From the IMG/VR virus record IMGVR_UViG_2740892559_000001, positions 6,625 to 70,624 of that record: DNA of 64,000 nucleotides; one strand, written 5' to 3'. The position numbers and the translations under genes were made by a program. The DNA is from a virus. The notes under the pieces were generated by a model that was not told the origin of the DNA, did no database searches, and saw nothing but the letters and a program-made list of their open reading frames with translations. Positions within the stretch are counted from its first letter, which is position 1, and the number at the start of each line of letters is the position of its first letter. Shown one piece after another: positions 1 to 64,000 of the stretch.

Positions 1-482
1 TCTTCAATCGCTGCGATCCCATCCCCTGCATCCTCAGACGGATTCGCGAACCGACAGATGGTTTTTGAGGGTGCCGTGACCGCCACACCAAATGTCATCG
101 GAATCGCAAGCACACCGTTATCGCGGTATTCCACGGTCCCGAAAGTCGCTGGAACATTCGTAATATTGTTGTACGTAACGACAGGCGAGTTCGCCATCAC
201 CGCTTCGGGGCCACTGCCGCCTTCTACCGTAACCATCCCCGAAATCGTGACCCGAAAAGACCCCTGAACATCTTCCGGCAGTTGGAAAGTGATATGGTAA
301 TCTGCGCCTCTGCCGGTTACTTCAAACGTCACGCCGGTGATGCCGTTCCCTGACACCGCGGTAATCGTAATATCCGCGTCGTCGAATCCAGTAACGGACG
401 TAATCGGCTCCGTAAACGCCACCATGAGTGGGAAGTTGCCGTTTTTTATGCCTGTGTGTCCAGAGATTGTTGCGTTTGCCAT
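1..482 (-). CDS. Ig-like beta-sandwich virion/tail protein, partial (runs off left edge)
   Basis: Manual translation from ATG at 482 is open to the edge (MANATISGHTGIKNGNFPLMVAFTEPITSVTGFDDADITITAVSG...). Big_13-like pattern; co-oriented 6 bp after the 489..2978 gene. Confidence 0.65.
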   Translation of the reverse strand, partial: MANATISGHTGIKNGNFPLMVAFTEPITSVTGFDDADITITAVSGNGITGVTFEVTGRGADYHITFQLPEDVQGSFRVTISGMVTVEGGSGPEAVMANSPVVTYNNITNVPATFGTVEYRDNGVLAIPMTFGVAVTAPSKTICRFANPSEDAGDGIAAIE

Positions 483-488
483 TTTTCT

Positions 489-2978
489 TTATACTGCTAT
501 ATCTAAGCCCACGATTCTATCGCAACCTGGAGGCGCAATAAACTGCTTTATCACCTGCCCAGCATCCGTATGTGCCTTTGTCAAATCAACGATATTTATC
601 CGCTGTGTATTTGAGCTAAGATCAGAAATATACGCGGTATTCCCGATTACAGAAAGCCCGTTTACACCCCGAGACGAATCAAAGTGGATATCCGTTGCAA
701 TTCGCTGGTTTATAGTAAAATCCACATCAGCATAGTTTGCAGGCTCTCTTGGGAAAGCAACAACAGCATTCCCACCAGAAGTATTCATAAAATAAACCAA
801 TTCATCTGTAGCATAAGATGCGAAAGTCCTTGAATTGTTACCACCAGGAATATTCGTTATATACCTGTTTATGCGTGTGGCAACTTGTCCATTCGCTGTA
901 TTCGCCGAAAAACTTTCAAAGTAATTATTATCAAAATACTTTCCATACAGAGTATTGCCATATATTGAAAGCGCAAAGACACCTGAAAGCGTTGATGGTT
1001 TAAAAAACTTACGTAATCGTGTCGCTTGTGTGTCGTGGTTGGTGTTCAAATCAAATACATGAATCGAGCTGTCTTGAGTATCCGAGATATAAAAATGATT
1101 ATTCTCAAAATCTATAGCCAAATCTGAGGGAGTGTTTACATCATCAGGTATCAAAATCCGCTTGATTGGGCTTGCTATCCCATCTTGTGTTCCCGTGCTA
1201 AAAACAAAAAGCACATGGTCATCATTCGCTGAGGAATCTCCGTGAAGCGCATACGCCAATCGCCCTCCAGTAACCTGCACTGGCACTGGTACACCGATCC
1301 ACGGGCTGGAGACACGGAAATAGACCTGGTAAGTCTCACCTTCCTCCAAATCCGGTATGATTGTTTGAATCAGATTATTCACTGGCGCGGCGACGAATTC
1401 ATGCCAATTGCCGCCAATCAGGTATTCATAACGCGTCGCGCCTGGGACATGCGGGAAAGTCACTGTGGCGTTTAGGTGTCTGGGCGTTACCTTTATGTGC
1501 TCTAAATCTATGACGGGACGGTTGGGCCCAAATCTGTTGTAGTTAATAAAATCGACACCGCTGCCTTCGTCGATCCCCCATTCGTATTCGATGGCGTGTT
1601 GGACATCGGGAAAAGAAACCACCGCAAAATTACCTTTCGGTGTCTGCTCGATCTGACCAAGGGCAGGCGGGGTACCCGCTTCGATTGTATAAGGAACACT
1701 TGACATAACGGTTTCTCCAAGGTGCGGGGCTTCCATCTCAATATTGCCCGCTGTAACGGTGAAGTTTGCGTCGGCGGGTATAACGCCATCAATTTTCGCG
1801 CCTGTTTCTATCTTCTCGATACCCAGCCCGAGTAGCAATGTTTTAGCGATCACTTCTGACGGTGGGTTGGTTATCGGGATCTCAAGGTTTATATCCACGT
1901 CTCTATAAAGATGTATATCGGGGACAGTGCCAAAGACAGGCGCGGCAGGCACAACATTGAAAGTAATATCCCTTTCAAGCGGATCGCCACTGCTATAAGT
2001 TGCCTCGATATGCCAGTTTTTGTTGTTCAGCAATTTCTCTGGGTGCCCTACAATTTTCACCTCGTTATCGCCAGCTCGCCAATCGTAGTTGAAATACTCC
2101 ATATCGCCGGTGACTTCGACGGTTGTCGGGTTCCCGGTGATTGCAACTGTCAGGCGATAATCTGTATTTACAACGATATTCTGATCCGCGACCATTGCGA
2201 TGGCACGCGTTACGACTGCCGCCGCGGTAAACGTCTCAGTATCGCTACCGGTATCCTCTGACCAGCCGATAGAGCCTGCATCTGCCACACCTACCAACAA
2301 AGAACTATCACTACCACTACCATCAAGGTCAACAAATTTCTGCTGGAGCGTTGCGTTAGAGACATTCCATTGGGCACGAGCAGCAGTTGTTACTGCTATA
2401 TCCGATGAATTCAACTCAAGCACAGTGCCGTCCGAAAATATGACAAAAACAGCACGGGTCGTAACACCTTGAAAAAACGTCCCTATATTCCCACTACCAG
2501 AACGGGTCAGAATAAACCTGTTTGTCCTATCGTTCCACTCGATCTGCGTAATCTGTAAATTACTGGATAGCCCACTATCCGAACCAGAGGCAAGCGTCCC
2601 CCCCGGATGGATGTTAGATCGCGCATTCTCACGCGTGTCAGCCGTCGGGTTAATAAACATGTTCAGGATTTGTCCGGTGATGCCCAGTGCTGTCATTGCA
2701 GTGAGCGAGCCAGCGGATACTGTTGGGTTACTTTCAGCAGGACGCGTAACATCACAAGTAATCGTGACATCAACATCCGCAGCATCCGTAAAATCCGCGT
2801 GATACACGGCAGAGGCTTCATCGGTCGCGCCAATAAACGTACCCCTACTCGCGCGCCATGTATATTGAAGTGTTCCTGGTGGCGTGTTCCCGTTCGCGTC
2901 CGTTACGGTCGCGTTCAAGGTAACCTGCCCCCCTTGGTCAATATTTTCGCCACCTGTCACGACTACACTCAATGCCAT
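489..2978 (-). CDS. Tail fibre/adhesin-like protein: N-terminal PKD/Ig-like, FN3-like segment, C-terminal beta-propeller
   Basis: 829 aa; VTLNATVTD..LQYTW Ig motif, ATVTFPHVPGATRYEY FN3-like motif, PSDLAIDFENNHFYISD propeller blade; lies in the tail operon. Confidence 0.6.
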   Translation of the reverse strand: MALSVVVTGGENIDQGGQVTLNATVTDANGNTPPGTLQYTWRASRGTFIGATDEASAVYHADFTDAADVDVTITCDVTRPAESNPTVSAGSLTAMTALGITGQILNMFINPTADTRENARSNIHPGGTLASGSDSGLSSNLQITQIEWNDRTNRFILTRSGSGNIGTFFQGVTTRAVFVIFSDGTVLELNSSDIAVTTAARAQWNVSNATLQQKFVDLDGSGSDSSLLVGVADAGSIGWSEDTGSDTETFTAAAVVTRAIAMVADQNIVVNTDYRLTVAITGNPTTVEVTGDMEYFNYDWRAGDNEVKIVGHPEKLLNNKNWHIEATYSSGDPLERDITFNVVPAAPVFGTVPDIHLYRDVDINLEIPITNPPSEVIAKTLLLGLGIEKIETGAKIDGVIPADANFTVTAGNIEMEAPHLGETVMSSVPYTIEAGTPPALGQIEQTPKGNFAVVSFPDVQHAIEYEWGIDEGSGVDFINYNRFGPNRPVIDLEHIKVTPRHLNATVTFPHVPGATRYEYLIGGNWHEFVAAPVNNLIQTIIPDLEEGETYQVYFRVSSPWIGVPVPVQVTGGRLAYALHGDSSANDDHVLFVFSTGTQDGIASPIKRILIPDDVNTPSDLAIDFENNHFYISDTQDSSIHVFDLNTNHDTQATRLRKFFKPSTLSGVFALSIYGNTLYGKYFDNNYFESFSANTANGQVATRINRYITNIPGGNNSRTFASYATDELVYFMNTSGGNAVVAFPREPANYADVDFTINQRIATDIHFDSSRGVNGLSVIGNTAYISDLSSNTQRINIVDLTKAHTDAGQVIKQFIAPPGCDRIVGLDIAV

Positions 2979-3003
2979 CTACTTACCCTCTGAACTGAAG
3001 AAA

Positions 3004-3033
3004 CCCCCTAAATCCCCCTTATCAGGGGGACTT
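3004..3033. repeat. REP-like palindrome CCCCCTAAATCCCCCTTATCAGGGGGACTT
   Basis: Intergenic hairpin CCCCCT-TATC-AGGGGG resembling a widespread REP class. Confidence 0.5.
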
Positions 3034-3039
3034 ACTCTT

Positions 3040-6000
3040 CTATTTACCCTCTGCTGAAATTGCATTCTGAATTTCTGTTATCTGTGCCTGGATTTCTTCT
3101 TCTGTCATATCCTTGTACAGCCAATCCAGCCGTTTGCGTTCAGGGTTCACCGACCATCGACCGCCACGGTTGTTCTGTAACAGGATATTGAAATACTCGT
3201 GATACATCAGTGAGACCCGTTCTTTTGAGTACTGGACAGCCTGATGCCGGCAATCTTTTGGGGAAATCTGGTCTATATTTTCCAAACACCACACCATGTG
3301 ATCGAAATTCTGTGTCCGCCAACCTGTTTGACCATCTACTACCCAGTCCATCGGCGCGCCCCAGTTCGATGTGATATGCGGTGTCCCACAGAAAAGCGAT
3401 TCCACACCGGACCCCAGAAACGGCTCAAGATAGATGCTCGGGCAGACGTGCGCCATCGCGTTCGCGTAAATATCGCTCCGGGTCGCAATATCCGCGACAC
3501 CTACAAACTCAAGCTGCGGCGGAATCTCTAAACCGCATTGCTCTAACCGTCCAACACCCGCGGCAATTAGCCGAGTATTCGTATACTTCGCGAGTTGAAA
3601 CACATCGTGCAAGCCTTTACAGATATTGATCCGCCCAACAAAGCAGATATAATCATCCTTCTTTTCTTTGTATTCAAAGTGATCAAAATCAAAGAAATTC
3701 GGGATCACAACAGAATTCCGATCCGGTACTGTGTACTGCATCCGATTATATTGCGAAGAGATAAACTCGTTATATTCACAGTCCGGGTATTTCTCCGCAA
3801 TGAAATAGTTGACATCCGCTTTGCCGCGTTCAAAGTGCAGCTTCGGGCTGCTCTGATAGACACGGTTTTCAGAGAACGCATCTGGGTAACCGATAGAAGG
3901 CTCAACAATATGCACTGGTAGATCCGAAAGTGCTTCGCAGAGTGCCAAGTGACCGAGTCCATAGAACGCAAGGATAAAATCATCTGCTTGCGCACGTTTA
4001 CGGACTTCAGGCTCAGTGTTTTCGGCGTACGCTTTGAAAACAGGATCATCCATCCCATGCTCCGGCACCACAAAATAATCTGAAGAACCGTAGTGTTGTT
4101 CAAGGATTTTGTTATCGTAGACGGTAACGTGTTCAGTGCATGGCACAGTTGAATCCGCGTGTCCGTAGTAGATAATCCGATGCCCAAGATTTTTCATGGC
4201 GCGACACCACTTAAAGATCCGCTGCACAAAAGCACACGCGAAATCTTCTTTGCCGGTCGCGTAAGGCACTTCAAAGACGTGGAAAGTTTTGCAGACAGGC
4301 GGTGTGTAGAAATTGAATTCATCAACCCCACTTTGCGCAGCAGTGATAGATGGCAACACTTTCGGTCTATCCTTGATAAGGATCCGCTCCATGTGTTGAA
4401 CTCGGATGGAAGCGTTTGCTGTGCCGTCTATACCGTAACAGTCTCCTACCTCACACATTTTACGGAAGAAATCCTCATCCTTAACATCTTCACACACTAA
4501 CTTACCGCCATCGGACAACAGCTCTACATAGTTTTCCAAAAAATATAATTGGTCAGAAGGTTCATGCGTCGCATCGTCTATAATGATGTCGAAGCCGTCC
4601 GGGTATTCCGCTTTCAGAAACGCTATCGTTGCAGGCTTATACGCGTCGATTTTATGGAAAGCCGATTTCTCGTTGAGTTCACCTACATAAGTGATGAGAT
4701 CCAAGCCGACAACCTGTTCTACAAGCTCTGATTCCTGAAACGCCTCCATAGAACCTTCACCAAACAGGCTCACGCCGATCTCCAGGACCCGTAGCGGTCG
4801 TTTCTTACGGAATACCATCGACTCGAAAATCATATCGTAAAACTTGCCGTACTGGTGACCCTTTGGATGCTGTTTGTCCGATCGCGTACCTATCAACTTA
4901 TCCGAAATGGATTGTGAATCAGTTACCTGTGGCGGTTCATGGAACGTCAACGCCTCGTAGAAATCGTCGTAATACTTCTCAAAATCTTTCTGCTCAGGTC
5001 CGTGGTCGTCCGGCACGATATGTGCGACGTAGCCCTCTTTATCCAGGGTCTTGTCCCGCGCAATGAATTCCGATTCATAGTTGTAAAAGTGGAAGCTACC
5101 GAGTTTTTTTCTCAGATCAGAGACCTCTTGATGCGCGGATTCCCACATCGCAATCAAGAATTCGTCCTGATAACAGGTTTTATAGAATTTCTTGATATGC
5201 GCTGCGAGCGAGTGTTTCACCGGCAGCATAAAGAGTTGTGTAGAGATGACTGGGCGATCGGTTTCATACTTCGGATGTACGGGTCTTTTATTTTCTATCC
5301 AATGCTCTAATGCATAAAAACATCGTAACTCTTGTCCAAACAGATCCTCGTCAGCGAAAAAAGGTATCCCCGCCGCAAGACAAACCCCATGCACCCAGAT
5401 CCGGTACTGATCGCCGGTATACGAACCCATGAACCGCTTGATCGCCGACGGGTTTTCAAAGGCTTTCAGTTTATCGTACCAGTAGAATTTATCACCCGCT
5501 GTGCAGACAAACGCATCGGAATCGGCAATAAGCCATCGCGCCGTCTCGATATTATCCTCGAGGCACATAAACTTTTTGCCGTAGTGCGGGTGCTTAACTT
5601 TATCCGATTGTGGGAACGCAATATCCATTCGACGGATAAACTGCTTAGGCACTTGGAACGCTTCAAAGACTTCCGAAACCGCGTCGTAGACAGCGTCCTC
5701 GACATGGAAATAGATACCGACACCGCGCTCGGCTAAATCCGTATTGCGTATCAAGGACATCGCCGCCCAGACGGCACCTTTTGCGTGGACATCCTTCAGC
5801 CGTTGCGAATTCGCAGGTGTCAGTGTCGCCGAGTCGATAGCAGAATGGAACAACGCTATCGAAACAGCAACTTCCGTATCCGTGATTTCGTAGTTGGGAT
5901 ACTCTACGACCGGTAGCCTCGTAATATGCGGTTTATGTTTTTCTATATTTCCTTGCGGTTCGGTGAGGTCGGTTGGTCGTTTGATGTCTCTCTCCGTAGA

Positions 6001-6045
6001 TCCGCGCTCCATTACATTACGCGCTACAGTTTTTTGATTTATCAT
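3040..6045 (-). CDS. Three-domain fusion: putative GT-A-like domain, class I SAM methyltransferase, GT4 (GT-B) glycosyltransferase
   Basis: 1001 aa; VLEIGV and FDIIIDDATH..DQ..L..GG.LVCEDV (sugar O-methyltransferase type); FVGRINICKG and PSIYLEPF..VESLFCGTP (GT4); N-terminal LIADSD DxD-like motif is weaker; AGGAG RBS 7 nt before ATG. Confidence 0.8.
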   Translation of the reverse strand: MINQKTVARNVMERGSTERDIKRPTDLTEPQGNIEKHKPHITRLPVVEYPNYEITDTEVAVSIALFHSAIDSATLTPANSQRLKDVHAKGAVWAAMSLIRNTDLAERGVGIYFHVEDAVYDAVSEVFEAFQVPKQFIRRMDIAFPQSDKVKHPHYGKKFMCLEDNIETARWLIADSDAFVCTAGDKFYWYDKLKAFENPSAIKRFMGSYTGDQYRIWVHGVCLAAGIPFFADEDLFGQELRCFYALEHWIENKRPVHPKYETDRPVISTQLFMLPVKHSLAAHIKKFYKTCYQDEFLIAMWESAHQEVSDLRKKLGSFHFYNYESEFIARDKTLDKEGYVAHIVPDDHGPEQKDFEKYYDDFYEALTFHEPPQVTDSQSISDKLIGTRSDKQHPKGHQYGKFYDMIFESMVFRKKRPLRVLEIGVSLFGEGSMEAFQESELVEQVVGLDLITYVGELNEKSAFHKIDAYKPATIAFLKAEYPDGFDIIIDDATHEPSDQLYFLENYVELLSDGGKLVCEDVKDEDFFRKMCEVGDCYGIDGTANASIRVQHMERILIKDRPKVLPSITAAQSGVDEFNFYTPPVCKTFHVFEVPYATGKEDFACAFVQRIFKWCRAMKNLGHRIIYYGHADSTVPCTEHVTVYDNKILEQHYGSSDYFVVPEHGMDDPVFKAYAENTEPEVRKRAQADDFILAFYGLGHLALCEALSDLPVHIVEPSIGYPDAFSENRVYQSSPKLHFERGKADVNYFIAEKYPDCEYNEFISSQYNRMQYTVPDRNSVVIPNFFDFDHFEYKEKKDDYICFVGRINICKGLHDVFQLAKYTNTRLIAAGVGRLEQCGLEIPPQLEFVGVADIATRSDIYANAMAHVCPSIYLEPFLGSGVESLFCGTPHITSNWGAPMDWVVDGQTGWRTQNFDHMVWCLENIDQISPKDCRHQAVQYSKERVSLMYHEYFNILLQNNRGGRWSVNPERKRLDWLYKDMTEEEIQAQITEIQNAISAEGK
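5949..6028 (-). repeat. GTAG-tagged dispersed element R1, copy 1 (in frame inside the 3040..6045 CDS)
   Basis: Shares GTAGCGCGTAATGTAATGG...CTCACCGAACCGCAAGGAAA ends with copies at 32.7, 33.4, 35.05, 36.4 and 47.7 kb. Confidence 0.85.
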
Positions 6046-6055
6046 CTATATTCTC

Positions 6056-7909
6056 CTAAGAAGAAGACTCCAGAGTCGTTACGCGATCTGTTAATCCCGA
6101 TACAAGGGAAGTCAAATTTCTAATATGGTACTGAACACCTTTCACATTTGTTTTTATCGTATTCGCAGCACTATCAATCTCAAGAAATGCCATCTTGCCT
6201 AATTCGAGAACACCTGGCGTTTCAGAACCAGATAAAGTTGTAGCGGATTCACTGAAAAACTGCGAGATATGCGAAAAGTTCAGCGTGCCGTCAGAGCCTG
6301 GCGCACCAACACCTGTTGGCCCTTTTCCGGTTGCCCCGGTGATGCCGGTACCGCGTAGATCATCAGGCGTTATATTCGCCACACGCCCTTTAATCGTTGC
6401 ACCTGTGATCCCCGTGCCAACAAGATCATCAACCGTTGCAGTAACTTGCCTACCCTTAACCGTTGCCCCTGTGATCCCTGTACCAACAAGAGGTGCTGCA
6501 TCAACGCTACGCCCTTTGACGGTCGCCCCTGTGATCCCCGTGCCGACAAGAGGTGCTGTATCGACTCTACGCCCCCTGACCGTCGCGCCTGTGATACCAG
6601 TTCCCACAACAGCGTTCCCAGCTCTCCCCTTAAACGTCGCACCTGTGATGCCGGTTCCCACAACTGCATTCCCAGCTCTACCTTTAGTCGTTGCGCCTGT
6701 GATGCCGGTTCCGACAAGATGGGCAGCGTCAACTCTACGTCCTCTGACCGTAGCACCCGTGATCCCCGTCCCGACTTCAGCATTCCCTGCCCGTCCTTTT
6801 GTAGTCGCGCCTGTGATCCCCGTGCCTCTCAATGAATTGACAGTTGCATTAACCCGTCTGCCTTTGACCGTTGCCCCTGTAATGCCCGTGCCGACGAGTG
6901 AGTTTCCAACATTCGCTTGTCTACCTTTTGTTGTCGCACCTGTGATGCCGGTTCCCACAACTGCATTCCCAGCTCTACCTTTAGTCGTTGCGCCTGTGAT
7001 CCCTGTACCAACAAGAGGTGCTGCATCAACTCTACGTCCGCGGACGGTAGCACCCGTGATACCGGTTCCCACAACAGCGTTTCCGGCTCTGCCTTTTGTT
7101 GTGGTTCCTGTGATGCCCGTACCAACAAGATGTGCTGCATCGACGCTACGTCCGCGGACGGTCGCGCCTGTGATGCCGGTTCCGACAACTGCATTCCCAG
7201 CTCTACCTTTAGTCGTTGCACCCGTAATCCCAGTGCCGCGCAAACTATTGACAGTTGCATTAACCCGTCTACCTTTAACGGTCGCGCCTGTGATGCCCGT
7301 GCCAATAAGAGAATTCCCAACGTTAGCTTGCCGACCCTTAACGGTCGCGCCTGTGATCCCCGTGCCAACGAGCGAATTCCCAGCGTTAACTTCTCTGCCC
7401 TTGACAGTGGCACCTGTAATCCCCGTGCCAACCAGATCGTCAACTGTTGCAGTAACTTCTCGACCTTTGACGGTAGCACCCGTAATCCCAGTACCAACTA
7501 AATCGTCAACAGTTGCGGTAACTTGCCTACCCTTAACCGTAGCACCCGTAATCCCGGTGCCACGTTCACCTACGCCTGTCGGTCCTATCCCTGTTGAACC
7601 TCGCCTGAAAACAACGAAATCTGTATAAATTTCAAAGTTGATCGTTTTCTTAGATTTTTTTGTTTCGCCATTTTCCTCCCACTCCGCAACAAGCACCAGG
7701 CGTGTTTGTGTCTCTTGTGTGACATTCGCAATCCTATATCGCAATTCGTTTCTAACGATTTTCGTTTGCGCAGCCACAAATTGCGAAGGCGGTGTCTCAA
7801 GTGTAATCGTTGCACCAATTGGATCCCTAAGAAACTCATAGATATTATGTATTGTGCCAACCTTACTCGCTTGCACATGCTGGATGGGAATTGGAAACCA
7901 TTCTCTCAT
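6056..7909 (-). CDS. Repeat-rich fibre-like virion protein
   Basis: 617 aa; 21 copies of GTGITG(A/T)T followed by variable 6-14 aa spacers; C-terminal LTDRVTTLES coil; lies in the tail operon. Confidence 0.7.
   Translation of the reverse strand: MREWFPIPIQHVQASKVGTIHNIYEFLRDPIGATITLETPPSQFVAAQTKIVRNELRYRIANVTQETQTRLVLVAEWEENGETKKSKKTINFEIYTDFVVFRRGSTGIGPTGVGERGTGITGATVKGRQVTATVDDLVGTGITGATVKGREVTATVDDLVGTGITGATVKGREVNAGNSLVGTGITGATVKGRQANVGNSLIGTGITGATVKGRRVNATVNSLRGTGITGATTKGRAGNAVVGTGITGATVRGRSVDAAHLVGTGITGTTTKGRAGNAVVGTGITGATVRGRRVDAAPLVGTGITGATTKGRAGNAVVGTGITGATTKGRQANVGNSLVGTGITGATVKGRRVNATVNSLRGTGITGATTKGRAGNAEVGTGITGATVRGRRVDAAHLVGTGITGATTKGRAGNAVVGTGITGATFKGRAGNAVVGTGITGATVRGRRVDTAPLVGTGITGATVKGRSVDAAPLVGTGITGATVKGRQVTATVDDLVGTGITGATIKGRVANITPDDLRGTGITGATGKGPTGVGAPGSDGTLNFSHISQFFSESATTLSGSETPGVLELGKMAFLEIDSAANTIKTNVKGVQYHIRNLTSLVSGLTDRVTTLESSS
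6329..7561 (-). repeat. Intragenic tandem repeat (about 54-66 bp units) encoding GTGITGAT(V/T)(K/R)GR
   Basis: 21 units counted in the translation. Confidence 0.95.
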
Positions 7910-7914
7910 TTTAC

Positions 7915-8096
7915 TTGCTAAAAAATGGGGAAAATGCTATACTATAAGGAAGGTAGTGGGAAGGGATGGAACCCCTTCCCGTGCCAAGTATTGAAAAATC
8001 ACAGAATCCAATCCGGTTTTCGCATTGGCATTTTTATTTTAACACCTTCCTGTAGAAATGTCAAGCGAGGTCCCCAAACCTATAGGAGCTTGACAT
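7915..8096 (+). promoter_or_regulatory. Sigma70 promoter plus structured leader of GIY-YIG cassette 1
   Basis: TTGCTA(7915)-17 bp-TATACT(7938) with TG extension; hairpins GGGAAGGG/CCCTTCCC (7958-7980) and ATGTCAAGC/GCTTGACAT (8058-8096, overlapping AGGAG); second copy at 28937-29115. Confidence 0.75.
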
Positions 8097-8097
8097 T

Positions 8098-8952
8098 ATG
8101 GGTTTCGTCTACATGATCACGAATGACATCAATTCTAAAGCATACATCGGCATCTGTATCCATCCACCTGAGAAAACGAGAATCAAAGCCCATCTTTCTG
8201 GGCGTGGCAATCAGGGTATAGCCGACGATATCAATATCTATGGCAAAGATGCCTTTACCTATGAAATCCTTGAAGCAAACGTCTTTGATGAACTTCTGCC
8301 TGATCTTGAAAAGGCGTATATCGCCAAATTTAAAACTGTCCATCCGCATGGGTATAATCTCACATCTGGCGGTGAGGCTGCTAAAACGATTTCTGATGAG
8401 ACGCGTTGTAAAATCTCTGAAGCACACAAAGGTAAATCACTTTCCGCTGAACACCGTCGTAAAATATCTCAAGGAGGTAAAGGTCGAAAGTTTCTCATAG
8501 GACATCGCCGCAAACTCTCTGAAGCCATGAAAGGTGAAAAGAACCATCAATTTGGCGAAACGCATTCTGAAGAAACACGTCGGAAAATGTCTGAAGCACA
8601 GAAAGGTAAAAAAAACCATTTTTATGGCAAAACGCTTTCTGAAGAACATCGCCGTAAAATATCTCAAGCGAACAAAGGCCGAAAGCATTCTGAAGAATCC
8701 CTCCGTAAAATGTCTGAAGCACAAAAAGGCAGAACACTTTCTGCTGAACACCGTCGTAAAATATCTCAAGCTCTGACGGGTGAAAAGCACCCAAACTTAC
8801 ATCCGGAGCACATACGAGCGCGTAATTATTTCTTTTCTCTACCGTCTGCTATGCCTTTAAAAGAGAGAAGAAAGTTGCTCCGTACAGCATTCCGAAATAT
8901 TCATAGAAACACTATCTATCACTGGGTGCGCAAATGGACATCAACTGCCTAA
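8098..8952 (+). CDS. Free-standing GIY-YIG homing endonuclease with NUMOD3 repeats
   Basis: GFVYMITN...AYIG motif, repeated HSEE(T/H)RRK(M/I)SEA units, C-terminal TIYHWVRKW helix. Confidence 0.9.
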   Translation: MGFVYMITNDINSKAYIGICIHPPEKTRIKAHLSGRGNQGIADDINIYGKDAFTYEILEANVFDELLPDLEKAYIAKFKTVHPHGYNLTSGGEAAKTISDETRCKISEAHKGKSLSAEHRRKISQGGKGRKFLIGHRRKLSEAMKGEKNHQFGETHSEETRRKMSEAQKGKKNHFYGKTLSEEHRRKISQANKGRKHSEESLRKMSEAQKGRTLSAEHRRKISQALTGEKHPNLHPEHIRARNYFFSLPSAMPLKERRKLLRTAFRNIHRNTIYHWVRKWTSTA

Positions 8953-8988
8953 GCCTACAACGTTGGGTGCTATTCATTCATAAAAAAC

Positions 8989-11247
8989 CTACAAAGTAAC
9001 CAGTTTAACAGAAGTTGTTGGTGGCTGTCTGAATGCGTGCCGGATCTCAAGCACTTGACAAAGATTTCCGTTGAGGTGCAGGCGTTCTTGTATTTTCAGA
9101 TAGACGACATCACCGACGTTCATGTAGAACGTAGGCTTCAGTGTTAGATTAAGAATCTGTTTTATTTCCTTGAAGCGAGCGAGATACGCATTTGCGAGCC
9201 ATTCAGCCCAGACGCGCTGATGAGCATCCAAAGGTATATCTACTTCCAAAAGCCGTGCGCCGTTTTCAGTGATACTTGTTGCGTCTTCAACAAGGACCGC
9301 CTCGCCGTCGCCATATCGGAGCCGTACCCTGTTATAGAACTGACGGAGATCGTTGGTGGCGACGATAGATTTGATAGGCATCTCAAGTACATCTGCGTTG
9401 AGTGCCAAAATGTGATCGACGAAAGTGATGTCGAAGTTGCCGGTGTGTGCAGCAGCGGTGGTGTCCTCGGCACCGCGGACAAGGTTTGCGAATTGACCGT
9501 TTTCATCTGCGCCTGTGTGTTTTATCAGTTCACCGTCGATAAAGAGCCATCCTTCGTTGGGGAATTCACCCCAATTCAGTTTAGCCGCGGTAACCGATCG
9601 TTGCGTTGCGGAGATACCTGATCCGCCTCCGTTGAGAGCTTTCTGGGGTTCACGGGGCCGCATAAAAAAGGTATCGTTTTTGAAGCCTATGATAGCATTC
9701 GTAAGAATCGCTATATCTTTCAACACATCAAACCCTGTGCGTCCGTTTGTCAAAACCTCGCTCAGCCGTTGATTAATCTGGTTGTGATGCTGAATCCAGT
9801 TCCAATTGCCGATACGGTTGACGGGGAATTCACCGCGGGGTTGTCCAATATCGTCGAAGTTCCCGAAGCCGGTAATCAGATGCAAAACCTCATCTGCTAT
9901 TATTATCGGTGAGGCAGTGCCGCCATGGATGCCATAAAAATAATCTGTCTCCTCGGTGTCCGGGTTATCATCTGTAGACGCGCTGCGCCAGTTGCGTCCG
10001 ACCGTTTGAATTGTGCTTGCTGGATGCTCAATCTTGTACAGATGGCCTATTTTTTCGCGATAGTCAGGATCCGAGAACTCGGTCTCATCCTCGTATACAT
10101 AATGTGAGCCTTCCATGAAATACAGCATGTTTCCATTGACCGTTAGCGATCGTGCTGCAAGCGTCATATCCGAATACGCTTTCAAAACCTCAAATTGACA
10201 GTTTGCGGTGTTTACTCGCACCAGTACGGCACCTGCTTGTCCGTTTGAGAGGAAGTTTTCCGGGTTTGTTGGCGTAACCAGTTCACCGTCATCGTTGACC
10301 GTTTGTGTGAACTTTCGCACTTGAACAACAAGGTACACATAATCACTAATAGCAATAGATTCCAGTACGCATGTAAAGGCTCCCCCGGCATTATCACCGA
10401 GGTGTGGAATTACATCGTTAAGCACATCGTTTGCGATAATATCTTTCTCCAGGACACAAACTTCATCTGCACCCGTGACTTGTGCAACTGCAGTTGGTGC
10501 TGCGATCTCGAAAGTTTTAGAGGTATCCTCTAAAGGGCCGAGGACAGCAGGATTAGAATTTGCGACTTGTGCAGATTCAGCAGAAACCGTAATCGTTACT
10601 TTTGTGCTGGTGTTGCTTGGCGGTATCGTGAGCTCGGCTGTGTATTTACTCGCATCCCCTGACACTTGTTGAAAGTTGCCGATTGTCCCCACATCTGTTT
10701 GGGCATCCGCCTGCACAAAGTTTTCCATCGGTACCGGTGTGTCATCTGTATAGGTCCAGTCGAAAGTGAGAGGGATAGGTCGTTGCGTAATCGGTCTTTG
10801 TGTTGGCACGCCAATTTTGACGATCGGAGCGACAATTCCCAATTCTATAGTCGCAGATGTATCCTCCGAGGGACCGGTGACATTCGGATCAGCTATCAGT
10901 GTTGCGGCATTCGCAAGCACAGTAATTGTCCAATTCCCCGTCCGTTTTATAAATCTCACATCACAGGTATATCGGCTGTTGCTCACTTTTGTAAATCTGA
11001 AAATCTCACCGCCGGGGTCGCCTATTAGAGAACCGATACCGAAGCCGCTCACCGGTGCAGGCTGCCCGTTGTTATTTTCAAAGTCAAATACAATCGTTGC
11101 GACACGACCGGTATAACGCGATGCCATCGGTGGACGGATAACGACTGAGAGCGAAAGCGTCGCTGTCACCGGTGGTTGATTGCCGCTCACCATAGTGAGG
11201 GACTGGGTGTTCGGGGTCCCGCGTATAGCCATCTTTCCATGTAGCAT
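8989..11247 (-). CDS. Tail hub/tip protein, C-terminal part, preceded by Ig-like and propeller domains (start may be 11232)
   Basis: C-terminus NDLRQFYNRVRLRYG...MNVGDVVYL is typical of tail hub proteins; N-terminal Ig-like repeats resemble the 1..482 ORF. Confidence 0.65.
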   Translation of the reverse strand: MLHGKMAIRGTPNTQSLTMVSGNQPPVTATLSLSVVIRPPMASRYTGRVATIVFDFENNNGQPAPVSGFGIGSLIGDPGGEIFRFTKVSNSRYTCDVRFIKRTGNWTITVLANAATLIADPNVTGPSEDTSATIELGIVAPIVKIGVPTQRPITQRPIPLTFDWTYTDDTPVPMENFVQADAQTDVGTIGNFQQVSGDASKYTAELTIPPSNTSTKVTITVSAESAQVANSNPAVLGPLEDTSKTFEIAAPTAVAQVTGADEVCVLEKDIIANDVLNDVIPHLGDNAGGAFTCVLESIAISDYVYLVVQVRKFTQTVNDDGELVTPTNPENFLSNGQAGAVLVRVNTANCQFEVLKAYSDMTLAARSLTVNGNMLYFMEGSHYVYEDETEFSDPDYREKIGHLYKIEHPASTIQTVGRNWRSASTDDNPDTEETDYFYGIHGGTASPIIIADEVLHLITGFGNFDDIGQPRGEFPVNRIGNWNWIQHHNQINQRLSEVLTNGRTGFDVLKDIAILTNAIIGFKNDTFFMRPREPQKALNGGGSGISATQRSVTAAKLNWGEFPNEGWLFIDGELIKHTGADENGQFANLVRGAEDTTAAAHTGNFDITFVDHILALNADVLEMPIKSIVATNDLRQFYNRVRLRYGDGEAVLVEDATSITENGARLLEVDIPLDAHQRVWAEWLANAYLARFKEIKQILNLTLKPTFYMNVGDVVYLKIQERLHLNGNLCQVLEIRHAFRQPPTTSVKLVTL

Positions 11248-11613
11248 AGGCTGTCAGCCTGTACTTTCTTCCTTTAACCTCGCCTTGGTGGGTTTCCTGC
11301 CATAAACAGGGATCTTCGCGTCATTGCTATCAATTCTTCCCGCGAGTAGATAAACACGATTTTCTTGGCGTTGGGATTACGAAAGTATTTGTCCAGTAGC
11401 TTTTTCATTTTCTATCTCCTGTAGGGCTGATAATCAAAGATGCACAACCTAACAGGTTATGCTACAACATGTATACTTTTTCGCAATTTCTATACATGTC
11501 GCGACCGATATGTATAATTTGTATAGATAGGCTTCGTCATTTGGCGAAGGGTTTTTTGTAGCGCAAACTGTTAGTTTGCGTCGCATAAGCCACAAACTGA
11601 AAGTTTGTGCTAC
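11241..11613. repeat. Cluster of four GTAG-type REP hairpins
   Basis: GTAGCATAGGCTGTCAGCCTGT (11241,+), GTAGCATAACCTGTTAGGTTGTG (11465,-), GTAGCGCAAACTGTTAGTTTGCG (11558,+), GTAGCACAAACTTTCAGTTTGTG (11613,-). Stems co-vary; the last copy supplies the TAG stop of 11610..13082. Confidence 0.8.
11274..11408 (-). CDS. 44-aa microprotein MKKLLDKYFRNPNAKKIVFIYSREELIAMTRRSLFMAGNPPRRG
   Basis: Manual translation; AGGAG RBS 7 nt upstream; flanked by REPs. Confidence 0.45.
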   Translation of the reverse strand: MKKLLDKYFRNPNAKKIVFIYSREELIAMTRRSLFMAGNPPRRG

Positions 11614-13082
11614 AGTGCTTTTTTGAATACGAGCGTTTGCGATCTGCCGCCGCTGAGGAACGTCATCCCGCCGAGGAGTGTACTACCACTTATATCGAAG
11701 CCGATGCCCCCGTGGTTTTCGTAGTTGTCCATATTCATCGTAATCAGGGCAGTTGGCGTAACACCAGCTGCCGTCGCTTTCGCAACCCCAAACTGCGAAT
11801 TGCCGGCATTGACGCAGGCATAATAGAGCCCATCGTTTTCCCTATAGATCAGCTGCCGTCGTGAATCAGGTTTCATAAACACACTCGCAACCCCATGATA
11901 ATAATGTGCGAGTTGGGGCTTCAGGCTCACAGTATGCGCGACAAAAACGGTTTCTGTCTTGCTGGTGATGTCCAACTGGATAATCTGATTCTCGCTGCTC
12001 GCCTCATTTGCGTCGTAATTCCCGCCCGTAGTTGTTAGCAGATAGAGGTTATTCCCGGATTTCGTGAATTTCCACACCTCTGTCGCCGAACTGAAACCGT
12101 GCAGTTTGGTATAGGTGCGCGTCCTGGTATCGTAGGTTATCACCTGCGAGAACCCGTTCGGATTGTTCCTGTGCTTATTGTAGAGAAAATACCACTTGCC
12201 AGCGTCGTGTAGGAAATCGGTCACATAACCGTTCCATGTCACAGGGTTCCCGCTCCCGATGTTCCCGATCAGATCGTAATTGATTCGCCCATTTGACGAA
12301 AAGTGTGGGTCAGCGTCTCGCGCTGGTATCGCTATATCGGAATTCGTGATGCCGGCATGGTTGAGAATATCGGTAATCACATCCAAGAGATGCCGGTATC
12401 GGTATGGCGATTTCATTCGGATTTGCGGGTATCCGGACTGCGGATTCGTTATAAATCCGCCTTCGGTACGTACACCTTTATCACCTATGATAAAGTTTTG
12501 CGAGTCCAAGGTCCCTTCCGTTGCGAGTTTCTGAACGGGTTCGATCTCCTCACCGGTACGTGTTGCCAACTTAACAGATCCGTGTGATGCCGGCATGATG
12601 GCATCCATCACCGGATAGACCCCGTTTTCAGCGGCTTGTTCAAGATCTTCCGTTAACATAAAGTGCCGCGGTAAACCGAAGTCAGCAACCGCTTTTTTCC
12701 GTATATCGCCGAAATTGTCAGTACATGTTACTCTCAGTGACTTCACGTCCTGAACGAGTCGGATGATGGTCCCTTTAAAGACAGTTTCCGTGTGGCGGGT
12801 GCCGTCCACAATAAACCCTGCCTCGATTTCGATAGGTGAGTTGCGACCGGTACGTCGACCGCCGTTTCGCGTGAAGAAGTTCGACGGGTTGTTGGGTGAA
12901 AAATCGCCGTGGATGTCGCGAAGCGTGAAACTCGCTTCCCCCACGCGAAATTCTGTGAGGTTCGGATAGTCCACTCCTTGTCCGATGTCGTCCATTGATG
13001 CGATGTCATCCGTCACGTCTTGGTCGTGGATTTTGACCGTGAGGGCGACTGGATGTCCGCTATAACTAAATTCCTTTGGCAT
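11610..13082 (-). CDS. Tail hub protein, N-terminal part, plus beta-propeller
   Basis: VKIHDQDVT..FTLRDIHGDFSPNNP..IEIEAGF..VFKGTI..TCTD pattern typical of hub N-termini; follows the Dit-like gene. Confidence 0.65.
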   Translation of the reverse strand: MPKEFSYSGHPVALTVKIHDQDVTDDIASMDDIGQGVDYPNLTEFRVGEASFTLRDIHGDFSPNNPSNFFTRNGGRRTGRNSPIEIEAGFIVDGTRHTETVFKGTIIRLVQDVKSLRVTCTDNFGDIRKKAVADFGLPRHFMLTEDLEQAAENGVYPVMDAIMPASHGSVKLATRTGEEIEPVQKLATEGTLDSQNFIIGDKGVRTEGGFITNPQSGYPQIRMKSPYRYRHLLDVITDILNHAGITNSDIAIPARDADPHFSSNGRINYDLIGNIGSGNPVTWNGYVTDFLHDAGKWYFLYNKHRNNPNGFSQVITYDTRTRTYTKLHGFSSATEVWKFTKSGNNLYLLTTTGGNYDANEASSENQIIQLDITSKTETVFVAHTVSLKPQLAHYYHGVASVFMKPDSRRQLIYRENDGLYYACVNAGNSQFGVAKATAAGVTPTALITMNMDNYENHGGIGFDISGSTLLGGMTFLSGGRSQTLVFKKAL

Positions 13083-13196
13083 CGTTACGTCTCATTTCTG
13101 TATGAACTGCACATTAGTATCATTTTGGGCAGTTCAGGACCGTTCTTCTTGTGGATTTTCACGCGAATTGCGACTGTGCCCATGATTTTTTGTTGC

Positions 13197-13985
13197 TTAG
13201 GCTTCCCTAACGCTAAATGATACCCGCCGTCCGCCGCCTTTCCATCTTGATAGGTATCGGATCTGTGTTTCAGGGTTGGGCCAGAGCGCAGGAAAAACGC
13301 GATCCGGGTATCGATTGTATTCTGCGGCAAAGACAAATCTTTTGTATCTCCGAATAAACGAGATAAGTTGATCTGTGAGTGTCTCTCGTGTCCCCTTTCT
13401 CGGTGACTGGAGCGTCAGGTTCACCAACCACTTGTCCCTTTCGCCCCCGATAGGTGGTACGTAAGAGAGCCGTTTGCGTAGATCGGGTTCCACAGTGCCG
13501 AGATCAAGAGAATCGTACTCGATACGGCTAAACCCGCCATCGGAATTCAGTGTGAGCAGCCGATCGAGAACCATCACCTCATAAATGCGTGGTGATGATC
13601 CAGTAAAGGTCAAAGTGATAGATTTCGCTTTGGGCTTCGTGGTGCTTTCGTCTATCCAGAGGTTGTGCAGATCGTGTTGGTATCCGTCAACGGTCGTAGA
13701 AACTTCGTCTCTCGAATCGTTTGTCACGGTTGCTGGTAGCGTGCGCGCAGCGGGACTGGTGATATTTTCTGGATTGGTGAATGCTGCAGAATAGCTGCTG
13801 ACACCGGATCCCTTCACAAAAATATCAGTAAAGGCGCGTGCATCACCAGAGCCATCGCCAGCTGTGTCGATATGCAGGAGCATCGAGGTCTCTGACGTGA
13901 AGGTGTTATAGTCGTTATCTGCTACGGCTTTATATTGGCTGCGTCCGCCGCCGTAATTCAGAGCGGGTAAAAAAAATTGCGCCAT
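13197..13985 (-). CDS. Distal tail (Dit)-like protein
   Basis: Position immediately before the hub gene; C-terminal beta-rich ...RRVSFSVREA ending. Confidence 0.45.
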   Translation of the reverse strand: MAQFFLPALNYGGGRSQYKAVADNDYNTFTSETSMLLHIDTAGDGSGDARAFTDIFVKGSGVSSYSAAFTNPENITSPAARTLPATVTNDSRDEVSTTVDGYQHDLHNLWIDESTTKPKAKSITLTFTGSSPRIYEVMVLDRLLTLNSDGGFSRIEYDSLDLGTVEPDLRKRLSYVPPIGGERDKWLVNLTLQSPRKGTRETLTDQLISFIRRYKRFVFAAEYNRYPDRVFPALWPNPETQIRYLSRWKGGGRRVSFSVREA

Positions 13986-14105
13986 GGGTGCACTCCAGGA
14001 AATGGTTATAAGTTAAAGAGGGTTGGGTTACAGAAAACCCTTCGGTGACGTGGACACCTCTTAACTCTCACTGCGAGGCAAACTTATAACTAAGAACCAA
14101 CAACC

Positions 14106-14187
14106 ATTATAATGTGGAGTGCGTGGCGGCTATAAGGGGAATTCAGTGGGAAAGCAATACATAAGTAATACAATAGCAATACATTTA
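14106..14187 (-). promoter_or_regulatory. Regulon promoter A (triple 11-bp repeat plus TATAAT) for the Dit-hub-fibre operon
   Basis: Minus strand TGTATTGCTAT TGTATTACTTA TGTATTGCTTT CCC; TATAAT at 14111-14106, 43 bp from the proximal repeat. Confidence 0.75.
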
Positions 14188-14529
14188 AGAAAAAGGGAAG
14201 GTTATCCGTGCGATTTTCTCTCACTGCGAGGCATGAAAAATCTTTCGGTTATCAGTTATAAGAGGTCTCTTAACCGATAACTCAAAGCGCAGCATACTGA
14301 AAACGACAACTCTTATAATGTAGAGGGGTTGGGCGGTTAGAATGGGAATTCGGTGGGGAATATATAGAATCAATATAGACTTGAAAAAAAGTGGATGGAA
14401 GATCGGAAGGATGGAAGGGTGGAATTTGAAGTGCGTACGCTTATTTGGACCACAATTTTCTTAGCTTAACATGAGTTTGATAAATAAGAAAAATCTTCTC
14501 GTCGTATGCACTTCACAGTGCTTGATAAC

Positions 14530-15288
14530 CTATCGGACAGAGCGTTTCAGGTCTGCCCACTGCGTTGCCAATTTCCCTTGCGGTTCAACCGGCAGGAACA
14601 CTTCAACGCTGTCCATGATCAGAGTAATCTCGTCTGCGTCTAATGCACGCGTAAAGACGGCATAATCGTCCATTGACCCGGCAAAGGTCTCGCCACCGGA
14701 ACCACCGATGCGATAAATGTCGTTCGCTCCATCGGTTTCCTGAAAGTCGGTTTCAGCAACCATCTCACCGTCGGCATAAATCTTGAACTTATCACCATCG
14801 CCTGTGACGGCTATGTGCATCCACTTACCCTCTTTGACGATGCCCGGTTCGGTCTGACACAGGACTGTCCATCCGCCAACGCGGCCGCGCCAAGAGATGA
14901 GTCCCTCGTCTTTGTTAATGAACAAAGTGTTGTGTCCGATGCCCGACGGTAAACTCCGCCAGATGTGTTCCCATGTGGTGCCTTCAAAGTTCGGGTTAAC
15001 CCAAGCAGAAATTGTGAACGGATCTTCTTTGAAAAGGTCACCATGAAGTGAGTCGGAGGTTTCCAGTTCAACATAGGCGGTTGGGTCGAGTTCAAGGGCA
15101 TCTCCGAATTTGCCGTTTACCCACCGAGATGTGCCTGTAATGTCGCCGTGGTTATCGTTTCCTGATGCGTCTTCCGTATCACCATCAAATGGGTAGTACG
15201 CCACCATATCCGGGTCTTCACCCGTAATCCCTAAAGTGGCGTTTATCAGTAGGAAGGTGACTGCCAAAAATAACGTCCAACGTTTCAT
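14530..15288 (-). CDS. Secreted LamG/concanavalin-like domain protein
   Basis: Signal peptide, VAYYPFDG, FTISAWV, WMHIAVT, GSMDDYAVF motifs; PVEPQGKLATQWADLK tail. Confidence 0.9.
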   Translation of the reverse strand: MKRWTLFLAVTFLLINATLGITGEDPDMVAYYPFDGDTEDASGNDNHGDITGTSRWVNGKFGDALELDPTAYVELETSDSLHGDLFKEDPFTISAWVNPNFEGTTWEHIWRSLPSGIGHNTLFINKDEGLISWRGRVGGWTVLCQTEPGIVKEGKWMHIAVTGDGDKFKIYADGEMVAETDFQETDGANDIYRIGGSGGETFAGSMDDYAVFTRALDADEITLIMDSVEVFLPVEPQGKLATQWADLKRSVR

Positions 15289-15555
15289 GGGTATCGCTCC
15301 TTTGTTAAAAGCGGTGTAATGTCTTTAAACATGATACTTGGCTTAGGATAATTAGGGACGGTTCGGATAAACTTGGACAGATCATTCATATTTTTCTCCA
15401 AATCATTTTTCGGGAACCTTCAACTCTCCTGACACGTCCTTCACGAGAGAGTTTATCAAGGACACCACGGATTAAGGTGTAATCTTGGGAGTCGATATAA
15501 CTTATATTTCTCACTAATTGTCCTTTTAGTTTAATATTAACATCACAGATAAAAC

Positions 15556-17634
15556 TTACTTCCGAATCAACATCTTCCGTGTTGCCGTGAAATCCCCTGC
15601 CGTCAACGTATAGAAATAAATTCCGCTTGTGACGGGTTCACCGAGATAGTTTTTCCCGTCATAGTAGGCAGCGCGGTTTGGCGTTTTATACACACCCGCG
15701 GGCTGATGTCCGAGCGGCAAGGTTCGCACGATTGTTCCTGTTGTTGTCCGTATCGTCAACACAACTTCAGCTGGCACAGCTAACTGGTAAGGTATCCACG
15801 TTTCTGGATTAAACGGATTCGGGTAGTTTGCAAACAGTGCTGTTTTCATTTCTGTTTTCTCTGACTTCAAAAACATCAAGAGATTTTCAAGGCTTGTGAT
15901 ACCTTTCTGGAATTCGATGGACCCGTCGTATTCTGTCCATGCCATGTCTATCCATTGCTGGACTAATTCGGGCGAGATCGGTGCGTCCGGGGTGTTCTCT
16001 ACGGGCGCGTTGATGTACTGTGCGACAAGGACAAGGTCATTGATATTGACGACCCCATCTTCGTTTACATCCACACTGACACGGCTGCCATCGTCCTTCG
16101 AGGCGAGCGGTGTACCAAAATAGAATGCAACCTCCAGCATATCAAGGATACTCACTTTCCCGTCTCCATTGACATCTTCACGGCGCGGGGGTGTCTGATT
16201 TTGGTATCCTGGCAGCCGTTCCTCATATTGTGTATCGGGGGGAAGTCCAAAGAAACCTGACCACCACCCCTCCTTTTCATAAACAGCAACTAACAGGACA
16301 TTATCTCCTGCCAAGAGCGTGATACTGAAACTGTCTTGATAATCATTTGCGTCTCTGTCGATAGCGTTGGTATGAACCAGTGCCCCGTTGAGCCAGACCT
16401 TTACAGCGTCAGAACTGCCGACAAACAGGGTCGTCTCTTGTTCTCGGGGTGCGTTCAAGAGGATGGATCCATAAGCGACGTGGTGATCCACATTATCTAA
16501 GCCTAAACCGATCTCGTTGACGAGTTCGTTGATGTTATTGCCCCCGCTGCGTGAGAGGTACCCCTCTGTCCATCTCTTATTCCCGACAGGATCATACCGT
16601 CTTGCCCCCTGCGTTGCAATCATCGCTTCCGTTGTGGTGCCGTCAGTGGCACGACTGAGATAATCTCTGCCGGAAGCCGCCGCTGCCGCCCCGGACACGT
16701 CACCCGTTGGAACGATCACCCATAACCAAGGGCCCGTGATTTTCGGTGCGGGCCGGACCTCTCCAGGGTTACTGAACGTTATGATATTAACATCTTTCGG
16801 CAACGCATTCAGCGGTGAGAAGTCTTGTATGTTATTATTATTGAGTTCTATCCACGTCAAGTTATGAAGGGTCGCAAGCGGCGAGACATCCGAAATTTGG
16901 TTATGTCGAAGACTCAAACGTGCCAACCCTGTGAGACTTGATAGGGGCGTGATGTCTGTAATTTCGTTGCCGACGAGATAGACCTCTCGCAACTGCGTCA
17001 TCTCTGCCAAAGGTGAAATATCGGTGAGTTCGCCGCCACAGATATCGAGGATACCGAGTTTCGGTAAAGCGGTCAGTGCTGAAAGGTTTTCGATCGGGGT
17101 GCCCCACGTATGAAGCCGTCTTAAACTTATCAACCCGACCAGCGGCGTGAGATCAGCGATCGGGTTCTCAGTGAAATGTATCGATTCGAGTCTGATGAGC
17201 CCCGCAAGCGGTGAAAAGTCCGTGATCGCGTTATGCGAAACATTCAGGTTTGTCAAGTTGATGAGCCCTTTGAGGGGTGAAAGGTCGGATATGTTATTAC
17301 TGTCAAGATCGAGCACTTGCAGTTTGATTAAATCTTTAAGCGGTGACAGGTCAGATATAGCGTTATCGCGAAGTTCGAGTCTATCCAAGTTCGTTGCAGC
17401 TGCCAATCCAGTCAAGTTGGTAATGTTCGCCTCCTCCGCGTCAAGCCGTATCAACGTTGCCATATCCGCCGCAGTAATAGGGTCACCGGGTGCTTTTTCA
17501 AGCACGTTTACGAGTGCAGTCTGCAGGTTTGGGTCCGGAATGTTTACGATTTGGGCGAGTATCCCCTGGGGTAAGCTAAAAAGTCCGATATAAAACAAGA
17601 ACAGGTACAGCCATAATTTCATGCGTTGCATCAA
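15556..17634 (-). CDS. Secreted internalin-like LRR protein with dockerin and C-terminal FlgD-Ig/sorting domain
   Basis: N.ISDLSPL..L..L LRRs; DVNGDGKVSILD dockerin; ANYPNPFNPETWIPYQL C-terminal domain. Confidence 0.9.
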   Translation of the reverse strand: MMQRMKLWLYLFLFYIGLFSLPQGILAQIVNIPDPNLQTALVNVLEKAPGDPITAADMATLIRLDAEEANITNLTGLAAATNLDRLELRDNAISDLSPLKDLIKLQVLDLDSNNISDLSPLKGLINLTNLNVSHNAITDFSPLAGLIRLESIHFTENPIADLTPLVGLISLRRLHTWGTPIENLSALTALPKLGILDICGGELTDISPLAEMTQLREVYLVGNEITDITPLSSLTGLARLSLRHNQISDVSPLATLHNLTWIELNNNNIQDFSPLNALPKDVNIITFSNPGEVRPAPKITGPWLWVIVPTGDVSGAAAAASGRDYLSRATDGTTTEAMIATQGARRYDPVGNKRWTEGYLSRSGGNNINELVNEIGLGLDNVDHHVAYGSILLNAPREQETTLFVGSSDAVKVWLNGALVHTNAIDRDANDYQDSFSITLLAGDNVLLVAVYEKEGWWSGFFGLPPDTQYEERLPGYQNQTPPRREDVNGDGKVSILDMLEVAFYFGTPLASKDDGSRVSVDVNEDGVVNINDLVLVAQYINAPVENTPDAPISPELVQQWIDMAWTEYDGSIEFQKGITSLENLLMFLKSEKTEMKTALFANYPNPFNPETWIPYQLAVPAEVVLTIRTTTGTIVRTLPLGHQPAGVYKTPNRAAYYDGKNYLGEPVTSGIYFYTLTAGDFTATRKMLIRK

Positions 17635-17681
17635 AAATTCTCCTTCTTGAGTTCGGCGCGCGTGTCCCGCGCGCCATCAGC

Positions 17682-20600
17682 TTATTTCATCAACAACATT
17701 TTACGGGTCGTCGTGAAGTGATCTGCGGTGAGTGTGATAAAATAGATGCCACTTGCGACAGGTTCACCAACATCATTTTTGCCATCCCAATACACAGCAC
17801 GACTCCGGGTCTGATAAATGCCTGCGGGCTGATGTCCTAACGCCAGTGTCCGCACCACTGTGCCATTTGTACCGTAGATTGTTAAAGTAACCGTCGCCGG
17901 TTTCGCAAGATGATACGGTATCCACGTCTCGGGGTTGAATGGATTTGGATAGTTTGGCAGTAAAGCCGTCTTTTCCGGCACAAAAGTAGCATAGAGTGCC
18001 TCAATATTTGCAATACCGCGCCGGAAGGTGAGCGATCCATCATCTGCAGCGCGCAAGAGCTCGAGGACTTCTTCAACGTTTTCTGGGGTCAGACCAAGCG
18101 ATTGCGGGTCCCCGAACGGTGCAGCCCCCGCGGTACCTTCACCGAGGTGTGCAGCGACAATCGCAAGGTCCTTGCCATCAACAACACCGTCGCCATTGAC
18201 ATCCGCGCGGGGGTTCTCTGGCGGTGATTGCCCCAATGCCGCGACCACCAATATAACATCCGAGACATCTGTGATGCCATCTTCATTGACATCCCAGGTT
18301 GGAATCGTGGTTTCATCGCCTTCTACAACGATGCGGAGCTCCGGCGGGATAGAAGGCACAGGGTTTCCGCGACCCGAACCTGCTTCAAAATTCTCCAAAG
18401 TCAACAGGCTTTCTCCAGCCCCGACAACCGTAAATGTTACTGAGCATAATAAGCCGTTGCCATCTACACTGTCTCCAGAGAGTCTTAGTGCCTTCAAACC
18501 TGTGATTTTACCATCGCTATTCTCAATTGTGCCTGCCTCGAAGTAGGTTTCTTCGTCCGATGCTTGTAGGAAATCGCCTTCATTCACCTCAACTGCGTTT
18601 AGCACGGCGGGGTTAAACACGAGATCTGCTTGCCAGCCGCCTAAATTTTCCATATTTTCGGCGCGGAGTTCGAGCGTAAACGTATCTTCAACCTCAAATG
18701 CTGTCGCGTCCGTGGAGAACACGAACCGGGGACTCGGCAGAAACACCTCATATTCGGCATCACGTGCAAATGCGAAATGTCCACTGAAACCGCCATGTCC
18801 GTGGTTGTCAATCGCAACTAACAGTACATTCTGCCCCTGTTTGAGCGTTACAGGGAAGAAGCTGCCATCTTGGTCAAAGGTTGCGTGGAGTACGGTGTGA
18901 ACTAACTCGCCATTCAGAAAAACTTTCACAGCGTCATCGTTGCCAATGAACATCGTCGTCTGTTGTTCGCGCGGTGCATCCAAAATGACAGCACCGTAAA
19001 CGATATGGTCGTAGATTTCGCGACCTGTTCCCCAGCCGAGAGCGTCTGTCATTCGGTTAATATTATTGCCCCCCGTGTCGAGTCTATGCCATGTCCAGAC
19101 ACTTTTTCCAACAGCCTTGCCTGCTGTCGCGCCGTTGGTCGCAACTTTTATCTCCGTCGCTGCGCCATTTGTCGCCCGCGACAAAAAATCTGTTTGCGTA
19201 TCAAGACGTGTACCCGGAACAATTGCCCATAACCACGGTCCCGTTATGTGCGCCCCCCTATTGGTGGGAAACCCCGGATTCCCTGTCATGCGGATAGCTA
19301 CCCCTTGCAAATCGTCTAACGGTGAAAAGTCGAAGATCGCATTGTTACGCACGTCTAATCGATGCAAGTTGGTCAACTCGGAGAGCGGCGATACATCTGA
19401 AATGACATTATTTTCAAGATAGAGTAAGTTCAAGTTGGTCAACTCGGAGAGCGGCGATACATCTAAAATGAGATTCGCATCAAGATTCAGATGCGTCAGA
19501 TCCGTGAGGTTTTCCAACGGCGAGAGATCCGTTATCGCGTTATTTACCAATTCTAACCATCGTAGCTGCGTCAATTCCGCTAATGCAGAGATATCTGAAA
19601 TACCGCAGCCGTGAATTTCTAACCGTCTTAACGCTTTCAAACCTGTCAGAGATGGCAGCGCTGTTGTGGACTTGTCATTGCCATATTCTATCCATCTCAA
19701 TACACGCAAGGTCGCCAACGGTGAGAAGTCTGATATAGGTGTCTGCCATGCATCTATTCTTTCCAAACTGGTTAACTTTGCCAGGGGCGACACGTCTATG
19801 ACAGGGTTGCCAGAAATCCCGATCCCTTGTAACCTTGTTAAACCTGACAGTGGGGCTAAATCGATAATACGGTTCTGTTCAAGTCCTAACCAATCCACTC
19901 GGATTAACTTTGCCAACGGCGTGACATCTGTGATCTCATTGTCGCGGAGCTTGATGTTATTCAACTGCGTCAAACCCGCAAGCGGCGATAGATCCGTTAT
20001 CATATTGTGCCGAAACTCTATCCGTTCCAGCTGCGTCGCGAACTCAAGGCCTGTCAAATCACGAATCCCTCTCCGATCGGCGTTAATATTCCGTAAGTTT
20101 AACATCTCTGCGGCTGTGATCTCTTCATCCGCTGCTTTCCCTAAACGTTCGGCAATAACCGCACGCAGATTCACATCAGGGATATAAAAATCGCCCACTG
20201 GACGCATCGGGCCCTCTCTATCAGGCGCAACATACTCCGGATTGAAAAGTGCAGCGCGCACGTCGTGAAAATTGGATGTCCACGCATCCCGTTTGACAGT
20301 GCCGTTCTCCTCGACAAGCGGTGTCAACCCTAAGTCTTTCAAACTCTGTTTCTCGCGTATCTCCGTGAGAAATACTGGGGTTTCCAACCCGACGGCTGCC
20401 GCAGCGGATGCGACATCCAGCGGTGCCTGAAATGCCTCATGAAACCGTTGGACGGGTTCATTTTTATGTCTCTCAAAGAATTGGTTGCGTTCCTCTGCAT
20501 TCGCAAAGGGCTCCCCAATTTTCGCAAGGGCACTTTCAAACCGCGCCGTATCCGTTTGCAGCAGCGTATCCAGAACGGATTGTGCCGGATAGAGGCGTAA

Positions 20601-21908
20601 GGCTTCTGCTTTATTGTAGGGGGGGTTTTGGTTCTGTTCTATCGCGGCACGGACAGAATCTGTAAAATCCTTCATACCTTCGGTATGGCACCCGATACAG
20701 GAGAGACCATTCTTAACAGCAGGATCGCTCGCTGCAGGATTAGAGACAATTGTTGTAGGTGCGACATCCAAACGATTTCCGACAGCGTCTGCGAGATAAT
20801 AGGCCTGTAGTCCGTTGGGTAGGTTAAAGATCATTTCGCCGCCATCATGGGTGAAGTTAAGGGGGTGTGTAAAGATATTCTGTGAACCGACACTGCCAGC
20901 AAAGTCGTAACTTTTCCAATACGCACCATACCGCGCGGTATGCCGTTCGACAACACGATTGTGATTCGAGACACCCGAATCGTTGAAACCCGCACGCCAG
21001 ACGCGAACCCCCGGTGCATTCCTTATATTCACGGCAACATTGACATCGAGTTGACGCTCTAATTCACGGGTATTCTGCGGCAGCCCTAAAATGTCATTAT
21101 AGAGCGGCGGCAAGGACGCTGTGGCTAAAAACCAATCGACATGCACAAACGGCGCGAAACTACCCGTTTCTGCCCGCAGGGCTGCCATCTTTTCAAGGCG
21201 ACCGGCTTGTGTTTGTGGATCAAACGCAGGGTTATAAGGATACGCAGCCTCTATTTGCGCCCAGGCATTCGTTCGGTCCCATTCATAATGACGCAGGTCA
21301 ATGTAAAAGATTGTCTCTAACGCATCTACAGGCGTGGGGTTGGTCACGACAAAACCCCAAGATAGACTGTTGACGAGTTTAGAAAGGGCAACACGATAGT
21401 CTCTCAATGTCTCAGGGGATTCGCCCGAATTATAAAGATGCGTCAAGGTAAAATAGCGCGCAGATGTCCTGCTAAGCGGATCCAGTCCGCCAAGATGAGA
21501 CGCGATCGTATCGAGCACTGTATCAGGCGCAATAAAGTCAATGGAATGCGATACATCCCAATCGGGTGCACCGAGTGCGATCCAAAGGGCTATTGTCCGA
21601 ATCGCTTCATCTGAGAGCGCGGGTAATCCCAACGGCATCTGTGGCCCCTTTTCCGTCTCACCGAGCAGACGTTTATAGAACTCCGATTCGAGCGGATTCC
21701 CCGGCATAACAACCCCAGTATTAACTAATGCATCACGGTCCAGCAAGAGATCGTCCTTAAAAGCCCCGGTCGCATCATGACACCTCGCACAGTTGGCTTC
21801 CAAAATAGTATACGCTTCCTGTGCGATATTCTGCTGCGCGTCAACAACGGATACCCAAAAAACGCAAAACAATAGAAATATCGAAAAAGTAAAGATGAAT
21901 CTGCTCAT
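17682..21908 (-). CDS. Secreted protein: cytochrome c domains (two CxxCH), LRR, cohesin, dockerin, FlgD-Ig/sorting domain
   Basis: CARCH and CIGCH; LRRs; GWQADLVFNP cohesin; DVNEDGITD dockerin; NYPNPFNPETWIPY; start chosen at MSRFIFTF. Confidence 0.85.
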   Translation of the reverse strand: MSRFIFTFSIFLLFCVFWVSVVDAQQNIAQEAYTILEANCARCHDATGAFKDDLLLDRDALVNTGVVMPGNPLESEFYKRLLGETEKGPQMPLGLPALSDEAIRTIALWIALGAPDWDVSHSIDFIAPDTVLDTIASHLGGLDPLSRTSARYFTLTHLYNSGESPETLRDYRVALSKLVNSLSWGFVVTNPTPVDALETIFYIDLRHYEWDRTNAWAQIEAAYPYNPAFDPQTQAGRLEKMAALRAETGSFAPFVHVDWFLATASLPPLYNDILGLPQNTRELERQLDVNVAVNIRNAPGVRVWRAGFNDSGVSNHNRVVERHTARYGAYWKSYDFAGSVGSQNIFTHPLNFTHDGGEMIFNLPNGLQAYYLADAVGNRLDVAPTTIVSNPAASDPAVKNGLSCIGCHTEGMKDFTDSVRAAIEQNQNPPYNKAEALRLYPAQSVLDTLLQTDTARFESALAKIGEPFANAEERNQFFERHKNEPVQRFHEAFQAPLDVASAAAAVGLETPVFLTEIREKQSLKDLGLTPLVEENGTVKRDAWTSNFHDVRAALFNPEYVAPDREGPMRPVGDFYIPDVNLRAVIAERLGKAADEEITAAEMLNLRNINADRRGIRDLTGLEFATQLERIEFRHNMITDLSPLAGLTQLNNIKLRDNEITDVTPLAKLIRVDWLGLEQNRIIDLAPLSGLTRLQGIGISGNPVIDVSPLAKLTSLERIDAWQTPISDFSPLATLRVLRWIEYGNDKSTTALPSLTGLKALRRLEIHGCGISDISALAELTQLRWLELVNNAITDLSPLENLTDLTHLNLDANLILDVSPLSELTNLNLLYLENNVISDVSPLSELTNLHRLDVRNNAIFDFSPLDDLQGVAIRMTGNPGFPTNRGAHITGPWLWAIVPGTRLDTQTDFLSRATNGAATEIKVATNGATAGKAVGKSVWTWHRLDTGGNNINRMTDALGWGTGREIYDHIVYGAVILDAPREQQTTMFIGNDDAVKVFLNGELVHTVLHATFDQDGSFFPVTLKQGQNVLLVAIDNHGHGGFSGHFAFARDAEYEVFLPSPRFVFSTDATAFEVEDTFTLELRAENMENLGGWQADLVFNPAVLNAVEVNEGDFLQASDEETYFEAGTIENSDGKITGLKALRLSGDSVDGNGLLCSVTFTVVGAGESLLTLENFEAGSGRGNPVPSIPPELRIVVEGDETTIPTWDVNEDGITDVSDVILVVAALGQSPPENPRADVNGDGVVDGKDLAIVAAHLGEGTAGAAPFGDPQSLGLTPENVEEVLELLRAADDGSLTFRRGIANIEALYATFVPEKTALLPNYPNPFNPETWIPYHLAKPATVTLTIYGTNGTVVRTLALGHQPAGIYQTRSRAVYWDGKNDVGEPVASGIYFITLTADHFTTTRKMLLMK

Positions 21909-21997
21909 ATTCAATAAACCTCCATTCTTGAATAATATATGAGTTCGCAAATGCTGTTTCAATCTCGCTGTCGCGGGCTTTTCCTGAGAAATGAATC

Positions 21998-22888
21998 CTA
22001 TTTCTTTGCCTCTGTTGTGAAATCAAAAATGCGTATAATCCCCCAGTCTGCGGGTTCCCAATTCCCTGCGGCATCTGCCCATCGGAGTTGTACTCTATAA
22101 CGCTCTTTATGCCGTAACCGAAGCCCTTCACCCGGTAATCTCAAAAGGATAATACGCTTGTCATCTATCAACATTTTCCATTTCATATCAATCTGGCGCG
22201 TGCGATTATAGAGTTTCACGTCTGCTCTATGAATAGCCTCATCAAAGTCAAATACAAAACGTTCTGTGTTTATAGGTACATTTGTCCCTCCATGTCTCAC
22301 ACTACTTCTGGTCATTTGGGGGGCTCGATTGTCTCCTTTCTTGGTTGTGAATGTAATTAGAATGGTGCGCATATTTCTCGCAGCGTCTTCGACGTCCCCA
22401 GATATTTCATATTGTCCGTCGGTTTTTAAATTAATCACGTTTCCCAGGGGCGTGAGAACCACTTTTTTGCCACTCACAATCCGTTTCCAACGAAGACTCT
22501 GTCTAAACGTGCTGTGGTTTTTGTGGATTTGGACATTCGATTTTGCAACATCTTCATCGAAAGTTAAGGTGATGGTATCCAAATGTATATCTACGTCTCG
22601 CGCACCGTCCGATATCTTGATTTTTCTGTTACCATTCGCTCCAATGCTTTCTATGAGTTTCGGACCAAAGATGTCAAAAACAAGTTCAGGTTCAGGTTCA
22701 TCTACAATAGGCGCGACAACAGGAACGACTGGATCTGGCTGTGGGACTAAAGGTTCGGATTGTACTTCTGTATTAGGATCTTCTATCAAGGTAGGTATTG
22801 CGAAAAGAGGTTCAGGCGTGCCCTTTTCGGTATCCGTCGCACAACTGATGCACGTTAACAATAAAAATATAACGAGTACATATCTCAT
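21998..22888 (-). CDS. Lipoprotein with two Ig-like (Big_5-like) domains
   Basis: LLTC lipobox-like signal; ITLTFDEDV and FVFDFDEAI repeats. Confidence 0.6.
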   Translation of the reverse strand: MRYVLVIFLLLTCISCATDTEKGTPEPLFAIPTLIEDPNTEVQSEPLVPQPDPVVPVVAPIVDEPEPELVFDIFGPKLIESIGANGNRKIKISDGARDVDIHLDTITLTFDEDVAKSNVQIHKNHSTFRQSLRWKRIVSGKKVVLTPLGNVINLKTDGQYEISGDVEDAARNMRTILITFTTKKGDNRAPQMTRSSVRHGGTNVPINTERFVFDFDEAIHRADVKLYNRTRQIDMKWKMLIDDKRIILLRLPGEGLRLRHKERYRVQLRWADAAGNWEPADWGIIRIFDFTTEAKK

Positions 22889-22897
22889 TCTGACTCC

Positions 22898-23596
22898 TTA
22901 TCGGAAATTGATCCCGATGTTGTAGATAACCTCGGAGGCCTGAAAAGAGAACCCGACACTTCCGATGATATGTGTTGTCGGTGAGGCTTGTATTTCAACG
23001 CCAGCCTCACCTGTAAAGAGATTGTATGTATCATCAACAATAATACGACGGGTTGTGGACGTATTTCGCCACCTGTTTGAATAGAAGACACCGAAGAACG
23101 GGTGGAATCCCCATTTTGTTGTTGTCCAGAGTTTGCCAATAACGCCTATACCGCCTGTAACTGTCATATTGATATAGTGCGTCGCCTCGCCATTTCTATA
23201 GATTTGTGAGTAGTGTGACTGGAATGCACCTCTGAGAAAATAATCTATTGTCTTTTCAGCGATCAGTGGTCCGGTGGCTGCTAATTGAAGTTCGACTGAA
23301 GGTGATGGTGGCACGTCAATTGTTTGCTGGTTTGGTATATTCAGGAATGCGATACCCGGTAGAAAAGAAATCTTCAATGTGGGGTTGAACTGGTAGTCAA
23401 GGCTTCCGCGAATATGGCTCACTCTAAACTGGTGCCGATAGTTGCTGCTTCCTGTTATTTGGGATGGCGGTTCGTAATATTGAAATCCTAACCCAATAGC
23501 ACTCTCTTTTGCGGGCATACTCAAAATCCCTGTCTGTGCGGATACCGGTATACAACAGATGAGCAGAATGAAATAAATGAACGATAAAGTTCTCAT
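22898..23596 (-). CDS. Putative outer-membrane beta-barrel protein
   Basis: Signal peptide, alternating beta strands, aromatic C-terminus YNIGINFR. Confidence 0.55.
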   Translation of the reverse strand: MRTLSFIYFILLICCIPVSAQTGILSMPAKESAIGLGFQYYEPPSQITGSSNYRHQFRVSHIRGSLDYQFNPTLKISFLPGIAFLNIPNQQTIDVPPSPSVELQLAATGPLIAEKTIDYFLRGAFQSHYSQIYRNGEATHYINMTVTGGIGVIGKLWTTTKWGFHPFFGVFYSNRWRNTSTTRRIIVDDTYNLFTGEAGVEIQASPTTHIIGSVGFSFQASEVIYNIGINFR

Positions 23597-23607
23597 AGTG
23601 CGAAGAT

Positions 23608-24402
23608 TTAATGTGGAATCCTCCCTAATCCCGGAATGATAGTCTGTCCATCTCTTTGAAGTATACCCATTAGTAATTTCTCATTGCGAGACAACTCTAA
23701 GAGTATCTTTGCGGGTCTGAAACGCATTCTTTGGAGTTTGTCATAGAATGCACTATCAACATATCCTATTACCCCATCAAAGTAGACAACCTCACCAGCC
23801 TGTTTCTGCTTCTCCAACTCCCTATAAAGTAAATCGCCAAGCATGCCGCCGTCTGTGTAGTTATATTTTGTGATTGTCTCCTTTATAACTGACGCATAGC
23901 TATTCGTCCATATAATAGAGTCATCACCTTTCCACACCATGCCGTGCTCTAACTCTGGCATTGTTGGATCACCATACTTCTCAATGACTTTTTGGATTAG
24001 TTTTTCTGCGTTCCTTATAGGTAGTATGGTTATGTAGCCTGCGGTTCGCAACTTGTTATCCTTGAACGTGTAAATGAGTTTACATTTAACACCGTTGATT
24101 TTAATTCTGTAGACGAGGAGTTCTCGTGTCCTTTCATCAGGTCGTATCCCTTCTTCTGACAATTCAACACGTTCACGACTAAATCCCCACCGTGTTTTGC
24201 GAAAGTTGTAGCCACTCTCACCTTCAAAGAGGTACTCTGATAGTTTGTTGGGGTCAAGAGGTGGGTCTATGTCAGACATCCAATCAGGCGATACAGGTGA
24301 GTCCCATTCGGGAATGTCATCAGGCGGTAGTTGAACTCTTGGGGCACATCCCATATACAAGCAGAGTATGAGTGGGATAGAGAGCATTAGCAACTTTTTC
24401 AT
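23608..24402 (-). CDS. Hypothetical lipoprotein
   Basis: LYMGC lipobox-like signal; 264 aa. Confidence 0.6.
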   Translation of the reverse strand: MKKLLMLSIPLILCLYMGCAPRVQLPPDDIPEWDSPVSPDWMSDIDPPLDPNKLSEYLFEGESGYNFRKTRWGFSRERVELSEEGIRPDERTRELLVYRIKINGVKCKLIYTFKDNKLRTAGYITILPIRNAEKLIQKVIEKYGDPTMPELEHGMVWKGDDSIIWTNSYASVIKETITKYNYTDGGMLGDLLYRELEKQKQAGEVVYFDGVIGYVDSAFYDKLQRMRFRPAKILLELSRNEKLLMGILQRDGQTIIPGLGRIPH

Positions 24403-24428
24403 AAAGTTCTCCTTTATTGAGAATAGTA

Positions 24429-24686
24429 TTAGGCCAGTGGTGGTTTGCCATTTTTTTCAAACAGCAAATTGAGTGCGTCCCCTATTACGCGCTCTATGGA
24501 TGTTCCTTTGTCTGCAGCAATCAGTCGGACTTGTCGGTGTACTTCGGATGGATACCACCCTTGAAGGATTTTCTTGCCCTTCCGGGAATCTGGTCTGTTT
24601 TTGGGTTCAAGGCTTGGAGTCTCGTTAGGGGCCTCTGCCTGTTGTTTCTCGTTCAAGATCGTTTGTAGGCTTTTTGGTTGTTTCAT
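24429..24686 (-). CDS. ParG-like ribbon-helix-helix partition partner
   Basis: 85 aa directly after parA; disordered N-terminus, then ILQGWYPSEVHRQVRLIAADKGTSIERVIGDALNLLF RHH pattern. Confidence 0.75.
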   Translation of the reverse strand: MKQPKSLQTILNEKQQAEAPNETPSLEPKNRPDSRKGKKILQGWYPSEVHRQVRLIAADKGTSIERVIGDALNLLFEKNGKPPLA

Positions 24687-24687
24687 G

Positions 24688-25299
24688 CTACACCTCCAGT
24701 TGCTTTTCGACGTATTCGTATAGTACTTGTGCTTCGATAGATGCTTTAGACTTTGGTAGATATTCCTGTGCAGTTAGTCCGTGATTGAGGGCATGTACAA
24801 AGGCTACACGGTGACCGAATTCACAGGGGGCGCACTGTCCCGGAAGTGCTGTTCGTGCTTGGTTTCCGAGTGTTGTTCGGGCTGGAACGGAGTTGAGTAC
24901 AATGTGTGCGGAGACTTTTGCGATTTCGCAGATAGAGAGTGTTGAAGCGATAGCGTCTAAATCCATAATCGACGGTTTACACGGAATTAAGACAAGGTTC
25001 GCGGCGTTTGCTACATCGAGAGCGTCATGTCCGGCATTGGGGGGTGTATCAAGGATCGCAAGGGTTGCTCCGTTATCTTTGGCTGTTTTCAGCCACTGTT
25101 GGACACGGGATGCGGGTGTTGCGATGATAGCTGGTGATTCAGCGTCTCGATAGTCTCCCCATTTTGCCGCAGATGCTTGGGGGTCTAAGTCAATGAGAAT
25201 AGGCGTGTGCCCGGCTTTTTCTGCGGCGACCGAGATATGGGTTGCAAGTGTCGTTTTTCCAGTGCCACCTTTTCGGCTCATGATTGCTATTGTTTTCAT
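24688..25299 (-). CDS. parA: ParA-family Walker ATPase (short, type Ib-like)
   Basis: KGGTGKTT, LIDLDPQ, ILDTPP motifs; AAGGAAA RBS before MKTIAI. Confidence 0.93.
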   Translation of the reverse strand: MKTIAIMSRKGGTGKTTLATHISVAAEKAGHTPILIDLDPQASAAKWGDYRDAESPAIIATPASRVQQWLKTAKDNGATLAILDTPPNAGHDALDVANAANLVLIPCKPSIMDLDAIASTLSICEIAKVSAHIVLNSVPARTTLGNQARTALPGQCAPCEFGHRVAFVHALNHGLTAQEYLPKSKASIEAQVLYEYVEKQLEV

Positions 25300-25323
25300 G
25301 TTGTCTTTCCTTCTTTGTTTTAT

Positions 25324-25364
25324 ATGCAACGGTGTTTTATATGCAACATTATTTACAATGCAAC
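25324..25364. repeat. Three ATGCAAC direct repeats at 17-bp period upstream of parA (candidate centromere/operator)
   Basis: ATGCAAC at 25324, 25341 and 25358. Confidence 0.55.
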
Positions 25365-25408
25365 TGAAGTGCATACGCTTATTTAGACCACAATTTCGCA
25401 AAAACGGT

Positions 25409-25747
25409 TTATCTATTGTATTCCGACTCGGTGAGTCGCCAACCTATTCTCTGTTTACCTGATTTACTTCGCAAAGACTCAACCCGACCCTCATCTTCCA
25501 ACTTTTCAAGAATTTCCCTATGTATTCTACCGGGGGACTTTCCTTTTTTCCGTTTTTTCTCGTATGTTCCCATTTCTTCACCTATATATGTAGCCTCAAT
25601 ATATGCATGTCCACCATCCGGATCAGGTTTACACTTCTTAGGAGGAATGTCTACATATTCGCTCTCTTGTGCGTTCTTTAGAACATCTATGACTACGTCC
25701 TTAAGTAGTCCTATCGCTTGATCTGTGCGTAATCTTACGTGATCCAT
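25409..25747 (-). CDS. Winged-helix-like hypothetical protein
   Basis: 112 aa; IHREILEKLEDEGRV..GWRLTE resembles 57767..58054; GAGG RBS. Confidence 0.55.
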   Translation of the reverse strand: MDHVRLRTDQAIGLLKDVVIDVLKNAQESEYVDIPPKKCKPDPDGGHAYIEATYIGEEMGTYEKKRKKGKSPGRIHREILEKLEDEGRVESLRSKSGKQRIGWRLTESEYNR

Positions 25748-25796
25748 TTGGATTTACCTCATATTTGAGGCAGCAGAAAACTGCTGCCTTTTGTGA

Positions 25797-25913
25797 TTAA
25801 TCGTCAAATAACCCAAGTTGATCGGTTGTTGATTTGCCACGCGCAAGCGGTGTATCAAATTTGTTGATGTTCAGTGCAGAAGCAAACGTTGGGTCTTGTA
25901 CTTTGACGAACAT
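25797..25913 (-). CDS. 38-aa microprotein MFVKVQDPTFASALNINKFDTPLARGKSTTDQLGLFDD
   Basis: Manual translation (below the ORF-track cutoff); AAGGAG RBS 5 nt before ATG. Confidence 0.65.
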   Translation of the reverse strand: MFVKVQDPTFASALNINKFDTPLARGKSTTDQLGLFDD

Positions 25914-25930
25914 TTTGACTCCTTTTCGGC

Positions 25931-26026
25931 TTGACGTGCATCGGCATCGGTGTTAAAATTAAAATGCCAATACATCGAAATAGCCTTTCGTTTTTGGTTT
26001 GGGGAGGTGACCGCCTCCCCTTCTCT
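25931..26026 (+). ncRNA. Candidate antisense sRNA (about 25966-26026) with its own promoter
   Basis: TTGACG-17 bp-TAAAAT (25931-25959); hairpins CGAAA/TTTCG and GGGGAGG/CCTCCCC followed by TTCTCT. Confidence 0.5.
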
Positions 26027-26094
26027 ATTATAATCTATTATCTATTTTCACAACTTTTTGTCAAGCAACAATTCAATGGTCTTGATGCCATGTG

Positions 26095-28929
26095 TTACGC
26101 CCTCGCTTCTTGTCGGAGTTCATTTTGCAAATCAGAAATATCGCGCGCCTCCTGATCTCCGATTTTCAGAAAGACTTGCTGCGCCCCAAACGCCCGATCG
26201 GGTGCGGATGCGACGTTTGAGAGTAGGTTACTGATCGTATCTGTGATACCGCCAGCGAGGTTTTTGATTTGCTCCGGGAACAGGAGCGAAGCGGCCCCCA
26301 AAGCGATACCACCACCACCGAGTGCACTTCCAAGCCTACCGAGTCCTGATAAATTACCGAGTCCAGCAAAATTACCAAGACCGCCTGCTCCTACAGCAGA
26401 TTGTGCTGCAGAAATCTTTTGGATATTCGCTATCCGTGCGGCAGTCAACTGGTCATCAAGCCGTAATCTGATCTGATGCTCGATGAACGCCCTTGCGATA
26501 ATCCGAACCGACTGCCTTATAAATTCTGTCGCGACAGTTTCAAAACTACGCGCTCTGCCGGTCGCTAAATCCAAAAACGTATTAGAGACCAGATTGGTAA
26601 ATTGCCTATAGGACCGGACACGGGCATTGATACTCCGCTGGGTATCTCGCTCCTCGCTCCGTAGGACTCTATTCAAAAATTGCCTGCCCTGTTCGGCGGC
26701 ATCTTGGCGAATATCTAAAAGTGTGCGTGCCCCACGTGCTTGTTCAGCGATCTGGTCATCGATGTCAGCCCCTCGCACAATCGGATCGGGTATCCGGGCA
26801 TCTAAATCGGTCGCAAAGGCGAAGTTAGCGATCTGCCGCATCACATTCAATAAGCTCTGTCCTTGCCGTTCCGTCTCTTCAAAATCTTGTCGCAATTGCG
26901 AGGTGAAATTACCGTATTGGGCATCAGGGCTGCTGATAGATGGGATGGCGTTTATCTGTCTCGTGAGCTGGTCTGTGTAGGCTTGCCCTGCTTGTGCTGC
27001 AGCCTTGAAACCCTCGACTTCAGCATCAGAAACAGCGTTGGCAGCGTCAATCCGTTCTTGTGAGAGCTGTTGCAGTAACCGTTGATTTTCAGCGGTAATC
27101 TGTCGCTCAGCTTGGAGCCGTTGTCTACCGAGTTCAAATATTCGGGTTTGCAGTGTATTGTATGCCTCGGTGCCTTCTGTCTCTTGTGCGAGTGCGTTCT
27201 GGGCGTTCGCGATCCGTGCATTGTAGTAAGCGTTGCTCGCTGTAAGTGCAGCTTGGAATCCGGCTGATAGCTGTTGCGGGTTGATACTGATATTAAGTGC
27301 TTCGCGTGTATCTTCAGCATTCGCTCTGAGTTTCGCCAGCGTTAGCGCGAAGTTTTCAGTGTTACGTGTAGCGGTTTCCGAAGCCTTTGCGGTGCTTGTA
27401 TTCGCGGAGGCTAAAGCGCGTAAAGCGTTGGCGTTGGTTGCGAGTTGCGTTTGCGTTTCAGCGAGTGCTTGTCTTTTCTCTCTCAGCCGACGGTTCAGCC
27501 CTTGTACCGATTTCCCTGTGCGTTCGTCGATTTCGTTGGTGAGTGCTGCGATTTCTGTGTTGAGTGTTCTCGCTTGTGTTACCAGGGCGGCTTGAACGTT
27601 TCTGAGGTATTCGGATTGTGCGGAGACGCTCCCTTGTGCGGCTTGGAGTTTCTCCAGTTCGGTCGTGATTTCCCGATACTGTCTACCGGCTTCTGTCTCT
27701 CTGCCTCTAAACCTGAAAAAGTTTGTGCGTCCTTTCGCTGCCTCGTCGAGTGCGACTTTCTCCTGTTTCAGGAATGCGATACGGTCTTCAAAAGCCTTGT
27801 TAATCGTGCCAGCAGCCGTAGCCGTACTTAACGCAGTGGTGAACCCCTCAACGGATTGCTTAGCCTCGTTTGTGTTTTGAATGAAGTTTGTGACGTTATC
27901 AAAGAGTTCAGCGAACCCGCGTGCCGCGCTGGAGACGACCGGCAGGAGTCTGTCCCCGATAGCGATCTGGAGTTGATTGAATTCCTCTTGTAAGGCATCC
28001 ACAGAACGTGCGTAAGAATCGACGGGTGCAGCCGGGATCTCCTGCCGGAGTCTCGCAAGGATAGGTAACAAGAATTGTCCGAGCGTCTGTCCGGAGGCTT
28101 GGAATCTCTTGTTCAAGCCATCCATGGTGCCGTCGGTGTTATAGACTTCCTGTGACAGTCTGTTGAAACTGGGGATGAGTTCTTTGATGGTCGAAAAGTT
28201 CTCTTGCGAGATTTTATTTTCACCGAAAGCCTGTGTGAGCTGTAGCATCGCCCGCGAGGTATCCGCAGCGTTGCCACCGAGTCCGACGATGCTTTGTCCA
28301 AAAGTCGTGATAATCGCATCAACTTCTAAGGTGGTTGCACCTGCTGCACGGAGCGAGTTAGAATAGCGGATAATTTGGGGTGTGTTGAGGCCTGGGAGTT
28401 TTGCGATCTCGTTGAAATCCCGGAGTCTGGCATCTGCTTGTGTGCCTTCGATGGCTCGGAGTCCACGCAATAAGCCCTCCATTTGTCCAGCAGACCGAAC
28501 GGACGCTGCGCCGAACTCAAAGATTTCGCGTGCGGCGAGTGCTGCACCTAAGCCTGTTAAGATGCCGCGGACACCGCCTAACGATCTCGTGAAGAACTCA
28601 GCACCGTGTCCAGCCGCTACGAATCTACCGCGCGCATCTCGGAGCCTACCGTTTGTATCTCGCCATGTTGCGTTGGTACGGCGTGCGGCGTTTGAGAGGC
28701 TGTCTATTTGTACGCCGCTCTTTTGGGCTTGATCGCCGAGCCGGTCAACGTCTCTTGCGGTGGTCCTGGATTGGTCGCCAAGTCGGTCAATCGCTTCGCC
28801 AGCGTCGCGTGCCTTGCTGCGAGTGGTATTGAATTCATCCTCAAGCGAATCCACTTCCCGCTTGAGGCGCGAAAAAGCGGCACGTGCGCGTCTGTCCTCG
28901 ACATTGAAAACCAGGGTATTCGTAGGCAT
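26095..28929 (-). CDS. Tail tape measure protein
   Basis: About 944 aa, alanine-rich coiled coil; tape-measure domain (AMLQLTQAFG..ISQENFSTIKE); follows tube and chaperone genes; start MPTNTLVFNVED. Confidence 0.9.
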   Translation of the reverse strand: MPTNTLVFNVEDRRARAAFSRLKREVDSLEDEFNTTRSKARDAGEAIDRLGDQSRTTARDVDRLGDQAQKSGVQIDSLSNAARRTNATWRDTNGRLRDARGRFVAAGHGAEFFTRSLGGVRGILTGLGAALAAREIFEFGAASVRSAGQMEGLLRGLRAIEGTQADARLRDFNEIAKLPGLNTPQIIRYSNSLRAAGATTLEVDAIITTFGQSIVGLGGNAADTSRAMLQLTQAFGENKISQENFSTIKELIPSFNRLSQEVYNTDGTMDGLNKRFQASGQTLGQFLLPILARLRQEIPAAPVDSYARSVDALQEEFNQLQIAIGDRLLPVVSSAARGFAELFDNVTNFIQNTNEAKQSVEGFTTALSTATAAGTINKAFEDRIAFLKQEKVALDEAAKGRTNFFRFRGRETEAGRQYREITTELEKLQAAQGSVSAQSEYLRNVQAALVTQARTLNTEIAALTNEIDERTGKSVQGLNRRLREKRQALAETQTQLATNANALRALASANTSTAKASETATRNTENFALTLAKLRANAEDTREALNISINPQQLSAGFQAALTASNAYYNARIANAQNALAQETEGTEAYNTLQTRIFELGRQRLQAERQITAENQRLLQQLSQERIDAANAVSDAEVEGFKAAAQAGQAYTDQLTRQINAIPSISSPDAQYGNFTSQLRQDFEETERQGQSLLNVMRQIANFAFATDLDARIPDPIVRGADIDDQIAEQARGARTLLDIRQDAAEQGRQFLNRVLRSEERDTQRSINARVRSYRQFTNLVSNTFLDLATGRARSFETVATEFIRQSVRIIARAFIEHQIRLRLDDQLTAARIANIQKISAAQSAVGAGGLGNFAGLGNLSGLGRLGSALGGGGIALGAASLLFPEQIKNLAGGITDTISNLLSNVASAPDRAFGAQQVFLKIGDQEARDISDLQNELRQEARA

Positions 28930-28936
28930 TTTTTTC

Positions 28937-29115
28937 TTGCTAAAAAGTGGGGAAAATGGTACAATAGAAGGGATAAGTGGGAAGGGGCGCAACCCTTCCC
29001 GTGCCAAGTATTGAAAAACCTAACGACTAAGCTGGATTTCGCATTGGCATTTTTATTTTAACACCTTCCTGTTGAAATGTCAAGCGAGGTCCCCAAACCT
29101 ATAGGAGCTTGACAT
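28937..29115 (+). promoter_or_regulatory. Sigma70 promoter plus structured leader of GIY-YIG cassette 2
   Basis: TTGCTA(28937)-17 bp-TACAAT(28960) with TG extension; same two hairpins as 7915-8096. Confidence 0.75.
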
Positions 29116-29452
29116 GTTTATGACCCGTCCAACTTTCGCGCTCTCCGTTTCGGTGGGGCTTCAGCCCTCACAGGTGCACGCGCGTCTCACCGCAGAACAG
29201 CAACGCGGTTTTCGTCCGGTTCGGTATGAGAATCAGTATCTTCGAGGCTACCATTGGTGGATCTTTCCAAACTACGTGGATAACATTTACTCGAAAGTCT
29301 ATGCCAGGCTGAATATCTTCGGCGATCTCGTTGTCGGTAGAGGTGCATGGACACGCTTGGTCTGTATTAAGAACGGCAGACTGACACTGAGTCCATTCAT
29401 TTCTGAGGATGTTGTTTCCGCATCCGATGAGCGGTTGCTTGTTTGCCTGTAA
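29114..29452 (+). CDS. Hypothetical protein between the leader and GIY-YIG gene 2
   Basis: 112 aa; starts at the ATG embedded in the leader hairpin, with AGGAG RBS. Confidence 0.55.
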   Translation: MFMTRPTFALSVSVGLQPSQVHARLTAEQQRGFRPVRYENQYLRGYHWWIFPNYVDNIYSKVYARLNIFGDLVVGRGAWTRLVCIKNGRLTLSPFISEDVVSASDERLLVCL

Positions 29453-29503
29453 AACCAACGTGGGCGGGTTCGCTCGCCCACATTTTCTTAAAGGAGTATC
29501 CGC

Positions 29504-30307
29504 ATGGGTTTCGTCTACATGATCACCAACGACATCAATTCTAAAGCATACATCGGTATCTGTATCCATCCACCTAAGAAAACGAGAATCAAAGACCATC
29601 TTTCCGGGCGTGGCAGTCGGCTTGTTGCTGCTGCCGTTAAGAAATATGGCAAAGATGCTTTTACTTACGAAATCCTTGAGGCAGATGTCTTTGATGAATT
29701 CTTACCCGATTTAGAGGTTGCATATATTGCTAAATTTAATACTGTTGCACCTCACGGCTATAACCTCAATTCTGGGGGGAACCACGCTATACCGTCCGAG
29801 AATACGCGTCGCAAAATGTCTGAAGTACATAAAAGTAGAAAGTCTGGAGCCCAAAAGGGTGAAAAACATCCTTTCTTTGGTAAAACACATACCGCGGCTA
29901 CGCGTCGTAAAATGTCTAAAGCTAACAAAGGTAGAAAGCATACCGCGGCTACGCGTCATAAAATCTCTGAAACCAAGAAAGGTAAAAAACTTACCGAGAG
30001 ACATCGTCATAAAATCTCTGAGACCTTGAAAGGCAGAAAGCATACCGCGGCTACGCGTCATAAAATCTCTGAGGCACATAAGGGTGAAAAACATCCTTTC
30101 TTTGGCAAAACACATATCGCGGCTACGCGTCGTAAAATCTCTGAAGCAAAAAAGCATCCAGATCATGCTGCTGCGCGTGAATATTTCTTTTCACTCTCTC
30201 CCGATATGCCACTTACAGAAAAAAGAAAATTACTTTTCACAACATTTTCAAACGTTTCCCAACCCACAATTTACAGATGGGTCAAGAAATGGCAATCATC
30301 CGATTAG
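29504..30307 (+). CDS. Free-standing GIY-YIG homing endonuclease with NUMOD3 repeats (paralog of 8098..8952)
   Basis: Identical first 24 aa (MGFVYMITNDINSKAYIGICIHPP); HTAATRRK(M/I)S repeats; TIYRWVKKW end. Confidence 0.9.
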   Translation: MGFVYMITNDINSKAYIGICIHPPKKTRIKDHLSGRGSRLVAAAVKKYGKDAFTYEILEADVFDEFLPDLEVAYIAKFNTVAPHGYNLNSGGNHAIPSENTRRKMSEVHKSRKSGAQKGEKHPFFGKTHTAATRRKMSKANKGRKHTAATRHKISETKKGKKLTERHRHKISETLKGRKHTAATRHKISEAHKGEKHPFFGKTHIAATRRKISEAKKHPDHAAAREYFFSLSPDMPLTEKRKLLFTTFSNVSQPTIYRWVKKWQSSD

Positions 30308-30561
30308 GCTTTGGATAAAGCGCGATGTTCCGCTTCCTCCAATAGTTCTGCTTCGTGATCTTTACCCACACACATCACGGCAAAATCTATCTCATAAGCC
30401 GAAGTGAGCGGTATTTTGTCCCCGAAGGCGTAATAACTTGGACGTTGTCCAAATTCTTTGGCGGTATAATAGAGCGCGAGGATTTCGTCACGATTCTCAT
30501 CACTTTGATGGATCCACGTCAGAAAATCGTGCCACGTCTTTTGACGGGCGACTCCCTTCAA
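30304..30561 (-). CDS. Tail assembly chaperone extension (gpT-like), overlapping frame
   Basis: AKEFGQRPS pattern; sits between chaperone and tape measure; no early ATG. Confidence 0.6.
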   Translation of the reverse strand: MKGVARQKTWHDFLTWIHQSDENRDEILALYYTAKEFGQRPSYYAFGDKIPLTSAYEIDFAVMCVGKDHEAELLEEAEHRALSKA

Positions 30562-31018
30562 TTAAGGCATTATGGAGTGATATGACGTAAAACGGTTCCC
30601 ATTCCCGCATCTGCTCGGCAGTCAGCCCCGGATGGCTAATAATACATGACTCAAGGATGTTTAATAGTTTGTCATCATATTTCTTGACGGCGAGTTCATC
30701 CTCAAGTTTTTGCCGCTGTTCGTCGTCGAGTTCGGGATCCGGGCTTTCACCAGCGGAAGCCTCCCAAAAGGTATGTCCAAGTAACGTATTATAGTACACG
30801 GCTGTCTGTCCGGGTGTCATTGGCATCATTTCAAAATCTATTGGGTCACCGCCTTCGGGGTCAGGGAATCGAGCGATAATATTATCTTTCTGAAGTTTCT
30901 TATTCAGAGACTTCAAATCTGTGACGAAGTTCAGATCCCCTTCAACCTCTTTGCGTTTCATCACCTGCGTTGTCTTGGTGGCAGCCTTCGCCGCGATGTC
31001 TTCCATTGTTTTCGTCAT
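30500..31018 (-). CDS. Tail assembly chaperone (gpG-like)
   Basis: 172 aa acidic protein between the tube and tape measure genes. Confidence 0.7.
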   Translation of the reverse strand: MTKTMEDIAAKAATKTTQVMKRKEVEGDLNFVTDLKSLNKKLQKDNIIARFPDPEGGDPIDFEMMPMTPGQTAVYYNTLLGHTFWEASAGESPDPELDDEQRQKLEDELAVKKYDDKLLNILESCIISHPGLTAEQMREWEPFYVISLHNALIEGSRPSKDVARFSDVDPSK

Positions 31019-31157
31019 TCTCCAAATCCTTTTTTAGTGGTTTTCGGTGCGATTTTTTCTGCGAAAAAATCTTTCGGTTATCGGTGCTCAGTTAAAGAGG
31101 GAGAGGGTTTAATCAAAAATCTCTTGTAACCGACAACCGATAACCGATAACTGACAA

Positions 31158-32657
31158 CTATTCCGCAAACCCTTTCTCTGAATAGAACCGCATCGAGATT
31201 TCATCTGGCGTGGTGGCACCGACGGACGGGTTCGCTTGGAATGCGAGGTTCCGTGTGACGGAGCCTCTGCCTTCGATAGGCAGTCCGGGAATTTCTGTGA
31301 GTCCACAATTCGGGAACCGGCTCTCGACCATGACCTGTCGACCGTTTGACAACCAGTTATAGTTTCGGATAACGATCGGCACCTTGCGTTTCTCGAAATA
31401 GATGTCCTGCCAGTGGACAGTCTCGTTATTCTCTGCAGCATCATCGGTTTCATGGTAGATGCCGGCATTGACAGTGACAGTGCGCCCTTCCGTTTCGCTG
31501 GTTACGGGTTGACCGGCAAGCGGATCGCCTGTAAAGCCTTCGGGATCGACATAGTTATGGTTGCCTTCTATATCGACGCTGGTCACTGCGATCGGATCAG
31601 GTGCATCATCAGGATCGCCATCAATGCGTGCGACAAGATCCTCGAGGCTCTCGTCCGGTTCTCCGAGTACGACGGCTGTGCCGAGGCTCGGATAAAAATT
31701 GAGCGGTTTGCGTGGATACTTTTTAAGGATACCGTCGTCCGCACGCAAATTCGCCAAAGTGTTCGCGACGACGGTCGGATCGGCAAGGCTTCTCGATTCC
31801 TGGACATAAGATGCCAGCAGTCCGAGCAGTAACCGGATATTCGCGCCGATCGAGAGCCGGAACAGATTCGGGATGATGTTGTAAGCGATATAGGGTGTAA
31901 AAGCCTTGAGCATCTGTGAGCTCCAACCGTCGAAGGGGTTATTGTTCTCGTTGAGCGTCAAGGCTGCCCATTTCGTATCTGGGAGGAACTTGAGTTCTAC
32001 GCTTGTCGGTGCGGTGCCATTCCCCCAATCGAGGATGAGTCTGTCGGCGCGGTGATAGAAATCTGTGGTTATCTTTTTCGTATCACTGGCACCGAATGCA
32101 ATTTCTTCGGTTGTTGGGGTATTGAAATCGTTGGATCGTGAGCCGCGTTTTTGTCCGTAGACGCGGATTTTACCTGCACCCGAAGGGGAACCTTTTAGGG
32201 TGATCTCCAATTGGCCTGGCCATTCTGCGAGTGCCGTTTTATCATCGTTATTGATTGTCACGATATTGCTGCTGGGAGCACCGATTTTGCCACCGGGGAT
32301 CGCCTGATCGTCGACATCATTATTCGTTGGCAGTGCGGTCGGGTTGAACCAACCTAACAGCATGTGGATCGCGTCGTCGGGGAGCAGTTCAAATTCCCAT
32401 TCGCCGCCGCCCCCGCGTTTAGAGATGATGCTTTCTGGGGTCGCGCCCCCGCCGATAATGCTTTCGGATTCCGTTTCTTCTGCGGTCGGATCGAGTGTGT
32501 TCCGTGTGAACACAAAATGGTTGCGGATGAGTTTCGCCAGTGTAGTTGTCGGTGCTGCCCCATCAAAAACATTTGCGCCGGTGATGGGTTCCCCGTATTT
32601 GAGTTGGCGACCGATAAATATATAAGAATCGCCGCCGGTACGTCTTTTAGGTGCCAT
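31158..32657 (-). CDS. Major tail (tube) protein with inserted domain
   Basis: 499 aa upstream of chaperones/TMP; C-terminal FPNCGLTEIPGLPIEGRGSVTRNLAFQA is typical of tube proteins. Confidence 0.75.
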   Translation of the reverse strand: MAPKRRTGGDSYIFIGRQLKYGEPITGANVFDGAAPTTTLAKLIRNHFVFTRNTLDPTAEETESESIIGGGATPESIISKRGGGGEWEFELLPDDAIHMLLGWFNPTALPTNNDVDDQAIPGGKIGAPSSNIVTINNDDKTALAEWPGQLEITLKGSPSGAGKIRVYGQKRGSRSNDFNTPTTEEIAFGASDTKKITTDFYHRADRLILDWGNGTAPTSVELKFLPDTKWAALTLNENNNPFDGWSSQMLKAFTPYIAYNIIPNLFRLSIGANIRLLLGLLASYVQESRSLADPTVVANTLANLRADDGILKKYPRKPLNFYPSLGTAVVLGEPDESLEDLVARIDGDPDDAPDPIAVTSVDIEGNHNYVDPEGFTGDPLAGQPVTSETEGRTVTVNAGIYHETDDAAENNETVHWQDIYFEKRKVPIVIRNYNWLSNGRQVMVESRFPNCGLTEIPGLPIEGRGSVTRNLAFQANPSVGATTPDEISMRFYSEKGFAE

Positions 32658-32669
32658 ATCTTTAAATTT

Positions 32670-32746
32670 CCTTGCGGTTCGGTGAGGCGGGTTGAATGAC
32701 CAACGTTCCTCTCCGTAGGTTCGCCCTCCACTTCGTTACGGGCTAC
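32670..32746 (-). repeat. R1 element copy 2
   Basis: CCTTGCGGTTCGGTGAGG...GTTACGGGCTAC; AAGGAAA end lies just upstream of the tube ATG. Confidence 0.85.
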
Positions 32747-32786
32747 GGTTGTTCACTATTTTTCATCGGAAACCCTCTTTAACTGG

Positions 32787-33038
32787 TTACTGGAACTGGT
32801 TACTGGCTACTGGTAACTGGGAACTGACAACCATTTTGCCGCGCTCATCGTGTGTGGTGCGGGTCTTGACGAACCCGTTTGCTGTTTGCCGCCAAGGTGA
32901 CCAGTTTTGGAGCCCGAAGCGTTTCACGAGGGCGTGTTTCGCGGATCTGACCGTATGCGCTGAGATCGTGTCTGCGGTATGCTCAAGGATCGTGCCGTGC
33001 GGTGTGCATCGGGTATAGGTGAAATTGTAAGTGTGCAT
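32787..33038 (-). CDS. Hypothetical protein
   Basis: 83 aa, coupled to the 33042..33332 gene. Confidence 0.5.
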   Translation of the reverse strand: MHTYNFTYTRCTPHGTILEHTADTISAHTVRSAKHALVKRFGLQNWSPWRQTANGFVKTRTTHDERGKMVVSSQLPVASNQFQ

Positions 33039-33041
33039 AGA

Positions 33042-33332
33042 TCAGATTTTAGGCGGACGGTTAAAGAGTCGTGCGAGTAGCCCTCGCTTCTGGAGTGCCT
33101 TGATTTTTGCTTCTGCCGCGCGTAGATCGTCCAATGCGCCATCAAATTTCGCCTTAAAATGATCGCGTTGTCTGCGTGCCTCGTGCGTTTGAATCCGTAT
33201 ATCGAGTTTATCAAGATCGGTTTCGATGGCTTGCTCGATGAATTTGGATTCTGAAAGCCCTAACGCCTCGGCGGCTTTCTTGACCCGAAGCTTCGTCTGT
33301 CTCTGGACATTTGAAGAGATACGTTCTTTCAT
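33042..33332 (-). CDS. RHH-type DNA-binding protein with coiled coil
   Basis: RISSNV..TKLRVKKAAEALGLSESKFIEQAI pattern. Confidence 0.6.
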   Translation of the reverse strand: MKERISSNVQRQTKLRVKKAAEALGLSESKFIEQAIETDLDKLDIRIQTHEARRQRDHFKAKFDGALDDLRAAEAKIKALQKRGLLARLFNRPPKI

Positions 33333-33344
33333 TTTTTTGATTTT

Positions 33345-33469
33345 CCTTGCGGTTCGGTTCTTTTAACGTTCCTTGCGGTTCGGTGAGGTGGGTTGAATGA
33401 CCAACGCCCCTCTCCGTAAGTCTAGAAGAAATACCCCAGCAAAAACCCCTCCACTACGTTACGGGCTAC
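33345..33469 (-). repeat. R1 element copy 3 plus a partial duplicated end
   Basis: CCTTGCGGTTCGG at 33345 and 33371; GGGCTAC end at 33468. Confidence 0.85.
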
Positions 33470-33539
33470 ATTTATGCTTGAATATTCATCAGAAACCCTC
33501 TTTAACTGGTTACTGGTAACTGGCAACTGGAAACTTCCT

Positions 33540-34175
33540 TTATCCTTTTTTTACGATTTCGAGAAACCCGGAGAGCGTCCGGTTTCGCCAGTTGCCGACT
33601 CTGTATGCCTCGCTTTCAGCGACGATAGCGAAGTAGTATTTCGCGTCGGCTTTGGGTCGCCAGAAATCCCATCGGAAGTCGACGGTTACGTGTCCTAACC
33701 CGCCACCGGAACCGCCCTGTCCTGTTGCGAAATCGACGACAACATCGTCCGTATTCTCCATCATCTGTCGGAGTTGCACTTCGAGGGTCCGGCTCTGTTG
33801 CGCGCCTTGCACATCTATATCGAAATGCAAGTCAATGTTAAAAAGCCCTTTCGGGAACTGGATCACCTCGTTCTGTGTGCGTTGTGTGCTGGAGGCTGCG
33901 GTGATGTCGCAATCGGTTTCGTCAACGACATTTGTAAAGTTGAGTCCAAGGGTATCACCGCCGTATTCATGTTCGTCGACCACCCCAGAGAAGCCGACAG
34001 CGTAAGCCTGACCGGTGGACACGAAAGGGTGATGGACACCGCCACCCATAAATCTATCTGTCTGCTTTGTGACGGTTCCAAGCACGTTACCTGCAACTGT
34101 TCTACCTTGCAGATAGATAAAAGAGACAGGGTCTTTGCTACCGTAGAGTCCGCCAACGATGCCGCCGCGTATCAT
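33540..34175 (-). CDS. Hypothetical beta-rich protein with N-terminal MIRGGIVGGLYG
   Basis: 211 aa; first 12 aa identical to 34187..34732. Confidence 0.7.
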   Translation of the reverse strand: MIRGGIVGGLYGSKDPVSFIYLQGRTVAGNVLGTVTKQTDRFMGGGVHHPFVSTGQAYAVGFSGVVDEHEYGGDTLGLNFTNVVDETDCDITAASSTQRTQNEVIQFPKGLFNIDLHFDIDVQGAQQSRTLEVQLRQMMENTDDVVVDFATGQGGSGGGLGHVTVDFRWDFWRPKADAKYYFAIVAESEAYRVGNWRNRTLSGFLEIVKKG

Positions 34176-34186
34176 TTGTCTGCCTC

Positions 34187-34732
34187 CTATCCGACCTTCT
34201 CAACGCGTAGGAAATGGCTTCTGTTTCGGTCACCGTGGATAGGGAACAGGAAATAAAACTGTTCTGTGCCAGCAACGACAAAATCAGGATAGATGAGCTG
34301 ATACGTTGTGTTGGCAGGTGCTGTTCCCGATGTAAAGCCTGATGTATGCGTGATGACAGTGTCATCGGCGTTCATTTTGACTTCTCGCAATTCGACCCGG
34401 AATCCACCCTGAGACGCGCTTGCACTATACCCTTCAAATAAGAGGTCGTAGCGTCCGTTGGAGAATTGTAAGACAGTCTTATCCGCCTGCCCCGTTACAT
34501 CGAGATTGGCGACATCCCCACCGTTAAGGATTGTCAGGAGATCGGATTTCCCGCCGTCGTAAACTTCATCCGCGGTTGCCTTGAATTCTGCAAGCCTGCG
34601 GTTTCCACTTCCGGCAGGTGTGTAGTTCTCACCGACCCTTTTCGTCTGGCTTTTGCCGTAATAGTAAGAGACCGGGCCGCCACCACCGCCACCTTTTCCG
34701 TAAAGCCCACCAACGATCCCACCACGTATCAT
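34187..34732 (-). CDS. Hypothetical protein with N-terminal MIRGGIVGGLYG and Gly linker
   Basis: 181 aa. Confidence 0.7.
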   Translation of the reverse strand: MIRGGIVGGLYGKGGGGGGPVSYYYGKSQTKRVGENYTPAGSGNRRLAEFKATADEVYDGGKSDLLTILNGGDVANLDVTGQADKTVLQFSNGRYDLLFEGYSASASQGGFRVELREVKMNADDTVITHTSGFTSGTAPANTTYQLIYPDFVVAGTEQFYFLFPIHGDRNRSHFLRVEKVG

Positions 34733-34734
34733 GT

Positions 34735-35037
34735 TTAACTCCCGTGTGGGTCGTCTTTCGCGATCCAGACTTCAGCACCGGCAGTTTTCGTGAAGAGTCG
34801 GTAATCGAAGCCCTTCTTGACGGTTATATCCAGCACATCACCTTCCGCGGTGAGTTTGATTTCGTTGCCGTTGTACCGTGCGTTTTTCCAGGTCCCACCC
34901 TCGCGCCGTATTTGCACATGCACTTCATGTGAAGTATAGGTATCGCAAAAGAGCTGGTATTCGCCATACGAATTTTCACCGAGGATATCGGCATCCGCAG
35001 TATGGGTTTGATCGGTTTTCAGAATAACTTTCGCCAT
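34735..35037 (-). CDS. Small beta-rich hypothetical protein, first gene after promoter C
   Basis: 100 aa; RBS supplied by R1 copy 4. Confidence 0.65.
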   Translation of the reverse strand: MAKVILKTDQTHTADADILGENSYGEYQLFCDTYTSHEVHVQIRREGGTWKNARYNGNEIKLTAEGDVLDITVKKGFDYRLFTKTAGAEVWIAKDDPHGS

Positions 35038-35049
35038 TTTTTTAACTTT

Positions 35050-35148
35050 CCTTGCGGTTCGGTGAGGTAAATCGCAGCTGTGAAGTGCTATTCCGTCCAG
35101 CTAGAAGAAATACCCTATCAAAAACCCTTCCATTACATTACAGGCTAC
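35050..35148 (-). repeat. R1 element copy 4
   Basis: CCTTGCGGTTCGGTGAGG...CCATTACATTACAGGCTAC. Confidence 0.85.
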
Positions 35149-35302
35149 GGTTGTGATGAAAAATTATGAACTATGATTTTTGGGATTCAATTAAATAGTT
35201 AATGGTTAATGGTTATAAGTTAAAGAGGTTTCTTGTAAGCCCCAACCGTTTGGGAGTATCGGAAACCAAGAACTAAAAACCAACAACTAATAACTAATAA
35301 CC

Positions 35303-35380
35303 ATTATAAGGGGGAGCAGATAGCGTCTATAAGGGGAATTCGGCGGGAAAGCAATACATAAGCAATACATAAACAATACG
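35303..35380 (-). promoter_or_regulatory. Regulon promoter C (triple 11-bp repeat plus TATAAT) for the tube/TMP-side operon
   Basis: Minus strand CGTATTGTTTA TGTATTGCTTA TGTATTGCTTT CCC; TATAAT at 35308-35303, 43 bp from the proximal repeat. Confidence 0.8.
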
Positions 35381-35516
35381 GAAAGTTATCAGTACGATTT
35401 TTCTGCGAAAAATCTTTCGGTTATCAGTTTTCAGTTAAAGAGGTGTGTTGTGGCAGTAACAGGAACGGTAACCATCACAAGCTCTTAACTGGCAACTGGT
35501 AACTGGCAACTGACAA

Positions 35517-36056
35517 CTATATCTTCATAGCAAGTTGTGCGCCCATGAGTTGTTTGATGGCGTGTCGGAATTGTTCAACTGTGCAGTGCGTCATATCATA
35601 GAAACTTGGGGATGGCGATACCTTCGGGAGTGGCGGATACGGCTCAGCTTCAATTTTGTTGTGTTTTAGCGTGTCTCCGATGTCGAGTTTGTGGGTGTTA
35701 CTCGCATCGCGGAATGCCCAGTAGTTGATGTCGAACACAGGGATAGAATCGTAGTCATTCGTTGCGAGGGGGCCGGAGCTCTGCGCAAGGATGGTGTTTT
35801 CAGGCAGGTCAAATTTTTTCAGTGCGGTTTGGATACGGGTCTCGGTGCTATGATCGCACACGATATAGAGATGTATCCCCTTCATGATGAGATCGGTATT
35901 ATTGATAAGGCTGGCGAGGGTCCAGGGTAACATCTTTTCCTGCCAATCGATGTCTTCGGCATGGATGGTGATAAGGAGTGCGGTGTGTTTGCCGGGGATG
36001 AGTGGCACTTCGTATTCAAGCGGGCATTCGGGGAGTTGGGTGCGGATGTCGTTCAT
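35517..36056 (-). CDS. Stand-alone paralog of the N-terminal domain of the 3040..6045 fusion
   Basis: WTLASLINNTDLIMKGIHLY aligns with WAAMSLIRNTDLAERGVGIY. Confidence 0.6.
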   Translation of the reverse strand: MNDIRTQLPECPLEYEVPLIPGKHTALLITIHAEDIDWQEKMLPWTLASLINNTDLIMKGIHLYIVCDHSTETRIQTALKKFDLPENTILAQSSGPLATNDYDSIPVFDINYWAFRDASNTHKLDIGDTLKHNKIEAEPYPPLPKVSPSPSFYDMTHCTVEQFRHAIKQLMGAQLAMKI

Positions 36057-36116
36057 AATAGTTATCAGTTTTCAGTACGGTTTCTCTCACTGTGAGGCAT
36101 GAAAACCTTTCGGTTA

Positions 36117-36368
36117 TCAGTTGCGATCCTCAGATTCGCGAATTGTGAACTGCAGGGTCTGGCACACATCTACCAACTTATTGTATGCGACTCTAATATT
36201 AAAATCGTCTGTAAATTCTTCAAGTTTCTTACCTATCGTTTCTATATCGGCGATTGCCGATACTGCTGCCTCTACATACGCAGCATCGGTTTTGATTTTG
36301 CTGGCATGTCCAGGTATGTACTCCAATTGGTTACTCCTTGTGTCGATAACGTAATCCAGCGATTTCAT
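36117..36368 (-). CDS. Hypothetical helical protein
   Basis: Start MKSLDY, 7-8 nt after the AAGGAAA end of R1 copy 5; the upstream ORF extension is repeat-derived. Confidence 0.55.
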   Translation of the reverse strand: MKSLDYVIDTRSNQLEYIPGHASKIKTDAAYVEAAVSAIADIETIGKKLEEFTDDFNIRVAYNKLVDVCQTLQFTIRESEDRN

Positions 36369-36380
36369 TCTTTTAACTTT

Positions 36381-36458
36381 CCTTGCGGTTCGGTGAGGGT
36401 GGATAGAAAAACCAACGTTCCTCTCCGTAGATCCGCGCGCCATTACATTACGCGCTAC
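36381..36458 (-). repeat. R1 element copy 5
   Basis: CCTTGCGGTTCGGTGAGG...CCATTACATTACGCGCTAC. Confidence 0.85.
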
Positions 36459-36482
36459 AGTACCTCTTTAACTGGTTACTGG

Positions 36483-36779
36483 TTACTTGCAAGGCAGCAT
36501 TGTGCCGTCTTGGATTTTGAAGAGTCGGTTATCTTCAAAGGTAACCATCAGCGCGCCCTCGTTTTCGGGATTATTGAGCACGACATCCACTGCGGAGACA
36601 TCTTCCTGTTTGTAGCTTTTATGTCCGTCCTTCGCATAGAAGTTCGGCATATCGACACACTGATACCAGATCGTTTGTCCCTCCGACGCTGCTTCCGCCT
36701 TCTTCTTTGCGATGTGTTCTTGGATTTTCCCCGGTAGCACGGGTTCATATTCCTGTGGGACGTTCATTCGGTTTTGCAC
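36483..36779 (-). CDS. Hypothetical protein
   Basis: 98 aa, coupled to the upstream RHH gene. Confidence 0.55.
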   Translation of the reverse strand: MQNRMNVPQEYEPVLPGKIQEHIAKKKAEAASEGQTIWYQCVDMPNFYAKDGHKSYKQEDVSAVDVVLNNPENEGALMVTFEDNRLFKIQDGTMLPCK

Positions 36780-37072
36780 TATGACCTCCTTTTCTGCGAT
36801 TTTGCAATGAAACGGGTTTCCCTCTCAACTGCCTTGCGAATCACCTCTGCTTCAGAGATATTCTGCATCTTCGCCATAATTTTGATATTCTGCTGTTGCT
36901 GCAGCGTGAAGTATTGGCTTTGCTCTTTCTCCGCTTGGACATCTTTATAGTCGTCAAGTGCGCGTCGGACGATTTCAACCTTATTCAAGCCTGTTTTTTC
37001 GCTCTCCTGTTCGAGCCAGTCGAGTTGCTGCTGCGTCACCTTAAAAGTAACGGGTTTTAGACTACTTGCCAA
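36779..37072 (-). CDS. Tandem ribbon-helix-helix (CopG-like) regulator, divergent from the head operon
   Basis: VTFKVTQQQLDWLEQESEKTGLNKVEIVRRALD plus a second unit QNISEAEVIRKAVE; AGGAG RBS. Confidence 0.7.
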   Translation of the reverse strand: MASSLKPVTFKVTQQQLDWLEQESEKTGLNKVEIVRRALDDYKDVQAEKEQSQYFTLQQQQNIKIMAKMQNISEAEVIRKAVERETRFIAKSQKRRS

Positions 37073-37303
37073 GGGTATCTCCTTGTAAATGGTTATAAGT
37101 TATAAGTTAATAGTTATAAGTTAAAGAGGGAAGCCTGGTTGTCGGTTATGCGTTGCTGGTTAGGAGGGATCTGAAACGCTCATATTTTTTTCTTACGGTT
37201 GCTACCCAGAGCGGCGACACCGGTTACAAAGCACTAATAAAGTATCAGAAACCAAACCTATAACTTATAACTTATAACTAAGAACCAACAACTACTCATA
37301 CCT

Positions 37304-37332
37304 ATTATAGCATAAGCAGCCCATTCTTTCAA
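37304..37332 (-). promoter_or_regulatory. Sigma70 promoter for the RHH operon
   Basis: TTGAAA-17 bp-TATAAT with TG extension. Confidence 0.7.
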
Positions 37333-37358
37333 CGCCCCGAACCCCTTATTTTCTGAAA

Positions 37359-37436
37359 TGTATTGTTTATGTATTGCTTATGTATTGCTTTCCCAAAAAA
37401 TTCCACTTCTGAACGCCTCGTACACCACATTATAAT
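37359..37436 (+). promoter_or_regulatory. Regulon promoter B (triple 11-bp repeat plus TATAAT) for the head operon
   Basis: TGTATTGTTTA TGTATTGCTTA TGTATTGCTTT CCC; TATAAT at 37431, 43 bp from the proximal repeat. Confidence 0.8.
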
Positions 37437-37504
37437 TGAGAGTATCAAGAGAAAGGGAAATTCACTGAACGAGCTTCGTCATTTGACGATGCCCAGATCG
37501 CCTA

Positions 37505-37636
37505 AAAAACCCTATGAAAACTTTATGAAAACCTTGCGAAAACCTTGCGAAAACCTTATGAAAACTTTATGAAAACCTTGCGAAAACCTTGTGAAAACCT
37601 TATGAAAACTTTATGAAAACCTTGCGAAAACCTATC
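37505..37636 (+). repeat. 11-bp tandem array GAAAAC(C/T)TT(AT/GC/GT), about 12 units, with a 44-bp higher-order period
   Basis: Units start at 37516, 37527, ... 37626; non-coding leader of the packaging operon. Confidence 0.95.
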
Positions 37637-37655
37637 AGAAGTTTGTGAAAACCCC

Positions 37656-38318
37656 ATGAAAAAACGACACTGGATTCAACTACATATCCTCGATACGCTT
37701 GAAGATGCAGGCGAGATGCATGTTGATGACATCTTCGCCAGTAAGCCTGACGTGAAAAAGTCAACGCGGGATTATCATGTTAGGCAACTGACAGAGCGAG
37801 GCGAAATAGAAAGGGTTCAAAACGGGATCTATAGGAAACCGGCAGCAACAGATCCACAAACACGGCTCAGTAAAGCACGCAAAAAGTTTTCCAGTGACGC
37901 GCGGTCAGCCGAAAACAACGAGCAAACAATTAACACGCTGCTGAATACTTATGACGAAGTGTTAGCGATCTTTCAGGTCTGGGTACTCCAAAACATAGCT
38001 TCTGAAAAGATAGACTTTGAAAAGCAACTCCTCTTTATCGAGAACTTCAAATGGCTCACCATGATCGGCGATAAGTTGATGAAACGGTGGGCGTTGGTGC
38101 ATGTCGGCTACGATACGAATACACGTCAAGCACAAGAGGATACGAAAGCCAAGATCGAAGCCAAGCAGAAAGAAGCCATCAAAGACGCACCTATTGAAGA
38201 ACAAGTCAGCATCATTGGGAGCTTCGATCTCGAAACGAAGCAACTGATTGATAATTTCCCGACCCATGAGGATCTCGAGAATCTCTCCGAAAAAGACACA
38301 GAGGAGATAACGGTTTGA
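37656..38318 (+). CDS. Winged-helix protein directly before TerL (terminase small subunit candidate)
   Basis: N-terminal wHTH (YHVRQLTERGEIERVQNGIYR), helical C-terminus; 3 bp from terL. Confidence 0.55.
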   Translation: MKKRHWIQLHILDTLEDAGEMHVDDIFASKPDVKKSTRDYHVRQLTERGEIERVQNGIYRKPAATDPQTRLSKARKKFSSDARSAENNEQTINTLLNTYDEVLAIFQVWVLQNIASEKIDFEKQLLFIENFKWLTMIGDKLMKRWALVHVGYDTNTRQAQEDTKAKIEAKQKEAIKDAPIEEQVSIIGSFDLETKQLIDNFPTHEDLENLSEKDTEEITV

Positions 38319-38321
38319 CGC

Positions 38322-39764
38322 ATGCAGAAACGATCTGTTATCGGATATGGCCATGGGCATTATCGTCCGTATGCGCGGATGTGGGATTTATGGGACGCAC
38401 GTAAAAGTGTGAAAATCGCCGGTGGCACTTACGACGCTGGCAAAACCTTCGGGCTCATCGCCTACATGCACGCGATGGCAATACGGTATCCCGGCTCTCG
38501 AATGACCTTTGTGCATCGGAGCCTAAACCGTGTGTATCGGAACATCATACCGAGTTACGAGAAATTATTGGGGTACAAGCCGACAAGCCGTGATGATCCG
38601 AACCCGACACGTGTAACGCGGTTCGGTGGCGAGCGTCCAGAGTTCTTTGAATACGAAACCGGTACCCGGATCTATATGAACGGGTTGGATAAACCGCAGA
38701 ACCTGTTATCCGATTTCTTTGATGCAGGGTTTGTCAACCAAGCGGAACTCGTACCTTTTGACGCGTGGGACGAACTCACAGCGCGGGTTTCTGAACGTGC
38801 CGGCACGATGCCGATCGCAACGCTTGTCGGGGATTGTAACCCGAATGTGCCGCATCATTGGATCCGCCAACAGGCGAAGGACAAGAAACTTGACTATTTC
38901 AGGATGTCGTTTTTGGACAATCCTGAGATTATTCCCGATCAGAAGTCAGATCGACTGATAGCGTTCAAACGTGCATTTGAGAACGAACCCGATCCGAAAC
39001 TGCTGAACAAGATAATGGATCTGTTCACGGAGCCGGGTTTACGGCGTGTTGAGAAACTCAAGAACCTTGAGGGTTTACGGTTCAAGCGTGGGTTTCTCGG
39101 TCTCTGGGCATCCGGTGAAGGTCTCGTTTTTCAGAAGTTTGAGCCGGAAACGCACATCGTCGATGCAACCATCATGCCGAACTGGAAACGGTATCTGAGT
39201 GTGGACTGGGGAACACGCAACCCATCGAGCGTGATCTGGTGGGCACTTTCACCTGACGACAGACTCTATGCCTACAAGGAAATCTATAAAACACAGCTGA
39301 CGAAGCCCGATCTGATACGGTTGATAAAAGAGAATTGCGATCGCTATGACCGTATCCAGTATGCCGCGGTAGACAGTGCAGACCAAGACGGTGTTGAGCA
39401 GCTCCGGCGTGCAGGCTTCCGTGTCAATGAACCCGTAAAAAACAGAATCGCACAAATCCAGGCTGTCCAAGAACGGTTGAAAGTCGACGCAAGCGGTCAA
39501 CCGGCGATTATGTTCCTCCGGGATCGGTTGGTGCATCCACCCGATCAAGACCTCAAAGACGAATACCGTCCTGTTGAGGTTACAGATGAGTTTTTGAGCC
39601 TGAGCTACAACGAGAAACGGAAAGGCACGAATAAAGACGATGAGGATACGGTTGGCGACAATCACGGTGTCGACGGCACAAGCTATTTGGTGCGAAGCCT
39701 GGGAACGAAACAGAGTATCGGCAGCGGACGCGTCGTTCACGGCTCGGTCACAATGCGGAGATGA
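38322..39764 (+). CDS. terL: Terminase large subunit
   Basis: Walker A GGTYDAGKT, coupling motif GDCNP, RNase H-like nuclease acids (SVDWG, AVDSA, DNHGVD). Confidence 0.93.
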   Translation: MQKRSVIGYGHGHYRPYARMWDLWDARKSVKIAGGTYDAGKTFGLIAYMHAMAIRYPGSRMTFVHRSLNRVYRNIIPSYEKLLGYKPTSRDDPNPTRVTRFGGERPEFFEYETGTRIYMNGLDKPQNLLSDFFDAGFVNQAELVPFDAWDELTARVSERAGTMPIATLVGDCNPNVPHHWIRQQAKDKKLDYFRMSFLDNPEIIPDQKSDRLIAFKRAFENEPDPKLLNKIMDLFTEPGLRRVEKLKNLEGLRFKRGFLGLWASGEGLVFQKFEPETHIVDATIMPNWKRYLSVDWGTRNPSSVIWWALSPDDRLYAYKEIYKTQLTKPDLIRLIKENCDRYDRIQYAAVDSADQDGVEQLRRAGFRVNEPVKNRIAQIQAVQERLKVDASGQPAIMFLRDRLVHPPDQDLKDEYRPVEVTDEFLSLSYNEKRKGTNKDDEDTVGDNHGVDGTSYLVRSLGTKQSIGSGRVVHGSVTMRR

Positions 39765-39864
39765 AGGCCGGAAGATAGGAAGGGAATAGAAGGGTGGAAG
39801 GGTGGAAGTTTCCTAGGGGAAACACCCCATCAAAAACACTTCCAATATTCCAACCTTCCAACCA

Positions 39865-42162
39865 ATGAATATGAATCTACAGCGGACACTTCAGAGCCTG
39901 AATAAGCGAATTTTCGGTCGGAACCCAGAAACCGTTGCTCAGTCCCGAAACACACGGGCACTTGCTGGGGGTCGGGTATCGATGCAGGACCCGATCCGAT
40001 CACAGACGCTGTATCATGTCGCACCACCTGAACGGACCCGGAGCGTTTTTCAGCTGAAGAACTGGACAGAAGAAGAGCTGCTCCATCTGCCTGTAGATCA
40101 GTTCATGAAAGTCGTGACGAGCATCTCTCCGGAAGTGAACAAGGCGTATAAGGATTTCCTACGGAACTGTAATGAATCGTGGTACTACCAAGTCGAACCC
40201 GAAAGTGCGACACCGGTTATAGACGATTTTATTGCACGGCTGGAGACAAAACACCACGATTTTGATGTGATTTTGGATCGGATCTTCGCCGGCATCTACA
40301 AAGGCGGCGCGATCTTTATTGAACTCGAATTGAACGCGTCCGCGGATATGGCGATGGACATCGCAGTAATGGACCCGTATGTGGCACGTTTCCATCGGGT
40401 AGGTAACGACTGGATGCTCGGTCAATGGCAGAACGGGAAATGGGTATCTTTACAGGAGGACCCGACGGTGATGTACGTGCCTTTTAATGCCGGACCGAAT
40501 GAACCGTTTGGTAAATCTATGCTGGAATCCGCGCCTTTGGACGTTGTACGGATGCTCGGGGTCATGAACGATTTTCGGAGGGTTTTGGAATCGCAGGGCT
40601 GGGCACGTGCAGACTTTGAAATCAATTCTGAGAAACTCAAGGACTTCATGCCCCCAGAAGTGATCGGTGATGTCGAAGCGGAAGATGAATTTATCCGGGA
40701 CTTTATCGACGGCGTGAACAAGATGTACTCGAACCTGAAACCGAATGAAGGATACGGGCATTTGGACATCGTGAAAGTGAACATGCCGGTGGGTGGTCAG
40801 ATGCAAAGTTCGTTCTTTGGGTTAGTGGACGGATTGATGCGGTTGTATGATCGGCGTGTCGGTCGGGCTACGGGGTCAACGCCCATCAAGCAGCACTCTA
40901 ACGAGAACGTCGCGGAGACACATGCCCGTGAACAGCGCAAGGATTACAGGATCGATATATCGAGTATCCAGTCAACCGTTGCAGGGACACTTTCAACAGA
41001 ATTGGGGTATGTCTTGCGAGCCGAGGGCGTGAAAGGGAAGGTGATGTTCTATTTCGAGAACACACCGGATCCCGAAGATGTCAAGGCAATGGAAGAAGCC
41101 GAAGGTGTCAAAATTGAGAACCTCAAGAAACTCAAAGAGCTACGCGATATGGACGGTATCGATGATGAAGTCTACGAGGATGCTGTCAACAAGTACAAGG
41201 CAGAAAAAAATAAGCATTCCTCCGGGATGCGCAGTTTTGAAGTTAGCGGTTACCAGGGGTCTCCAGTTACCAGTAGTCGTGAACTTGCGCATTTATGCTG
41301 GGATCTCGACTGTCCGCAATGTGGCATTGACCCTGAAGGCGAAAGAGCCGCAACGATTAGCCCGGATGGTTCAGAGGATCCACTCCCTGTCGTGCCATCC
41401 GATTTTGAAGTGACTGCGGTGTTCCTTGAGTCTGCGATCGAATCGTTTGAGGACGTACTTCCAGACTATAAGAATATGCTCAACGCCAGGGTCACGGGTA
41501 TGACGCAAACCGATGCGATTGATACCGTCAAGAAAGGCGATTGGGTCTGGAACCAGCTGACGAAACGGTATCGGAATTCCAAGACGAAAAAGACGGTCTC
41601 TGCAAACACAGTGCTACAACTGCGTGACGATCTCATTGATTTGAAACGCGACACGTTCAGCGATCTGACGGATAACCTCATCAACTCGCGGATTACCGTC
41701 CAGGAGTGGGTGCATGAGATGCGGAAACGGATACGCGATGCACACAGTGCGCAGTATATGCTTGCCCGCGGTGGACGAAATGCGATGTTCCAAACAGATC
41801 TGGACGTGCTGACTGAAATCATTAATGACCAGTTTGGGTACTTGCAGCAGTTTGGCGAGGAGGTCCGTGCCGGTAGGCTGAGCGCGAAACAGATAACTGC
41901 TCGATCAGAGCTCTATGTCGAAGCGTCTACAAATGCGCATGAACAGGCGAAAGCGGCAAGCTTTGATATAACGTTGCCGCAGTATCCGGGTGATGGGAAC
42001 CAAGACTGTAACGTGCGATGCCGGTGCCGGTGGGAAATCGAGGAAAAGAAAGACGCTATCGAGGCGTTCTGGCTTTTGAACGTCGCGGCACAACACTGTG
42101 ATACGTGCCTCTCAAATGCAGCGAGGTGGGCACCCTATACAATAGTAACCAGTGACCAGTAA
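39865..42162 (+). CDS. Portal protein fused to Mu gpF/SPP1 gp7-like head morphogenesis domain
   Basis: Follows terL; portal-like N-terminus (EPFGKSMLE); C-terminal YPGDG..CNVRCRC and HCDTC. Confidence 0.8.
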   Translation: MNMNLQRTLQSLNKRIFGRNPETVAQSRNTRALAGGRVSMQDPIRSQTLYHVAPPERTRSVFQLKNWTEEELLHLPVDQFMKVVTSISPEVNKAYKDFLRNCNESWYYQVEPESATPVIDDFIARLETKHHDFDVILDRIFAGIYKGGAIFIELELNASADMAMDIAVMDPYVARFHRVGNDWMLGQWQNGKWVSLQEDPTVMYVPFNAGPNEPFGKSMLESAPLDVVRMLGVMNDFRRVLESQGWARADFEINSEKLKDFMPPEVIGDVEAEDEFIRDFIDGVNKMYSNLKPNEGYGHLDIVKVNMPVGGQMQSSFFGLVDGLMRLYDRRVGRATGSTPIKQHSNENVAETHAREQRKDYRIDISSIQSTVAGTLSTELGYVLRAEGVKGKVMFYFENTPDPEDVKAMEEAEGVKIENLKKLKELRDMDGIDDEVYEDAVNKYKAEKNKHSSGMRSFEVSGYQGSPVTSSRELAHLCWDLDCPQCGIDPEGERAATISPDGSEDPLPVVPSDFEVTAVFLESAIESFEDVLPDYKNMLNARVTGMTQTDAIDTVKKGDWVWNQLTKRYRNSKTKKTVSANTVLQLRDDLIDLKRDTFSDLTDNLINSRITVQEWVHEMRKRIRDAHSAQYMLARGGRNAMFQTDLDVLTEIINDQFGYLQQFGEEVRAGRLSAKQITARSELYVEASTNAHEQAKAASFDITLPQYPGDGNQDCNVRCRCRWEIEEKKDAIEAFWLLNVAAQHCDTCLSNAARWAPYTIVTSDQ

Positions 42163-42511
42163 CCAGTGACCAGTTAAGAAAGGAAGGGAAACATGAATAG
42201 CATTGCTTTTACTTTCAGAAACCGATTTATTTTAGTCAAGCGGAATGAAAACCCTATTTTGTTTCATATCACTTTTTGGTTAATCCAACCCTATAAGTTG
42301 GTAAGAGCAGGATGGCACTTAACATCAGACCGTGCGCGTATACAACCGATAAAAAACGGGATACACCGCAGATGCTATAAGGCTGTCCGACACATGGTCA
42401 CTTGGATTATGTTTTCTGGTTTTAGTCCGTATAGTCGCAGGAAACTTGATTATTGAACACTGGTAACTGGGCACTGGCAACTGGTAACTGATACAAAGGA
42501 GAGTAAACCCA

Positions 42512-43681
42512 ATGGAAGATGTACGCTATTTCCCTGGAATCATAAATACCCGTGCGATGGGCGCGGAATTGCCTGAAGATGACGACGATAAATACTGGAT
42601 CCGGGTGCTGGCGAGCAACGATAAACTCGATGGACACAACTCCATCATGGATCCGGAAACGACGCTCCGCAACTATGAACGAGACGCGAAAACGAAGCCC
42701 GGCGTGGCGTTGAAAGACCATCACGCCTACAGGTCTTTCGGGTACGGACGCTCCGGCAATGCCCAGTTAACCGACAAAAATGAACTCTTCATAGACTTCT
42801 ATATCCTCAAGAACATGGAATACGATGCCGGTTCTCGTGAGTTCCGCACCAGTGAAAAATTGATACGCGCCATTGAACACGAACTCGTGAATCAGGTATC
42901 CGTCGGCTTCTATGAAGGCCGCGAGATTTGTAACCTCTGCCAACTCCCGATCCGACGCTATTCCTATTGGGACTGGGAGCCAGAGCGAGAGGGACAATGC
43001 ACCCATAAGATGGGGAAGATGTATGAAATTGACGGTAAAAAAGAGAAGGCCACCTATACCGTCTTTGATGCCCGGCTTAAAGAGGTGAGCCTCGTTGAGT
43101 TTGGGTCTAACCGCAAAACTGCCATCGAGAAAAAACGGGAAATCGCTGAAGCACTTGAATGGGTCTTTACGGAGAAACCCGGACCCGGTGTCGGTTCCCC
43201 GATATTCGATGGTATCCGAAAATTTATGGAGGAAAATTTCATGACAGACCAAGAATGGATCGCGCAACTACGCGAGAAACTGGACATCCCGAACCTTAAG
43301 ACTACGGACGAACCGGATGCCGTTGTTGAGACGCTGGAAGCAGAATTAACCAGTCTACGCGAGAAAGTCGAGGAACAGAAAGACGAAATCGCGGATCTGA
43401 CGCTCGATGCTGAGGACGGCAAAGCGTACCGCCAAGCACGCGTGGACGAAGGTATCAAACAGGGTGTCCGTGCACACGGTGACGATTTTGATGAGGAATA
43501 CCACCGCGAGTATTACGCCGATCTGCCGCTGGATAAACTGGAGAAGGCGATCGAGAGCAATAAGAAAATCGCTGATGCCGCACTACCAGAGGGTCGCAGC
43601 ACAACCGACGAGCATGAACCGCCACCAGAGAAAACACGGGCGACCGAACGCGATCGCAGACGGAGAGGGCGGAGAAGATAG
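42512..43681 (+). CDS. Prohead protease with C-terminal scaffold-like coiled coil
   Basis: DH..., QVSVGF and EVSLV motifs of HK97-type proteases; acidic coiled-coil tail. Confidence 0.85.
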   Translation: MEDVRYFPGIINTRAMGAELPEDDDDKYWIRVLASNDKLDGHNSIMDPETTLRNYERDAKTKPGVALKDHHAYRSFGYGRSGNAQLTDKNELFIDFYILKNMEYDAGSREFRTSEKLIRAIEHELVNQVSVGFYEGREICNLCQLPIRRYSYWDWEPEREGQCTHKMGKMYEIDGKKEKATYTVFDARLKEVSLVEFGSNRKTAIEKKREIAEALEWVFTEKPGPGVGSPIFDGIRKFMEENFMTDQEWIAQLREKLDIPNLKTTDEPDAVVETLEAELTSLREKVEEQKDEIADLTLDAEDGKAYRQARVDEGIKQGVRAHGDDFDEEYHREYYADLPLDKLEKAIESNKKIADAALPEGRSTTDEHEPPPEKTRATERDRRRRGRRR

Positions 43682-43785
43682 TTGTCAGTTACCAGTTACC
43701 AGTTATCAGTTAAGAGGAGAACGCTTTTCTTCTCTGGGCACTGGAAACTGGCCACTGGAAACTATAAAAATAAGGAGTACAACAA

Positions 43786-44319
43786 ATGTTGAAAGAACAT
43801 CCGTTTTTAGTCACCACCACCTTCCAAGGGGATGGGGACACGATTAAGTACGACGCAACGAAACCGAATCGTTCTGATGCCGTCGGTAAAGCGTTCAAGA
43901 TTAATGCCGATGGCAAAGGCGAACTCGTTGTGGATGGCGACGAAATTGATGGCAAGGTGATCAGCGTTGACGACGACCACAAATTCACCGGTGCCTATAT
44001 GTTCGGCGGACTGAATTTACCGTTAGGCGAGAATGAGACTGTCGCACGCGGCGATAAGCTTGTCGGCGCGCTCGGTGCTGACAAAGCAAAAGGGCACGTC
44101 AAAGCCGTCTCTGCACCCGCGGCGTTACCTTCGGATCTCGCAGATCTCGCAGCAACAGATATTGATACCGATGCTGAAAAGCTCACAGTCCATAACGCTG
44201 CACGGACCCAGATCAATAGCGTCTCTGCAACAGTGAGTGCCTTGGTTGCTGCAGCGAAAGGTAAAGGCAGTGTCATCAATTCCGACACAACACATGCCCT
44301 CGTTGCACTCGGCGCATAA
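43786..44319 (+). CDS. Head decoration/cement protein
   Basis: Small Gly/Ala-rich gene between protease and major capsid genes. Confidence 0.65.
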   Translation: MLKEHPFLVTTTFQGDGDTIKYDATKPNRSDAVGKAFKINADGKGELVVDGDEIDGKVISVDDDHKFTGAYMFGGLNLPLGENETVARGDKLVGALGADKAKGHVKAVSAPAALPSDLADLAATDIDTDAEKLTVHNAARTQINSVSATVSALVAAAKGKGSVINSDTTHALVALGA

Positions 44320-44415
44320 CAGAAAAGGGGAACCCGTCGCTAACGATTTCCCCATTTCATTCTATTTGAAGAATTAGCATATTGTATCACAATGTGCTTT
44401 TACGAAGGAGAAAAA

Positions 44416-45807
44416 ATGCCTTTATTAACGACACGAGAACTGGTAGATCGCGTTCGTAACGATGGCCAGCGTACAACTTTCGTTGAAGAAGCTGCGGATG
44501 CAGGGATGCCGTTTTCTGCTTATGCAGATTCCCAATACGATCCAGACAAAGACAGCGAACTCGGTCCTGATGATGAACGTCTGTCGGCGATGGAAGTGAT
44601 TCAAGACGACCTCGATATGACGACGACGTGTAACCCCGCTGCGGGTATCTGGCCCACACGGTGCGAAAATGTGATTGGCGATCCTGCCAAGGAATTTGTA
44701 CTCAAAGAGATGTGTCTGAACGCTTACCGAAGCGTCTCTTATGCCCCGCAGATCGCTGCAGCAGCACGGAAAGCGGATCGACGCGCTCGTTGGGAACGTG
44801 CCGGTACATTTAACAGTGTCTATGACACCGAGCCCGGCTCCACGCTCACGCCGTTTTACGACGCGATGGCACACTGGGACCAGGACGTAGAAGTCGACAT
44901 CCGTTTGGAAGAACTCACGAGTCGGTTCGCAGAGACCTCTAAGAGCGATTACCGCGCCACCATCCTGGAATACGACGAAAACGCTTTTAGTGAAGAACGC
45001 CGCACGCCTGCTTCCGATCCACCCATGGCAACCTTCGAGACCTCTGAACGTCCGGTCCGTCCGAAAAAGCGGATGCTGGCGATTCCCTTTACCTACGAAC
45101 ACCTTCGCGAAGTTGAGTTTATCGATAAAGCGATGGAACACGTAGAAGAAATCGCAGTGCAGCGGACGATGGCGAAAGTTGACGAAGGGCTTGAAGTGAT
45201 GCTGTTTGGTGCCGGTGGCGATAACCTCGGTGGCACGCTGATCCCGTTGACCGATCTGGATTCCGACGCGACAACCATGACCCCGAAAGCGTGGCTCACA
45301 CTCCAGAAAAAATTCAAACGCTCCTACATGATGACCTCCGGTATCGGTTACGAGGACGATATTACCGACATCCAACTCGCGAAAATCGCCGGTACGAATG
45401 TGATGATGACGGCATTGATCGAACGCGATAACGCCGTGCTGAGCGGCTTCGGCGGTGCATTCCGAATCATGAACCAGTTGTCCCAGGGTATCGGCATCGG
45501 TTGGCACGATAAGTTAAAAGACCGGTTGCAGTGGTTCCGTTCCAACGGCACGACGAAGCGCGGAGATGCCTACAACGCCTATATCGCTTACGACTTACGG
45601 AAAGCGATCGAATTCATCACGCAAATGAACACCGACATCATTGAAACCACGCGGGATATGCTCAAGCAGGTCGAGTACATCGTCTGCTCCGAGATTTGGG
45701 GCTGGATCTCGTATCAGCCGAAAAAGGCATGCTACATCATCCAGATGGGCGGACTCCCGACTGGGCATGAAGATAGCGATGTGTTGAAGGTTGCTGAGGC
45801 GGCATAA
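44416..45807 (+). CDS. Major capsid protein (HK97 fold)
   Basis: KRMLAIPFTYEHLR..IAVQRTMAKVDEGLEVMLFG spine-helix pattern; GAAGGAG RBS before MPLL. Confidence 0.88.
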   Translation: MPLLTTRELVDRVRNDGQRTTFVEEAADAGMPFSAYADSQYDPDKDSELGPDDERLSAMEVIQDDLDMTTTCNPAAGIWPTRCENVIGDPAKEFVLKEMCLNAYRSVSYAPQIAAAARKADRRARWERAGTFNSVYDTEPGSTLTPFYDAMAHWDQDVEVDIRLEELTSRFAETSKSDYRATILEYDENAFSEERRTPASDPPMATFETSERPVRPKKRMLAIPFTYEHLREVEFIDKAMEHVEEIAVQRTMAKVDEGLEVMLFGAGGDNLGGTLIPLTDLDSDATTMTPKAWLTLQKKFKRSYMMTSGIGYEDDITDIQLAKIAGTNVMMTALIERDNAVLSGFGGAFRIMNQLSQGIGIGWHDKLKDRLQWFRSNGTTKRGDAYNAYIAYDLRKAIEFITQMNTDIIETTRDMLKQVEYIVCSEIWGWISYQPKKACYIIQMGGLPTGHEDSDVLKVAEAA

Positions 45808-45917
45808 AAAAAGTGTCCAGTTACCAGTAACCAGTTTCCAGAGAAGAAAAGCGTTCTCCTCTTAACTGGCCACTGGTCACTGGAGACCACTGGTAACCAC
45901 TATAAAAGGAGCAACGG

Positions 45918-46415
45918 ATGGCAGCCACTGTCTTGACGAGTTCACATTATGACGGCGTGCGCGGGTTGATTGCGCCGGATGTCACTGCGGAACATATTTC
46001 CGATGACTATCTGTCGCAACGCCCTTTCGCGCCGGAAGCCGAACGCAAGGTACGCAAGCGGTTGATGGCTGCCGGTATTGATGTTGATAGCCTCACCGGT
46101 GATGCCCTTGAAGATGCGCGACTCGCTATGATGCATGAATGTGCAGCGGTGTTGTGTTTGACTGCACCCCAACAATTGCGTCAGAACTTGATTGGCGTTA
46201 TCACTGATGTACAGGAAATCGACTGGAAAGAGAAACGAGCATTCCATCTATCAGAAGCCGACGAACTGGTGAACGACATCATTGAGAACGCCGAGGTTTC
46301 CGGTAGCGCGTCCTCGAAGCGGAGGCGTGGCAACCCGTTCGGTGCGGTTGGCACAGAGCGAAAGGAAGTCGAAACGCCGGCGTATCCTTATAGAAGGGTC
46401 TATACGGACAGGTGA
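45918..46415 (+). CDS. Head-tail adaptor protein
   Basis: Helical 165 aa protein right after the major capsid gene. Confidence 0.65.
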   Translation: MAATVLTSSHYDGVRGLIAPDVTAEHISDDYLSQRPFAPEAERKVRKRLMAAGIDVDSLTGDALEDARLAMMHECAAVLCLTAPQQLRQNLIGVITDVQEIDWKEKRAFHLSEADELVNDIIENAEVSGSASSKRRRGNPFGAVGTERKEVETPAYPYRRVYTDR

Positions 46416-46469
46416 GAAAATATCTCTATATTATCATATCCTGGTGTATGGAAAATCTTATTTCGATTT

Positions 46470-46703
46470 TTGCCTATTTTTGATAGCAAGGTGACAAATG
46501 CGGAACCTATGTCAATGAATTGGTATCAGAGTTTTACGCATTTTGCAGACGGCACGTGGGATATTGAATTCCACAAACAGAGTCCAGATCACCCTGATTT
46601 CATTATTCAGGTGTATTACTCAAAACTTCGGGGATGGGGCTGGATATTTAAACCGTTCACGCGACATTGGCGCGTTGATAATCATCATATCATGTATTTG
46701 TAG
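46470..46703 (+). CDS. Small hypothetical protein (moron)
   Basis: 77 aa, Trp/Phe-rich. Confidence 0.45.
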   Translation: MPIFDSKVTNAEPMSMNWYQSFTHFADGTWDIEFHKQSPDHPDFIIQVYYSKLRGWGWIFKPFTRHWRVDNHHIMYL

Positions 46704-46795
46704 GACTTCGGGAGCAGATACCGAAAATTAGGGAGCTGCCCGCTAATTGATTTTCTATGGTCGTGCGCTGCTCCCGAGGATATGAGAGGGTGGAG

Positions 46796-47023
46796 ATGAT
46801 AAATCAAAGAATAGAGCATGTCGTCAAGTTTATTCGTGAAGCACGCGATGAGGCAGACAGCTTAGGAGAGCGTATCCTATTTTTTGTAGCGTTTCTGTTG
46901 ATAGGGACCGCTGTGGCCGCCTTTGCGTATCTGCTCTGTATGTTGGCGTTCACGGCTCCGAAAGTATTCATCCCGATTTATTTTAGTATCTTCATCTTAT
47001 GGCAGGGCTATAAACACCTATGA
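46796..47023 (+). CDS. Small two-TM membrane protein (moron)
   Basis: Two hydrophobic segments; GGAG RBS. Confidence 0.55.
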   Translation: MINQRIEHVVKFIREARDEADSLGERILFFVAFLLIGTAVAAFAYLLCMLAFTAPKVFIPIYFSIFILWQGYKHL

Positions 47024-47220
47024 GAAAATACAGGTTAGGAGAGCGTGTCAAGGCACGGATCCCAGATGCTACGGAGATAGGCACTGAAAAAGTAGCAAAG
47101 TGGATTAGCGGTCGGATCATTGCGCTTTCGCCTGATAGAAAGTGCGCGAAACTCCTACTGGATAATGATACCGAGTTATTAATTGAAACACGTTTTTTAA
47201 AAGTTACCAGTGGCCAGTAA
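47020..47220 (+). CDS. Small KOW/SH3-like protein
   Basis: 66 aa, YRLGERVKAR...GRIIAL; ATGA overlap with the previous gene. Confidence 0.5.
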   Translation: MRKYRLGERVKARIPDATEIGTEKVAKWISGRIIALSPDRKCAKLLLDNDTELLIETRFLKVTSGQ

Positions 47221-47311
47221 CCAGTGGCCAGTTAAGAGGGGTTTTGGATAGTTCCAAAGTCTTCTTCTGGTAACTGGTAACTGGAAACTGGAAACTAATA
47301 TAAGGAGAGTT

Positions 47312-47689
47312 ATGGCGAACTTATTGACCGAATCTATTGAAATTTACCGTGACGATTACATTAAAGTGCTCTGCATGGATGAGCAAGGTGCTGGCGGCGC
47401 GCATCATCTCTACCATATTTATGAAGTAGATGCGGATGTAGCAACCGTTGAACCGCTAACCGTTATCAAACACCAAGAGGGTGCTATCCTTGAAAATGGT
47501 GTCAATGGCTGCACCAACGAGGCTTTACTTGCTATTTGTGGGCATCGTATGGAGTGTTTCCAGAAGGGACCGTTCCCGTCCCATTACAATGCAAACGCCA
47601 AAATTGGTATAGATTTCGGAAAAGCGAACCTTGAGGCTCGAACCCGTGACCGAAAAGCCCGTAACGTTGAGGGACAAACGAAAGCGTAA
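47312..47689 (+). CDS. tad1: Tad1-like anti-Thoeris/anti-CBASS signal-sponge protein
   Basis: GAGGAHHLY, IKHQEG, NGCTNEALLAI..RMECFQKGPF...NA, R..DRKARNVEG match the recalled Tad1 pattern (GPGGAYHEY, IKFQKG, DLLEIVRDRLKSFQAGPF..EN, RRVEDRIERNVLG). Confidence 0.8.
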   Translation: MANLLTESIEIYRDDYIKVLCMDEQGAGGAHHLYHIYEVDADVATVEPLTVIKHQEGAILENGVNGCTNEALLAICGHRMECFQKGPFPSHYNANAKIGIDFGKANLEARTRDRKARNVEGQTKA

Positions 47690-47718
47690 ATGACCGATGA
47701 GGTTTTGTCACGGAAACT

Positions 47719-47797
47719 GTAGCGCGTAATGTAATGGAGCGCGGATATACGGAATGGCACTTCAAATGCCAAACCCACTTGACCGAACCGCAAGGAA
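47719..47797 (+). repeat. R1 element copy 6
   Basis: GTAGCGCGTAATGTAATGG...GACCGAACCGCAAGGAAA, 10 nt before the ATG at 47808. Confidence 0.85.
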
Positions 47798-47807
47798 AGT
47801 TAAAAAA

Positions 47808-48122
47808 ATGCGATTTCGGATACCGCCACAACTCAAAGAGAAAGTGACCGTTGTCCGTCAAGATGCGATTGTTCGCAGTAACCAGATGACCATCGCTGAA
47901 GATGTCGTGTGTCTGATCGCCCCAGAAAGCGATTTGATTCGAGTCGCTTCCGGTGTCGCTGTTGGCGGTACAGGCTGGGCAGCGTTGCTCGAAAAACCGA
48001 ACCCGGACATCATCGGTGGCGATATTTTACGGCGAGCAGATAGCAGTGAACTGACGGTACATCGTGTCCGTCCGCTTGGCGATACGATGATCCTTGAACT
48101 GAGGGGTGACGAAATACCGTGA
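47808..48122 (+). CDS. Head-closure (head-tail joining) protein
   Basis: About 104 aa beta-rich; IIGGDILR..LTVHRVRP pattern; neck position. Confidence 0.6.
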   Translation: MRFRIPPQLKEKVTVVRQDAIVRSNQMTIAEDVVCLIAPESDLIRVASGVAVGGTGWAALLEKPNPDIIGGDILRRADSSELTVHRVRPLGDTMILELRGDEIP

Positions 48123-48203
48123 GGAAATTTCCAGTTTCCAGTTTCCAGTTAAGAAACCTCTTTACCTGACCACTGGTCACTGGCGGCTGGTAACGATAAA
48201 AAA

Positions 48204-48710
48204 ATGATCACAATAGAATTCGACACACAGAGACTGCATGCCTACCTGAACGAAGTCGAAAATAGGCTCACAGATCGGACGCGGTTGTTCTCAGATTTTA
48301 TCGCACCGTTGGTTGCTGGTGAAATCGCTGAGGTCTTTGAAACCGAAGGGCGCGGTGAATGGCCGCCCTTGCACCCAGTTTATGCGGCAGAGAAAGAAAT
48401 CACGCATCCGGGGAAAACGATCTTGCGTCGCGACGACAACTATATTCAGGCTGCTACGAGTACCTTGCACCCTGGTAACATCGCCCGTTTCGGACCGAGC
48501 GAGATGATTTGGGGTATTGACGGCGGATACTTTGAAGCTGCCTACGGTGAGAACTACCCGGAACAACACGAACTCGGCACAGAAAGATTGCCCGCACGCC
48601 CCGTTTTTGAACTTATCACCGTCGGCGGACGGTTAGATGAGAATATCGAGCAGCTCACAGAGAAATGGGTGCGCGAGGAGATCGCTGAAGTGGAAGGGAG
48701 GCTCTTTTAA
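48204..48710 (+). CDS. Neck/virion morphogenesis protein (Mu gpG-like)
   Basis: FETEGRGEWPPL, KTILRR, QHELG...LPARPVF motifs. Confidence 0.8.
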   Translation: MITIEFDTQRLHAYLNEVENRLTDRTRLFSDFIAPLVAGEIAEVFETEGRGEWPPLHPVYAAEKEITHPGKTILRRDDNYIQAATSTLHPGNIARFGPSEMIWGIDGGYFEAAYGENYPEQHELGTERLPARPVFELITVGGRLDENIEQLTEKWVREEIAEVEGRLF

Positions 48711-48711
48711 A

Positions 48712-49524
48712 ATGAAAAGGATTTGGATTTTGATATTCGCCCTGTGCTTCGCGCTCATTGCATATCACGGATGTGAAATCCCCTACACCGGTCACTTGGG
48801 TCCTGAAGCGTTTAATGGCTGGATAGAATCCGAAGAAAACGGGTTTGTCTGTCTTTGGAACGGGTTTGATCGGATCTGTATCAAGACGATACCTGGCCGC
48901 GATGGCAAGGATGGCAAGGATGGCAGAGATGGACAAACATTGATCGCTGTTCACGAGATGCCTGTAGAAGTCATCGTTGAGAAAATTGTTGAAACGGTCG
49001 TTGTTGAGGAAATCGTCAAGGAAGTGCCCGTGGAAATTGTGGTCGAACGGGTTGTCACGGAGTATGTAGACCGTGAGGTCCCCATTGAAGTCTTTGTCGA
49101 AAGAACCGTTGAGATCATCAAAGAGGTCGTCAAGGAAGTGCCGGTCGAAGTGCCTGTTGAAGTCGTCAAGGAAATTGAGGTCCCTGTTGAGAAAATCGTC
49201 GAGGTAGAGGTTATCAAGGAAGTGCCGGTCGAAGTCGTCAAGGAAGTTGAGGTCCCTGTAGAGGTTATCAAAGAAGTGCCTGTTGAAAAAATTGTTGAAG
49301 TCGTCAGGACAGTCTATGTCACGGAAACGGACCCTATCTCTGTCACAGCAGGTGCAACCTACACGGAACCGGGCTACCACAATCCACCAGCAGGATTTCA
49401 CCGACACTCCTTCACGCACACACATGACGGTGCAACGCATACGCATCGGATTATCCATCCCAACGGCGAAAAAGACGATTGGGATCGGGAACATAACGGT
49501 TGGGCCGGATTAGCACACGATTAA
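48712..49524 (+). CDS. Exported protein with collagen-like GxD triplets, long VPV/charged repeat and His-rich tail
   Basis: Signal with YHGC; GRDGKDGKDGRDG; (K/E)EVPVE(V/K)I(V/K)E repeats; HRHSFTHTHDGATHTH. Confidence 0.75.
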   Translation: MKRIWILIFALCFALIAYHGCEIPYTGHLGPEAFNGWIESEENGFVCLWNGFDRICIKTIPGRDGKDGKDGRDGQTLIAVHEMPVEVIVEKIVETVVVEEIVKEVPVEIVVERVVTEYVDREVPIEVFVERTVEIIKEVVKEVPVEVPVEVVKEIEVPVEKIVEVEVIKEVPVEVVKEVEVPVEVIKEVPVEKIVEVVRTVYVTETDPISVTAGATYTEPGYHNPPAGFHRHSFTHTHDGATHTHRIIHPNGEKDDWDREHNGWAGLAHD

Positions 49525-49539
49525 ATTAAGGAAAGCATC

Positions 49540-49986
49540 ATGCCGAAAGTCAAGTACTGGGATGTCTGGCGATCCGTCAGAGATACCAAACAACAATTCA
49601 GTAACCGTCAAGTTCAGGACGCGCTCAAAGCATCCGGGCTCTCAAAACTGCAAGGGCTGCCCCTCGATAACACCTACTGGGGCGTATCGCTGGAGACGTG
49701 GCAACTGATTCTCGCCTATAACGGCACAGACAAGAAACGCTATGTCAAGGATACCTTCGATTGCGATAACTTCGCGATCCTTTTCGCGGGGAGCGTTGCG
49801 GATAAGTTTAGCATCAACGGTGCCGGGATCGTTATCGACTATTCGGGTGGACATGCTTACTCTGCGCTGCTTGTCGCGACAGAAAACGGACTCGCTTTCG
49901 CAACGATCGAACCGCAGAATGACCAATTCGTAATCAAAATGGACGGCATGTATGATGCAGAATTCGGGTTCATCATGCTGGCGTAA
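49540..49986 (+). CDS. Papain/transglutaminase-like cysteine peptidase (MOA agglutinin C-terminal type)
   Basis: DCDNFA, GHAYS and IEPQN give a Cys-His-Glu triad. Confidence 0.7.
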   Translation: MPKVKYWDVWRSVRDTKQQFSNRQVQDALKASGLSKLQGLPLDNTYWGVSLETWQLILAYNGTDKKRYVKDTFDCDNFAILFAGSVADKFSINGAGIVIDYSGGHAYSALLVATENGLAFATIEPQNDQFVIKMDGMYDAEFGFIMLA

Positions 49987-50012
49987 CAGTCAACTTCAAA
50001 AAAGGAAAAATC

Positions 50013-50354
50013 ATGAATGAAATGGAACACCAACTGGTCGACAAAACGCTTGAGAGTATCCACCAGCTTGAAATGAAAATCGTTGAGCTCAGCGGCGAAA
50101 TTAAGTCGTTGCGAGAACACAATGATGATCAACATAAAGCAATGTCCGAGAAGATCGAGCAAAGCATCAAGACAGATACCGATCGGCTGAACACGCATTC
50201 CAAAGAGATAGACGATCACCGCGAACGGCTGGCGACACTTGAAGAGTGGAAAAAGCAGTTTGAAGAGGCGATCCGAAACCGACTCATAACTTCGCAGAGC
50301 ATATCGTCCATCGCTGCCGTGGTCATCGCGTATTTGCTCAGTAAATTTCTCTAA
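50013..50354 (+). CDS. Coiled-coil protein with C-terminal TM (XhlA/holin-like)
   Basis: Heptad coil followed by a hydrophobic C-terminus. Confidence 0.55.
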   Translation: MNEMEHQLVDKTLESIHQLEMKIVELSGEIKSLREHNDDQHKAMSEKIEQSIKTDTDRLNTHSKEIDDHRERLATLEEWKKQFEEAIRNRLITSQSISSIAAVVIAYLLSKFL

Positions 50355-50365
50355 AGGGGATTCTC

Positions 50366-50560
50366 ATGGATGCCAAACTCAAAAAGATTCAGATAACGCC
50401 TGTCAAATTTGATAAAGAAGGCGACATCAAAGACCCGGAATTCGCCACGTTGACCCTTGAAGTGCCGATGGATTCCACCGGTCAGCGTGCCGCAATTATA
50501 GAGCTGTGTGAGCTGCTCGACCAAGAATGGGTCACGCTTGAAATTGGAGGTAAGACCTAA
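50366..50560 (+). CDS. Small hypothetical protein
   Basis: 64 aa, in operon. Confidence 0.55.
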   Translation: MDAKLKKIQITPVKFDKEGDIKDPEFATLTLEVPMDSTGQRAAIIELCELLDQEWVTLEIGGKT

Positions 50561-50562
50561 AA

Positions 50563-50823
50563 ATGGAAGGTTTGAAAGCGTGTATGCGCTATGTCTTCAT
50601 TTTGTCTGCCATGATTATCGTCGGCATATTTGCAACGGACTGGTGGTTCACTAGGGACGGCAATCTGCTCAATGATACGCTCGTCGGCATCATGATGGGC
50701 GCGCCTCTGGGGTGGTTTGGGGCGTTTGTGACGTTCTACACCACCGAGAAAGTGACGCAGATACTCAACAAGAAAGAGGAGGTAGCAAATGGAGGTGATC
50801 CACCGCCGAGCGCAGATCATTAA
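50563..50823 (+). CDS. Two-TM holin-like protein
   Basis: Two TM helices and a charged C-terminus. Confidence 0.55.
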   Translation: MEGLKACMRYVFILSAMIIVGIFATDWWFTRDGNLLNDTLVGIMMGAPLGWFGAFVTFYTTEKVTQILNKKEEVANGGDPPPSADH

Positions 50824-51274
50824 CGCCCTTGAGGGACTCTTTGAGACGCTCAAGACACCTGTAGACGAATCCGGGTTTCCGATACAGGTGAAGACCGTCC
50901 AGAAACGGTTTGTCCACTGGACGGCATTAGACCAACAAGACGCGTTGCCGGCGATCCTGTTGACGTATGGCGACAACGGGAGCGCACCGGACTCACCTGT
51001 TGTCGGTTACATCGACGAAAACTTTCCGATCGCGGTCACTGCGGTCATGAAAGAGGAACCGCATCTGAAAGACCTGACCGATCAAGCGTCCGATATGCAC
51101 TATTCGATCGGTCGGCTTATTAACAGTAACCCAACGCTGGGTGTCGAGGGTGTCAACCCCGAAAAGACACGCATTGTGGGGTGGAGAGGTAGTGAAGGTA
51201 CTATCTCCAAATTTGAGATAATCCGTTTCAGACTCGTTGTGGTGCATCGGTATCACGCGACAGAAAATGTGTAA
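50789..51274 (+). CDS. Tail terminator/completion protein
   Basis: RRAQIINAL..., LPAILLTYG pattern; 161 aa. Confidence 0.7.
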   Translation: MEVIHRRAQIINALEGLFETLKTPVDESGFPIQVKTVQKRFVHWTALDQQDALPAILLTYGDNGSAPDSPVVGYIDENFPIAVTAVMKEEPHLKDLTDQASDMHYSIGRLINSNPTLGVEGVNPEKTRIVGWRGSEGTISKFEIIRFRLVVVHRYHATENV

Positions 51275-51368
51275 CAGTTACCAGTAGCCAGTACCCAGTG
51301 GCCAGTTAAAGAGGTTTTTTAATTGGAAACTGGAAACTGGAAACTTCAAAAAAAAGGAGTTAAGACTT

Positions 51369-52175
51369 ATGTATTTCCAGAAGACACGACTTTGGTTTTG
51401 GGCAGCGACGATCGTTGCGCTTGTTCTGCTCATCGGTGCGCTTGCACATGCCCAATTGCCAAGCAACCCAGACGAAACTTCCGTCTCTATTGCGATCAAC
51501 AAAATTGTCGACACAACCGGTTGGGGCGGCTCGTTCGCCGTGCCATACAAACTTAACGATAATGTTTCTGGCTATTTCGCTACCGCGGCACAAGGCGGCG
51601 ATCTGATACGCGGCCGCTATCACGCCGAAGTGTCGTACGCTTTCGGTGCGCTCGATGTAACACTCTATACCGATGGCACTTATAAGGGACCGGATGTCGC
51701 GAATCTCGGACGACAGGCAGATTTAGGCGTAACCATCGGAACGAACCGTCCGGGTGGCGATGTTGAAATCGGTATTTTTGGCAGGAACGGCGGCGCATTT
51801 GCGAAACCCAACGCCTTTGATGACCTATCGGCGAAAGGGTATGACGAAGCCGTCCTGGAAACGATTGACGGACTCACCACCTTAAATCCTGCACCGACGG
51901 GGCTGAGTTTTGGCGATCGGAACTCTGTGAACCTGTTGGTCTCGCTGCAGAAAAACGTTGGTGATATTGGCGCGTCTTTGAAACTGATGCCAGAACTTGT
52001 CGGCAGCACGGACGATGCGGTTGACCAAGCCATTTTGAACCTGCACACCGATTACCGGCTTTCAGAGAAGGTGTCGTTGGGTGTAGGTGTGGATATTGGC
52101 TGCCAGCGGTTTCGTGGGTCTGGTGATATTGAGCAAGAAGTCGCCGGGCTGCTAACGCTAAATCTCGCATTTTAG
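51369..52175 (+). CDS. Putative outer-membrane beta-barrel protein (moron)
   Basis: Signal peptide, amphipathic strands, terminal Phe (LTLNLAF). Confidence 0.6.
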   Translation: MYFQKTRLWFWAATIVALVLLIGALAHAQLPSNPDETSVSIAINKIVDTTGWGGSFAVPYKLNDNVSGYFATAAQGGDLIRGRYHAEVSYAFGALDVTLYTDGTYKGPDVANLGRQADLGVTIGTNRPGGDVEIGIFGRNGGAFAKPNAFDDLSAKGYDEAVLETIDGLTTLNPAPTGLSFGDRNSVNLLVSLQKNVGDIGASLKLMPELVGSTDDAVDQAILNLHTDYRLSEKVSLGVGVDIGCQRFRGSGDIEQEVAGLLTLNLAF

Positions 52176-52244
52176 GAGGAGTCACCAGTTACCAGTAACC
52201 AGTGGCCAGTTAAAAGAGGGTTTCGGTATATCCGTAGTCTTTCT

Positions 52245-52279
<35 letters not shown>

Positions 52280-52286
52280 TAAACGC

Positions 52287-52487
52287 ATGGATAAGCAAGG
52301 ACATTTGATAAAGACTCCCCAAGAGCTCCTCATTGAACCTGCTCCCCGCAAGGTGACGATCAGAGAATATCCAAGCCCCGATTATCAACGCCGATGGCAG
52401 ATTGAGAAAGAGCAGCGCGAGCAGGCACAGAACTCTATCAAACCGAAACCGAGACGGAAGCGTGGTCGGAAGTTTAGATCGCGATAA
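52287..52487 (+). CDS. Small basic hypothetical protein
   Basis: 66 aa flanked by heptamer repeats. Confidence 0.4.
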   Translation: MDKQGHLIKTPQELLIEPAPRKVTIREYPSPDYQRRWQIEKEQREQAQNSIKPKPRRKRGRKFRSR

Positions 52488-52606
52488 AAGACTTATGGGT
52501 TATCAGTCACCAGTGGCCAGTTACGAGTTACCAGTTAACTCTCACTGCGAGGCACTCTTTTCTGGTAACTGGAAACTGGTAACTGGAAACTCTAAAAGGG
52601 AATATC

Positions 52607-53227
52607 ATGATTAAGAAACTGCTTTACATCATCACTGTTTTGACGATACTCACGGGTGCGTCATTGCTTTTTAATACGCATACCGCGGATACATCTGGGG
52701 ACGATGACCCCTCGCTGATGGATGAGACACCGCCCGAAGGCATGTTTGATAACGAAGAACAACCGGTTTATATCTTCGCGCACTTGGCATATAAACACGA
52801 TGTGAGAGCGGTCGATACATACTTTCTTGAGATACAAGACCACCCCGGTGAGGGGATTGATGAGATTGTGGGGGGTTTCGTCGCGACGAACTTCCACGCG
52901 TATGTGAAGTTGCGTGACGTATCCGTTCCAACGAGCTGCGACACAACCGAGGCACACAGCAGACCGCATATCGAAATAGACCGCGAACGGGAAAGATGGG
53001 CAAAAGGCATGGACTTTGTGCAACGGTTGCTGATGCTAAACCAGTCGTTGCGGCTATCGAACATAACGGTCGAAGGCGAAATACTTGTCTGCGATGTCCA
53101 GTTTTTTCTCGGTGGGGCGTTCCATGATCTGACGACAACCCTCTCACGAGACGGTTTCGCGAGACCCACCATCGATGGCTATGCATGGAACTGGGGCGCA
53201 GAGCAATTGGAACCGCACGAACAGTAA
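52607..53227 (+). CDS. Membrane-anchored SNase/thermonuclease-fold protein, degenerate active site
   Basis: VRAVDTY (cf. VIDGDT), VKLRDVSVP (cf. VRLIGIDTP), LSRDGFAR (cf. LVRNGLAR). Confidence 0.5.
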   Translation: MIKKLLYIITVLTILTGASLLFNTHTADTSGDDDPSLMDETPPEGMFDNEEQPVYIFAHLAYKHDVRAVDTYFLEIQDHPGEGIDEIVGGFVATNFHAYVKLRDVSVPTSCDTTEAHSRPHIEIDRERERWAKGMDFVQRLLMLNQSLRLSNITVEGEILVCDVQFFLGGAFHDLTTTLSRDGFARPTIDGYAWNWGAEQLEPHEQ

Positions 53228-53281
53228 CCAGTTACCAGTCACCAGTCACCAGTAACAAGAGTCCTCTTAACTGGCCACTGG

Positions 53282-53470
53282 TTACTGGTCACTGTTAACT
53301 TCTTTACCTTCTTTTTCATCTTCTTCTTCAAGATACAGCTCTTTGAGTGCTTGAACATCTTCTGCGTCGAGTGGAATGCCGCCAGACTCGACAACTTTGC
53401 CGGTTCCAAGATGTTGCCAACCTGCAGGTGTGAACATGTAGATGTTTCGATCTTCTTTTTCTTTTTTCAT
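53282..53470 (-). CDS. Small acidic hypothetical protein
   Basis: 62 aa, last gene of the minus-strand cluster. Confidence 0.45.
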   Translation of the reverse strand: MKKEKEDRNIYMFTPAGWQHLGTGKVVESGGIPLDAEDVQALKELYLEEEDEKEGKEVNSDQ

Positions 53471-53493
53471 ACAAATTACCCCATGTAGTCTCT

Positions 53494-54057
53494 CTAATAC
53501 TCCTCAGCAAACATAACAACGAGAACACGGTAAGCGTTGAGGGGGTCCGCCGCGCGCGCCTTCATAGACGCGTCCTCGTAGTAATTAATTTGCCAATAGA
53601 TTTTCGGGATACCGTCAAGTTCGATACACCCAAAATCATGCTCACCGTAGGGATCGTTGTCCTGGGTGAAGTTATCGAAAGCGATAATCTTGTCAAAAAG
53701 CACCGCCTTCGTCTCCGCCGCAAGGTTCTCGACGGTCGAAGTCATGAACGCCCTGCCATCGGGTCGCGGCACCATGAAGACGGCTTTTCGGAAAAGGTCA
53801 TTTCTCAGTTGAATGCTTTTAGCCAGCGCGTCCGGATTATCAACTCGGTCATAGCGGATTTCATAGACAGCGAGTCTCGACACCAGATTAACTACCTCTG
53901 TGAAGTCGAGCGTGTCAACGTTTTGTATCCCGCGCGCCTTAAGCTTAGCCCTGAGCTCTTCAAGGCTATATTGCTCGGCTTCAAGTTTATATTTCTCGAC
54001 AGCAGATGCTGGCTGCTGTTCTGTTTTCGATAAGAAGTTCAAACCATTTTTTGACAT
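53494..54057 (-). CDS. DUF3768-family protein with N-terminal extension
   Basis: FDNFTQDNDPYGEHDFG...YWQINYY...RVLVVMFAEEY. Confidence 0.8.
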   Translation of the reverse strand: MSKNGLNFLSKTEQQPASAVEKYKLEAEQYSLEELRAKLKARGIQNVDTLDFTEVVNLVSRLAVYEIRYDRVDNPDALAKSIQLRNDLFRKAVFMVPRPDGRAFMTSTVENLAAETKAVLFDKIIAFDNFTQDNDPYGEHDFGCIELDGIPKIYWQINYYEDASMKARAADPLNAYRVLVVMFAEEY

Positions 54058-54069
54058 TTGTAAATCCTC

Positions 54070-54444
54070 CTAATCCCATCCGAACCGCTTGCGCCAGTTA
54101 AATATCGTTTTTTCGGAAGCATTGACGACTTTGGCAGTGTGTTTGGATGCGTCTCCCTTCCGCATCCCAGCAGCACGGGCATCGTGGTACGTGGATTTCG
54201 CAAGTGCGATCAGGTCGCTACTGTCACGTTCAAGGTCGCGGGTGGCTTTTCTGCGGAGGCTTCTGTCGCCGGTGAAGCTGAACGCATCGAGAGCCTTGTC
54301 CCATTCGCCTTTCGCTTGCCATTGGTGGACGGTATTCTCGCGGACACCGACCGCATCGGCAATCTCCTTAACAGTTTTATCCGGTTCGTTTATGAAGAGA
54401 TAGGCAACCGCGCCCATCTTGTAATAGTTAAAATTCTTGGGCAT
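54070..54444 (-). CDS. Tandem HTH DNA-binding protein
   Basis: VKEIADAVGVRENTVHQWQAKGEWD and TAKVVNASEKTIFNWRKRFGWD. Confidence 0.75.
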   Translation of the reverse strand: MPKNFNYYKMGAVAYLFINEPDKTVKEIADAVGVRENTVHQWQAKGEWDKALDAFSFTGDRSLRRKATRDLERDSSDLIALAKSTYHDARAAGMRKGDASKHTAKVVNASEKTIFNWRKRFGWD

Positions 54445-54479
54445 CTGTCCTCCATTATTTTACCATATCCGCCATAAAT

Positions 54480-54773
54480 CTAAAATTCACAGTTGTTCCA
54501 AGCCTCGCGCAAGTTCTCAACTGTCAACTGTTCTTTGAACGCTGCGACGGCTTCCGCTCTCGGCATATCGCTATATTTCGCACCGAACGCAATGAAATCG
54601 GCAATCCGTGCCAACATCGCTTGTTCTGCATCGTCCGCGGGTTGTGCCAGCACTAACACCCGTAACGCTTTCTGGCACTGTGCTTCGGTAAGGTGTCGAA
54701 ACAAGGATTTCAGTTGCCGAAAAGCATCGTCATCGAGTCGGTTATCCTCAACCTCAACTACAACTTTTTTCAT
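54480..54773 (-). CDS. Hypothetical protein
   Basis: Helical protein; GGAGG RBS before MKKVVV. Confidence 0.55.
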   Translation of the reverse strand: MKKVVVEVEDNRLDDDAFRQLKSLFRHLTEAQCQKALRVLVLAQPADDAEQAMLARIADFIAFGAKYSDMPRAEAVAAFKEQLTVENLREAWNNCEF

Positions 54774-54777
54774 CTGT

Positions 54778-54990
54778 TTATCCTCCAATAAAGGTAGCGT
54801 TATTTTTCTCCCGGACTTCGATGGCTATGAGTTTTGCCAGCAATTCTCTGGCTTCATCATAACCGAGCCGGTGCGCGTTGTTAACGCCACGTCGCTGGAG
54901 CAGGTAGATAACCTTTCGGTGGTTTTCGACCTCTATTGGACGCGGCGGTGTCGGTTTGGGTTTCGTGAAATAGAAATTGAGAGACTTCAT
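54778..54990 (-). CDS. Hypothetical protein
   Basis: Start MKSLNF with GAGG RBS. Confidence 0.5.
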   Translation of the reverse strand: MKSLNFYFTKPKPTPPRPIEVENHRKVIYLLQRRGVNNAHRLGYDEARELLAKLIAIEVREKNNATFIGG

Positions 54991-54991
54991 T

Positions 54992-55348
54992 TCAATATTC
55001 CTCTGAAAGCATGATAACGAGGACGCGGTAGGCGTTAAGTTTATCCTCTGCCCCGAATTCCATATCGGCATCCTCATAGTAGTCTATCTTCCAAAAGACC
55101 TTATGCGTTTCATCTTCATCCGTCATCAGATTAGAAACCGAGACGGTGACACTCCCAAAATCGTGATCCCCGTAGGGATCGTTGTCTTCGGTAAAGTTAT
55201 CGAACTCGGCGATCTCCTTGTAAATCCAAGCACACACCGCGCTGCCGAGACTCGCCACGCCGGGGGTCATGACGGCTTTGCCGTCGGGGTGGGGCGCGAA
55301 CATGACAACTTTTCGGAAGGCATCATTTTTCGCTTGAATAGTGTCCAT
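54992..55348 (-). CDS. DUF3768-family protein (second paralog)
   Basis: FDNFTEDNDPYGDHDFG...FWKIDYY...RVLVIMLSEEY. Confidence 0.8.
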   Translation of the reverse strand: MDTIQAKNDAFRKVVMFAPHPDGKAVMTPGVASLGSAVCAWIYKEIAEFDNFTEDNDPYGDHDFGSVTVSVSNLMTDEDETHKVFWKIDYYEDADMEFGAEDKLNAYRVLVIMLSEEY

Positions 55349-55407
55349 CAGTATATTTCCTTTTGTTTGCGACAAGGCGAGGGTTTGAGACCTCGCCCTG
55401 CTGGTTT

Positions 55408-55722
55408 TTAGTCGTTGATAAGCAATTCGGAAAGTTCATTGTCGTAGCAGTGAACGATCCAATTGCCGGACTCGTCTTTGGTGATCTGTAGCGATCGCTT
55501 ATCAATCTGAATCCGATCCCTACGCCACAACTTCCACATCGCTTGCGTCGGAAACTTGCATTCAGCAATGATACCGCGTCCGTCGCGATGGAACGCTGTC
55601 CAGTTTGTCATCCCCAACTCCTGTCGAATAAACGCTGCATCCTGAGCGGCAACCGCAGCGGCAATCGCTTCCTTGTTCGCCTCGTATTCGGCGCGTGTGG
55701 TTTTCTTCTGAAGATCAATCAT
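55408..55722 (-). CDS. Hypothetical protein
   Basis: 104 aa. Confidence 0.55.
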   Translation of the reverse strand: MIDLQKKTTRAEYEANKEAIAAAVAAQDAAFIRQELGMTNWTAFHRDGRGIIAECKFPTQAMWKLWRRDRIQIDKRSLQITKDESGNWIVHCYDNELSELLIND

Positions 55723-55760
55723 TTATAGAATTCCACCTGTAGGTCGCCCTGATGGGGCGG

Positions 55761-55796
55761 GGCAGGGAAACCCCGAAGGCCTCCCTGCCTTTTTTT
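55761..55796 (+). terminator. Rho-independent terminator on the + strand
   Basis: GGCAGGGA...TCCCTGCC followed by a T7 tract. Confidence 0.7.
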
Positions 55797-55986
55797 ATTT
55801 TTGCATGAGCACTGCTCTGACGCGCAGGCAGTGTTGACATTGACATCTCCGATGGTACCGATGTTGCGGTGTCGGAGACCTGGAGCATTCACCGCAGGCA
55901 ATAATTTCGCCATTCTTGAACCGGGCATCCGCGTCGGTTTCTGGCACGAGGCGGCTGCATCGGGTGCAGATGGGTTGCTGCTTCAT
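55795..55986 (-). CDS. 63-aa Cys-rich (zinc-finger-like) protein
   Basis: MKQQPICTRC...CGEC...CQCQHC; ATGA overlap with the 55983..56294 stop. Confidence 0.55.
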   Translation of the reverse strand: MKQQPICTRCSRLVPETDADARFKNGEIIACGECSRSPTPQHRYHRRCQCQHCLRVRAVLMQK

Positions 55987-56294
55987 CGTTGACCTCCTGG
56001 GAACCATTCTTTTGTGTAGGGGACAGTATTCCGAGCGCAACCGCCCCAGGGCCGGATAAGACCGCATCGCTGGCACCGTTGCCACATCAGCCGTTGATGG
56101 CGTTTGATGTCGGTATCGGTTTTGGGGATGCCGGTGAAGTCGGGGGCACCGCAACTTGAGGTTGCAGTGCCGTTTGGTGAAATGTGGACCCATCGCTTTT
56201 TCACAGAATCCCATTGCGGGGATGCGATCCAAGCGGATTTGAGATACGCCCGCGCCAGTTCAGTGAGCCCGGCAAGAGACATCAGCTTTTTCAT
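55983..56294 (-). CDS. Hypothetical Cys/His protein
   Basis: 103 aa, CQRC; ATGA coupling to the upstream gene. Confidence 0.55.
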   Translation of the reverse strand: MKKLMSLAGLTELARAYLKSAWIASPQWDSVKKRWVHISPNGTATSSCGAPDFTGIPKTDTDIKRHQRLMWQRCQRCGLIRPWGGCARNTVPYTKEWFPGGQR

Positions 56295-56659
56295 GCTGTA
56301 CCTCCTTTGAGGGCAAACTGGAGTTGCGAGCCGTAGCCCTGCCGAAACGCGATCTTGCGATCACGATAATAGCCGCGCAGGGTTTCCAAGAGCGCATCTC
56401 TGGAAAAGGAAGCGCATTCTTGACGGACGGTGACGAAGATTTCATCAAAGATAAAATAGCCGTTGCCACCAGGGTAGTATTCGGTCAATTTATGGAGAGC
56501 TGCCAGAACGGGGCAGACCGGAACCGGGGGCTCCGATGGCGGCGGTTCAGGAAGGCGTTCAACCCGCGTGCGGATATGGCGAGTTGGGAAGCCTTTGGGT
56601 TGGATCGCAATTGCACGCGTGCCGTTTTTGCCGTGCAATGTTACAGTAATCATAATCAT
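56291..56659 (-). CDS. Hypothetical protein, first gene of the minus-strand early-like operon
   Basis: 122 aa, GAGG RBS, Pro linker, C-terminal wHTH-like segment. Confidence 0.6.
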   Translation of the reverse strand: MIMITVTLHGKNGTRAIAIQPKGFPTRHIRTRVERLPEPPPSEPPVPVCPVLAALHKLTEYYPGGNGYFIFDEIFVTVRQECASFSRDALLETLRGYYRDRKIAFRQGYGSQLQFALKGGTA

Positions 56660-56671
56660 ACCTCATAAAGT

Positions 56672-56772
56672 TTGACTTTCGCCGCTGCATGAGATATAAT
56701 TAAAGCAAGCGGCGCAAGCCGTGGTTTTTCCGCGGCGGGGGACTCATTTAGCGGTGAACCCCTGCCGTTTTT
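56672..56772 (+). ncRNA. Candidate antisense sRNA (about 56707-56772) with its own promoter
   Basis: TTGACT-17 bp-TATAAT (56672-56700); CGGC-GCAA-GCCG GNRA hairpin; 9-bp terminator stem with a G.U pair followed by TTTTT. Confidence 0.65.
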
Positions 56773-56781
56773 CTTATATAT

Positions 56782-56810
56782 ATTATACCACAAAAACCAA
56801 TAAAAGTCAA
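56782..56810 (-). promoter_or_regulatory. Sigma70 promoter of the 56659-53282 operon
   Basis: TTGACT-17 bp-TATAAT with TG extension. Confidence 0.8.
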
Positions 56811-57766
56811 ATAAAAATCAAATAAAATTGCTAAAAAATTGCGTTTTTTTCGTCAAAAATGCACATTTTTTTTGCGTAAACTGGCGGTTTTTACCTAAAT
56901 TCCGCTCGGTTGTCTGCTGATCTGATCCGAAAACGCACACCGCGGTCAAAACCTTGTGCTTTCTATCCCACCAAAATTAGCAACTTCAATCTATCTATAT
57001 ACAACGCCAGCAGTAACAAAAACGCAGCAGTGGCATGTTATCTGAAATCTTCCCTAACCTTTCATGCCACTGCGGAACACCGAGCAAAAAACGCTGACAG
57101 GAGACGGGTGTTTTTGTTTTCTTGGAGGTTGAATAATATCTGTCCTTACCGAGACAAGCTGCGACAGGCTGCGACAGGCTGCGAAAATTTCTGCGAATTG
57201 TTTTAAAACATAACTTATATGAAGCGTTAACACCTGCGAAAATTGCGAAAGGTGCAGGGCGTGCCTTATCTTTAAAAATGCGCACTTCGGCGTTTATTGG
57301 GACGTTGCACGAGAGAGGGTGTAGCGGAGGCAGCGCGGGGTGGAAGGCGGGCGGTGGAGTGTAGTGGAATTCCGTGACCCGCGACAGCGTTACCTTCTCC
57401 TGCCGTAGCAATGCCTGTAGTGTAGTGTAGTGGTAGGCACAAAGTGTAGTGTAGTGACGGCTTCTGCCCTTCCGCTTCCTGCCGAAACACTGCGCGGGCT
57501 TTGCTATTGGCGCGGTGTTTCGGCATTATTCAGAAGTAGGGCAGAACGCCAAAACGCAACGAAACGACTGCCGTGAACGAAACGAAACGGAAGGCTTTGC
57601 GTAGGCACTATTGAAAATAACGCTGTCGCCAAACGGAATGGAACGAAACGCAACCTGAACGCCTGTAGCCACGCCTGCCGTAGCGGTGAAGTCAAAAAAA
57701 CCGTCGGACGAGGGACAAGCACCTTAATATCGGCGCACTGCAGGGATTGTGGGTGGGAAAAAAGGG

Positions 57767-58054
57767 TTAGTCCTCGATGAGTAATACGCCTTCCTCTGTG
57801 ATTCGCCATCCGTAACCGACATTATGATAAGCATACCCATCATCCCTTAGATGTGAAAGGATGCCATAAATCAGTGCATTATGTCTGGCGGAGTCAAAGG
57901 TGTCTACATTCTTTATACCAAGTCGTTTGCGAACCTCATCCTGCTGGATGAGTCCTTCAGACGGTGATGTTGTATCATATAACACAAGAAGTGCAGCCCT
58001 CTTGAGTATCTCTAACCCCATATCAGCAAATGTGTTACGTGTGTATTTATTCAT
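57767..58054 (-). CDS. Winged-helix-like protein (similar to 25409..25747)
   Basis: ILSHLRDDGY..GWRITEEG. Confidence 0.6.
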   Translation of the reverse strand: MNKYTRNTFADMGLEILKRAALLVLYDTTSPSEGLIQQDEVRKRLGIKNVDTFDSARHNALIYGILSHLRDDGYAYHNVGYGWRITEEGVLLIED

Positions 58055-58315
58055 TGTAATTCCTCTCTCGGAATTTATCCGATTCTGACGATTTCGGCTG
58101 CTGTCCCATCATCTTCGCGTAGGGGTTTGGAGAGATCGTATCCGCGGAGTGCAAGTTCGAGGAACAGGGTTACGAGGTGAGTACTTTCGGAATTCAATCC
58201 CACAATCCTGCAATATCCTTTGTATTTGCGTCCGGCTTGTTCCAAATCTATCTGCGATTGTCTTTCCGCAGCACTTTAGAGCACAGGCGCGGACGCTTTG
58301 AAATACGCACCGATC

Positions 58316-59311
58316 TCACTCGTTCGCATAGTGCGACCCGCCGGGACACGGACCATGATTCTCGGGACTACACAAGTAGAACGACACAGAACAATTCCAA
58401 TTCAGGCAGTGCCGAGCAACCGTGTGACGAGACTTGTCGGACGCATCCTTCGGATCATAAGTCCCATTACACTTTGTACACAACACTAACTTCGGTTCAG
58501 GGTCCGGGTCGGGATCGGGCGGCGTGCTACCACCACTCGGCGGCGTGCTACCGCTACCGGAGCCAGAACCCGAACCACTGCCAGAACCCGAACCACTGCC
58601 AGAACCCGAACCACTGCCAGAACCCGAACCGCTACCGCCACATGGGTTGCCGTTACGGTCATAATCGACGCTACTTTCGTCAAGTCTGACTTCCCAAGAC
58701 CCGCTTTTTTGGGTGTCCGTTGCAGGGGCGTAGGTCACCGCTGTCCCATCTTTCCACTCGCCTGTCACACTAGGAACCGGCGAAATAGTCCACCGTCTTT
58801 GCCAATAAGTGGGGGTTAATCGAATGGAGCCATCACCACTCCAAGAATATGTTTTATAGTCTCTGTTAAAGGGCGCGTCAAAATAATCCTCAAATGCATA
58901 GTTATGAACGCTGGAGCCTACTGGAACGTAAAAGGCAACAAAACTTCCAATCTTTGAAGGGGAACTATAACTGGAGCTTCCCTTTGACTGTCCATCAATA
59001 TATCCATTGATATAACTTTCAACCCACCCCCTACCATGAAATGTACTCGTTATTTTTACAATGGGGTTTTTCGGGTCGGTTATCCAATAGTCATACATTG
59101 GATCCCCGTCGCAGTAGAGTATGCGTGTGTGCGTAAAGATTTCACCATCTATGTTACAGGAAATCTCCGGTGTTGTTCCTTCAAGAAACCTTGATTCAAC
59201 AGCATGGGGCCCGAATATATTGTATTCTTCGTGAGCCTTTAAACCTGCTGCGACTATGACACATAAAACGATGAGAAAAAGGGTGATTTTCCATTTTTTT
59301 AACGTTTGCAT
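58316..59311 (-). CDS. Secreted protein with poly-GS linker and C-terminal Cys/His domain
   Basis: Signal peptide; (GS)n encoded by an 18-bp tandem repeat near 58557-58635; CTKC..H..HC..C..C tail. Confidence 0.75.
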   Translation of the reverse strand: MQTLKKWKITLFLIVLCVIVAAGLKAHEEYNIFGPHAVESRFLEGTTPEISCNIDGEIFTHTRILYCDGDPMYDYWITDPKNPIVKITSTFHGRGWVESYINGYIDGQSKGSSSYSSPSKIGSFVAFYVPVGSSVHNYAFEDYFDAPFNRDYKTYSWSGDGSIRLTPTYWQRRWTISPVPSVTGEWKDGTAVTYAPATDTQKSGSWEVRLDESSVDYDRNGNPCGGSGSGSGSGSGSGSGSGSGSGSGSGSGSGSTPPSGGSTPPDPDPDPEPKLVLCTKCNGTYDPKDASDKSRHTVARHCLNWNCSVSFYLCSPENHGPCPGGSHYANE

Positions 59312-59349
59312 AAAAAACTCCTCATAATAAGTAACCTAAAACGGGGGCA

Positions 59350-60096
59350 CTAATAAGGTAGAATTAAATGTTCTAATCCGTATTCCCTCAGTGCAGCATC
59401 CAGCACCTCTCTCATGACTCTCTCAGTTTTTTTGGGATCGTTCTCATATTCCTCACGGGAGGCGAGTCGTGTTGCCCGTTTTATAAAAGGACGTTCCCGT
59501 TGTGCGGATGCTGTCAGGGCTTCAATTTCCGCATCGATTTCATTAGCTGTGGCGACCTGCCCTTTCTTTTTCGCACGGGCTTTCTCTATGTAGAGTCGAT
59601 TAAGCCTTTCATATTCCTCAAGGGTGGGCGCAAAACCGACGCGTATCTCAAGTTCAACAATCGGTTCGCCGATCTTATGTAAAATGGGATTGCCGTTTTC
59701 ATCTAAGAGCGGAACATTCTTACGTGCCCAGCGATAGTCATAGCCTGGGGGCGGAGGTTTCAGACCGCGTTGCGTATAAAATTGATCAAAGATCTGCCGT
59801 AGCTCTTCAGGAGAGTATTCAGACGGCTCAAATGGCGGTAACTCTTGTCCTTGTCCCCCCTCATCAGCGTGGACGTGTCCACCTGTATCGGTCTCAGCCT
59901 CTACCACTTCAGCGGCGACGGCTTTCTCTTTCGCATTGCGTTCGTGCCACCACTGCAGGAAGTCTTCGGACTCCACTAACGCTTTCTCTGCCTGCCCTTT
60001 GACGTGCTGATGATACAGCAGAGAACCGCCAACGCACAACACAAAGAACGCTAACGCCCCGATAAAGAGGCGGTTGCTGAAAAGGTCTTTTAACAT
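59350..60096 (-). CDS. N-terminally anchored hypothetical protein
   Basis: 248 aa, TM at the N-terminus. Confidence 0.7.
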   Translation of the reverse strand: MLKDLFSNRLFIGALAFFVLCVGGSLLYHQHVKGQAEKALVESEDFLQWWHERNAKEKAVAAEVVEAETDTGGHVHADEGGQGQELPPFEPSEYSPEELRQIFDQFYTQRGLKPPPPGYDYRWARKNVPLLDENGNPILHKIGEPIVELEIRVGFAPTLEEYERLNRLYIEKARAKKKGQVATANEIDAEIEALTASAQRERPFIKRATRLASREEYENDPKKTERVMREVLDAALREYGLEHLILPY

Positions 60097-60155
60097 GTTA
60101 AAATACCTCGTTATGTTTCACCGATACACGTCTGCATCGGTGTTTGGTTTGGGTT

Positions 60156-60425
60156 CTATCGACTCATTACCCGCAGGATGTCTAAAGTGGACACCCGCGA
60201 GACGCTTTGAAGTTTATTCGTCTCAGACAACGGCTGCGGACGTTTCATCGGTTTACACGCCCGCGGTAGCGGTGCCACCTCACAGTTGGGGGTTTTCACA
60301 TCCGGCAGACACACCCGCGGCGACGGTTGACAGATAGCCGTCTCCGCAGGGGCGCGGTATTCCAAATACCCCGATAAGATTGTCAGTCCACAAAGAAAAA
60401 GTATCAAAAGGAAAGGGCGGAACAT
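60156..60425 (-). CDS. Small exported hypothetical protein
   Basis: Start MFRPFLL; hydrophobic N-terminus. Confidence 0.4.
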   Translation of the reverse strand: MFRPFLLILFLCGLTILSGYLEYRAPAETAICQPSPRVCLPDVKTPNCEVAPLPRACKPMKRPQPLSETNKLQSVSRVSTLDILRVMSR

Positions 60426-60773
60426 CGCAGTTCTCCTGTACCGGTTGATTTCAATTGATGGGGAAATTGCCCACAAGGAATAAAGAAAGAAAAGGAAGGT
60501 CAGGCAATCCATCCCAATAGGGGCTGGTCTCTATTCTAACACAGAAAATGTGTACTGCCATCGGAAATTCAGACCACTCTCTAAACCAAGATTCTGCTAC
60601 AATACCAATCTGATTGAAAGGGGTCTCCGAAACGTCCTCACTTAATGTTAGGGTATTTGACACCTGTCGAATTTGAGGAAAAAACTTGTCTTAACTTTAC
60701 AGAATTTCGGCCCTAATTAGCGATGGCACTTCACTCCGTACACTGCGGGAATTGTAGGATGGCAGTACAATTG

Positions 60774-62642
60774 TCAGGCAAGTGTCTCCAAAGCGTTTTT
60801 TATTTTAGGCTGAAACACCTCTTTGAGTTTCAATAGATTCGCAATGTGCCATTCTCTGATGTCTTCTAATTCATCATCAGGCAACTCAATGTTTCCATCA
60901 CGAGATACGACAATCCGTGAACGCCGTTGTTTTTCAAGACGCTCCCATTCAAGTGGACTGCCGAAAGCGGATTCAATTTCTTCCTTTCGCTGCTCTAAGG
61001 CATCAAAGAGGTCAAGTCTGTTGGATTGGACGTTATCATGGATGTTTACGTATGTCCATACTTCATCCCCTCGTGCAAACTTAACGCGATAACTAATCCC
61101 TTTAACCCCTGAAGAAAAGGAGTGCCAATTCCTCGGTTGGCCGACACGTGCCCTGGTAAAATTGTGTTCTTCGCGAAGTTCATCAATAAGCATTTGCGTA
61201 TACGATTGATACTTCGCGCTCATGGATGATGGGTTCGTTCGCTGAAGTAGTGATGCGATGTCTCTGGGTATCTTTACCTCGTTTTTCGCCTCAAAGTCTT
61301 CAACGCTTTCATAATCGTTTTGGAAGGATTTGATGATGTCAAATTCCATGTCCTTTGCAGTCGTTAGGTCCGCCTTAGCTTTCTCCCATTCTTTTAGGTG
61401 CAACCATGCCTCTCCGCGATTACAATAGGGACCAGCATCTTCAGGGGCTAACTCCATCGCTTCGTTATAGTCTGAAATCGCCGCAGCAAAATCGCCTATA
61501 TTACGGTAAGCATTGCCACGATTGCTATAGACCCTGGCATCTTCAGGGGCTAACTCTATCGCTTTGTCGAAGTCGGCAATCGCCGCAGCAAAGTCGCCTG
61601 TATTACGGTAAGCATTGCCACGATTGTTATAGGCACCAGCATCTTCAGGGTTCAACTCTATCGCTTTGTTGAAGTCGGCAATCGCCGCAGCAAAATCGCC
61701 TGTATTACGGTAAGCAACACCACGATTGTTATAGACCCTGGCATCTTCAGGGGCTAACTCTATCGCTTTGTCGAAGTCGGCAATCGCCGCAGCAAAATCG
61801 CCTGTATTACGGTAAGCAACACCACGATTGTTATAGGTACCAGCATTTTCAGGGTTCAACTCTATCGCTGCGGTATAATGTGTAATAGCATCACTGTATC
61901 CTTCCTGCCTTTCCGCCTCAGTGTTTGCTGAATCCGCGCGATTTTGAGAAGTGACTCCTTTATAAAACTCTGTATACGCATTCTCATGAAGCCCTCGTTT
62001 CTCAATGAATCCTTGGAGGTCGTTGTAGATGGTTTTGGTTGAGATGTCGTGGTGGTTACGGAGATAGTCTAATAGCACAACTTTTAAGTGTGCCGGGATA
62101 TCGACAATTCTATCTGGTTCTACAAACCCTTTCGGTGCTTGAACGAAGATGCTCTTTTGCGTTTCAGCGCGCCGAATTGTTCTCGGAGGTTTTTTGACTT
62201 CGTAAGCTTTAGGATCACCTTTAGGCTGTCTTTGAAGTAGGATAACCCTGCCCGGTTTTTCAGATTCACCATCGCACGCGAAAAAGAGTGCCACAAGATA
62301 ATCGGTCGTAAAGTCAATTAGGTTTGTCTTATCCCCGAAGTGCTGAAGTGTGGCAAGGATTTCAAAGTCCTCCATTTTGTGCGGGGTGTATTCATGCGCC
62401 GCCCTCAGGATGTCCGCTTGGACAACCGCTACATCAAATCGCTCTGCTTCAATGCCAATATACTGGCGATAGAGACCTGAGGTAACTCTTCCATTGTAGG
62501 GGGCTTCCTGATGATGTGCAGGCTCACCGCGGTAGATATAGTCGCCAGTAGCGGATTCTTTCGCGATCTCGTTGATTTTCTTTAAAACCTCGTCGATATC
62601 GATCTGTTGAGAGGATACTTTGTATTCAGCTTGCGTTTCCAT
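60774..62642 (-). CDS. FRG domain, TPR repeats and DUF4268 fusion
   Basis: YIYRGE..LQHFGDKTNLIDFT..VALFFAC (FRG); near-identical 34-aa TPRs; EEIESAFGSPLEWERL (DUF4268); AAGGAG RBS before METQAEY. Confidence 0.85.
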   Translation of the reverse strand: METQAEYKVSSQQIDIDEVLKKINEIAKESATGDYIYRGEPAHHQEAPYNGRVTSGLYRQYIGIEAERFDVAVVQADILRAAHEYTPHKMEDFEILATLQHFGDKTNLIDFTTDYLVALFFACDGESEKPGRVILLQRQPKGDPKAYEVKKPPRTIRRAETQKSIFVQAPKGFVEPDRIVDIPAHLKVVLLDYLRNHHDISTKTIYNDLQGFIEKRGLHENAYTEFYKGVTSQNRADSANTEAERQEGYSDAITHYTAAIELNPENAGTYNNRGVAYRNTGDFAAAIADFDKAIELAPEDARVYNNRGVAYRNTGDFAAAIADFNKAIELNPEDAGAYNNRGNAYRNTGDFAAAIADFDKAIELAPEDARVYSNRGNAYRNIGDFAAAISDYNEAMELAPEDAGPYCNRGEAWLHLKEWEKAKADLTTAKDMEFDIIKSFQNDYESVEDFEAKNEVKIPRDIASLLQRTNPSSMSAKYQSYTQMLIDELREEHNFTRARVGQPRNWHSFSSGVKGISYRVKFARGDEVWTYVNIHDNVQSNRLDLFDALEQRKEEIESAFGSPLEWERLEKQRRSRIVVSRDGNIELPDDELEDIREWHIANLLKLKEVFQPKIKNALETLA

Positions 62643-62665
62643 AAAAAAATCTCTCCTTAGCAAAT

Positions 62666-62951
62666 TCACTCGTGACGAACGCCCTGTTCTTTTAGCACCT
62701 GTATCAAATAGGCTTGCGTCCGATCGCCTTTCGTGGAGTTGCACGCGGCACATAAGAACTGTAGGTTCTCCGGGTCATCGGCACCGCCTTTGGAACGTGG
62801 ATATATATGATCAATCGTCATGTTGCGAAACGGGAACAACACTTCACAACCGTTGCACTTCCCTATAGATCAGGTCTATCGTCTCGGAATTAAAACCGCG
62901 TAGGATATGAAGGTTATCACCCTCAAAAATGGTTCTGTTCTCAACATTCAT
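62666..62951 (-). pseudogene. Internally deleted DNA methyltransferase-HNH gene
   Basis: ATG 62951 reads MNVENRTIFEGDNLHILRGFNSETIDLIY (N6/N4 MTase start), joined out of frame to GKCNGC..TIDHIYPRSKGG..ENLQFLCAACNSTKG (HNH). Confidence 0.75.
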
Positions 62952-63501
62952 TTTTTGAATACCAGTCTCCAGTCCGTTATCCCTCTACGAAGGTGGGAGG
63001 GCGGCAGACATACCGAGCGGTACGCTTTGTAGTGCCACCCAAGTCGCGAGTGCTAACGATACCTACAGCACACCCAAAATGGGATAACTATCCGACGTGA
63101 ATCCACGCTTAATGCAAAGATTCAACGTCAAATTAATAGCAATTATCGTGCCAATGCCCATGAAAAATCGTAATATATGTTGCGATACGAAACAAATGTT
63201 ACATCGTTATCGCCTAAAAATGTCGGTGTCCATTGGGTTTACTATAAGATGTGTCGGGGCGGATTTTTGAGAACGATAATCTCGTGGAGAGGCTATAAAT
63301 TTCTTTGATACTGTGAGCACGAAAAAATTGCTTAAGTTGTTATATAAACGAGGAAAAGTGTTCAGGTCTGGGAAAAGTTTGCATACTACTGATATGACTT
63401 TTTATAGTAAAATCCAAAAATATGTTACACTTCAGTGAATAACAATTCCACATCAAACTTTCACCTTTATCGGGCGTTTTATTAGAGACTTTTTTCTTTC
63501 C

Positions 63502-64000
63502 TCATAGGTACTGCGTGCCAATAAATAGCACGATACCACATCCCGTCACGGCACCCGCTACGGCGGACTTTATCCGATTCGATCTCGCTTTTGACGTATA
63601 CGCAGATAGATAAGACTTAACATATTCCGGCGATTTTCCGATGAATTTCTCAGGCGGCGGTTTCGATGGCTTGGCATGATAAATGCCTAAGAATGAGAGA
63701 CCGCTACAGGCGGCAGCACCGGAAAAAGTACCGAGAAAACGGATCTCGGTTACGGATGGGACAGACACACCTAAGCATGTGTGCCCCTCTGGCGGATGAT
63801 CATGATAGTCATAATCAAACGTGGATTCGGTAACCATATAAGTGAGTTCGGCACCAATACACCCACCGAGTACACAGACAGCAGATGTCGCGAGTCCCGC
63901 AGTAAACCACAAAATGTTGTTGGTCGTGTGATCCGCCTCATATTCGGCTGCCATTTTCACGGCTGCAGCTGCTTCGTCGGGGTGGCTCTCGGATATCCCG
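63502..64000 (-). CDS. Membrane hypothetical protein, partial (open at right edge)
   Basis: Frame is open past the window end; several hydrophobic segments. Confidence 0.6.
   Translation of the reverse strand, partial: GISESHPDEAAAAVKMAAEYEADHTTNNILWFTAGLATSAVCVLGGCIGAELTYMVTESTFDYDYHDHPPEGHTCLGVSVPSVTEIRFLGTFSGAAACSGLSFLGIYHAKPSKPPPEKFIGKSPEYVKSYLSAYTSKARSNRIKSAVAGAVTGCGIVLFIGTQYL

What the first reader, a model, noticed from the sequence alone, without database searches (positions are those of the whole stretch)
1..56810. Rearranged but intact siphovirus-type particle system with signs of domestication (GTA-like or phage-plasmid)
Seen: head, neck and tail genes appear open and full length. 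The tail genes are inverted and divergent from the head genes around a control region at 37.1-37.65 kb, and the tail operon is split by 12 kb of host-type genes. Three structural operons share one promoter motif. About 20 heptamer hairpins and 6 R1 elements sit between genes and break none. No integrase, repressor, helicase/primase or polymerase was recognised in the window. Established: GTAs such as RcGTA are host-regulated, replication-less head-tail clusters, often split across loci. Inference: this is a long-resident, selected particle-producing locus in a Poribacteria-like symbiont. A normal prophage or phage-plasmid with replication genes outside the window remains possible, and parA plus a TerS candidate with a DNA-binding domain argue for that alternative.
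Basis: partly seen in the sequence, partly recalled or inferred. Interest (0 to 1): 0.8.

Follow-up and report, generated by a model that had tools for sequence, protein, structure and literature searches.

The report
Poribacteria phage-plasmid, not a GTA
The window is most of a roughly 90 kb circular element of a sponge-symbiont (Candidatus Poribacteria) that is both a long-tailed phage and a low-copy plasmid; it is an intact mobile element carrying secreted "eukaryote-like" cargo genes, not a domesticated gene-transfer agent.

Summary
The observations mostly hold. Head, neck and tail genes are intact and under purifying selection (ω 0.06-0.23). The tail module is inverted against the head module. 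A 12-kb cargo block splits the tail operon. Three operons share a ~95-nt promoter block.

The GTA-like reading fails. Just outside the window lie a tyrosine recombinase and a second ParA-RHH pair. A 9.8-kb contig of the same MAG (C104) carries a Rep_3 initiator with four perfect 22-bp iterons and the same lineage-specific heptamer hairpins. In a 98,274-bp relative, the C104 equivalent bridges the two ends of the window's contig, which closes a ~90-kb circle.

Relatives with both capsid and Rep_3 genes occur as separate 94-145 kb replicons. One sits beside a 5.08-Mb chromosome, and two are circularly permuted relative to each other. The capsid gene was found in only 4 of 36 congeneric species. 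Self-directed packaging is suggested by a TerS-like protein that co-varies with an 11-bp repeat array upstream of it. Two homing endonucleases and a Tad1 anti-Thoeris gene also fit an active phage.

Verdict: a new phage-plasmid lineage of Candidatus Poribacteria. The kind is known; the host phylum appears new for it.

The parts
37656..38318 (+). TerS-like winged-helix protein, directly upstream of TerL
   Evidence: Weak MarR hit. Its position is conserved in all relatives. Identity to relatives is only 29-68% while TerL is 75-91%. ω is 0.31-0.41.
37506..37662 (+). Array of about 14 x 11-bp repeats (GAAAACCTTGC/GAAAACTTTAT) abutting the TerS-like start codon; candidate pac or TerS-binding site
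   Evidence: TRF result. Each relative has an array at the same place but with a different repeat unit.
38322..39764 (+). Large terminase
   Evidence: phrog_2, 4.4e-24; ω about 0.12.
39865..42162 (+). Portal with a C-terminal extension
   Evidence: phrog_3753, 1e-13, plus phrog_24776; ω 0.06-0.09.
42512..43681 (+). Prohead protease candidate
   Evidence: Weak phrog_80 hit; conserved in all relatives.
43786..44319 (+). Scaffold candidate (assigned by position only)
   Evidence: No family hit. Conserved between protease and MCP in all relatives.
44392..45807 (+). Major capsid protein
   Evidence: phrog_3922, 1.9e-11. Has 12 IMG/VR and 14 genome relatives.
47312..47689 (+). Tad1 (Thoeris anti-defence 1) homologue in the late operon
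   Evidence: phmmer against PDB 8kbb, E 1.8e-11; phrog_2428, 8e-27.
48204..48710 (+). Neck / tail-completion protein
   Evidence: phrog_26, 6.7e-7.
31158..32657 (-). Tail tube protein of the fused double-domain T5 pb6 / P74-26 type
   Evidence: AF2 model with pLDDT 78 and pTM 0.80. Foldseek top hits: 8ed0 at 1.4e-12, then 7qg9_A, 5ngj and 9iny. PF18906 is precomputed on about a third of its homologues.
26095..29007 (-). Tape measure protein (970 aa)
   Evidence: phrog_167, phrog_1107 and phrog_28. The orthologue in the ENA relative carries TMP_3.
13986..26094 (-). Strain-specific 12-kb cargo insertion. It holds ParA#1 (24688-25401), an RHH protein (24429-24686), a Big_5 protein (21998-22888), LRR/cohesin/dockerin/CTD proteins (17682-21962 and 15556-17634) and a LamG protein (14530-15288).
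   Evidence: The block is absent between TMP and the 262-aa gene in G038, G004 and the ENA 94-kb contig.
8989..13985 (-). Distal tail genes of 262, 490 and 752 aa
   Evidence: They directly follow TMP in relatives and are homologous to the post-TMP genes of G035:C1. No family hits, so function is assigned by position.
489..7909 (-). Fibre and accessory genes: a 617-aa protein with about 18 x 20-aa repeats, a 1001-aa protein with a C-terminal GT1 domain, and an 829-aa protein with a weak NHL hit
   Evidence: A homologue of the 1001-aa protein lies on C123.
8098..8952 (+). GIY-YIG/NUMOD3 homing endonuclease, antisense within the tail operon
   Evidence: NUMOD3 1e-36 and GIY-YIG 2.7e-6.
29504..30307 (+). 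Second GIY-YIG homing endonuclease
   Evidence: phrog_314, 5e-46. Its first 275 nt are 80% identical to 8098-8372. Relatives carry such genes at other sites.
37350..37460 (+). Late promoter block for the head operon: 3 x ATGTATTGCTT, a weak -35, then TTATAAT
   Evidence: Conserved in L005 and L007; L010 has a variant 11-mer.
35270..35380 (-). The same promoter block for the tube/TMP operon
14075..14375 (-). Third copy of the promoter block, in front of the distal tail genes. Found only in this element.
   Evidence: Relatives G002, G003 and G004 have only two copies.
36779..37072 (-). RHH/CopG-like regulator, first gene of the divergent operon
   Evidence: phrog_876, 6e-7; conserved in relatives.
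42144..53302 (+). About 10 intergenic hairpins built of (CCAGTNN)n / (NNACTGG)n heptamer arms. Unpaired arms lie at 31128-35518.
   Evidence: dG is -23 to -53 kcal/mol, z -2.5 to -8. They are 12-fold enriched on C177 and 41-fold on C104 over the rest of the genome.
5942..47808 (.). R1 leader cassettes, with cores at 5964(-), 32683(-), 33358(-), 33384(-), 35063(-), 36394(-) and 47782(+)
   Evidence: The same cassette precedes about 47 genes on other contigs of the genome.
53494..55375 (-). Two DUF3768 genes and an HTH protein with Terminase_5 / HTH_23 hits

Best explanation
The window is about 70% of a circular phage-plasmid of roughly 90 kb. The element comprises contig C177 (78.7 kb), contig C104 (9.8 kb) and small gaps, and it resides in a Candidatus Poribacteria sponge symbiont.

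Maintenance (inferred from gene content)
- A Rep_3 initiator binds four 22-bp iterons on C104 and recruits the host replisome.
- Two ParA-RHH (ParF/ParG-like) partition loci segregate the copies.
- A short Xer-like tyrosine recombinase probably resolves multimers.

Virion production (genes shown; regulation inferred)
- An unidentified activator probably binds three 11-bp repeats upstream of a TTATAAT -10 box, switching on three late operons.
- The TerS-like winged-helix protein probably recognises the 11-bp x 14 array in front of its own gene (a pac site) and hands the DNA to TerL.
- Portal, protease, scaffold candidate and capsid protein build the head.
- A T5/P74-26-type fused tube protein and a 970-aa tape measure build a long non-contractile tail.

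Rearrangements
- Within one subclade the tail module was inverted to lie divergent from the head module.
- In this strain a 12-kb cargo block (a second par locus plus secreted LRR/cohesin/dockerin proteins) was inserted between the tape measure and the distal tail genes.
- A duplicated copy of the late promoter sits in front of the displaced genes and probably drives them.

Tad1 and the homing endonucleases fit an element that still infects cells and meets relatives.
For: REPLICATION AND MAINTENANCE GENES
- Rep3_N and Rep3_C (7e-14, 2.5e-18) plus a 22-bp x 4.1 perfect iteron array on C104.
- C104 shares the lineage-specific CCAGT heptamer arrays: 1.4 per kb against 0.034 per kb in the rest of the genome.
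- A tyrosine recombinase, ParA#2, an RHH protein and an 8-bp x 7 repeat lie just outside the window. ParA#1 and its RHH lie inside it.

CIRCULAR LINKAGE
- In ENA contig ctg103044_614x_c (98,274 bp), the order is: C177 right end, then C104, then C177 left end, all in one orientation.
- A close Rep (85%) and a close tube (87%) lie on one 94,331-bp contig.
- Rep and MCP lie together on a 51,973-bp contig.
- G035 is a two-contig assembly: a 5,077,769-bp chromosome and a 139,772-bp replicon. The replicon carries Rep_3, ParA, the recombinase and a collinear head-tail module.
- The ends of G067:C1 correspond to neighbouring genes inside G035:C1, which shows circular permutation.

DISTRIBUTION AND HOST
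- The capsid gene was found in 4 of 36 congeneric species and in 0 of 24 genomes of other families in the order.
- A close relative occurs in a Poribacteria single-cell genome, WGA-3G.

FUNCTIONAL STATE
- Structural genes have ω 0.06-0.23, and dS differs from gene to gene, which indicates mosaicism.
- The tube fold matches P74-26 and T5 pb6.
- The TerS-like protein co-varies with its upstream repeat array across relatives.
- Tad1 and the homing endonucleases are present.
Against: - C177 and C104 are not physically joined in this assembly; no end overlap was found.
- No read coverage or paired-read test could be run.
- A circular assembly can also arise from permuted virion DNA, so plasmid maintenance rests on gene content only.
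- IMG/VR flags three relatives as 'provirus'.
- One relative's genes lie inside a 5.5-Mb chromosome.
- No lysis genes, no CI-type repressor and no late activator were identified.
- The meaning of the '_c' suffix in the ENA contig name (circular?) is assumed, not verified.
Confidence: 0.78

Rival explanations
1. GTA-like, host-domesticated particle locus. The head-tail genes would be kept by the host, lack autonomous replication, and package random host DNA.
For: - All structural genes are intact and under purifying selection.
- Host-type leader cassettes (R1) sit in front of several structural genes.
- Cargo genes interrupt the tail operon.
- A relative's genes are scattered in a closed chromosome, G065.
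Against: - The element has a replicon, two par loci and a recombinase.
- Relatives are separate 94-145 kb replicons.
- Distribution among congeners is patchy.
- The TerS-like protein co-varies with an upstream repeat array, which implies specific packaging.
- Homing endonucleases, Tad1 and mosaic dS point to an infectious population.
Confidence: 0.03
2. Ordinary integrated temperate prophage. The tyrosine recombinase would be the integrase, and the contig would break before the att sites.
For: - A recombinase of the phage-integrase family lies 0.9 kb outside the window.
- IMG/VR gives 'provirus' labels to relatives.
- A chromosomal copy of several genes exists in G065.
Against: - No host core gene is present on 78.7 kb, and heptamer arrays run to both contig ends.
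- C104 bridges the two ends in a relative.
- The recombinase is 249 aa, consists of the catalytic domain only, and is Xer-like.
- There is no tRNA in the window.
- The chromosomal relative is scrambled. No portal or Rep_3 was found in it with the window's queries, no TMP was found in the 180-kb region examined, and TerL lies 1.2 Mb away.
Confidence: 0.07
3. Virulent or pseudolysogenic large siphovirus that merely carries plasmid-like genes and was co-binned with its host. It would assemble as a circle because of headful packaging.
For: - Homing endonucleases are typical of lytic phages.
- One relative's contig name carries '614x', taken here as a coverage value; its format was not verified.
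- No classical repressor or integrase module was found.
Against: - The Rep_3/iteron module, two ParA-RHH loci and a candidate centromere repeat have no obvious use in a strictly lytic phage.
- No own polymerase, helicase or primase was found.
- The element is present in a single-cell genome and as the second replicon of a closed MAG.
- Composition is close to the host's, and it uses the host leader cassette.
Confidence: 0.1

Closest known systems
Phage-plasmids (P1, SSU5/pHCM2 and similar groups; 'extrachromosomal prophages' of Roux et al. 2015, PMC4533152)
   Same: A complete tailed-phage virion and packaging module shares one circular replicon of about 90-145 kb with a plasmid initiator, ParA-type partition and a tyrosine recombinase. 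The accessory cargo is large and variable.
   Different: - The host is an uncultured candidate phylum (Poribacteria).
- There is no detectable sequence relationship to the named groups.
- The replicon is Rep_3/iteron type, with two ParA-RHH loci.
- The tail tube is of the T5/P74-26 type.
- The cargo is dominated by secreted LRR, cohesin, dockerin, cadherin and TPR proteins.
- Intergenic hairpins are built of lineage-specific heptamers.
RcGTA-type gene transfer agents
   Same: Intact head-tail genes, use of host-type expression signals, and no polymerase or helicase of its own.
   Different: This element has its own replicon, partition loci, recombinase, candidate pac site and anti-defence gene. 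It is about 90 kb rather than about 15 kb. It sits on a separate replicon and is patchily distributed.
Siphophage T5 and Thermus phage P74-26 tails
   Same: The tube protein is a fused tandem tube-domain protein of about 500 aa with an extra beta domain. These are the best structural matches.
   Different: Sequence identity is only about 10%. The rest of the genome is not T5-like: there is no T5-type replication module.
Sponge 'ankyphages' carrying eukaryote-like repeat proteins (recalled from memory: Jahn et al. 2019; not checked here)
   Same: A phage of sponge symbionts that carries eukaryote-like repeat proteins as cargo.
   Different: The cargo here is LRR, cohesin/dockerin, TPR and cadherin proteins with a host-type C-terminal sorting domain, not ankyrin. 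The vehicle is a plasmid-like episome.

Membership tests
Phage-plasmid | Complete virion and packaging gene set | tested here: met
   TerS-like, TerL, portal, protease, MCP, neck, tube, TMP and distal tail genes are all open, with ω 0.06-0.23. Lysis genes were not identified.
Phage-plasmid | Plasmid replication initiator on the same replicon | tested here: met
   For this genome the linkage is by inference: Rep_3 and iterons are on C104, and C104 bridges C177's ends in a 98-kb relative. For relatives it is shown directly: Rep and tube share one 94-kb contig, and Rep and MCP share G035:C1.
Phage-plasmid | Partition system | tested here: met
   ParA#1 plus RHH lie in the window. ParA#2 plus RHH plus an 8-bp x 7 repeat lie in the flank. 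The two ParA proteins are 56% identical.
Phage-plasmid | Exists as an extrachromosomal circular replicon in the host | tested here: inconclusive
   Shown for relatives: a separate 139.8-kb contig beside a 5.08-Mb chromosome and circular permutation. Not shown for this assembly; no reads were available.
RcGTA-type gene transfer agent | No autonomous replication or maintenance genes; vertically inherited chromosomal locus | tested here: not met
   Rep_3, two par loci and a recombinase are present. The capsid gene was found in 4 of 36 congeners. Relatives are episomal.
RcGTA-type gene transfer agent | Packages random host DNA in heads too small for its own genes | not testable with these tools
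   There is only indirect evidence against it: the TerS-like protein co-varies with its upstream repeat array.
Rep_3 iteron-type replicon | WH1-WH2 initiator with directly repeated iterons next to the gene | tested here: met
   PF01051 and PF21205 hits. Four perfect 22-bp repeats lie 500 bp upstream of rep.
T5 pb6 / P74-26-type fused tail tube protein | Tandem tube-domain fold in a single chain | tested here: met
   Foldseek: 8ed0 at 1.4e-12 and 7qg9_A at 3.3e-11, both with probability 1.00, on a model with pTM 0.80. The Pfam PF18906 hit is below threshold on this protein. Trimeric assembly was not tested.
Tad1 (Thoeris anti-defence 1) | Sequence homology over the whole domain to solved Tad1 proteins | tested here: met
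   phmmer E 1.8e-11 to 8kbb over residues 15-123. Ligand binding was not tested.

The most novel reading that the evidence does not exclude
Poribacteria would harbour a widespread, undescribed family of 90-145 kb phage-plasmids. These would act as the main shuttle for secreted eukaryote-like symbiosis proteins between symbiont strains.

The family would also have its own regulatory grammar:
- lineage-specific heptamer hairpins after almost every late gene;
- 11-bp arrays that co-vary with the TerS-like protein;
- a host-wide ~100-nt promoter/leader cassette that the element has copied.

Chromosomal, scattered remnants such as those in G065 could be the starting material for true domestication.
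Probability: 0.3. Interest if true: 0.7.

Novelty: new member of a known kind. Interest (0 to 1): 0.55.

Why it matters
Poribacteria are uncultured, abundant sponge symbionts with no genetic tools. Full-text searches found no paper describing plasmids or phage-plasmids for them.

A defined Rep_3/iteron replicon, par loci and a packaging site give candidate parts for vectors.

The element also shows how leucine-rich-repeat, cohesin/dockerin and cadherin-type secreted proteins could move between symbiont strains.

For phage biology it offers three clean natural examples:
- an operon split by cargo, with a duplicated late promoter in front of the displaced genes;
- a TerS-like protein that co-varies with its candidate pac array;
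- intergenic hairpins built of lineage-specific heptamers.

Tried and rejected
- Rfam at gathering thresholds found no RNA family in the window, and ARAGORN found no tRNA.
- There is no terminal repeat on C177 and no exact end overlap between C177, C104, C141 or any other contig.
- phmmer against the PDB gave nothing for the tube or the 752-aa and 490-aa tail proteins. The tube needed a fold search.
No indexed run holds the sequence (best share 0.27), and all runs are kept as contigs only.
- The IMG/VR record holding both Rep and MCP (L013/L017) is not held as a whole record.
- DNA of the 94-kb ENA contig was not retrievable.
- PHROGs and Pfam gave no hits for most small ORFs.
- I first read heptamer arrays and R1 as shared 'domestication marks'. 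I rejected that: R1 is host-wide, while the heptamers are specific to the element's lineage.
- I considered a misassembly as the cause of the inversion. I rejected that because four other independent assemblies show it.

Full report
CONTEXT
The window is G000:C177:6625-70624, part of a 78,675-bp contig in a 5.38-Mb, 178-contig MAG. The MAG is 82% complete. The contig's GC (48.2% against 47.3% for the genome) and its tetranucleotide profile fall within the range of the genome's other contigs of 40 kb or more. It has no terminal repeat, and the window holds no tRNA.

ANNOTATION
Plus strand, 37.6-53.2 kb:
- TerS-like winged-helix protein
- TerL (phrog_2, 4e-24)
- portal
- protease
- a conserved scaffold-position gene
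- MCP (phrog_3922, 2e-11)
- a Tad1 anti-Thoeris homologue (PDB 8kbb, E 1.8e-11)
- a neck protein

Minus strand, running down from 37.07 kb:
- an RHH regulator and small genes
- a 499-aa tube protein and chaperone-position genes
- a 970-aa tape measure protein (TMP)
- a 12-kb block holding ParA, an RHH protein, a Big_5 protein, two large LRR/cohesin/dockerin proteins with a FlgD_ig/T9SS-type C-terminal domain, and a LamG protein
- genes of 262, 490 and 752 aa
- a 617-aa repeat fibre, a 1001-aa protein with a GT1 domain, and an NHL protein

Two GIY-YIG/NUMOD3 homing endonucleases lie antisense within this strand.

An AlphaFold model of the tube (pLDDT 78, pTM 0.80) best matches the P74-26 tail tube and T5 pb6 (E 1e-12 to 1e-8). 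These are fused double-domain tubes of long non-contractile tails, and no sheath gene was detected. 'Siphovirus-type' therefore holds.

FLANKS AND THE MISSING REPLICON
The right flank (L002) holds a phosphoribosyltransferase, a 249-aa tyrosine recombinase (PF00589, 1.4e-29), a second ParA with its RHH partner, a trypsin/dockerin protein and an ECF sigma factor. The recombinase is Xer-like and consists of the catalytic domain only. An 8-bp x 7 repeat sits upstream of this ParA. The left flank holds HEPN, DUF4268 and SNase genes. Neither flank carries a host core gene.

(CCAGTNN)x3 heptamer arrays number 54 in the whole genome. Of these, 23 are on C177, including both flanks, and 10 are on the 9.8-kb contig C104. 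C104 encodes a Rep_3 initiator preceded by four perfect 22-bp iterons.

LINKAGE OF C104 TO C177
A Rep homologue (85% identity) and a tube homologue (87%) lie on one 94,331-bp ENA contig. Around the Rep gene of another relative, a 98,274-bp contig named ctg103044_614x_c, the sequence order is:
- C177 75.9-77.2 kb
- C104 1.5-8.5 kb
- C177 2-545

All three are in the same orientation. C104 therefore closes C177 into a circle of about 90 kb. The assembly break falls inside a long repetitive cadherin/fn3 gene. Many relatives' contigs cluster at 86-98 kb.

RELATIVES
- The MCP has 12 IMG/VR relatives and 14 genome relatives. Thirteen of the 14 genome hits are titled Candidatus Poribacteria, including the single-cell genome WGA-3G.
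- One 51,973-bp contig holds both Rep_3 and MCP.
- G035 is a two-contig assembly: a 5,077,769-bp chromosome plus a 139,772-bp replicon. The replicon carries Rep_3, ParA, the recombinase and a collinear head, tube, TMP and distal-tail module.
- The two ends of G067:C1 (141 kb) correspond to adjacent genes inside G035:C1, which shows circular permutation.
- Among congeners, the MCP occurs in 4 of 36 species. Several closed genomes lack it, and it was found in 0 of 24 genomes from other families of the order.

REARRANGEMENTS
The tube gene is divergent from TerL in the window, in G002, G003 and G004 (MCP 86-94% identical), and in the ENA 94-kb contig. It is collinear in G001, L012, L013 and G035:C1 (MCP 70-76%). 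The inversion is therefore a fixed trait of a subclade.

The 12-kb block is absent in G038, G004 and the ENA contig, where the 262-aa gene abuts TMP. G002 has an unrelated 6-kb insert at the same site. This junction looks like a hot spot for cargo insertion.

CONTROL ELEMENTS
A ~95-nt block precedes the head operon, the tube/TMP operon and the distal-tail genes. It contains three ATGTATTGCTT repeats, a poor -35 and a TTATAAT box. Relatives have only the first two copies. The third copy resembles the tube-operon copy more closely than the head-operon copy. I infer that it was duplicated to drive the displaced genes.

An array of about 14 x 11 bp abuts the TerS-like start codon. Every relative has such an array with a different repeat unit. 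The TerS-like protein is only 29-68% identical among relatives, against 75-91% for TerL. I infer a co-evolving TerS/pac pair, which implies self-directed packaging.

REPEATS
The heptamer hairpins follow most late genes (dG -23 to -53 kcal/mol). Close relatives share the CCAGT unit, and distant relatives use other heptamers. Their function is unknown.

R1 is a host-wide ~100-nt cassette with 54 core copies in the genome, 7 of them on C177. Its core, ACCGAACCGCAAGG, usually lies 12 nt before an ATG. At 5964 the cassette is read through in frame.

SELECTION
Structural genes have ω of 0.06-0.23. dS against the same relative differs from gene to gene, for example MCP 0.43 against TerL 1.26 when compared with L005. 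This indicates mosaic recombination.

CONCLUSION
The element is a phage-plasmid (confidence 0.78). The GTA reading is rejected at about 0.03. Literature searches found no description of Poribacteria phage-plasmids. Roux et al. 2015 (PMC4533152) only list the first Poribacteria viruses.

EARLIER NOTES OF THIS SCAN
Other first-reader notes on this same window had already flagged the promoter block, the cargo block, R1, the homing endonucleases, Tad1 and the glycosyltransferase. I re-tested those I use here.

Noticed in passing
genome-wide; in the window at 5964, 32683, 33358, 33384, 35063, 36394 and 47782: A ~100-nt conserved cassette precedes about 50 genes across many contigs of this MAG. It comprises an upstream hairpin or a TTGCTT box, then GATATACGGAGAGG, a variable stretch, then CCTCACCGAACCGCAAGGAAAnTTAAAAAA, then ATG. 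This looks like an undescribed Poribacteria promoter/leader element. The exact core was absent from G035:C1 and from 180 kb of the G065 chromosome.
   Followed up: partly
G000 contig C79 (23.7 kb) and contig C123: The same MAG holds a second, related but scrambled element. On one contig it has TerL (66%), distal tail genes, Rep_3 (61%), a homologue of C104's winged-helix protein and a scaffold homologue. No second MCP exists in the MAG. It may be a decaying phage-plasmid or a plasmid derived from one.
   Followed up: partly
G065:C1 (OZ244563.1, 5.5-Mb chromosome), about 3.72-3.77 Mb and 4.948 Mb: Homologues of this element's genes lie inside a chromosome and are scattered. MCP, protease, scaffold, tube, neck and distal tail genes are scrambled at 3.7 Mb. 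An open TerL homologue lies 1.2 Mb away. No portal, TMP, Rep_3 or ParA was found with these queries. This is either decay or early domestication.
   Followed up: partly
window 47312-47689: A Tad1 (Thoeris anti-defence) homologue sits inside the late operon. Relatives carry TIR/ThsB-like genes near their Rep gene.
   Followed up: partly
L043 (CBDAUA010000009.1, an Arenicellales MAG): An MCP homologue at 54% identity lies on a 42-kb contig binned to a gammaproteobacterial MAG. It is either a related phage of another symbiont or a binning error.
   Followed up: no
window 13986-26094, L002:3351-5693, C141, and many chromosomal contigs: The ~300-nt C-terminal FlgD_ig/Por_Secre_tail-type domain of the cargo proteins recurs at 67-82% nucleotide identity in dozens of host genes. 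The cargo therefore carries the host's own secretion tag.
   Followed up: no
L003 (C104) 2327-2441: Further 21-22-bp direct repeats (x2.2 and x2.9) lie inside or next to the 186-aa and 327-aa winged-helix genes upstream of rep. They could be a second iteron set or a control site.
   Followed up: no
G004 (WGA-3G) C1:19728-21217: The tube homologue is split into two frames (residues 1-77 and 75-499) in the single-cell assembly. This is either a frameshift or a sequencing error.
   Followed up: no

Follow-up and report, generated by a model that had tools for sequence, protein, structure and literature searches.

To our knowledge, glycosylation of phage particles by phage enzymes has so far been shown in a few mycobacteriophages, and virus-encoded capsid glycosylation in chloroviruses. 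Among cellular systems, the serine-rich-repeat adhesins of Gram-positive bacteria are O-glycosylated by GtfA/GtfB (GT4) and then by GT8-type GlyD/GlyE, while the (GPT)n collagen-like region of Bacillus BclA is glycosylated, with Thr-linked glycans on G-x-T triplets and a methylated terminal sugar. Where marine phages encode glycosyltransferases in their tail-fibre regions, these enzymes are generally taken to modify the host surface. In mycobacteriophages Che8, Corndog and Myrna, phage glycosyltransferases and glycans on the C-termini of capsid and tail-tube subunits were shown experimentally (Freeman et al. 2023, as related in PMC12363180 and PMC12619734). In chlorovirus PBCV-1, the protein A064R (638 aa) combines a beta-L-rhamnosyltransferase, an alpha-L-rhamnosyltransferase and a rhamnose 2-O-methyltransferase (PMC7826918).

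Here, we analysed a stretch of 64,000 nucleotides (the window) from a temperate, siphovirus-like phage, the host of which is Candidatus Poribacteria, a sponge-symbiont bacterium. The tape measure, terminase, portal and major head protein genes all lie within the window, and the phage contig also carries integrase and ParA genes. The enzyme gene P0001 is located in the late tail operon, away from the integrase, and begins 10 nt past the stop codon of the fibre gene P0002, with a TAGGAG ribosome-binding site that overlaps this stop (Table 1). An earlier note on this DNA had described a 1001-aa enzyme embedded among tail genes, downstream of a fibre with 21 Thr/Gly repeats; both ORFs and all 21 units were found again in our recount, and the genes on either side, P0003 and P0004, encode large tail proteins. 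In two other loci (L013 and L144) a P0003 homologue likewise follows the enzyme gene, and P0004 is kept in related phages, with a copy 77% identical in L143. A strong sigma-70-like candidate promoter is situated about 125 nt 5' of the P0002 start codon, and no minus-strand terminator-like site was found between the fibre and enzyme genes; co-transcription and translational coupling of these two genes are probable. The region had no Megablast match in the phage collection, and a search for P0001 relatives in viral contigs found none.

Table 1. Positions of the fibre-enzyme locus and its flanking genes in the window
Feature	Positions	Strand	Remarks
P0003, downstream tail protein, 829 aa	489..2978	-	C-terminal NHL/beta-propeller-like region; NHL-repeat match
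P0001, predicted three-domain enzyme, soluble, 1001 aa	3040..6045	-	ORF
GT4 (Glycos_transf_1) domain, aa 586-1001	3043..4290	-	EX7E E874...E882, GR....KG motif
Class-I SAM methyltransferase domain, predicted sugar O-methyltransferase type, aa 386-565	4351..4890	-	
GT-A-fold domain, GT8-like, aa 36-385	4891..5940	-	Invariant D175-S-D177 and H342
Dispersed host-genome repeat copy, about 95 nt	5938..6034	-	Supplies first ~35 codons of P0001
P0002, tail fibre, 617 aa	6056..7909	-	Ig-like N-terminal anchor (~aa 1-100), repeat array, C-terminal helix
Repeat array, 21 units GTGITG[A/T]T-x-(K/R)G + variable linker	6329..7561	-	Period 18-22 aa
Candidate promoter of the fibre-enzyme operon	8036..8064	-	Sigma-70-like: TTGACA, 17 nt, TG, TAAAAT; 11/12 matches
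P0004, upstream tail protein, 752 aa	8989..11247	-	Big_12 match, weak PHROG 'tail protein' match

By regular-expression count, the array of P0002 consists of 20 GTGITGAT units and one GTGITGTT unit at residues 117-527, bracketed by GPTGVG at residues 109 and 530 as the earlier note had it. At the DNA level, Tandem Repeats Finder detected the array too, at 80-85% matches and with periods between 54 and 114 nt. When stop-to-stop frames of at least 150 aa were scanned across the 5.38-Mb assembly, P0002 was the sole one of 5129 frames with at least eight G-x-[TS]-G motifs at a density of at least 2 per 100 aa, and its repeat is far from chance expectation. In the AF2 model, the N-terminal domain is rich in beta strands (pLDDT about 85), each repeat forms paired strands and residues 590-615 form a helix, at a mean pLDDT of 64.6, which is low to moderate confidence; Foldseek with this model gave only weak Ig-like matches, to the N-terminal domain. 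For these two reasons no fold is claimed for the repeats. A collagen triple helix was considered and rejected for P0002: each unit of 18-22 aa holds two consecutive G-x-T triplets, after which the register breaks, so that Gly-X-Y does not run uninterrupted. Long G-x-T runs are present in the fibres of L147, L140/L141 and S-CBWM1 (gp076).

The N-terminal domain of P0002 and its C-terminal ISGLxxRVxxLES tail are common to the fibres of related phages, and the repeats of its relatives have the core G..ITGAT.KG in common. A protein homologue search with the N-terminal domain gave zero matches, and an exhaustive HMMER search retrieved just truncated relatives of the N-terminal domain together with low-identity repeat matches, a yield probably explained by breaks that the repeats cause in assemblies.

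P0001 is predicted to carry, in this order, a GT-A domain, a methyltransferase and a GT4 domain. The glycosyltransferase assignment of the N-terminal domain was called the weakest part of the earlier note, and it too is supported here. Pfam analysis of 35 family members gave this domain no match to any glycosyltransferase family at E <=1, including PF01501, and since its profile also retrieved nothing usable from PDB sequences, a fold search was needed. The AF2 model (pLDDT 92.4, pTM 0.91) matched only GT-A enzymes when searched by Foldseek against PDB and Swiss-Prot models. With VIA-align, glycogenin was superposed at Z 12.4 (rmsd 3.9 over 215 residues), followed by LARGE1 at 12.0, UGGT at 11.6, and GlyE and LgtC at 11.0. 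On this model the domain is confidently predicted to have a GT-A fold, closest to GT8 enzymes, and among its structural neighbours are enzymes acting on proteins or glycoproteins, namely glycogenin, UGGT and GlyE of the serine-rich-repeat adhesin pathway. D175, D177 and H342 are invariant and S176 is kept in at least 90% of homologues; H342 may serve as a metal ligand.

The middle domain had been called an O-methyltransferase, and its family profile matches the sugar O-methyltransferases 8ia9 (demethylmacrocin O-methyltransferase, 1.5e-11) and 3ssm (2.4e-11), which we take to be MycE, over profile positions 29-137. The glycine-rich SAM-binding motif LEIGVSxFGxGS and the acidic, DDGSH-type site FDIIIDDxxH are both invariant, and each lines up with its counterpart in 8ia9 and 3ssm. 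In Pfam, the generic Methyltransf_24 is matched by 35 of 35 members and RMNT_CmcI by two, with P0001 itself scoring below the Methyltransf_24 cut-off. By homology and motifs, the domain thus matches the TylE/TylF/MycE type of metal-dependent sugar O-methyltransferases and is putatively assigned to it. The C-terminal GT4 domain was also borne out, with PF00534 at 44.1 bits (cut-off 26.4, residues 788-915), PF13692 passing too, and EX7E present as E874-PFLGSGV-E882, both Glu being kept in at least 90% of 36 homologues; phrog_3408 matches this domain at 8e-69. All three domains look catalytically intact, since their motifs are invariant or kept in at least 90% of the same 36 homologues: DxD in the first, the SAM motif and the acidic metal site in the second, and EX7E in the third. 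The N-terminal extension of P0001 is absent from homologues, P0005 excepted. Within the assembly, the dispersed repeat in its first codons gave 64 blastn matches spread over more than 35 contigs, some of them extra copies on the phage contig itself; translated matches occur in many genomes of the same genus.

Compared with A064R, P0001 likewise unites, by prediction, two glycosyltransferase activities and a glycan-capping sugar O-methyltransferase in a single viral polypeptide. However, the domain order of A064R is GT/GT/methyltransferase, and its glycans are N-linked to the capsid protein of a eukaryotic virus. A064R gave no sequence or fold match in the PDB profile and Foldseek searches with the N-terminal domain, so the resemblance looks like architectural convergence and not shared ancestry.

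A point against a protein substrate is that the GT4 and methyltransferase domains have, as their nearest relatives of solved structure, enzymes of small molecules or sugars rather than of proteins. The GT4 profile matches the glucosylsucrose synthase 7fg9 (4.9e-28) and also tetrahydrobiopterin glucosyltransferase as its best sequence relatives, with the alignment to solved GT-B enzymes spanning only positions 160-373 of 414, and the methyltransferase relatives methylate macrolide sugars. P0001 might then make a small molecule, such as a methylated glycoside or compatible solute, or glycosylate phage DNA for evasion of restriction, and 7fg9 is listed among the structural neighbours of a glycosyltransferase from a phage DNA-hypermodification cluster (PMC13326640). 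We give this explanation very little credence. DNA glycosylation in particular is rated low because no base-hydroxymethylase or similar hypermodification gene was found among the scanned ORFs of the window and contig, and because the gene lies within the tail module and outside the one for replication; the linkage to fibres, described below, counts against both products.

In other loci, we summarized the genes beside related enzymes, counting related fusions, permuted methyltransferase/GT-A enzymes, separate GT4 and GT-A genes, and lone GT4 enzymes. In at least 12 further loci, such an enzyme adjoins a fibre whose short repeats are of the Thr/Gly or Ser/Pro type. In the window and in L011, L012, L097, L125, L013 and L126, the upstream gene encodes a Thr/Gly short-repeat protein on the same strand as the enzyme, at a distance of 10 nt in the window, 11-19 nt in L011, L012, L097, L125 and L013, and 64 nt in L126, and the repeat sequences differ among these loci (GTGITGATxKG, ITGATTKGPPG, TGKTG). 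The most divergent homologue (L147, 34% identity) sits behind a fibre in which G-x-T/S triplets number more than 100. A permuted methyltransferase/GT-A enzyme follows a VTAGITNSVV-repeat fibre in G112, separate GT4 and GT-A genes are found two genes past (GYT)n fibres in G090 and G088, and a lone GT4 adjoins a Ser/Pro-repeat fibre, or is one gene away from it, in G141 and G116. L146, L147, L126, L013 and the P0018 locus lie in phage contexts, and phage structural genes nearby are absent only for L008, L015 and L145.

The same arrangement extends to the phrog_3408 putative glycosyltransferases of cyanomyoviruses (S-CAM7 gp016, ACG-2014f, S-CBWM1 gp075), which are 27-37% identical to P0001 over the full GT4 domain length (37% for the cultured S-CAM7 and 27% for the cultured S-CBWM1), and each of which is encoded directly after a collagen-like G-x-T structural protein, within the baseplate/tail-fibre region. 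One of these cyanophage proteins is annotated as tail fiber, and its repeats begin GTGITGPTG. The cyanobacterial myovirus enzymes differ from P0001 in being single-domain proteins (about 325 aa) that lack both GT-A and methyltransferase partners. From the above, co-occurrence of the gene pair in other phages, which the earlier note had named as a check, holds strongly across lineages, domain arrangements and cyanophages, but not for four or five homologues without a fibre beside them: the C123 paralogue within the same assembly (L008), L015, L145/L018, L146 and perhaps the P0036 locus. Much of the fibre-enzyme synteny could be inherited, not selected.

These homologues away from fibres count in favour of the main rival explanation, that P0001 modifies a host surface glycan. 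As in lysogenic conversion or superinfection exclusion, it would place a methylated sugar branch on an intermediate of LPS, capsule or exopolysaccharide synthesis in the host cytoplasm, so that competing phages could not adsorb or progeny would not stick to debris. As the phage is temperate (integrase, ParA), a role in lysogenic conversion is possible, and stand-alone methyltransferase and GT4 pairs, distant kin of P0001, are common in Poribacteria chromosomes. Such modification of the host surface is also the usual reading in the literature for GT8 and other glycosyltransferases in the tail-fibre hypervariable regions of myophages (PMC7029224, PMC12801897). We nevertheless regard it as rather unlikely for P0001, for it leaves unexplained why the linkage to G-x-T or Ser/Pro fibres persists despite fusion, fission, permutation and reordering, and also in unrelated cyanophages, and why the gene is inside the late tail operon just behind the fibre and not near the integrase. 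In P0001 no transmembrane segment was found (the top 19-residue Kyte-Doolittle mean is 1.31), and neither membrane embedding nor adjoining GtrA/GtrB partner genes, as in Gtr-type systems, were seen.

O-glycosylation of the fibre is the best reading of P0001, and we hold it to be fairly probable. P0001 would be expressed late and serve the maturation of its neighbour P0002; being soluble, it would act in the cytoplasm, where fibres fold. The acceptors we infer are the Thr of the G-x-T motifs across the 21 repeats. The GT4 domain may add the first sugar onto Thr, a role proposed because a lone GT4 of the same subfamily accompanies such fibres elsewhere; the GT8-like GT-A domain would then lengthen the chain, which the TylE/MycE-like methyltransferase would cap by O-methylation of a sugar hydroxyl, the sugars and the order of these steps being putative. 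Adhesin and BclA glycosylation offers a parallel, in which cytoplasmic GT4 and then GT8-fold enzymes modify the Ser/Thr residues of surface fibres with long, simple repeats, and GlyE (5gvw) is itself a structural neighbour of the N-terminal domain, at the Z score given above. Those systems, in contrast, serve a cellular adhesin or exosporium with separate enzymes and dedicated export, whereas P0001 is fused, phage-encoded and beside a virion fibre, and its GT-A domain matches no Pfam GT8 model.

The mycobacteriophage enzymes (Che8 gp110, Corndog gp38, Myrna) are similar to P0001 in that they are thought to decorate their own structural proteins, and their genes travel with structural genes. 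Their acceptors, however, are capsid and tail-tube C-termini, while here the predicted acceptor is an internal fibre repeat array; their modification was seen experimentally, while that of P0002 is a prediction; and P0001 fuses its enzymes with a methyltransferase, in a phage of a Gram-negative-type sponge symbiont. By analogy with the capsid and tail-tube subunits of these phages (PMC12363180, PMC12619734), and with its gene within the structural operon, P0001 could have the capsid, the tail tube, the P0003 propeller or some other virion protein as its substrate, instead of or besides the fibre. This seems improbable, as the conserved neighbour is the repeat fibre and not capsid or tube genes, and the density of G-x-T/S per 100 aa is 0.7-1.7 in P0003 and P0004 versus 8.6 in P0002.

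The purpose of fibre O-glycosylation could be fibre stability, by analogy with glycosylated Thr in G-x-T collagens, and protease resistance, shielding or recognition could be others. Masking from the lectins or immunity of an animal host, as proposed earlier, is at most conceivable, given that the host bacterium is a sponge symbiont. In summary, the overall interpretation of the earlier note is partly supported.

More widely, we tentatively suggest, as something possible rather than probable, that the phage GT4 subfamily (phrog_3408 and the Poribacteria-phage fusions), with or without partners, comprises dedicated O-glycosyltransferases of G-x-T and Ser/Pro repeat fibres in unrelated marine phages, where glycosylated Thr would stabilise or shield collagen-like fibres. 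The conserved pairing of enzyme and Thr/Gly-repeat fibre, in phages of sponge symbionts and in cultured cyanophages, provides a testable alternative in which the fibre is the substrate, with S-CAM7 and S-CBWM1 as culturable test systems. If this is true, many "LPS-modifying auxiliary genes" of marine-phage tail-fibre regions would be virion-maturation enzymes, and a fibre-directed system of O-glycosylation and methylation would be added to those described, and this would bear on how stable phages are, how they recognise their hosts and how they survive within an animal.

Every detail of the earlier note's description, a repeat fibre followed by a 1001-aa enzyme, was borne out by the Open Reading Frames (ORFs) of the window. 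The tail fibre P0002 repeats GTGITG[A/T]T 21 times, every 18-22 aa, and carries GPTGVG at residues 109 and 530. A control scan of 5129 long frames from the whole assembly picked out P0002 as the sole one rich in G-x-[TS]-G. The gene of the three-domain enzyme P0001 starts 10 nt past the P0002 stop codon, which is overlapped by its TAGGAG ribosome-binding site. Upstream of the P0002 gene, at a distance of ~125 nt, there is a strong promoter-like site, the site scan found no terminator-like site on their strand between the two genes, and the flanking genes encode large tail proteins. The 61-nt gap between P0001 and the tail protein P0003 contains a perfect GC-rich palindrome (TCCCCCT-TATC-AGGGGGA), where the scan gave no T-tail terminator on the minus strand and which may form an RNA hairpin within the operon.

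Coordinates of the features discussed (window positions unless a locus or accession is given)
Feature	Location	Strand	Remark
P0003, tail protein	489-2978		
Palindrome	3013-3030		
P0001, enzyme, 1001 aa	3040-6045	-	ORF
Dispersed repeat, ~95 nt	5938-6034	-	64 blastn matches in assembly
P0002, fibre, 617 aa	6056-7909	-	ORF
Divergent promoter-like sites	8036-8117		
GIY-YIG homing endonuclease gene	8098-8952	+	between P0004 and fibre gene
P0004, tail protein	8989-11247		
Tape measure protein	26095-29007		
Large terminase	38322-39764		
Portal	39865-42162		
Major head protein	44392-45807		
Tyrosine integrase and ParA-type ATPase	G000:C177 ~71.5-73.5 kb (L010:1023-3027)		just past window's right end
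Fusion homologue	L008:4529-7624 (G000:C123)		outside tail modules
Fusion homologue	L015:10001-12844		outside tail modules
Fusion homologue	L145:82-3176		outside tail modules
S-CAM7 locus with gp016	L148, NC_031927.1, 12914-18910		after two proteins with STGATG-type G-x-T runs
S-CBWM1 locus with gp075	L149, NC_048106.1, 81669-83722		after collagen-like 'tail fiber protein', repeats begin GTGITGPTG

The three domains of P0001 were analysed separately on an alignment of 36 full-length homologues (34-87% identity), mostly from ENA metagenome assemblies. For residues 36-385, no Pfam family was matched in any of 35 members, and a PDB sequence search gave no match. AlphaFold2 modelled this segment on the family alignment with a pLDDT of 92.4 and a pTM of 0.91, and the Foldseek matches of the model are exclusively GT-A glycosyltransferases, including Ktr4p, WbbM, LgtC, LARGE1, glycogenin, XXYLT1, UGGT and galactinol synthases. 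In VIA-align, glycogenin-2 scored highest (Z 12.4, rmsd 3.9 over 215 residues), followed by LARGE1 (12.0), UGGT (11.6), and GlyE and LgtC (both 11.0). D175 and D177 of the DxD motif are invariant, as is H342. Because of the Foldseek matches, the Z scores and the invariant DxD, the N-terminal domain is predicted to be a GT-A enzyme of GT8-like fold, and since Pfam gives no match, its family would be one undescribed there.

For residues 386-565, the family profile matched demethylmacrocin O-methyltransferase 8ia9 (1.5e-11) and methyltransferase 3ssm (2.4e-11), which we take to be MycE, with alignments spanning the SAM-binding loop and the DDGSH acidic site; Methyltransf_24 was matched by 35 of 35 members. 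The middle domain is probably of the sugar O-methyltransferase type. Residues 586-1001 match PF00534 above the cut-off, the PHROG glycosyltransferase family phrog_3408 (8e-69), glucosylsucrose synthase 7fg9 (4.9e-28) and tetrahydrobiopterin glucosyltransferases, and this GT4 domain keeps the EX7E motif. No hydrophobic segment was found along the protein.

The earlier note had proposed a check of co-occurrence in other phages, and the enzyme-fibre pairing does recur. At several loci the gene immediately upstream of the fusion encodes a Thr/Gly short-repeat protein: L011 (87% identity), with the same repeat as P0002; L012 and G143 (56-58%), with GTGITGATTKG; L125 (58%), with ITGATTKGPPG; L126 (46%), with a TGKTG-type repeat in a different tail module; and L013 (45%), with ATGKTGTPSEVPG. 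The same holds for the most divergent enzyme, at L147 (34%), whose neighbouring fibre has >100 G-x-T/S triplets; a second G-x-T protein is present there too. Three further loci match in gene order and gene sizes, the level at which they were compared. The pairing is also seen in rearranged loci. In G112, the enzyme that follows a VTAGITNSVV-repeat fibre is a circularly permuted methyltransferase/GT-A protein lacking GT4. In G090 and G088, GT4 and GT-A are encoded by genes of their own, two genes past (GYT)n collagen-like fibres. A lone GT4 lies between a P0004 homologue and an SPSPGQYTQP-repeat fibre in G141, and one gene from an SLSESPPRY-repeat fibre in G116. As a linked module the pair is computationally well supported.

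L143 (G141:C73:1-12000) belongs to a close relative of the window phage (tape measure 81%, Dit-like protein 84% and P0004 77% identical), in which a lone GT4 and then the SPSPGQYTQP fibre replace the Thr/Gly fibre and three-domain enzyme of window positions 3040-11247. Fibre and enzyme seem to have been exchanged together as a cassette. In other metagenomic proteins (P0048-P0130; L130, G112:C30), the N-terminal anchor domain of P0002 (~100 aa) is combined with a wide range of repeat types: GDTGxKGDKG collagen-like, SEAASTADSKATAA, FITSGDIPDTSG and Ig-like of ~110 aa. Contig ends cut off most of these proteins, therefore the repeats appear to break assemblies. Divergent promoter-like sites accompany the GIY-YIG gene upstream of the fibre gene, and the tail regions of L011 and of the P0010 locus have a GIY-YIG/NUMOD3 gene nearby as well, differing in position or strand.

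Beyond Poribacteria, the GT4 domain has its nearest homologues from cultured phages in S-CAM7 and S-CBWM1, and both are likewise paired with repeat proteins. In S-CAM7, gp016 and its G-x-T proteins are located between the baseplate hub and tail fiber gene. In both of these cultured cyanomyoviruses the phrog_3408 GT4 gene, in the baseplate or tail-fibre region, directly follows collagen-like G-x-T proteins, and two genes later S-CAM7 encodes a 2OG-Fe(II) oxygenase.

The source assembly is a metagenome-assembled genome (5.38 Mb, 178 contigs), in which the window is G000:C177:6625-70624. All full-length genomic matches are in Poribacteria assemblies, and one homologue bears the name Candidatus Poribacteria. 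The structural gene block is siphovirus-like, two GIY-YIG homing endonuclease genes are present in the window, and the phage is predicted to be temperate because a tyrosine integrase and ParA are on the same contig. Beyond these genes, C177 encodes a secreted trypsin-like protease (CARDB, dockerin and type-IX tail domains) and then a sigma-70 gene. The ~95-nt repeat forms part of the 5' end of P0001, whose first ~35 residues it encodes; homologues except P0005 begin just after this segment. Several further copies are on the phage contig, others on C156, C109, C90, C65, C55 and more contigs of the assembly, and numerous genomes of the genus contain translated copies, within and outside ORFs. 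The repeat apparently links the phage with this host genus, and P0001 may owe a new start codon to it.

Some homologues are away from fibres. The C123 paralogue in the same assembly (L008) and those at L015 and L145/L018 adjoin WD40 proteins that end in a type-IX-like domain, the L146 homologue lies inside a rearranged relative of the window phage with no adjacent fibre, and the P0036 locus is a possible further exception. In the maximum-likelihood tree, the P0034 group (L015) splits off early and the C123 paralogue is nested among phage-borne copies. The main rival explanation, that P0001 modifies the host's surface glycan, is how such genes are usually interpreted in the field (PMC7029224; PMC12801897), and it fits both temperate growth and the homologues at L008, L015, L145/L018 and L146. 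It leaves unexplained why the gene stays with repeat fibres when domains are fused, split or reordered. The C-terminal domain of the WD40 neighbours is type-IX-secretion-like, and these genomes contain many WD40 genes in any case; the C123 paralogue carries a TPLDKGGQEQQ tandem linker (4-5 copies) between its methyltransferase and GT4 domains, and the L145 homologue is split into two genes.

The best-supported reading, which we consider reasonably probable, is that P0001 matures the adjoining fibre by Thr O-glycosylation in G-x-T contexts and methylation of the glycan; action on other virion proteins, small molecules or DNA is less likely. The GT4 domain would prime by adding the first sugar onto fibre Thr, the GT-A domain would extend the glycan and the methyltransferase domain would cap it, an order whose sole basis is which domains occur alone beside fibres elsewhere. 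The glycan might conceivably also hide the particle from the immune defences of the sponge, as the earlier note had suggested for an animal host. GT4-plus-GT8 pathways glycosylate serine-rich-repeat adhesins, and P0001 is alike in enzyme types; the glycosylated collagen-like region of Bacillus BclA is an analogy for the repeat fibre. The N-terminal domain is GT8-like in fold but not a sequence member of GT8, nor is P0001 one of the Gtr-type converting enzymes. The putative module is alike in outline to mycobacteriophage virion glycosylation (PMC12363180; PMC12619734), and P0001 resembles PBCV-1 A064R in architecture (PMC7826918) but is not a sequence member of that family. S-CAM7 and S-CBWM1 may offer culturable systems for testing fibre glycosylation.

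Follow-up and report, generated by a model that had tools for sequence, protein, structure and literature searches.

Predicted promoter modules with a shared 11-bp repeat array before the virion genes of a putative Poribacteria phage, and a tandem ribbon-helix-helix protein as their candidate reader

The window analysed here, i.e. the whole stretch of 64 kb, comes from a phage or prophage of a sponge symbiont, the host probably being Candidatus Poribacteria. Similar arrays of short repeats precede three separate groups of its genes, which raises two questions: are these genes controlled together, and which protein reads the arrays? The original prediction was that one activator, probably of the winged-helix type, acts at all three sites.

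Architecture of the modules

Each of the three modules spans 78 bp and consists of three 11-bp direct repeats, a CCC-N4-AATTCC block, 26 nt and a TATAAT (Table 1). The three sites exist as initially described, with two corrections. The block is present, but its spacer is N4 in all three modules and not N4-5. The distance to TATAAT is fixed, but the 43 bp first given is the gap from the 7-nt core TGTATTG; with the first base of the proximal 11-mer as the starting point, all three modules give 50 nt. The lack of a good -35 is borne out, this position being occupied by TATAGC, TATAGA or TCTGAA, with at most 2-3 matches out of six to TTGACA.

Table 1. Features of the window relevant to the modules (window coordinates; the promoter modules are predicted from sequence)
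Feature	Coordinates	Strand	Details
P_head late promoter module	37359..37436	+	
P_head units	37359-37369, 37370-37380, 37381-37391	+	TGTATTGTTTA TGTATTGCTTA TGTATTGCTTT
P_head downstream block	37392-37404	+	CCC-AAAA-AATTCC; TATAAT 37431-37436
P_tail late promoter module	35303..35380	-	
P_tail units	35380-35370, 35369-35359, 35358-35348	-	CGTATTGTTTA TGTATTGCTTA TGTATTGCTTT; TATAAT 35308-35303
P_distal-tail ('Dit') late promoter module	14106..14183	-	
P_distal-tail units	14183-14173, 14172-14162, 14161-14151	-	TGTATTGCTAT TGTATTACTTA TGTATTGCTTT; TATAAT 14111-14106
Variant fourth module	14312..14379	-	two units TCTATATTGAT TCTATATATTC; CCC-ACCG-AATTCC; TATAAG 14317-14312
Tandem ribbon-helix-helix (RHH) protein, proposed repeat reader	36779..37072	-	97 aa; RHH unit 1 ~6-45, unit 2 ~52-85
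P_RHH consensus sigma-70 promoter	37304..37332	-	TTGAAA-17-(TGc)TATAAT; drives RHH cassette
98-aa protein, possible RHH partner	36483..36779	-	start overlaps RHH stop by 1 nt
Last cassette gene	35517..36056	-	179 aa; weak glycosyltransferase-like lead
TerS-like wHTH protein	37656..38318	+	220 aa; first gene of P_head operon
11-bp leader array	37506-37662		in terS leader; separate, packaging-type element
HTH124	54070..54444	-	124 aa; two HTH motifs (TerS/transposase-like)

The 36-nt pattern formed by the three repeats and TTTCCC was found at exactly three places in the window (0-2 mismatches) and gave no match in 100 dinucleotide-preserving shuffles. Taken singly, the 10-mer shows no enrichment (11 matches versus 8.3 expected): the signal is the phased triplet with its downstream block. 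A motif scan of the whole genome had been suggested; in the 5.38-Mb assembly, the triplet, the doublet TGTATTG-N4-TGTATTG and the combination CCC-N4-AATTCC-N24-28-TATAAT are confined to the three modules, with no further triplet or doublet. The suspected degenerate fourth copy is real. It is separated from its TATAAG by 51 nt instead of 50, its repeat is similar to the L020 type (TCTATAGTGAT) and, in the comparison with relatives, it was found in this genome alone.

Furthermore, the window contains six consensus sigma-70 promoters (at least 11 matches out of 12) versus 0.55 expected. Hence, the polymerase reads TTGACA/TATAAT and the absence of a -35 is specific to the late modules. Consensus sigma-70 promoters from GIY-YIG cassettes read into tape-measure and fibre genes, and the three modules are therefore not the sole inputs to virion genes.

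Genes under the modules and the cargo insertion

The proposed orientation of the modules toward three structural operons holds for the head genes, since P_head points into the TerS-like gene followed by TerL, portal, protease-like and major head protein genes. It also holds for the tail genes: P_tail points into 34735-35037, then into a gene assigned to the tube on a weak match (31158-32657) and the tape measure (26095-29007). P_distal-tail points into 13197-13985 and, as far as 489, into the large tail and fibre genes that follow. The 262-aa product of the first of these genes has no family match in family searches, and its 'Dit' label is given by position alone.

This third promoter had been viewed as a copy that the distal-tail operon gained to bypass the cargo, i.e. 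the insertion between the tape measure and the 262-aa gene. Data from relatives are consistent with this proposal. In the cargo-bearing records (the window and G002), whose cargos are unrelated, the promoter lies directly before the 262-aa gene. In G001, contig C60 has no tape-measure gene but retains the promoter, which precedes the homologous gene there and has cargo-like genes upstream of it. G003 carries neither cargo nor third promoter, a weak contrast given that its distal tail genes are not homologous. Comparison of these records thus fits an extra promoter that accompanies cargo insertions and may restore late control downstream of them.

Repeat types and their candidate readers

The design recurs in 15 related phage or prophage records (27 instances, 26 of them with 50 nt and one with 49). 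Across four records, the 11 type-A copies give a gap-free alignment of 78 bp, outside which the flanks are unrelated. In contrast to the fixed 50 nt to the -10, the divergent P_RHH lies anywhere between about 1 and 24 bp away from the repeats. At least six repeat types were distinguished, with one type per genome that differs between genomes; two phage contigs of one assembly even carry different types. Since the type is uniform within a genome and changes between genomes, a phage-encoded reader is indicated rather than a host regulon. Ungapped conservation, recurrence, fixed geometry and uniformity within genomes all back the idea of one shared factor, and the simplest reading of these sequences is that the modules are promoters sharing one upstream array read by a single sequence-specific factor. 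They are very probably promoters under the control of a phage-encoded repeat reader.

Head-to-tail repeats of 11 bp are typical of winged-helix response regulators. Given this period and the core TAT(T)G common to most types, which a conserved factor could possibly read, a host response regulator like OmpR/PhoB, or some other protein of the host, might occupy the repeats and tie virion production to a host signal. However, the assembly has no other doublet or triplet, the non-core positions differ between phages while being uniform within each genome, two contigs of one assembly differ in type, and the sites lie at -84 to -52, unlike pho boxes, which lie at -35. A host factor is therefore very unlikely. 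The winged-helix reader (PhoB/OmpR/SARP) initially put forward is not supported either: the repeats end at -52 without replacing the -35, the host assembly has no copies and types differ within one assembly.

Among the regulators named in the original prediction, only the 97-aa protein 36779-37072 both co-localises and co-varies with the repeats. It is an RHH protein. Pfam RHH_1 matches residues 8-44 with 29.5 bits (cutoff 20.5), and residues 56-84 form a second unit with weak matches to the VapB26 and RelB RHH (E 0.004-0.08). Its AF2 model (pLDDT 79) contains two helix pairs (H14-27/H31-51 and H57-70/H74-96) and resembles CopG in Foldseek (TM 0.76); the beta-ribbon is not formed in this monomer model (pTM 0.39), which therefore does not show the two units pairing. 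Pairing within one chain, as a pseudo-dimer, is proposed.

The cassette encoding the RHH and 98-aa proteins lies between the divergent head and tail promoters in all relatives, including those with RHH identity as low as about 40%. P_RHH is back-to-back with P_head and is kept in all relatives. A consensus, apparently constitutive P_RHH would be awkward for a prophage late activator, unless control acts on P_RHH itself or on the 220-nt leader. The 98-aa protein always follows the RHH protein and its 28 N-terminal residues are near-invariant. The last gene of the cassette, which has a longer product (326-339 aa) in relatives that are further removed, probably has no regulatory role.

The repeat sequence apparently changes in step with the RHH protein. 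Strand residue 11 is K/R in five lineages with G at repeat position 2, and non-basic (I/T/T/L/H) in five lineages with C or A at this position. This rule holds in 10/10 lineages, four of which were predicted before the DNA was seen, and a paralog provides an eleventh consistent pair. On the RHH tree, these cases reduce to about three coincident changes, with a single independent pair where the branches are well supported; a sign test on the changes along the tree is not significant. Residue 9 covaries imperfectly, L038 combining T9 with TGTATG.

This statistical insecurity leaves some room for another phage reader of activator-dependent late promoters, i.e. HTH124, the 98-aa partner or an unrecognised protein, the RHH protein then having another job. 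HTH124 contains two HTH motifs separated by about 80 residues, with weak sigma-70 region 4 and TerS-HTH matches, it is present in 4/4 type-A genomes, its size and position recall Ltr-type late activators (PMC3753634), and it is encoded at the distal end of a leftward early operon, a location comparable to those of lambda Q, Mu C and RinA. However, HTH124 proteins are 85-90% identical, with near-invariant HTH heads, on the same contigs (matched by length) as RHH proteins that are only 51-53% identical and whose close kin have other repeat types. HTH124 is therefore unable to explain type switching. Furthermore, none of the proteins tested matches the ArpU, RinA or Mor/C families, and family searches detect no DNA-binding signature in the 98-aa protein. 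Such a reader is unlikely, and the RHH protein is rather likely to be the one that reads the repeats. As for the TerS-like protein, also named at first, it tracks the leader array, which is different in every relative, and the promoter repeats are identical in those relatives.

RHH proteins acting on direct-repeat arrays near promoters are also known from type Ib partition. The contig carries two ParA-like genes (24688-25401 and a second one beyond the right end of the window), so the arrays could be centromere-like (parS) or packaging sites in a plasmid-prophage, to which a centromere-binding RHH protein working with ParA ATPases would bind. This is highly improbable: the RHH gene never adjoins ParA, and in the ORF map a small ORF of its own comes after each ParA gene; all arrays point into virion genes, with a TATAAT at a fixed distance; and the terS leader has a distinct array of the packaging type.

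The sign of control is a distinct issue, since characterised RHH regulators of phages and plasmids are mostly repressors that act on direct-repeat arrays at several promoters. The same RHH protein on the same sites could thus act negatively, like omega, Arc/Mnt or ParG: made constitutively, it would coat the repeats, perhaps spread over the CCC-AATTCC block, and keep the late promoters silent in the prophage until it is lost. A near-perfect sigma-70 P_RHH with an extended -10 and a core without visible operator would suit such a repressor, as would relatives that are classed as proviruses or located on contigs of up to 866 kb. However, the repeats end at -52 and overlap neither -35 nor -10 in 27/27 instances, a spacing held strictly at 50 nt with helical phasing suits contact with the polymerase and is unneeded for occlusion, and promoters lacking both a -35 and an extended -10 should be weak unaided. 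Repression is therefore doubtful and control of the late modules is likely to be positive.

As a whole, we lean slightly towards positively controlled late promoters with a phage-encoded reader, the RHH protein being the leading candidate. In a tailed phage or prophage, the three modules would act as late promoters that lack a -35 but have a perfect TATAAT, which the host sigma-70 polymerase could use. The phage protein would occupy all three repeats from the same side of the helix, between about -84 and -52, and would recruit or stabilise the polymerase from this fixed position in the manner of class I activation, with the A/T-rich CCC-N4-AATTCC block (-51 to -39) as a possible seat for the alpha-CTD. 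A single-chain RHH pseudo-dimer would be asymmetric and bind as one molecule per repeat, which would explain head-to-tail repeats one helical turn apart. Accumulation of RHH protein from P_RHH would then turn on all three operons (head, tail, distal-tail) at once. If this reading is true, 36779-37072 is likely to be the late-gene switch for head, tail and tail-tip genes.

Comparison with known systems

The closest parallel is the Ltr superfamily (RinA, LtrA-C, ArpU) together with Alt of TP901-1, for which 3-4 direct repeats upstream of terS are needed for late transcription (PMC3753634). As here, short repeats lie upstream of terS; one phage-encoded factor serves packaging, morphogenesis and lysis genes (PMC3753634), comparable to the single reader proposed here. 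However, these activators are basic, sigma-region-4-like proteins of about 130 aa whose genes immediately precede terS in the same orientation. No such protein was detected here, and the DNA-binding protein linked to the modules is a tandem RHH with divergent transcription. Moreover, their repeats are of 7 nt, against 11-bp units at a fixed distance from the -10 here, and they usually control a single late operon, not three separate module-bearing operons.

F TraY also has two RHH units in one polypeptide; the monomer reads an asymmetric site, and a train of three occupies adjacent sites (10.1101/2024.12.19.629322). It has no detectable sequence relationship with the 97-aa protein, it belongs to the relaxosome at oriT whereas the sites described here are tied to promoters at a fixed distance, and its three sites include an inverted one whereas all units are direct here. 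TraY also stimulates the traY promoter. Omega of pSM19035, ParG and Arc/Mnt are likewise small RHH proteins acting on short-repeat arrays at several promoters of one replicon, and adjacent Arc dimers are spaced one helical turn apart like the repeats here. They are repressing homodimers whose sites overlap the core promoter (the omega heptads for instance); in contrast, the sites described here stay upstream of -52 and keep their phasing, a layout suggestive of activation.

Mu C/Mor and P2 Ogr-type systems share with the modules a -10 without -35 and one activator site common to several late promoters (PMC2582627). Unlike our arrays, Mu C/Mor sites are dyad-symmetric and abut the -35, and the Mu C, Mor and Ogr proteins are HTH dimers or zinc fingers where the candidate here is a tandem RHH. 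Lastly, the pho boxes of PhoB/OmpR have the same 11-bp-period direct repeats and a -10 without -35, but they take the place of the -35 and are part of a host regulon, whereas the array described here ends at -52, is confined to the phage and varies in sequence from phage to phage.

Promoter modules and their genomic setting

The three repeat sites read as described in the original prediction. Each forms a 78-bp module in which three head-to-tail units, with a period of exactly 11 bp, are followed by CCC-N4-AATTCC, 26 nt and then TATAAT. A 36-nt pattern combining the repeat triplet with TTTCCC has exactly three matches in the window at 0-2 mismatches and none in 100 dinucleotide-preserving shuffles. 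The window spans bases 6625-70624 of contig C177 (78,675 bp), which belongs to an assembly of 5.38 Mb in 178 contigs. The genome-wide motif scan proposed originally located the triplet, the doublet TGTATTG-N4-TGTATTG and CCC-N4-AATTCC-N24-28-TATAAT nowhere in the whole assembly but in these three modules; no further repeat copy was found there, an absence that is not absolute in a draft assembly. In the three modules, the first base of the proximal unit lies exactly 50 nt before the start of the -10 hexamer; the 43 bp proposed earlier is the same distance when the count begins where the 7-nt core ends. If TATAAT is set at -12 to -7, the units extend from -84 to -52 (centres near -79, -68 and -57) and AATTCC lies at -44 to -39. 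None of the modules has a good -35, as claimed, since this position matches TTGACA at only 2-3 of 6 bases. The proposed fourth copy is a real paralog of the downstream block, but it has only two units, of another sequence (TCTATATTGAT and TCTATATATTC), with 51-nt spacing and TATAAG. This fourth module was not found upstream of the homologous promoter in two relatives.

Gene identities were taken from PHROGs and Pfam. The gene of a 220-aa wHTH protein (TerS-like) sits between P_head and TerL, tail genes lie downstream of P_tail, and the third module precedes a 262-aa gene followed by large tail/fibre genes as far as position 489. The 262-aa protein has no family match, which makes the label "Dit" given to the third operon a positional guess; its protein-atlas look-up returned unnamed viral clusters only.

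Coordinates of the features discussed (window positions unless a contig is named)
Feature	Coordinates	Strand	Remark
P_head	37359-37436	+	units at 37359-37391; upstream of TerS-like gene and TerL
P_tail	35303-35380	-	
Third module	14106-14183	-	
Fourth module	14379-14312	-	
P_RHH	37332-37304	-	back-to-back with P_head
GIY-YIG-side promoters	29083-29055; 8064-8036	-	
Weaker facing promoter	near 7921-7950	+	
RHH gene	36779-37072	-	97 aa
98-aa protein gene	36483-36779	-	
Last cassette gene	35517-36056	-	
TerS-like gene	37656-38318	+	
HTH124 gene	54070-54444	-	two HTHs
DUF3768 genes	53494-54057; 54992-55375	-	
TerL	38322-39764		
Portal	39865-42162		
Protease-like	42512-43681		
Major head protein	44392-45807		
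Tape measure	26095-29007		
Tube-like	31158-32657		weak match
Cargo	14530-25747		
Palindrome	37477-37488		
Leader array	37506-37662		between P_head and TerS-like gene
Heptad examples	35381-35520; 37092-37123 with 37255-37279; 42144-42174 with 42459-42490		
Modules of contig C79	7172; 15935; 20125; 20490	-; -; -; +	contig positions
RHH paralog of contig C123	1399-1653		contig positions

Six promoters of the window, all intergenic, agree with TTGACA-N16-18-TATAAT at no fewer than 11 of 12 positions, where 0.55 such promoters would be expected. Hence, the host polymerase evidently uses canonical -35/-10 promoters, and the late modules are a distinct promoter class devoid of a -35. P_RHH (TTGAAA-17-(TGc)TATAAT), which is kept in all relatives, drives the cassette of a ribbon-helix-helix protein (RHH) and is separated from the RHH start by a 220-nt leader with long heptad-repeat hairpins. 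Furthermore, two minus-strand consensus sigma-70 promoters lead from GIY-YIG cassettes into tape-measure and fibre genes. The modules are indeed shared by three operons, but since these other promoters also read into virion genes, a regulon under one switch is a simplification. Both promoters (TTGACA-17-(TGt)TAAAAT) lie in conserved 190-bp elements beside plus-strand GIY-YIG/NUMOD-like genes, their target being a fibre gene (start 7909) or the tape-measure gene, and they face a weaker plus-strand promoter (TTGCTA-17-TGcTATACT) directed at the endonuclease gene. The GIY-YIG cassette seems to supply the gene that it interrupts with a promoter through which expression is restored.

The heptads CCAGTTA, ACTGGTA, CTGGAAA and GTTATAA fill most intergenic gaps of 31128-53330, in 3-7 copies and often as inverted pairs; the array before P_tail folds far better than its shuffles (-41.3 kcal/mol, z = -5.0). 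Contigs from sponge metatranscriptomes accumulate on the heptads and link distinct heptad loci; the element is therefore spread far outside the window's phage. No RNA match was listed for 34500-39500, and the major head gene as query had small shares in five sponge metatranscriptome runs. The matches on 33000-47000 are only assembled contigs, from relatives at about 85-95%, with chimeric joints and with much of the cover on dispersed heptad repeats; being assembled contigs of relatives, they are of no use as evidence on starts, strand or level.

Conservation, repeat types and the RHH cassette

No deposited phage genome was matched by 35000-40000 in a Megablast search. One Candidatus Poribacteria MAG and two IMG/VR contigs share an exact 25-mer with the module; they contain 3, 3 and 2 module copies when scanned in full. 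The 11 copies of the window's repeat type (type A) align without gaps over 78 bp and their flanks are unrelated between paralogs, a footprint of constraint that acts on the module.

In distant relatives, the module architecture is kept and the repeat sequence is different. A uniform scan gave 27 instances in 15 records (26 at exactly 50 nt from the proximal unit to the -10, one at 49), and both divergent promoters carry one type in every genome where both were captured. The distance between the array and the -35 of the divergent P_RHH varies from about 1 to 24 bp whereas the 50-nt spacing is fixed; therefore, the array is positioned relative to the late promoter and not to the RHH promoter. 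Fixed geometry combined with type switching is what would be expected from a sequence-specific factor that the phage encodes and that has to contact RNA polymerase. Such patterns, with no other site in the assembly, would not be expected for a host regulon. Hence, neither a wHTH host regulon nor a nearby wHTH regulator, both considered originally, agrees with the data: the draft assembly has no other copies and the sole nearby wHTH-like protein, the TerS-like one, tracks another array. The regulatory architecture is well supported.

Repeat units of the late promoters, residue 11 of the RHH and unit base 2
Records	Units	Residue 11	Position 2
Type A: window and three relatives, L037	TGTATTGCTTA	K/R	G
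L041	TATATTGCTTA / TGTATTGCTAT / TGTATTGTTTT	K/R	G
L038, L039	TGTATG(N)CTT	K/R	G
L024, L034	TCTATTGTGAT	I	C/A
L028, L043	CCTATTGGGAT (L043: TCTATTGTATT) / TATACATTAAA / CCTATTGTTTT	T; T	C/A
L036	CCTATTGTGTA / TCTATTGCGTA	L	C/A
L020	TCTATAGTGAT / TATATAGTCAT	H	C/A

In the lineages whose RHH has T at residue 11, all copies seen (the two promoters of L028 and the two of L043) have TATACATTAAA as the middle unit, which looks like a conserved distinct element, not a decayed repeat. A second phage fragment of the window's assembly (C79, 23.7 kb, TerL 66% identical) carries four modules whose units are of the CCTATTG type. Two of them diverge from each other across only 365 bp that contain no cassette, and one of the four lies ahead of an LRR cargo protein gene.

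The divergent promoters P_tail and P_head enclose a minus-strand cassette, an arrangement kept in relatives, in the order RHH (97 aa), 98-aa protein, optional small ORF and 176-182-aa protein. Searched against 5.8 billion proteins, the RHH gave 75 clusters, nearly all of unnamed metagenomic proteins. Wherever gene maps or DNA were fetched, synteny held down to about 40% RHH identity, with a gap of 300-470 bp that separates portal, TerL and TerS-like from RHH plus a protein of about 100 aa; the exception is one homolog (L035) with a different gene context. The 98-aa protein, whose start overlaps the RHH stop by 1 nt, always follows the RHH and may be its partner. Its N-terminal 28 residues are near-invariant (invariant residues M-x-N/D-R-M-x-V/I-P-x-x-Y-x-P-V-L-P-x-K) and kept even in relatives with an unrelated C-terminal part, as a conserved docking peptide might be; its predicted fold (pLDDT 53.5) is unusable and protein-atlas look-ups returned nothing. 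The last cassette gene encodes 179 aa here, 176-182 aa in close relatives and 326-339 aa in distant ones, with the same N-terminus: it is either truncated here or a two-domain protein minus its C-terminal half. A language-model search gave a weak glycosyltransferase-2-like lead only.

The tape measure is separated from the third module by 12 kb of cargo on the same strand, which encode a Big_5 protein, a ParA, a Laminin_G_3 protein and two large LRR + dockerin (+ cohesin) + FlgD_ig/sorting-domain proteins. Cargo proteins are eukaryote-like or adhesion-type, typical of sponge symbionts. Both the window and the relative G002, where about 6 kb of same-strand cargo unrelated to that of the window follow the tape measure, have the third promoter immediately ahead of the 262-aa gene. 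It also precedes the homologous gene on a contig of a second relative (G001 C60), which carries no tape-measure gene and whose upstream cargo protein shares a C-terminal sorting domain with the window's LRR proteins. In a third relative (G003), distal-tail genes directly follow the tape measure and there is no third module; these genes are not homologous to those of the window and the contrast is therefore weak. The idea that the operon gained its own copy to bypass the cargo thus agrees with the window and G002, but gains little from G003. These gene orders are consistent with, but do not prove, a role of the third promoter in retaining late control of the distal-tail operon beyond a hot-spot of variable insertions.

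Candidate readers of the repeats and sign of control

Among the regulators originally named, the RHH stands as the likely reader, but the TerS-like protein and the two-HTH protein HTH124 do not as type-specific readers. Residues 6-44 of the RHH match Pfam RHH_1 (PF01402, 29.5 bits, cutoff 20.5) and RHH_3 (PF12651, 26.8 bits, cutoff 21.6). CopG is the top RHH match in both Foldseek and hmmsearch; in Foldseek, no match of the model reached E <= 0.001 and the CopG alignment is good for the N-terminal half only. Residues 56-84 have weak matches, both below cutoffs, to VapB26 (E 0.075) and to a RelB RHH model (E 0.0036). The AF2 model (pLDDT 79, pTM 0.39) has two tandem helix pairs and no paired strands. 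The reader is likely a tandem RHH which, being asymmetric in one chain, would read an asymmetric unit and thereby explain direct, not inverted, repeats.

The first beta-strand was compared with the repeat in the register set by the fixed 50-nt distance. In 10 of 10 lineages, K or R at residue 11 goes with G at unit position 2 and another residue goes with C or A, with L038, L039, L041 and L043 predicted before their DNA was read. On the RHH tree (strand columns left out), each trait changes only three times, with one contrast on a well-supported branch; these independent contrasts being too few for a sign test to reach significance, the rule is suggestive, not proven. As a side observation, a 48%-identical RHH paralog on contig C123 of the same assembly has T at residue 11 and goes with CTATTG units; it does not adjoin a late module.

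The leader between P_head and the TerS-like gene contains 9-14 tandem 11-bp units (window unit AAAACCTTATG, 44-bp super-period), also found at the same position in G002, G003, G001 C82, L020, L024, L036, L037 and L041. Each relative has a unit of its own, and this is true even of the four type-A genomes, whose promoter repeats are identical; the TerS-like protein was for this reason rejected as the regulator. Among these genomes, its identity is only 41-68% and its leader array is 11- or 22-bp; it belongs with this array and not with the promoter repeats. The array is likely a pac or TerS-binding array co-evolving with TerS. Just before it, a perfect palindrome CGTCATTTGACG lies inside a conserved box TCGTCATTTGACGATGC, seen in eight relatives with the leader read that far (one has CGTCAAATGACG) and constant across repeat and TerS types. 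This palindrome may be a site for an invariant factor, for instance the near-invariant HTH124, or a cleavage or hairpin site.

HTH124 was rejected as a type-specific reader, since a protein that is near-invariant, including both HTH heads, cannot explain why the repeat type switches. All four type-A genomes encode it, and its family is 80-91% identical almost throughout. It also occurs, near-invariant, on contigs of 58,908 bp and 865,976 bp (equated by bp size) whose RHHs have 51-53% identity; one of these RHHs is 85% identical to that of L043, which carries another repeat type. At the distal end of the leftward operon, the HTH124 gene lies between the genes of two DUF3768 paralogs that share about 50% identity over 119 aa. 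No ArpU, RinA or Ltr match was found among neighbouring genes in PHROGs, Pfam or NCBIfam. The 11-bp head-to-tail period fits the OmpR/PhoB/SARP winged helix suggested originally, but the proximal unit lies at about -62 to -52 in all 27 instances and not on the -35, which argues against this kind of activator.

The analysis demonstrates the sites with their geometry, conservation and linkage to the RHH gene. As for binding, sign of control and timing, we infer that the RHH, made from P_RHH, most likely would occupy the three phased units and help the sigma-70 polymerase onto the -10-only promoters in class I fashion, with the A/T-rich block at -51 to -39 as a possible alpha-CTD seat. The main rival is that the RHH represses the late promoters instead of activating them. 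Most RHH regulators repress and P_RHH looks constitutive, as repression would have it; however, an array upstream of -52 with rigid phasing speaks against it. If the RHH is an activator, the 220-nt leader of P_RHH, with its heptad hairpins, could supply the missing control. The RHH is a moderately supported candidate regulator, and its effect would probably be activation. Although this is less likely than not, the system could be an undescribed class of late activator: a single-chain tandem RHH acting as a train of three monomers on phased 11-bp repeats (-84 to -52) to activate the -10-only promoters of three virion operons, its specificity (residue 11 K/R with position-2 G) re-written repeatedly in a large sponge-symbiont phage family. 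If so, co-resident phages would keep their late regulons insulated from each other, and the fourth module, whose repeats are those of another type, would be either a relic or a port for cross-talk.

Significance and comparison with known systems

To our knowledge, transcription in Poribacteria and their phages is experimentally unexplored. The locus offers two clear promoter classes (consensus -35/-10, and -10-only with a phased array), a candidate regulator of small size and a natural series of cognate sites that comprises at least six types. Hence, it can be viewed as a ready-made system for how an RHH would read an asymmetric site and activate rather than repress. It would also show late control kept over a distal-tail operon split from the tape measure by variable "eukaryote-like" cargo (LRR, dockerin, cohesin), which bears on the carriage of host-interaction genes by symbiont phages. 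Moreover, if the residue-11/base-2 rule holds, it would provide a simple recognition code useful for orthogonal switches.

The late promoters of the Ltr/RinA/ArpU and Alt kinds have direct repeats before terS and are activator-dependent (PMC3753634). The modules described here resemble them in their short direct repeats upstream of the terS promoter, here 11-bp units before a TerS-like gene, and in a recognisable -10 without -35 in all three modules; -10-only promoters are also those of Mu C. Unlike those systems, in which a sigma-region-4-like activator of about 130 aa is encoded just upstream of terS, the neighbour here is the divergent RHH cassette. Since no sigma-region-4-like activator is present, the system lies outside the Ltr/RinA/ArpU, Alt and Mu C families. 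Nor are the repeats a pho-box-type site. F TraY is a single-chain tandem RHH monomer that forms a train of three on adjacent sites (10.1101/2024.12.19.629322). The likeness to it is in RHH architecture only, no match indicating TraY homology being found in Pfam, NCBIfam and PDB searches. The RHH fold is shared with omega and Arc. In contrast to omega/ParG, where RHH and ParA form an operon and the arrays lie over the core promoter, the ParA genes are at least 11 kb away, each followed by its own small ORF on the ORF map, and the arrays end at -52.

Follow-up and report, generated by a model that had tools for sequence, protein, structure and literature searches.

A 38-codon open reading frame behind a portable antisense-RNA promoter cassette: probable by-product of a recombination joint in a phage cargo island

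The 38-codon open reading frame (ORF) considered here lies in a 64,000-nucleotide stretch of viral DNA, the whole of which we call the window. Compared with related sequences, the ORF is an accidental in-frame fusion of two unrelated genes, and a homologue of it as a unit was nowhere found. We think it probable that the locus is a recombination joint, that the 38-aa product is a by-product of the join which selection does not maintain, and that the functional part is a promoter cassette, now heading a cargo operon of winged-helix (wHTH), parA and RHH genes. We would place this joint where a 12-kb cargo island borders on the tape-measure gene, in a tailed phage or prophage whose bacterial host is found in sponge metagenomes. 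Three pieces would have been brought together: a portable cassette (a sense promoter, a leader of ~100 nt, an opposing promoter and an antisense RNA of ~70 nt with a terminal GC hairpin), 20 initial codons from a small gene that the cassette formerly served, and the last 21 codons of a methyltransferase-nuclease gene together with the wHTH gene downstream of it. TTTGAT (Phe-Asp), common to both, would be the site at which the second and third pieces were fused in frame. The features of the locus, in window positions, are as follows.

13986..26094, minus: inserted island of 12.1 kb, separating the tape-measure gene from the tail gene after it
24429-24686, minus: gene for an RHH protein, co-oriented 3' of parA
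24688-25401, minus: gene for a ParA ATPase, co-oriented 3' of the wHTH gene
25409..25747, minus: winged-helix gene, 112 aa, of the kind that usually follows the methyltransferase gene
25767..25790, no strand assigned: hairpin separating the ORF from the wHTH gene, terminator-like on the plus strand (promoter/terminator scan)
25913-25797, minus: 38-aa ORF, ending in DQLGLFDD (sequence reading)
25797..25862, minus: codons 18-38 and stop, with QLGLFDD; corresponds to an N6_N4 methyltransferase-nuclease fusion gene at its very 3' end
25854..25913, minus: codons 1-20, sharing homology with the first codons of the 78-aa ORF of related genome G078
25919..25924, minus: ribosome binding site (RBS) AAGGAG, 5 nt 5' of the ORF ATG (sequence reading)
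25931..25959, plus: putative antisense promoter TTGACG-17-TAAAAT, TG-extended, 10/12
25960..26037, plus: candidate antisense sRNA of ~70 nt, fully complementary to the sense leader (model R1, 62.1 bits, E 9e-15)
26001..26020, no strand assigned: GC-rich hairpin, a terminator-like stem in the plus antisense RNA and a 5' stem-loop in the minus sense leader
26037..26064, minus: putative sense promoter TTGACA-16-GATAAT, 11/12; the block is kept in the copies of G102, G095 and G153

As a description of the letters, a preliminary description of this locus holds up well. The ORF, its AAGGAG and its DQLGLFDD end are present, and the scan recovered both the minus-strand promoter (11/12) and the convergent plus-strand promoter (10/12, with the TG extension) that had been claimed. 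The two-hairpin plus-strand RNA said to oppose the leader folds accordingly (~69 nt, -23.1 kcal/mol, z = -3.7), and to the neighbouring wHTH and parA genes an RHH gene can be added. The gap between ORF and wHTH gene is 49 nt, and the scan of the window found no minus-strand terminator in it; since the hairpin at 25767-25790 has no U-tract on the minus strand, read-through into the wHTH gene is expected. The wHTH protein gives weak MarR/PadR-like winged-helix matches and a structure model with a pLDDT of 79; a comparison with viral contigs returned no relative of it. An Rfam search across 24000-27000 gave no relevant match.

The chimeric nature of the ORF emerged from a six-frame homology search of 159 genomes of the same order, which returned two kinds of match. 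Residues ~6-38 match the C-terminus of a methyltransferase of G098 (483 aa, within a 535-aa open frame; E 4e-9), and further tail matches occur in G036 and in 13 identical copies in G145. These parent proteins belong to Pfam N6_N4_Mtase (PF01555, E 4e-45) and also show a weak match to the nuclease family Mrr_cat. From Lys18 on, 21 of 22 residues equal those of G098, with about ten synonymous DNA differences; the changes are almost all synonymous, so the tail evolved as coding sequence within methylase genes. The other kind of match runs from residues 1-33 to the 78-aa ORF of G078 (E 1e-5 and 7e-5 per genome). Here 15 of the first 20 residues are identical at ~80% DNA identity, and the homology begins exactly at the ATG, with none upstream, and stops at codon 20. 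Both homologies meet at a common (K/R)-F-D, TTTGAT, which is the mark of an in-frame join at microhomology.

The 78-aa parent ORF is known from one genome or lineage only, on short contigs. We found no cassette 5' of it in the contigs that carry it, nor any relative of it behind the newly found cassette copies. Pfam and PHROGs contain no family matching the 38-aa ORF, which retains only the last 21 methylase codons and is thus a fragment rather than a member of the N6_N4 fusion family, whose proteins combine a methyltransferase domain (PF01555) with a PD-(D/E)xK-like domain at the C-terminus. The junction pattern N-I-N-K-F-D-T-P-L has two metagenome matches and one viral match, all of them unrelated chance occurrences. 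The preliminary description had proposed tBLASTn for homologues; the search of phage and plasmid records gave 0 matches. Its caution that QLGLF might have arisen by chance can be set aside, because the QLGLFDD end was inherited by descent from a methyltransferase tail.

The same descent is indicated by what lies downstream. On contig G128:C788, a methylase ending in QLHLFP is followed, after 49 nt, by a wHTH homologue, a spacing equal to that in the window; this methylase is open through its C-terminus, and only its last ~207 codons are present because the 5' part is off the contig end. In G153, a 16-codon tail remnant ending in QLELFDE stands 20 nt 5' of another wHTH homologue. These arrangements make the methylase-wHTH pair the ancestral unit, of which the window has lost all methylase codons except the last 21. 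Tail homology and the shared 49-nt synteny with the wHTH gene together argue for descent from a methyltransferase-nuclease. The G153 unit (L038 5527-6119, 6887-7555) is found between a HicA/HicB pair and a gene for an AlkB-like 2OG-Fe(II) oxygenase.

The bacterial clamp-binding consensus is QL[SD]LF; Pol II of E. coli ends in QLGLF and MutS has QMSLL. Clamp-binding pentapeptides reportedly stand at the C-termini of a range of DNA enzymes. In the 38-aa peptide, which is hydrophilic, QLGLF occupies residues 32-36 and would thus be an exposed terminal segment. To read it as a clamp motif is plausible on sequence grounds, and as such it would belong to the parent methyltransferase family. In the genus we read 25 distinct tails, from three sub-families with unrelated linkers; eight fit Q-[LM]-x-L-[FL], and 21 of the 25 fit Q-x-x-[LMI]-[FL] in the final 16 residues. 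The three types of tail end in QLGLFDD, QQKILFEA and QMQLLRG. QMELF, QMGLF, QLHLF, QMSLL and QMQLL are among the related tails. In the wider family (132 full-length representatives) the relaxed motif is present in 11% of tails vs 0.8% of internal windows, and the strict QLxLF in a single representative. The methylase tail motif is a candidate for clamp binding or for docking of another kind. We found no report in the literature of a bacterial DNA methyltransferase that binds the clamp or carries a clamp motif; the eukaryotic analogue is Dnmt1-PCNA (PMC9690074).

Some further observations concern this family and the clamp. The fusions at L003, L008, L028, L071-L073 and L117-L145 end in Q-x-x-(L/I)-(F/L) plus two or three residues. 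Contig G145:C1 holds the 13 identical copies of a 484-aa methyltransferase-nuclease gene (e.g. L004 1498-2952), and other genomes of the genus have 9-16 paralogues; the sequences suggest that the gene rides on a mobile element. The host bin (G000) contains five dnaN-like genes, on contigs C91 (a tandem pair), C168, C160 and C159 (L065-L069). One dnaN-like protein of 576 aa has an ECF sigma factor-like N-terminus fused to a beta-clamp.

Natural variants show what has happened to the ORF since. Public runs that contain this stretch are mostly sponge metagenomes, and contigs of three studies cover the ORF at ~97-98% identity.

X1: ORF intact, one synonymous change
X4: ATG to ACG, Gln6 to TAA, Ser28Leu and two synonymous changes
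X6: ATG to ACG, a 1-nt deletion at 25884 and one synonymous change

Two of the three variants thus lack the ORF start codon and have acquired either a stop or a frameshift, and the wHTH gene is open in all three. X4 and X6 share the ATG-to-ACG change, so a single loss event may account for both. One variant change, at 26010, falls in the loop of the GC-rich hairpin. Contigs from an RNA library (X8) cover 25448-25648, within the wHTH gene, and part of the tape-measure gene. A fusion whose junction pattern gave nothing but unrelated sequences in the metagenome and viral collections, and which is broken in variants, is unique and dispensable. Real toxins are also lost in some variants, so a past effect of the peptide is not disproved by the decay alone. 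With a strong RBS and an intact frame in both the window phage and X1 the peptide may well be translated here, but nothing points to a need for it.

Promoter-like pairs in the window alone are not above chance (4 vs 2.3 +/- 1.5 in shuffles), so the support for these promoters comes from their conservation among other copies. A DNA search with 25914-26094 gave a 126-nt match, 90% identical, in G102, and weaker ones elsewhere. The regions upstream of the two GIY-YIG genes of the window have the same layout as the ORF leader. We aligned 19 copies. Read in the sense direction, they contain the promoter, the GC hairpin, a stem closed by GCCAA/UUGGC, the -10 and -35 of the opposite promoter, the RBS and the first gene. 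The stem sequence of the GC hairpin varies among the copies and its pairing is preserved. The hexamers of the opposing promoter score at least 10/12 in 15 of the 19 copies, with spacers that differ in sequence and measure 16-18 nt (a single copy departs from 17 or 18). The first genes behind the cassette are mostly GIY-YIG endonucleases; the others are a 112-aa ORF, an MTNA... family, a PD-(D/E)xK protein, a zinc-ribbon protein and the 38-aa ORF, which makes at least six unrelated first genes.

A covariance model of the antisense strand (R1), built from 17 copies including the one studied here, found 27 matches in 19 of 112 family genomes. Copies in G125, G154, G101, G078 and G140 are independent of the building of the model. 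Three matches are within the window: the candidate sRNA at the ORF leader, which folds into a stem-loop I closed by GCCAA/UUGGU and then a hairpin II, and two sisters.

7946..8035, minus: sister antisense RNA (69.9 bits), in the cassette of a GIY-YIG homing-endonuclease gene (8098-8952, plus)
28967..29054, minus: sister antisense RNA (71.4 bits), 5' of the 112-aa ORF and the second GIY-YIG gene

The fold favours the antisense strand. The consensus has 9 pairs and -5.2 kcal/mol on that strand vs 3 pairs and -0.05 on the sense strand. The closing pair is GC, GU or AU when read on the antisense strand and A-C in three copies when read on the sense strand, as a G-U pair in the antisense RNA would be an A-C mismatch in the other. 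Folds of single sequences point the same way in 12 of 17 copies, by a mean of -3.2 kcal/mol; the copies are related to each other, so such statistics overstate their independence and are indicative only. The G-U counts in the hairpin may partly reflect alignment register, and the case for the strand is made by the closing stem and the single-sequence folds.

At the ORF, the R1 match is flanked by the sense and antisense promoters, and an opposing promoter, a terminator-like hairpin and a strand-biased fold point to an antisense RNA gene that overlaps the ORF mRNA. The candidate antisense sRNA of the preliminary description, converging on the leader of the mRNA, has therefore gained in standing, with its promoter kept in 15/19 copies, its family present in 19/112 genomes and its folding biased to the antisense strand. 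On comparative evidence, promoter, hairpin and opposing promoter form a real, portable and reusable antisense-RNA control cassette.

From these signals we infer transcription itself, read-through and a regulatory effect. The sense promoter at 26037..26064 probably drives the ORF and the wHTH-parA-RHH operon. Transcription would start near 26030, yield a leader that holds the complement of the sRNA and, meeting no minus-strand terminator, run through the ORF into the three genes downstream. The opposing promoter, ~100 bp away, would produce an antisense RNA, from near 25966 to near 26028. Expression from the sense promoter would be damped because polymerases collide or the promoter is occluded, because the RNA pairs with the leader, or in both ways. 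Such pairing could lead to cleavage of the duplex or could block ribosome standby.

At 56660-56810, 5' of an early gene, there is another face-to-face promoter pair, with TTGACT-17-TATAAT on both strands. R1 has no match there, so it represents a different sequence family with the same layout. At 29114-29452, the 112-aa ORF, which belongs to no family, occupies the first-gene position between the second cassette and its GIY-YIG gene.

The ORF and its cassette are at the tape-measure edge of the island, next to the tape-measure gene (26095-29007, minus). In the related phages G124 and G095, whose tape-measure proteins are 82% and 66% identical to that of the window, the tape-measure gene directly adjoins the homologue of 13197-13985. 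G095:C30 (L064 2933-3838) has a GIY-YIG gene exactly at the junction of the tape-measure gene and the next tail gene, and this junction looks like an insertion hot spot in the sequences compared. In X1 and X4 the final ~80 nt of the tape-measure gene (26075-26155) have given way to ~122 different letters, which makes a second variable joint adjoining the cassette. For the tape-measure ORF, the TTG start in the ORF list (29007) falls within the hairpin of the second cassette. In its relatives the start corresponds to ~28929 (MPNT...), and this is probably the true one here as well, which affects 28929-29007.

The preliminary description had proposed a type I-like toxin-antitoxin or replication-control module, in which a clamp-competing peptide is repressed by the RNA. 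A peptide of this kind, selected as a toxin or replication brake that competes for the beta-clamp and is held down by the antisense RNA, would account for the strong RBS, the intact frame and the C-terminal QLGLFDD. The conservation of this class of motif in the parent family also argues for a functional linear motif, a real antisense RNA gene seems to face the leader, and clamp-binding toxins are known, namely SocB (PMC9690074) and RipA (PMC12795458). Against it stand the chimeric and unique nature of the ORF, its disruption in two of three variants even though the cassette and the wHTH gene persist, and the hydrophilic character of the peptide, which most type I toxins do not share. An RNA cassette that precedes so many unrelated first genes is also no dedicated antitoxin. 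We consider such a toxin very unlikely, and both forms in which it had been proposed, the module of peptide and RNA and the RNA-repressed clamp competitor, are not supported, given the chimeric, decaying ORF. There is a still slimmer chance that two things are true together, namely that the tail is a true clamp motif tethering methyltransferase-nucleases to the replisome, and that the fusion peptide, which the variant in the window could still translate, has been co-opted as a competitor for the clamp cleft, dosed by the antisense RNA.

The ORF might instead matter as a translated leader only, with ribosomes protecting or unfolding the long 5' region to the benefit of wHTH and parA, whatever the peptide sequence. 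The retained RBS, the short distance from the ORF stop to the wHTH gene with no minus-strand terminator between, and the intact frame in the window and X1 would suit this reading. X4 and X6 have lost the start codon and keep an intact wHTH gene, however, and the wHTH homologues of G153 and G128 do without such an ORF, so we regard it as unlikely. It is extremely improbable that the joint is an assembly artefact. The window does belong to a 78.7-kb contig of a metagenome-assembled genome in 178 contigs, 82% complete, and it contains the cassette three times, which can mislead assemblers. Yet an independent 1363-nt contig from another study (X1) runs from the wHTH gene through the ORF and the cassette into the tape-measure gene, and wHTH and ORF are joined on the X4 and X6 contigs as well. 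The recombination joint with its by-product peptide is the reading that we prefer.

If so, a candidate toxin-antitoxin system dissolves, and a convincing micro-gene, complete with RBS, promoter, functional-looking motif and antisense partner, can come from a recombination scar. The portable antisense-RNA promoter cassette is a new family, absent from Rfam, of a type of regulator already known. It precedes homing-endonuclease and other selfish genes in phages of sponge-metagenome bacteria. Should the cassette work as we suppose, selfish nucleases would come with a brake of their own, and the cassette could serve as a compact regulatory part. The large, multi-copy family of methyltransferase-nucleases has a conserved C-terminal tail resembling a clamp motif, and were this tail to bind DnaN, bacteria would have a counterpart to the coupling of methylation to replication by Dnmt1-PCNA.

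The locus resembles type I toxin-antitoxin systems such as tisB/istR-1 and hok/sok in having a small ORF with its own promoter and a short antisense RNA that would pair with the leader upstream of the RBS. It differs in that the ORF is hydrophilic, chimeric, unconserved and decaying, and the RNA family serves many unrelated genes, mostly homing endonucleases. Its likeness to SocB of Caulobacter (PMC9690074) and RipA of S. pneumoniae (PMC12795458) is a peptide motif of the type that binds within the cleft of DnaN. In contrast to these, there is no protein antitoxin here, and the motif was inherited from a methyltransferase tail. Like the enzymes that carry clamp pentapeptides, the peptide has QLGLF followed by acidic residues at the extreme C-terminus; its parent, however, is a bacterial DNA methyltransferase, a kind of enzyme for which we found no reported clamp binding in the literature.

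T4-like phages have free-standing GIY-YIG homing-endonuclease cassettes, the seg genes (PMC2988022). The likeness is one of self-contained promoter-plus-gene units between conserved phage genes, and a related phage has such a unit at the tape-measure junction, whereas the endonuclease gene is absent at the ORF locus. We know of no seg example in T4 with an antisense RNA gene as part of its leader.

Face-to-face promoters and countertranscripts act as switches in coliphage 186 (pR/pL), P22 (sar), lambda (OOP) and pCF10 (prgQ/prgX). Here, too, two good predicted promoters converge over ~100 bp, and along its whole length the short transcript would be complementary to the longer one's leader. Unlike those switches, the present cassette is absent from Rfam and unlinked to an immunity repressor, and it is mobile, reused in front of different genes.
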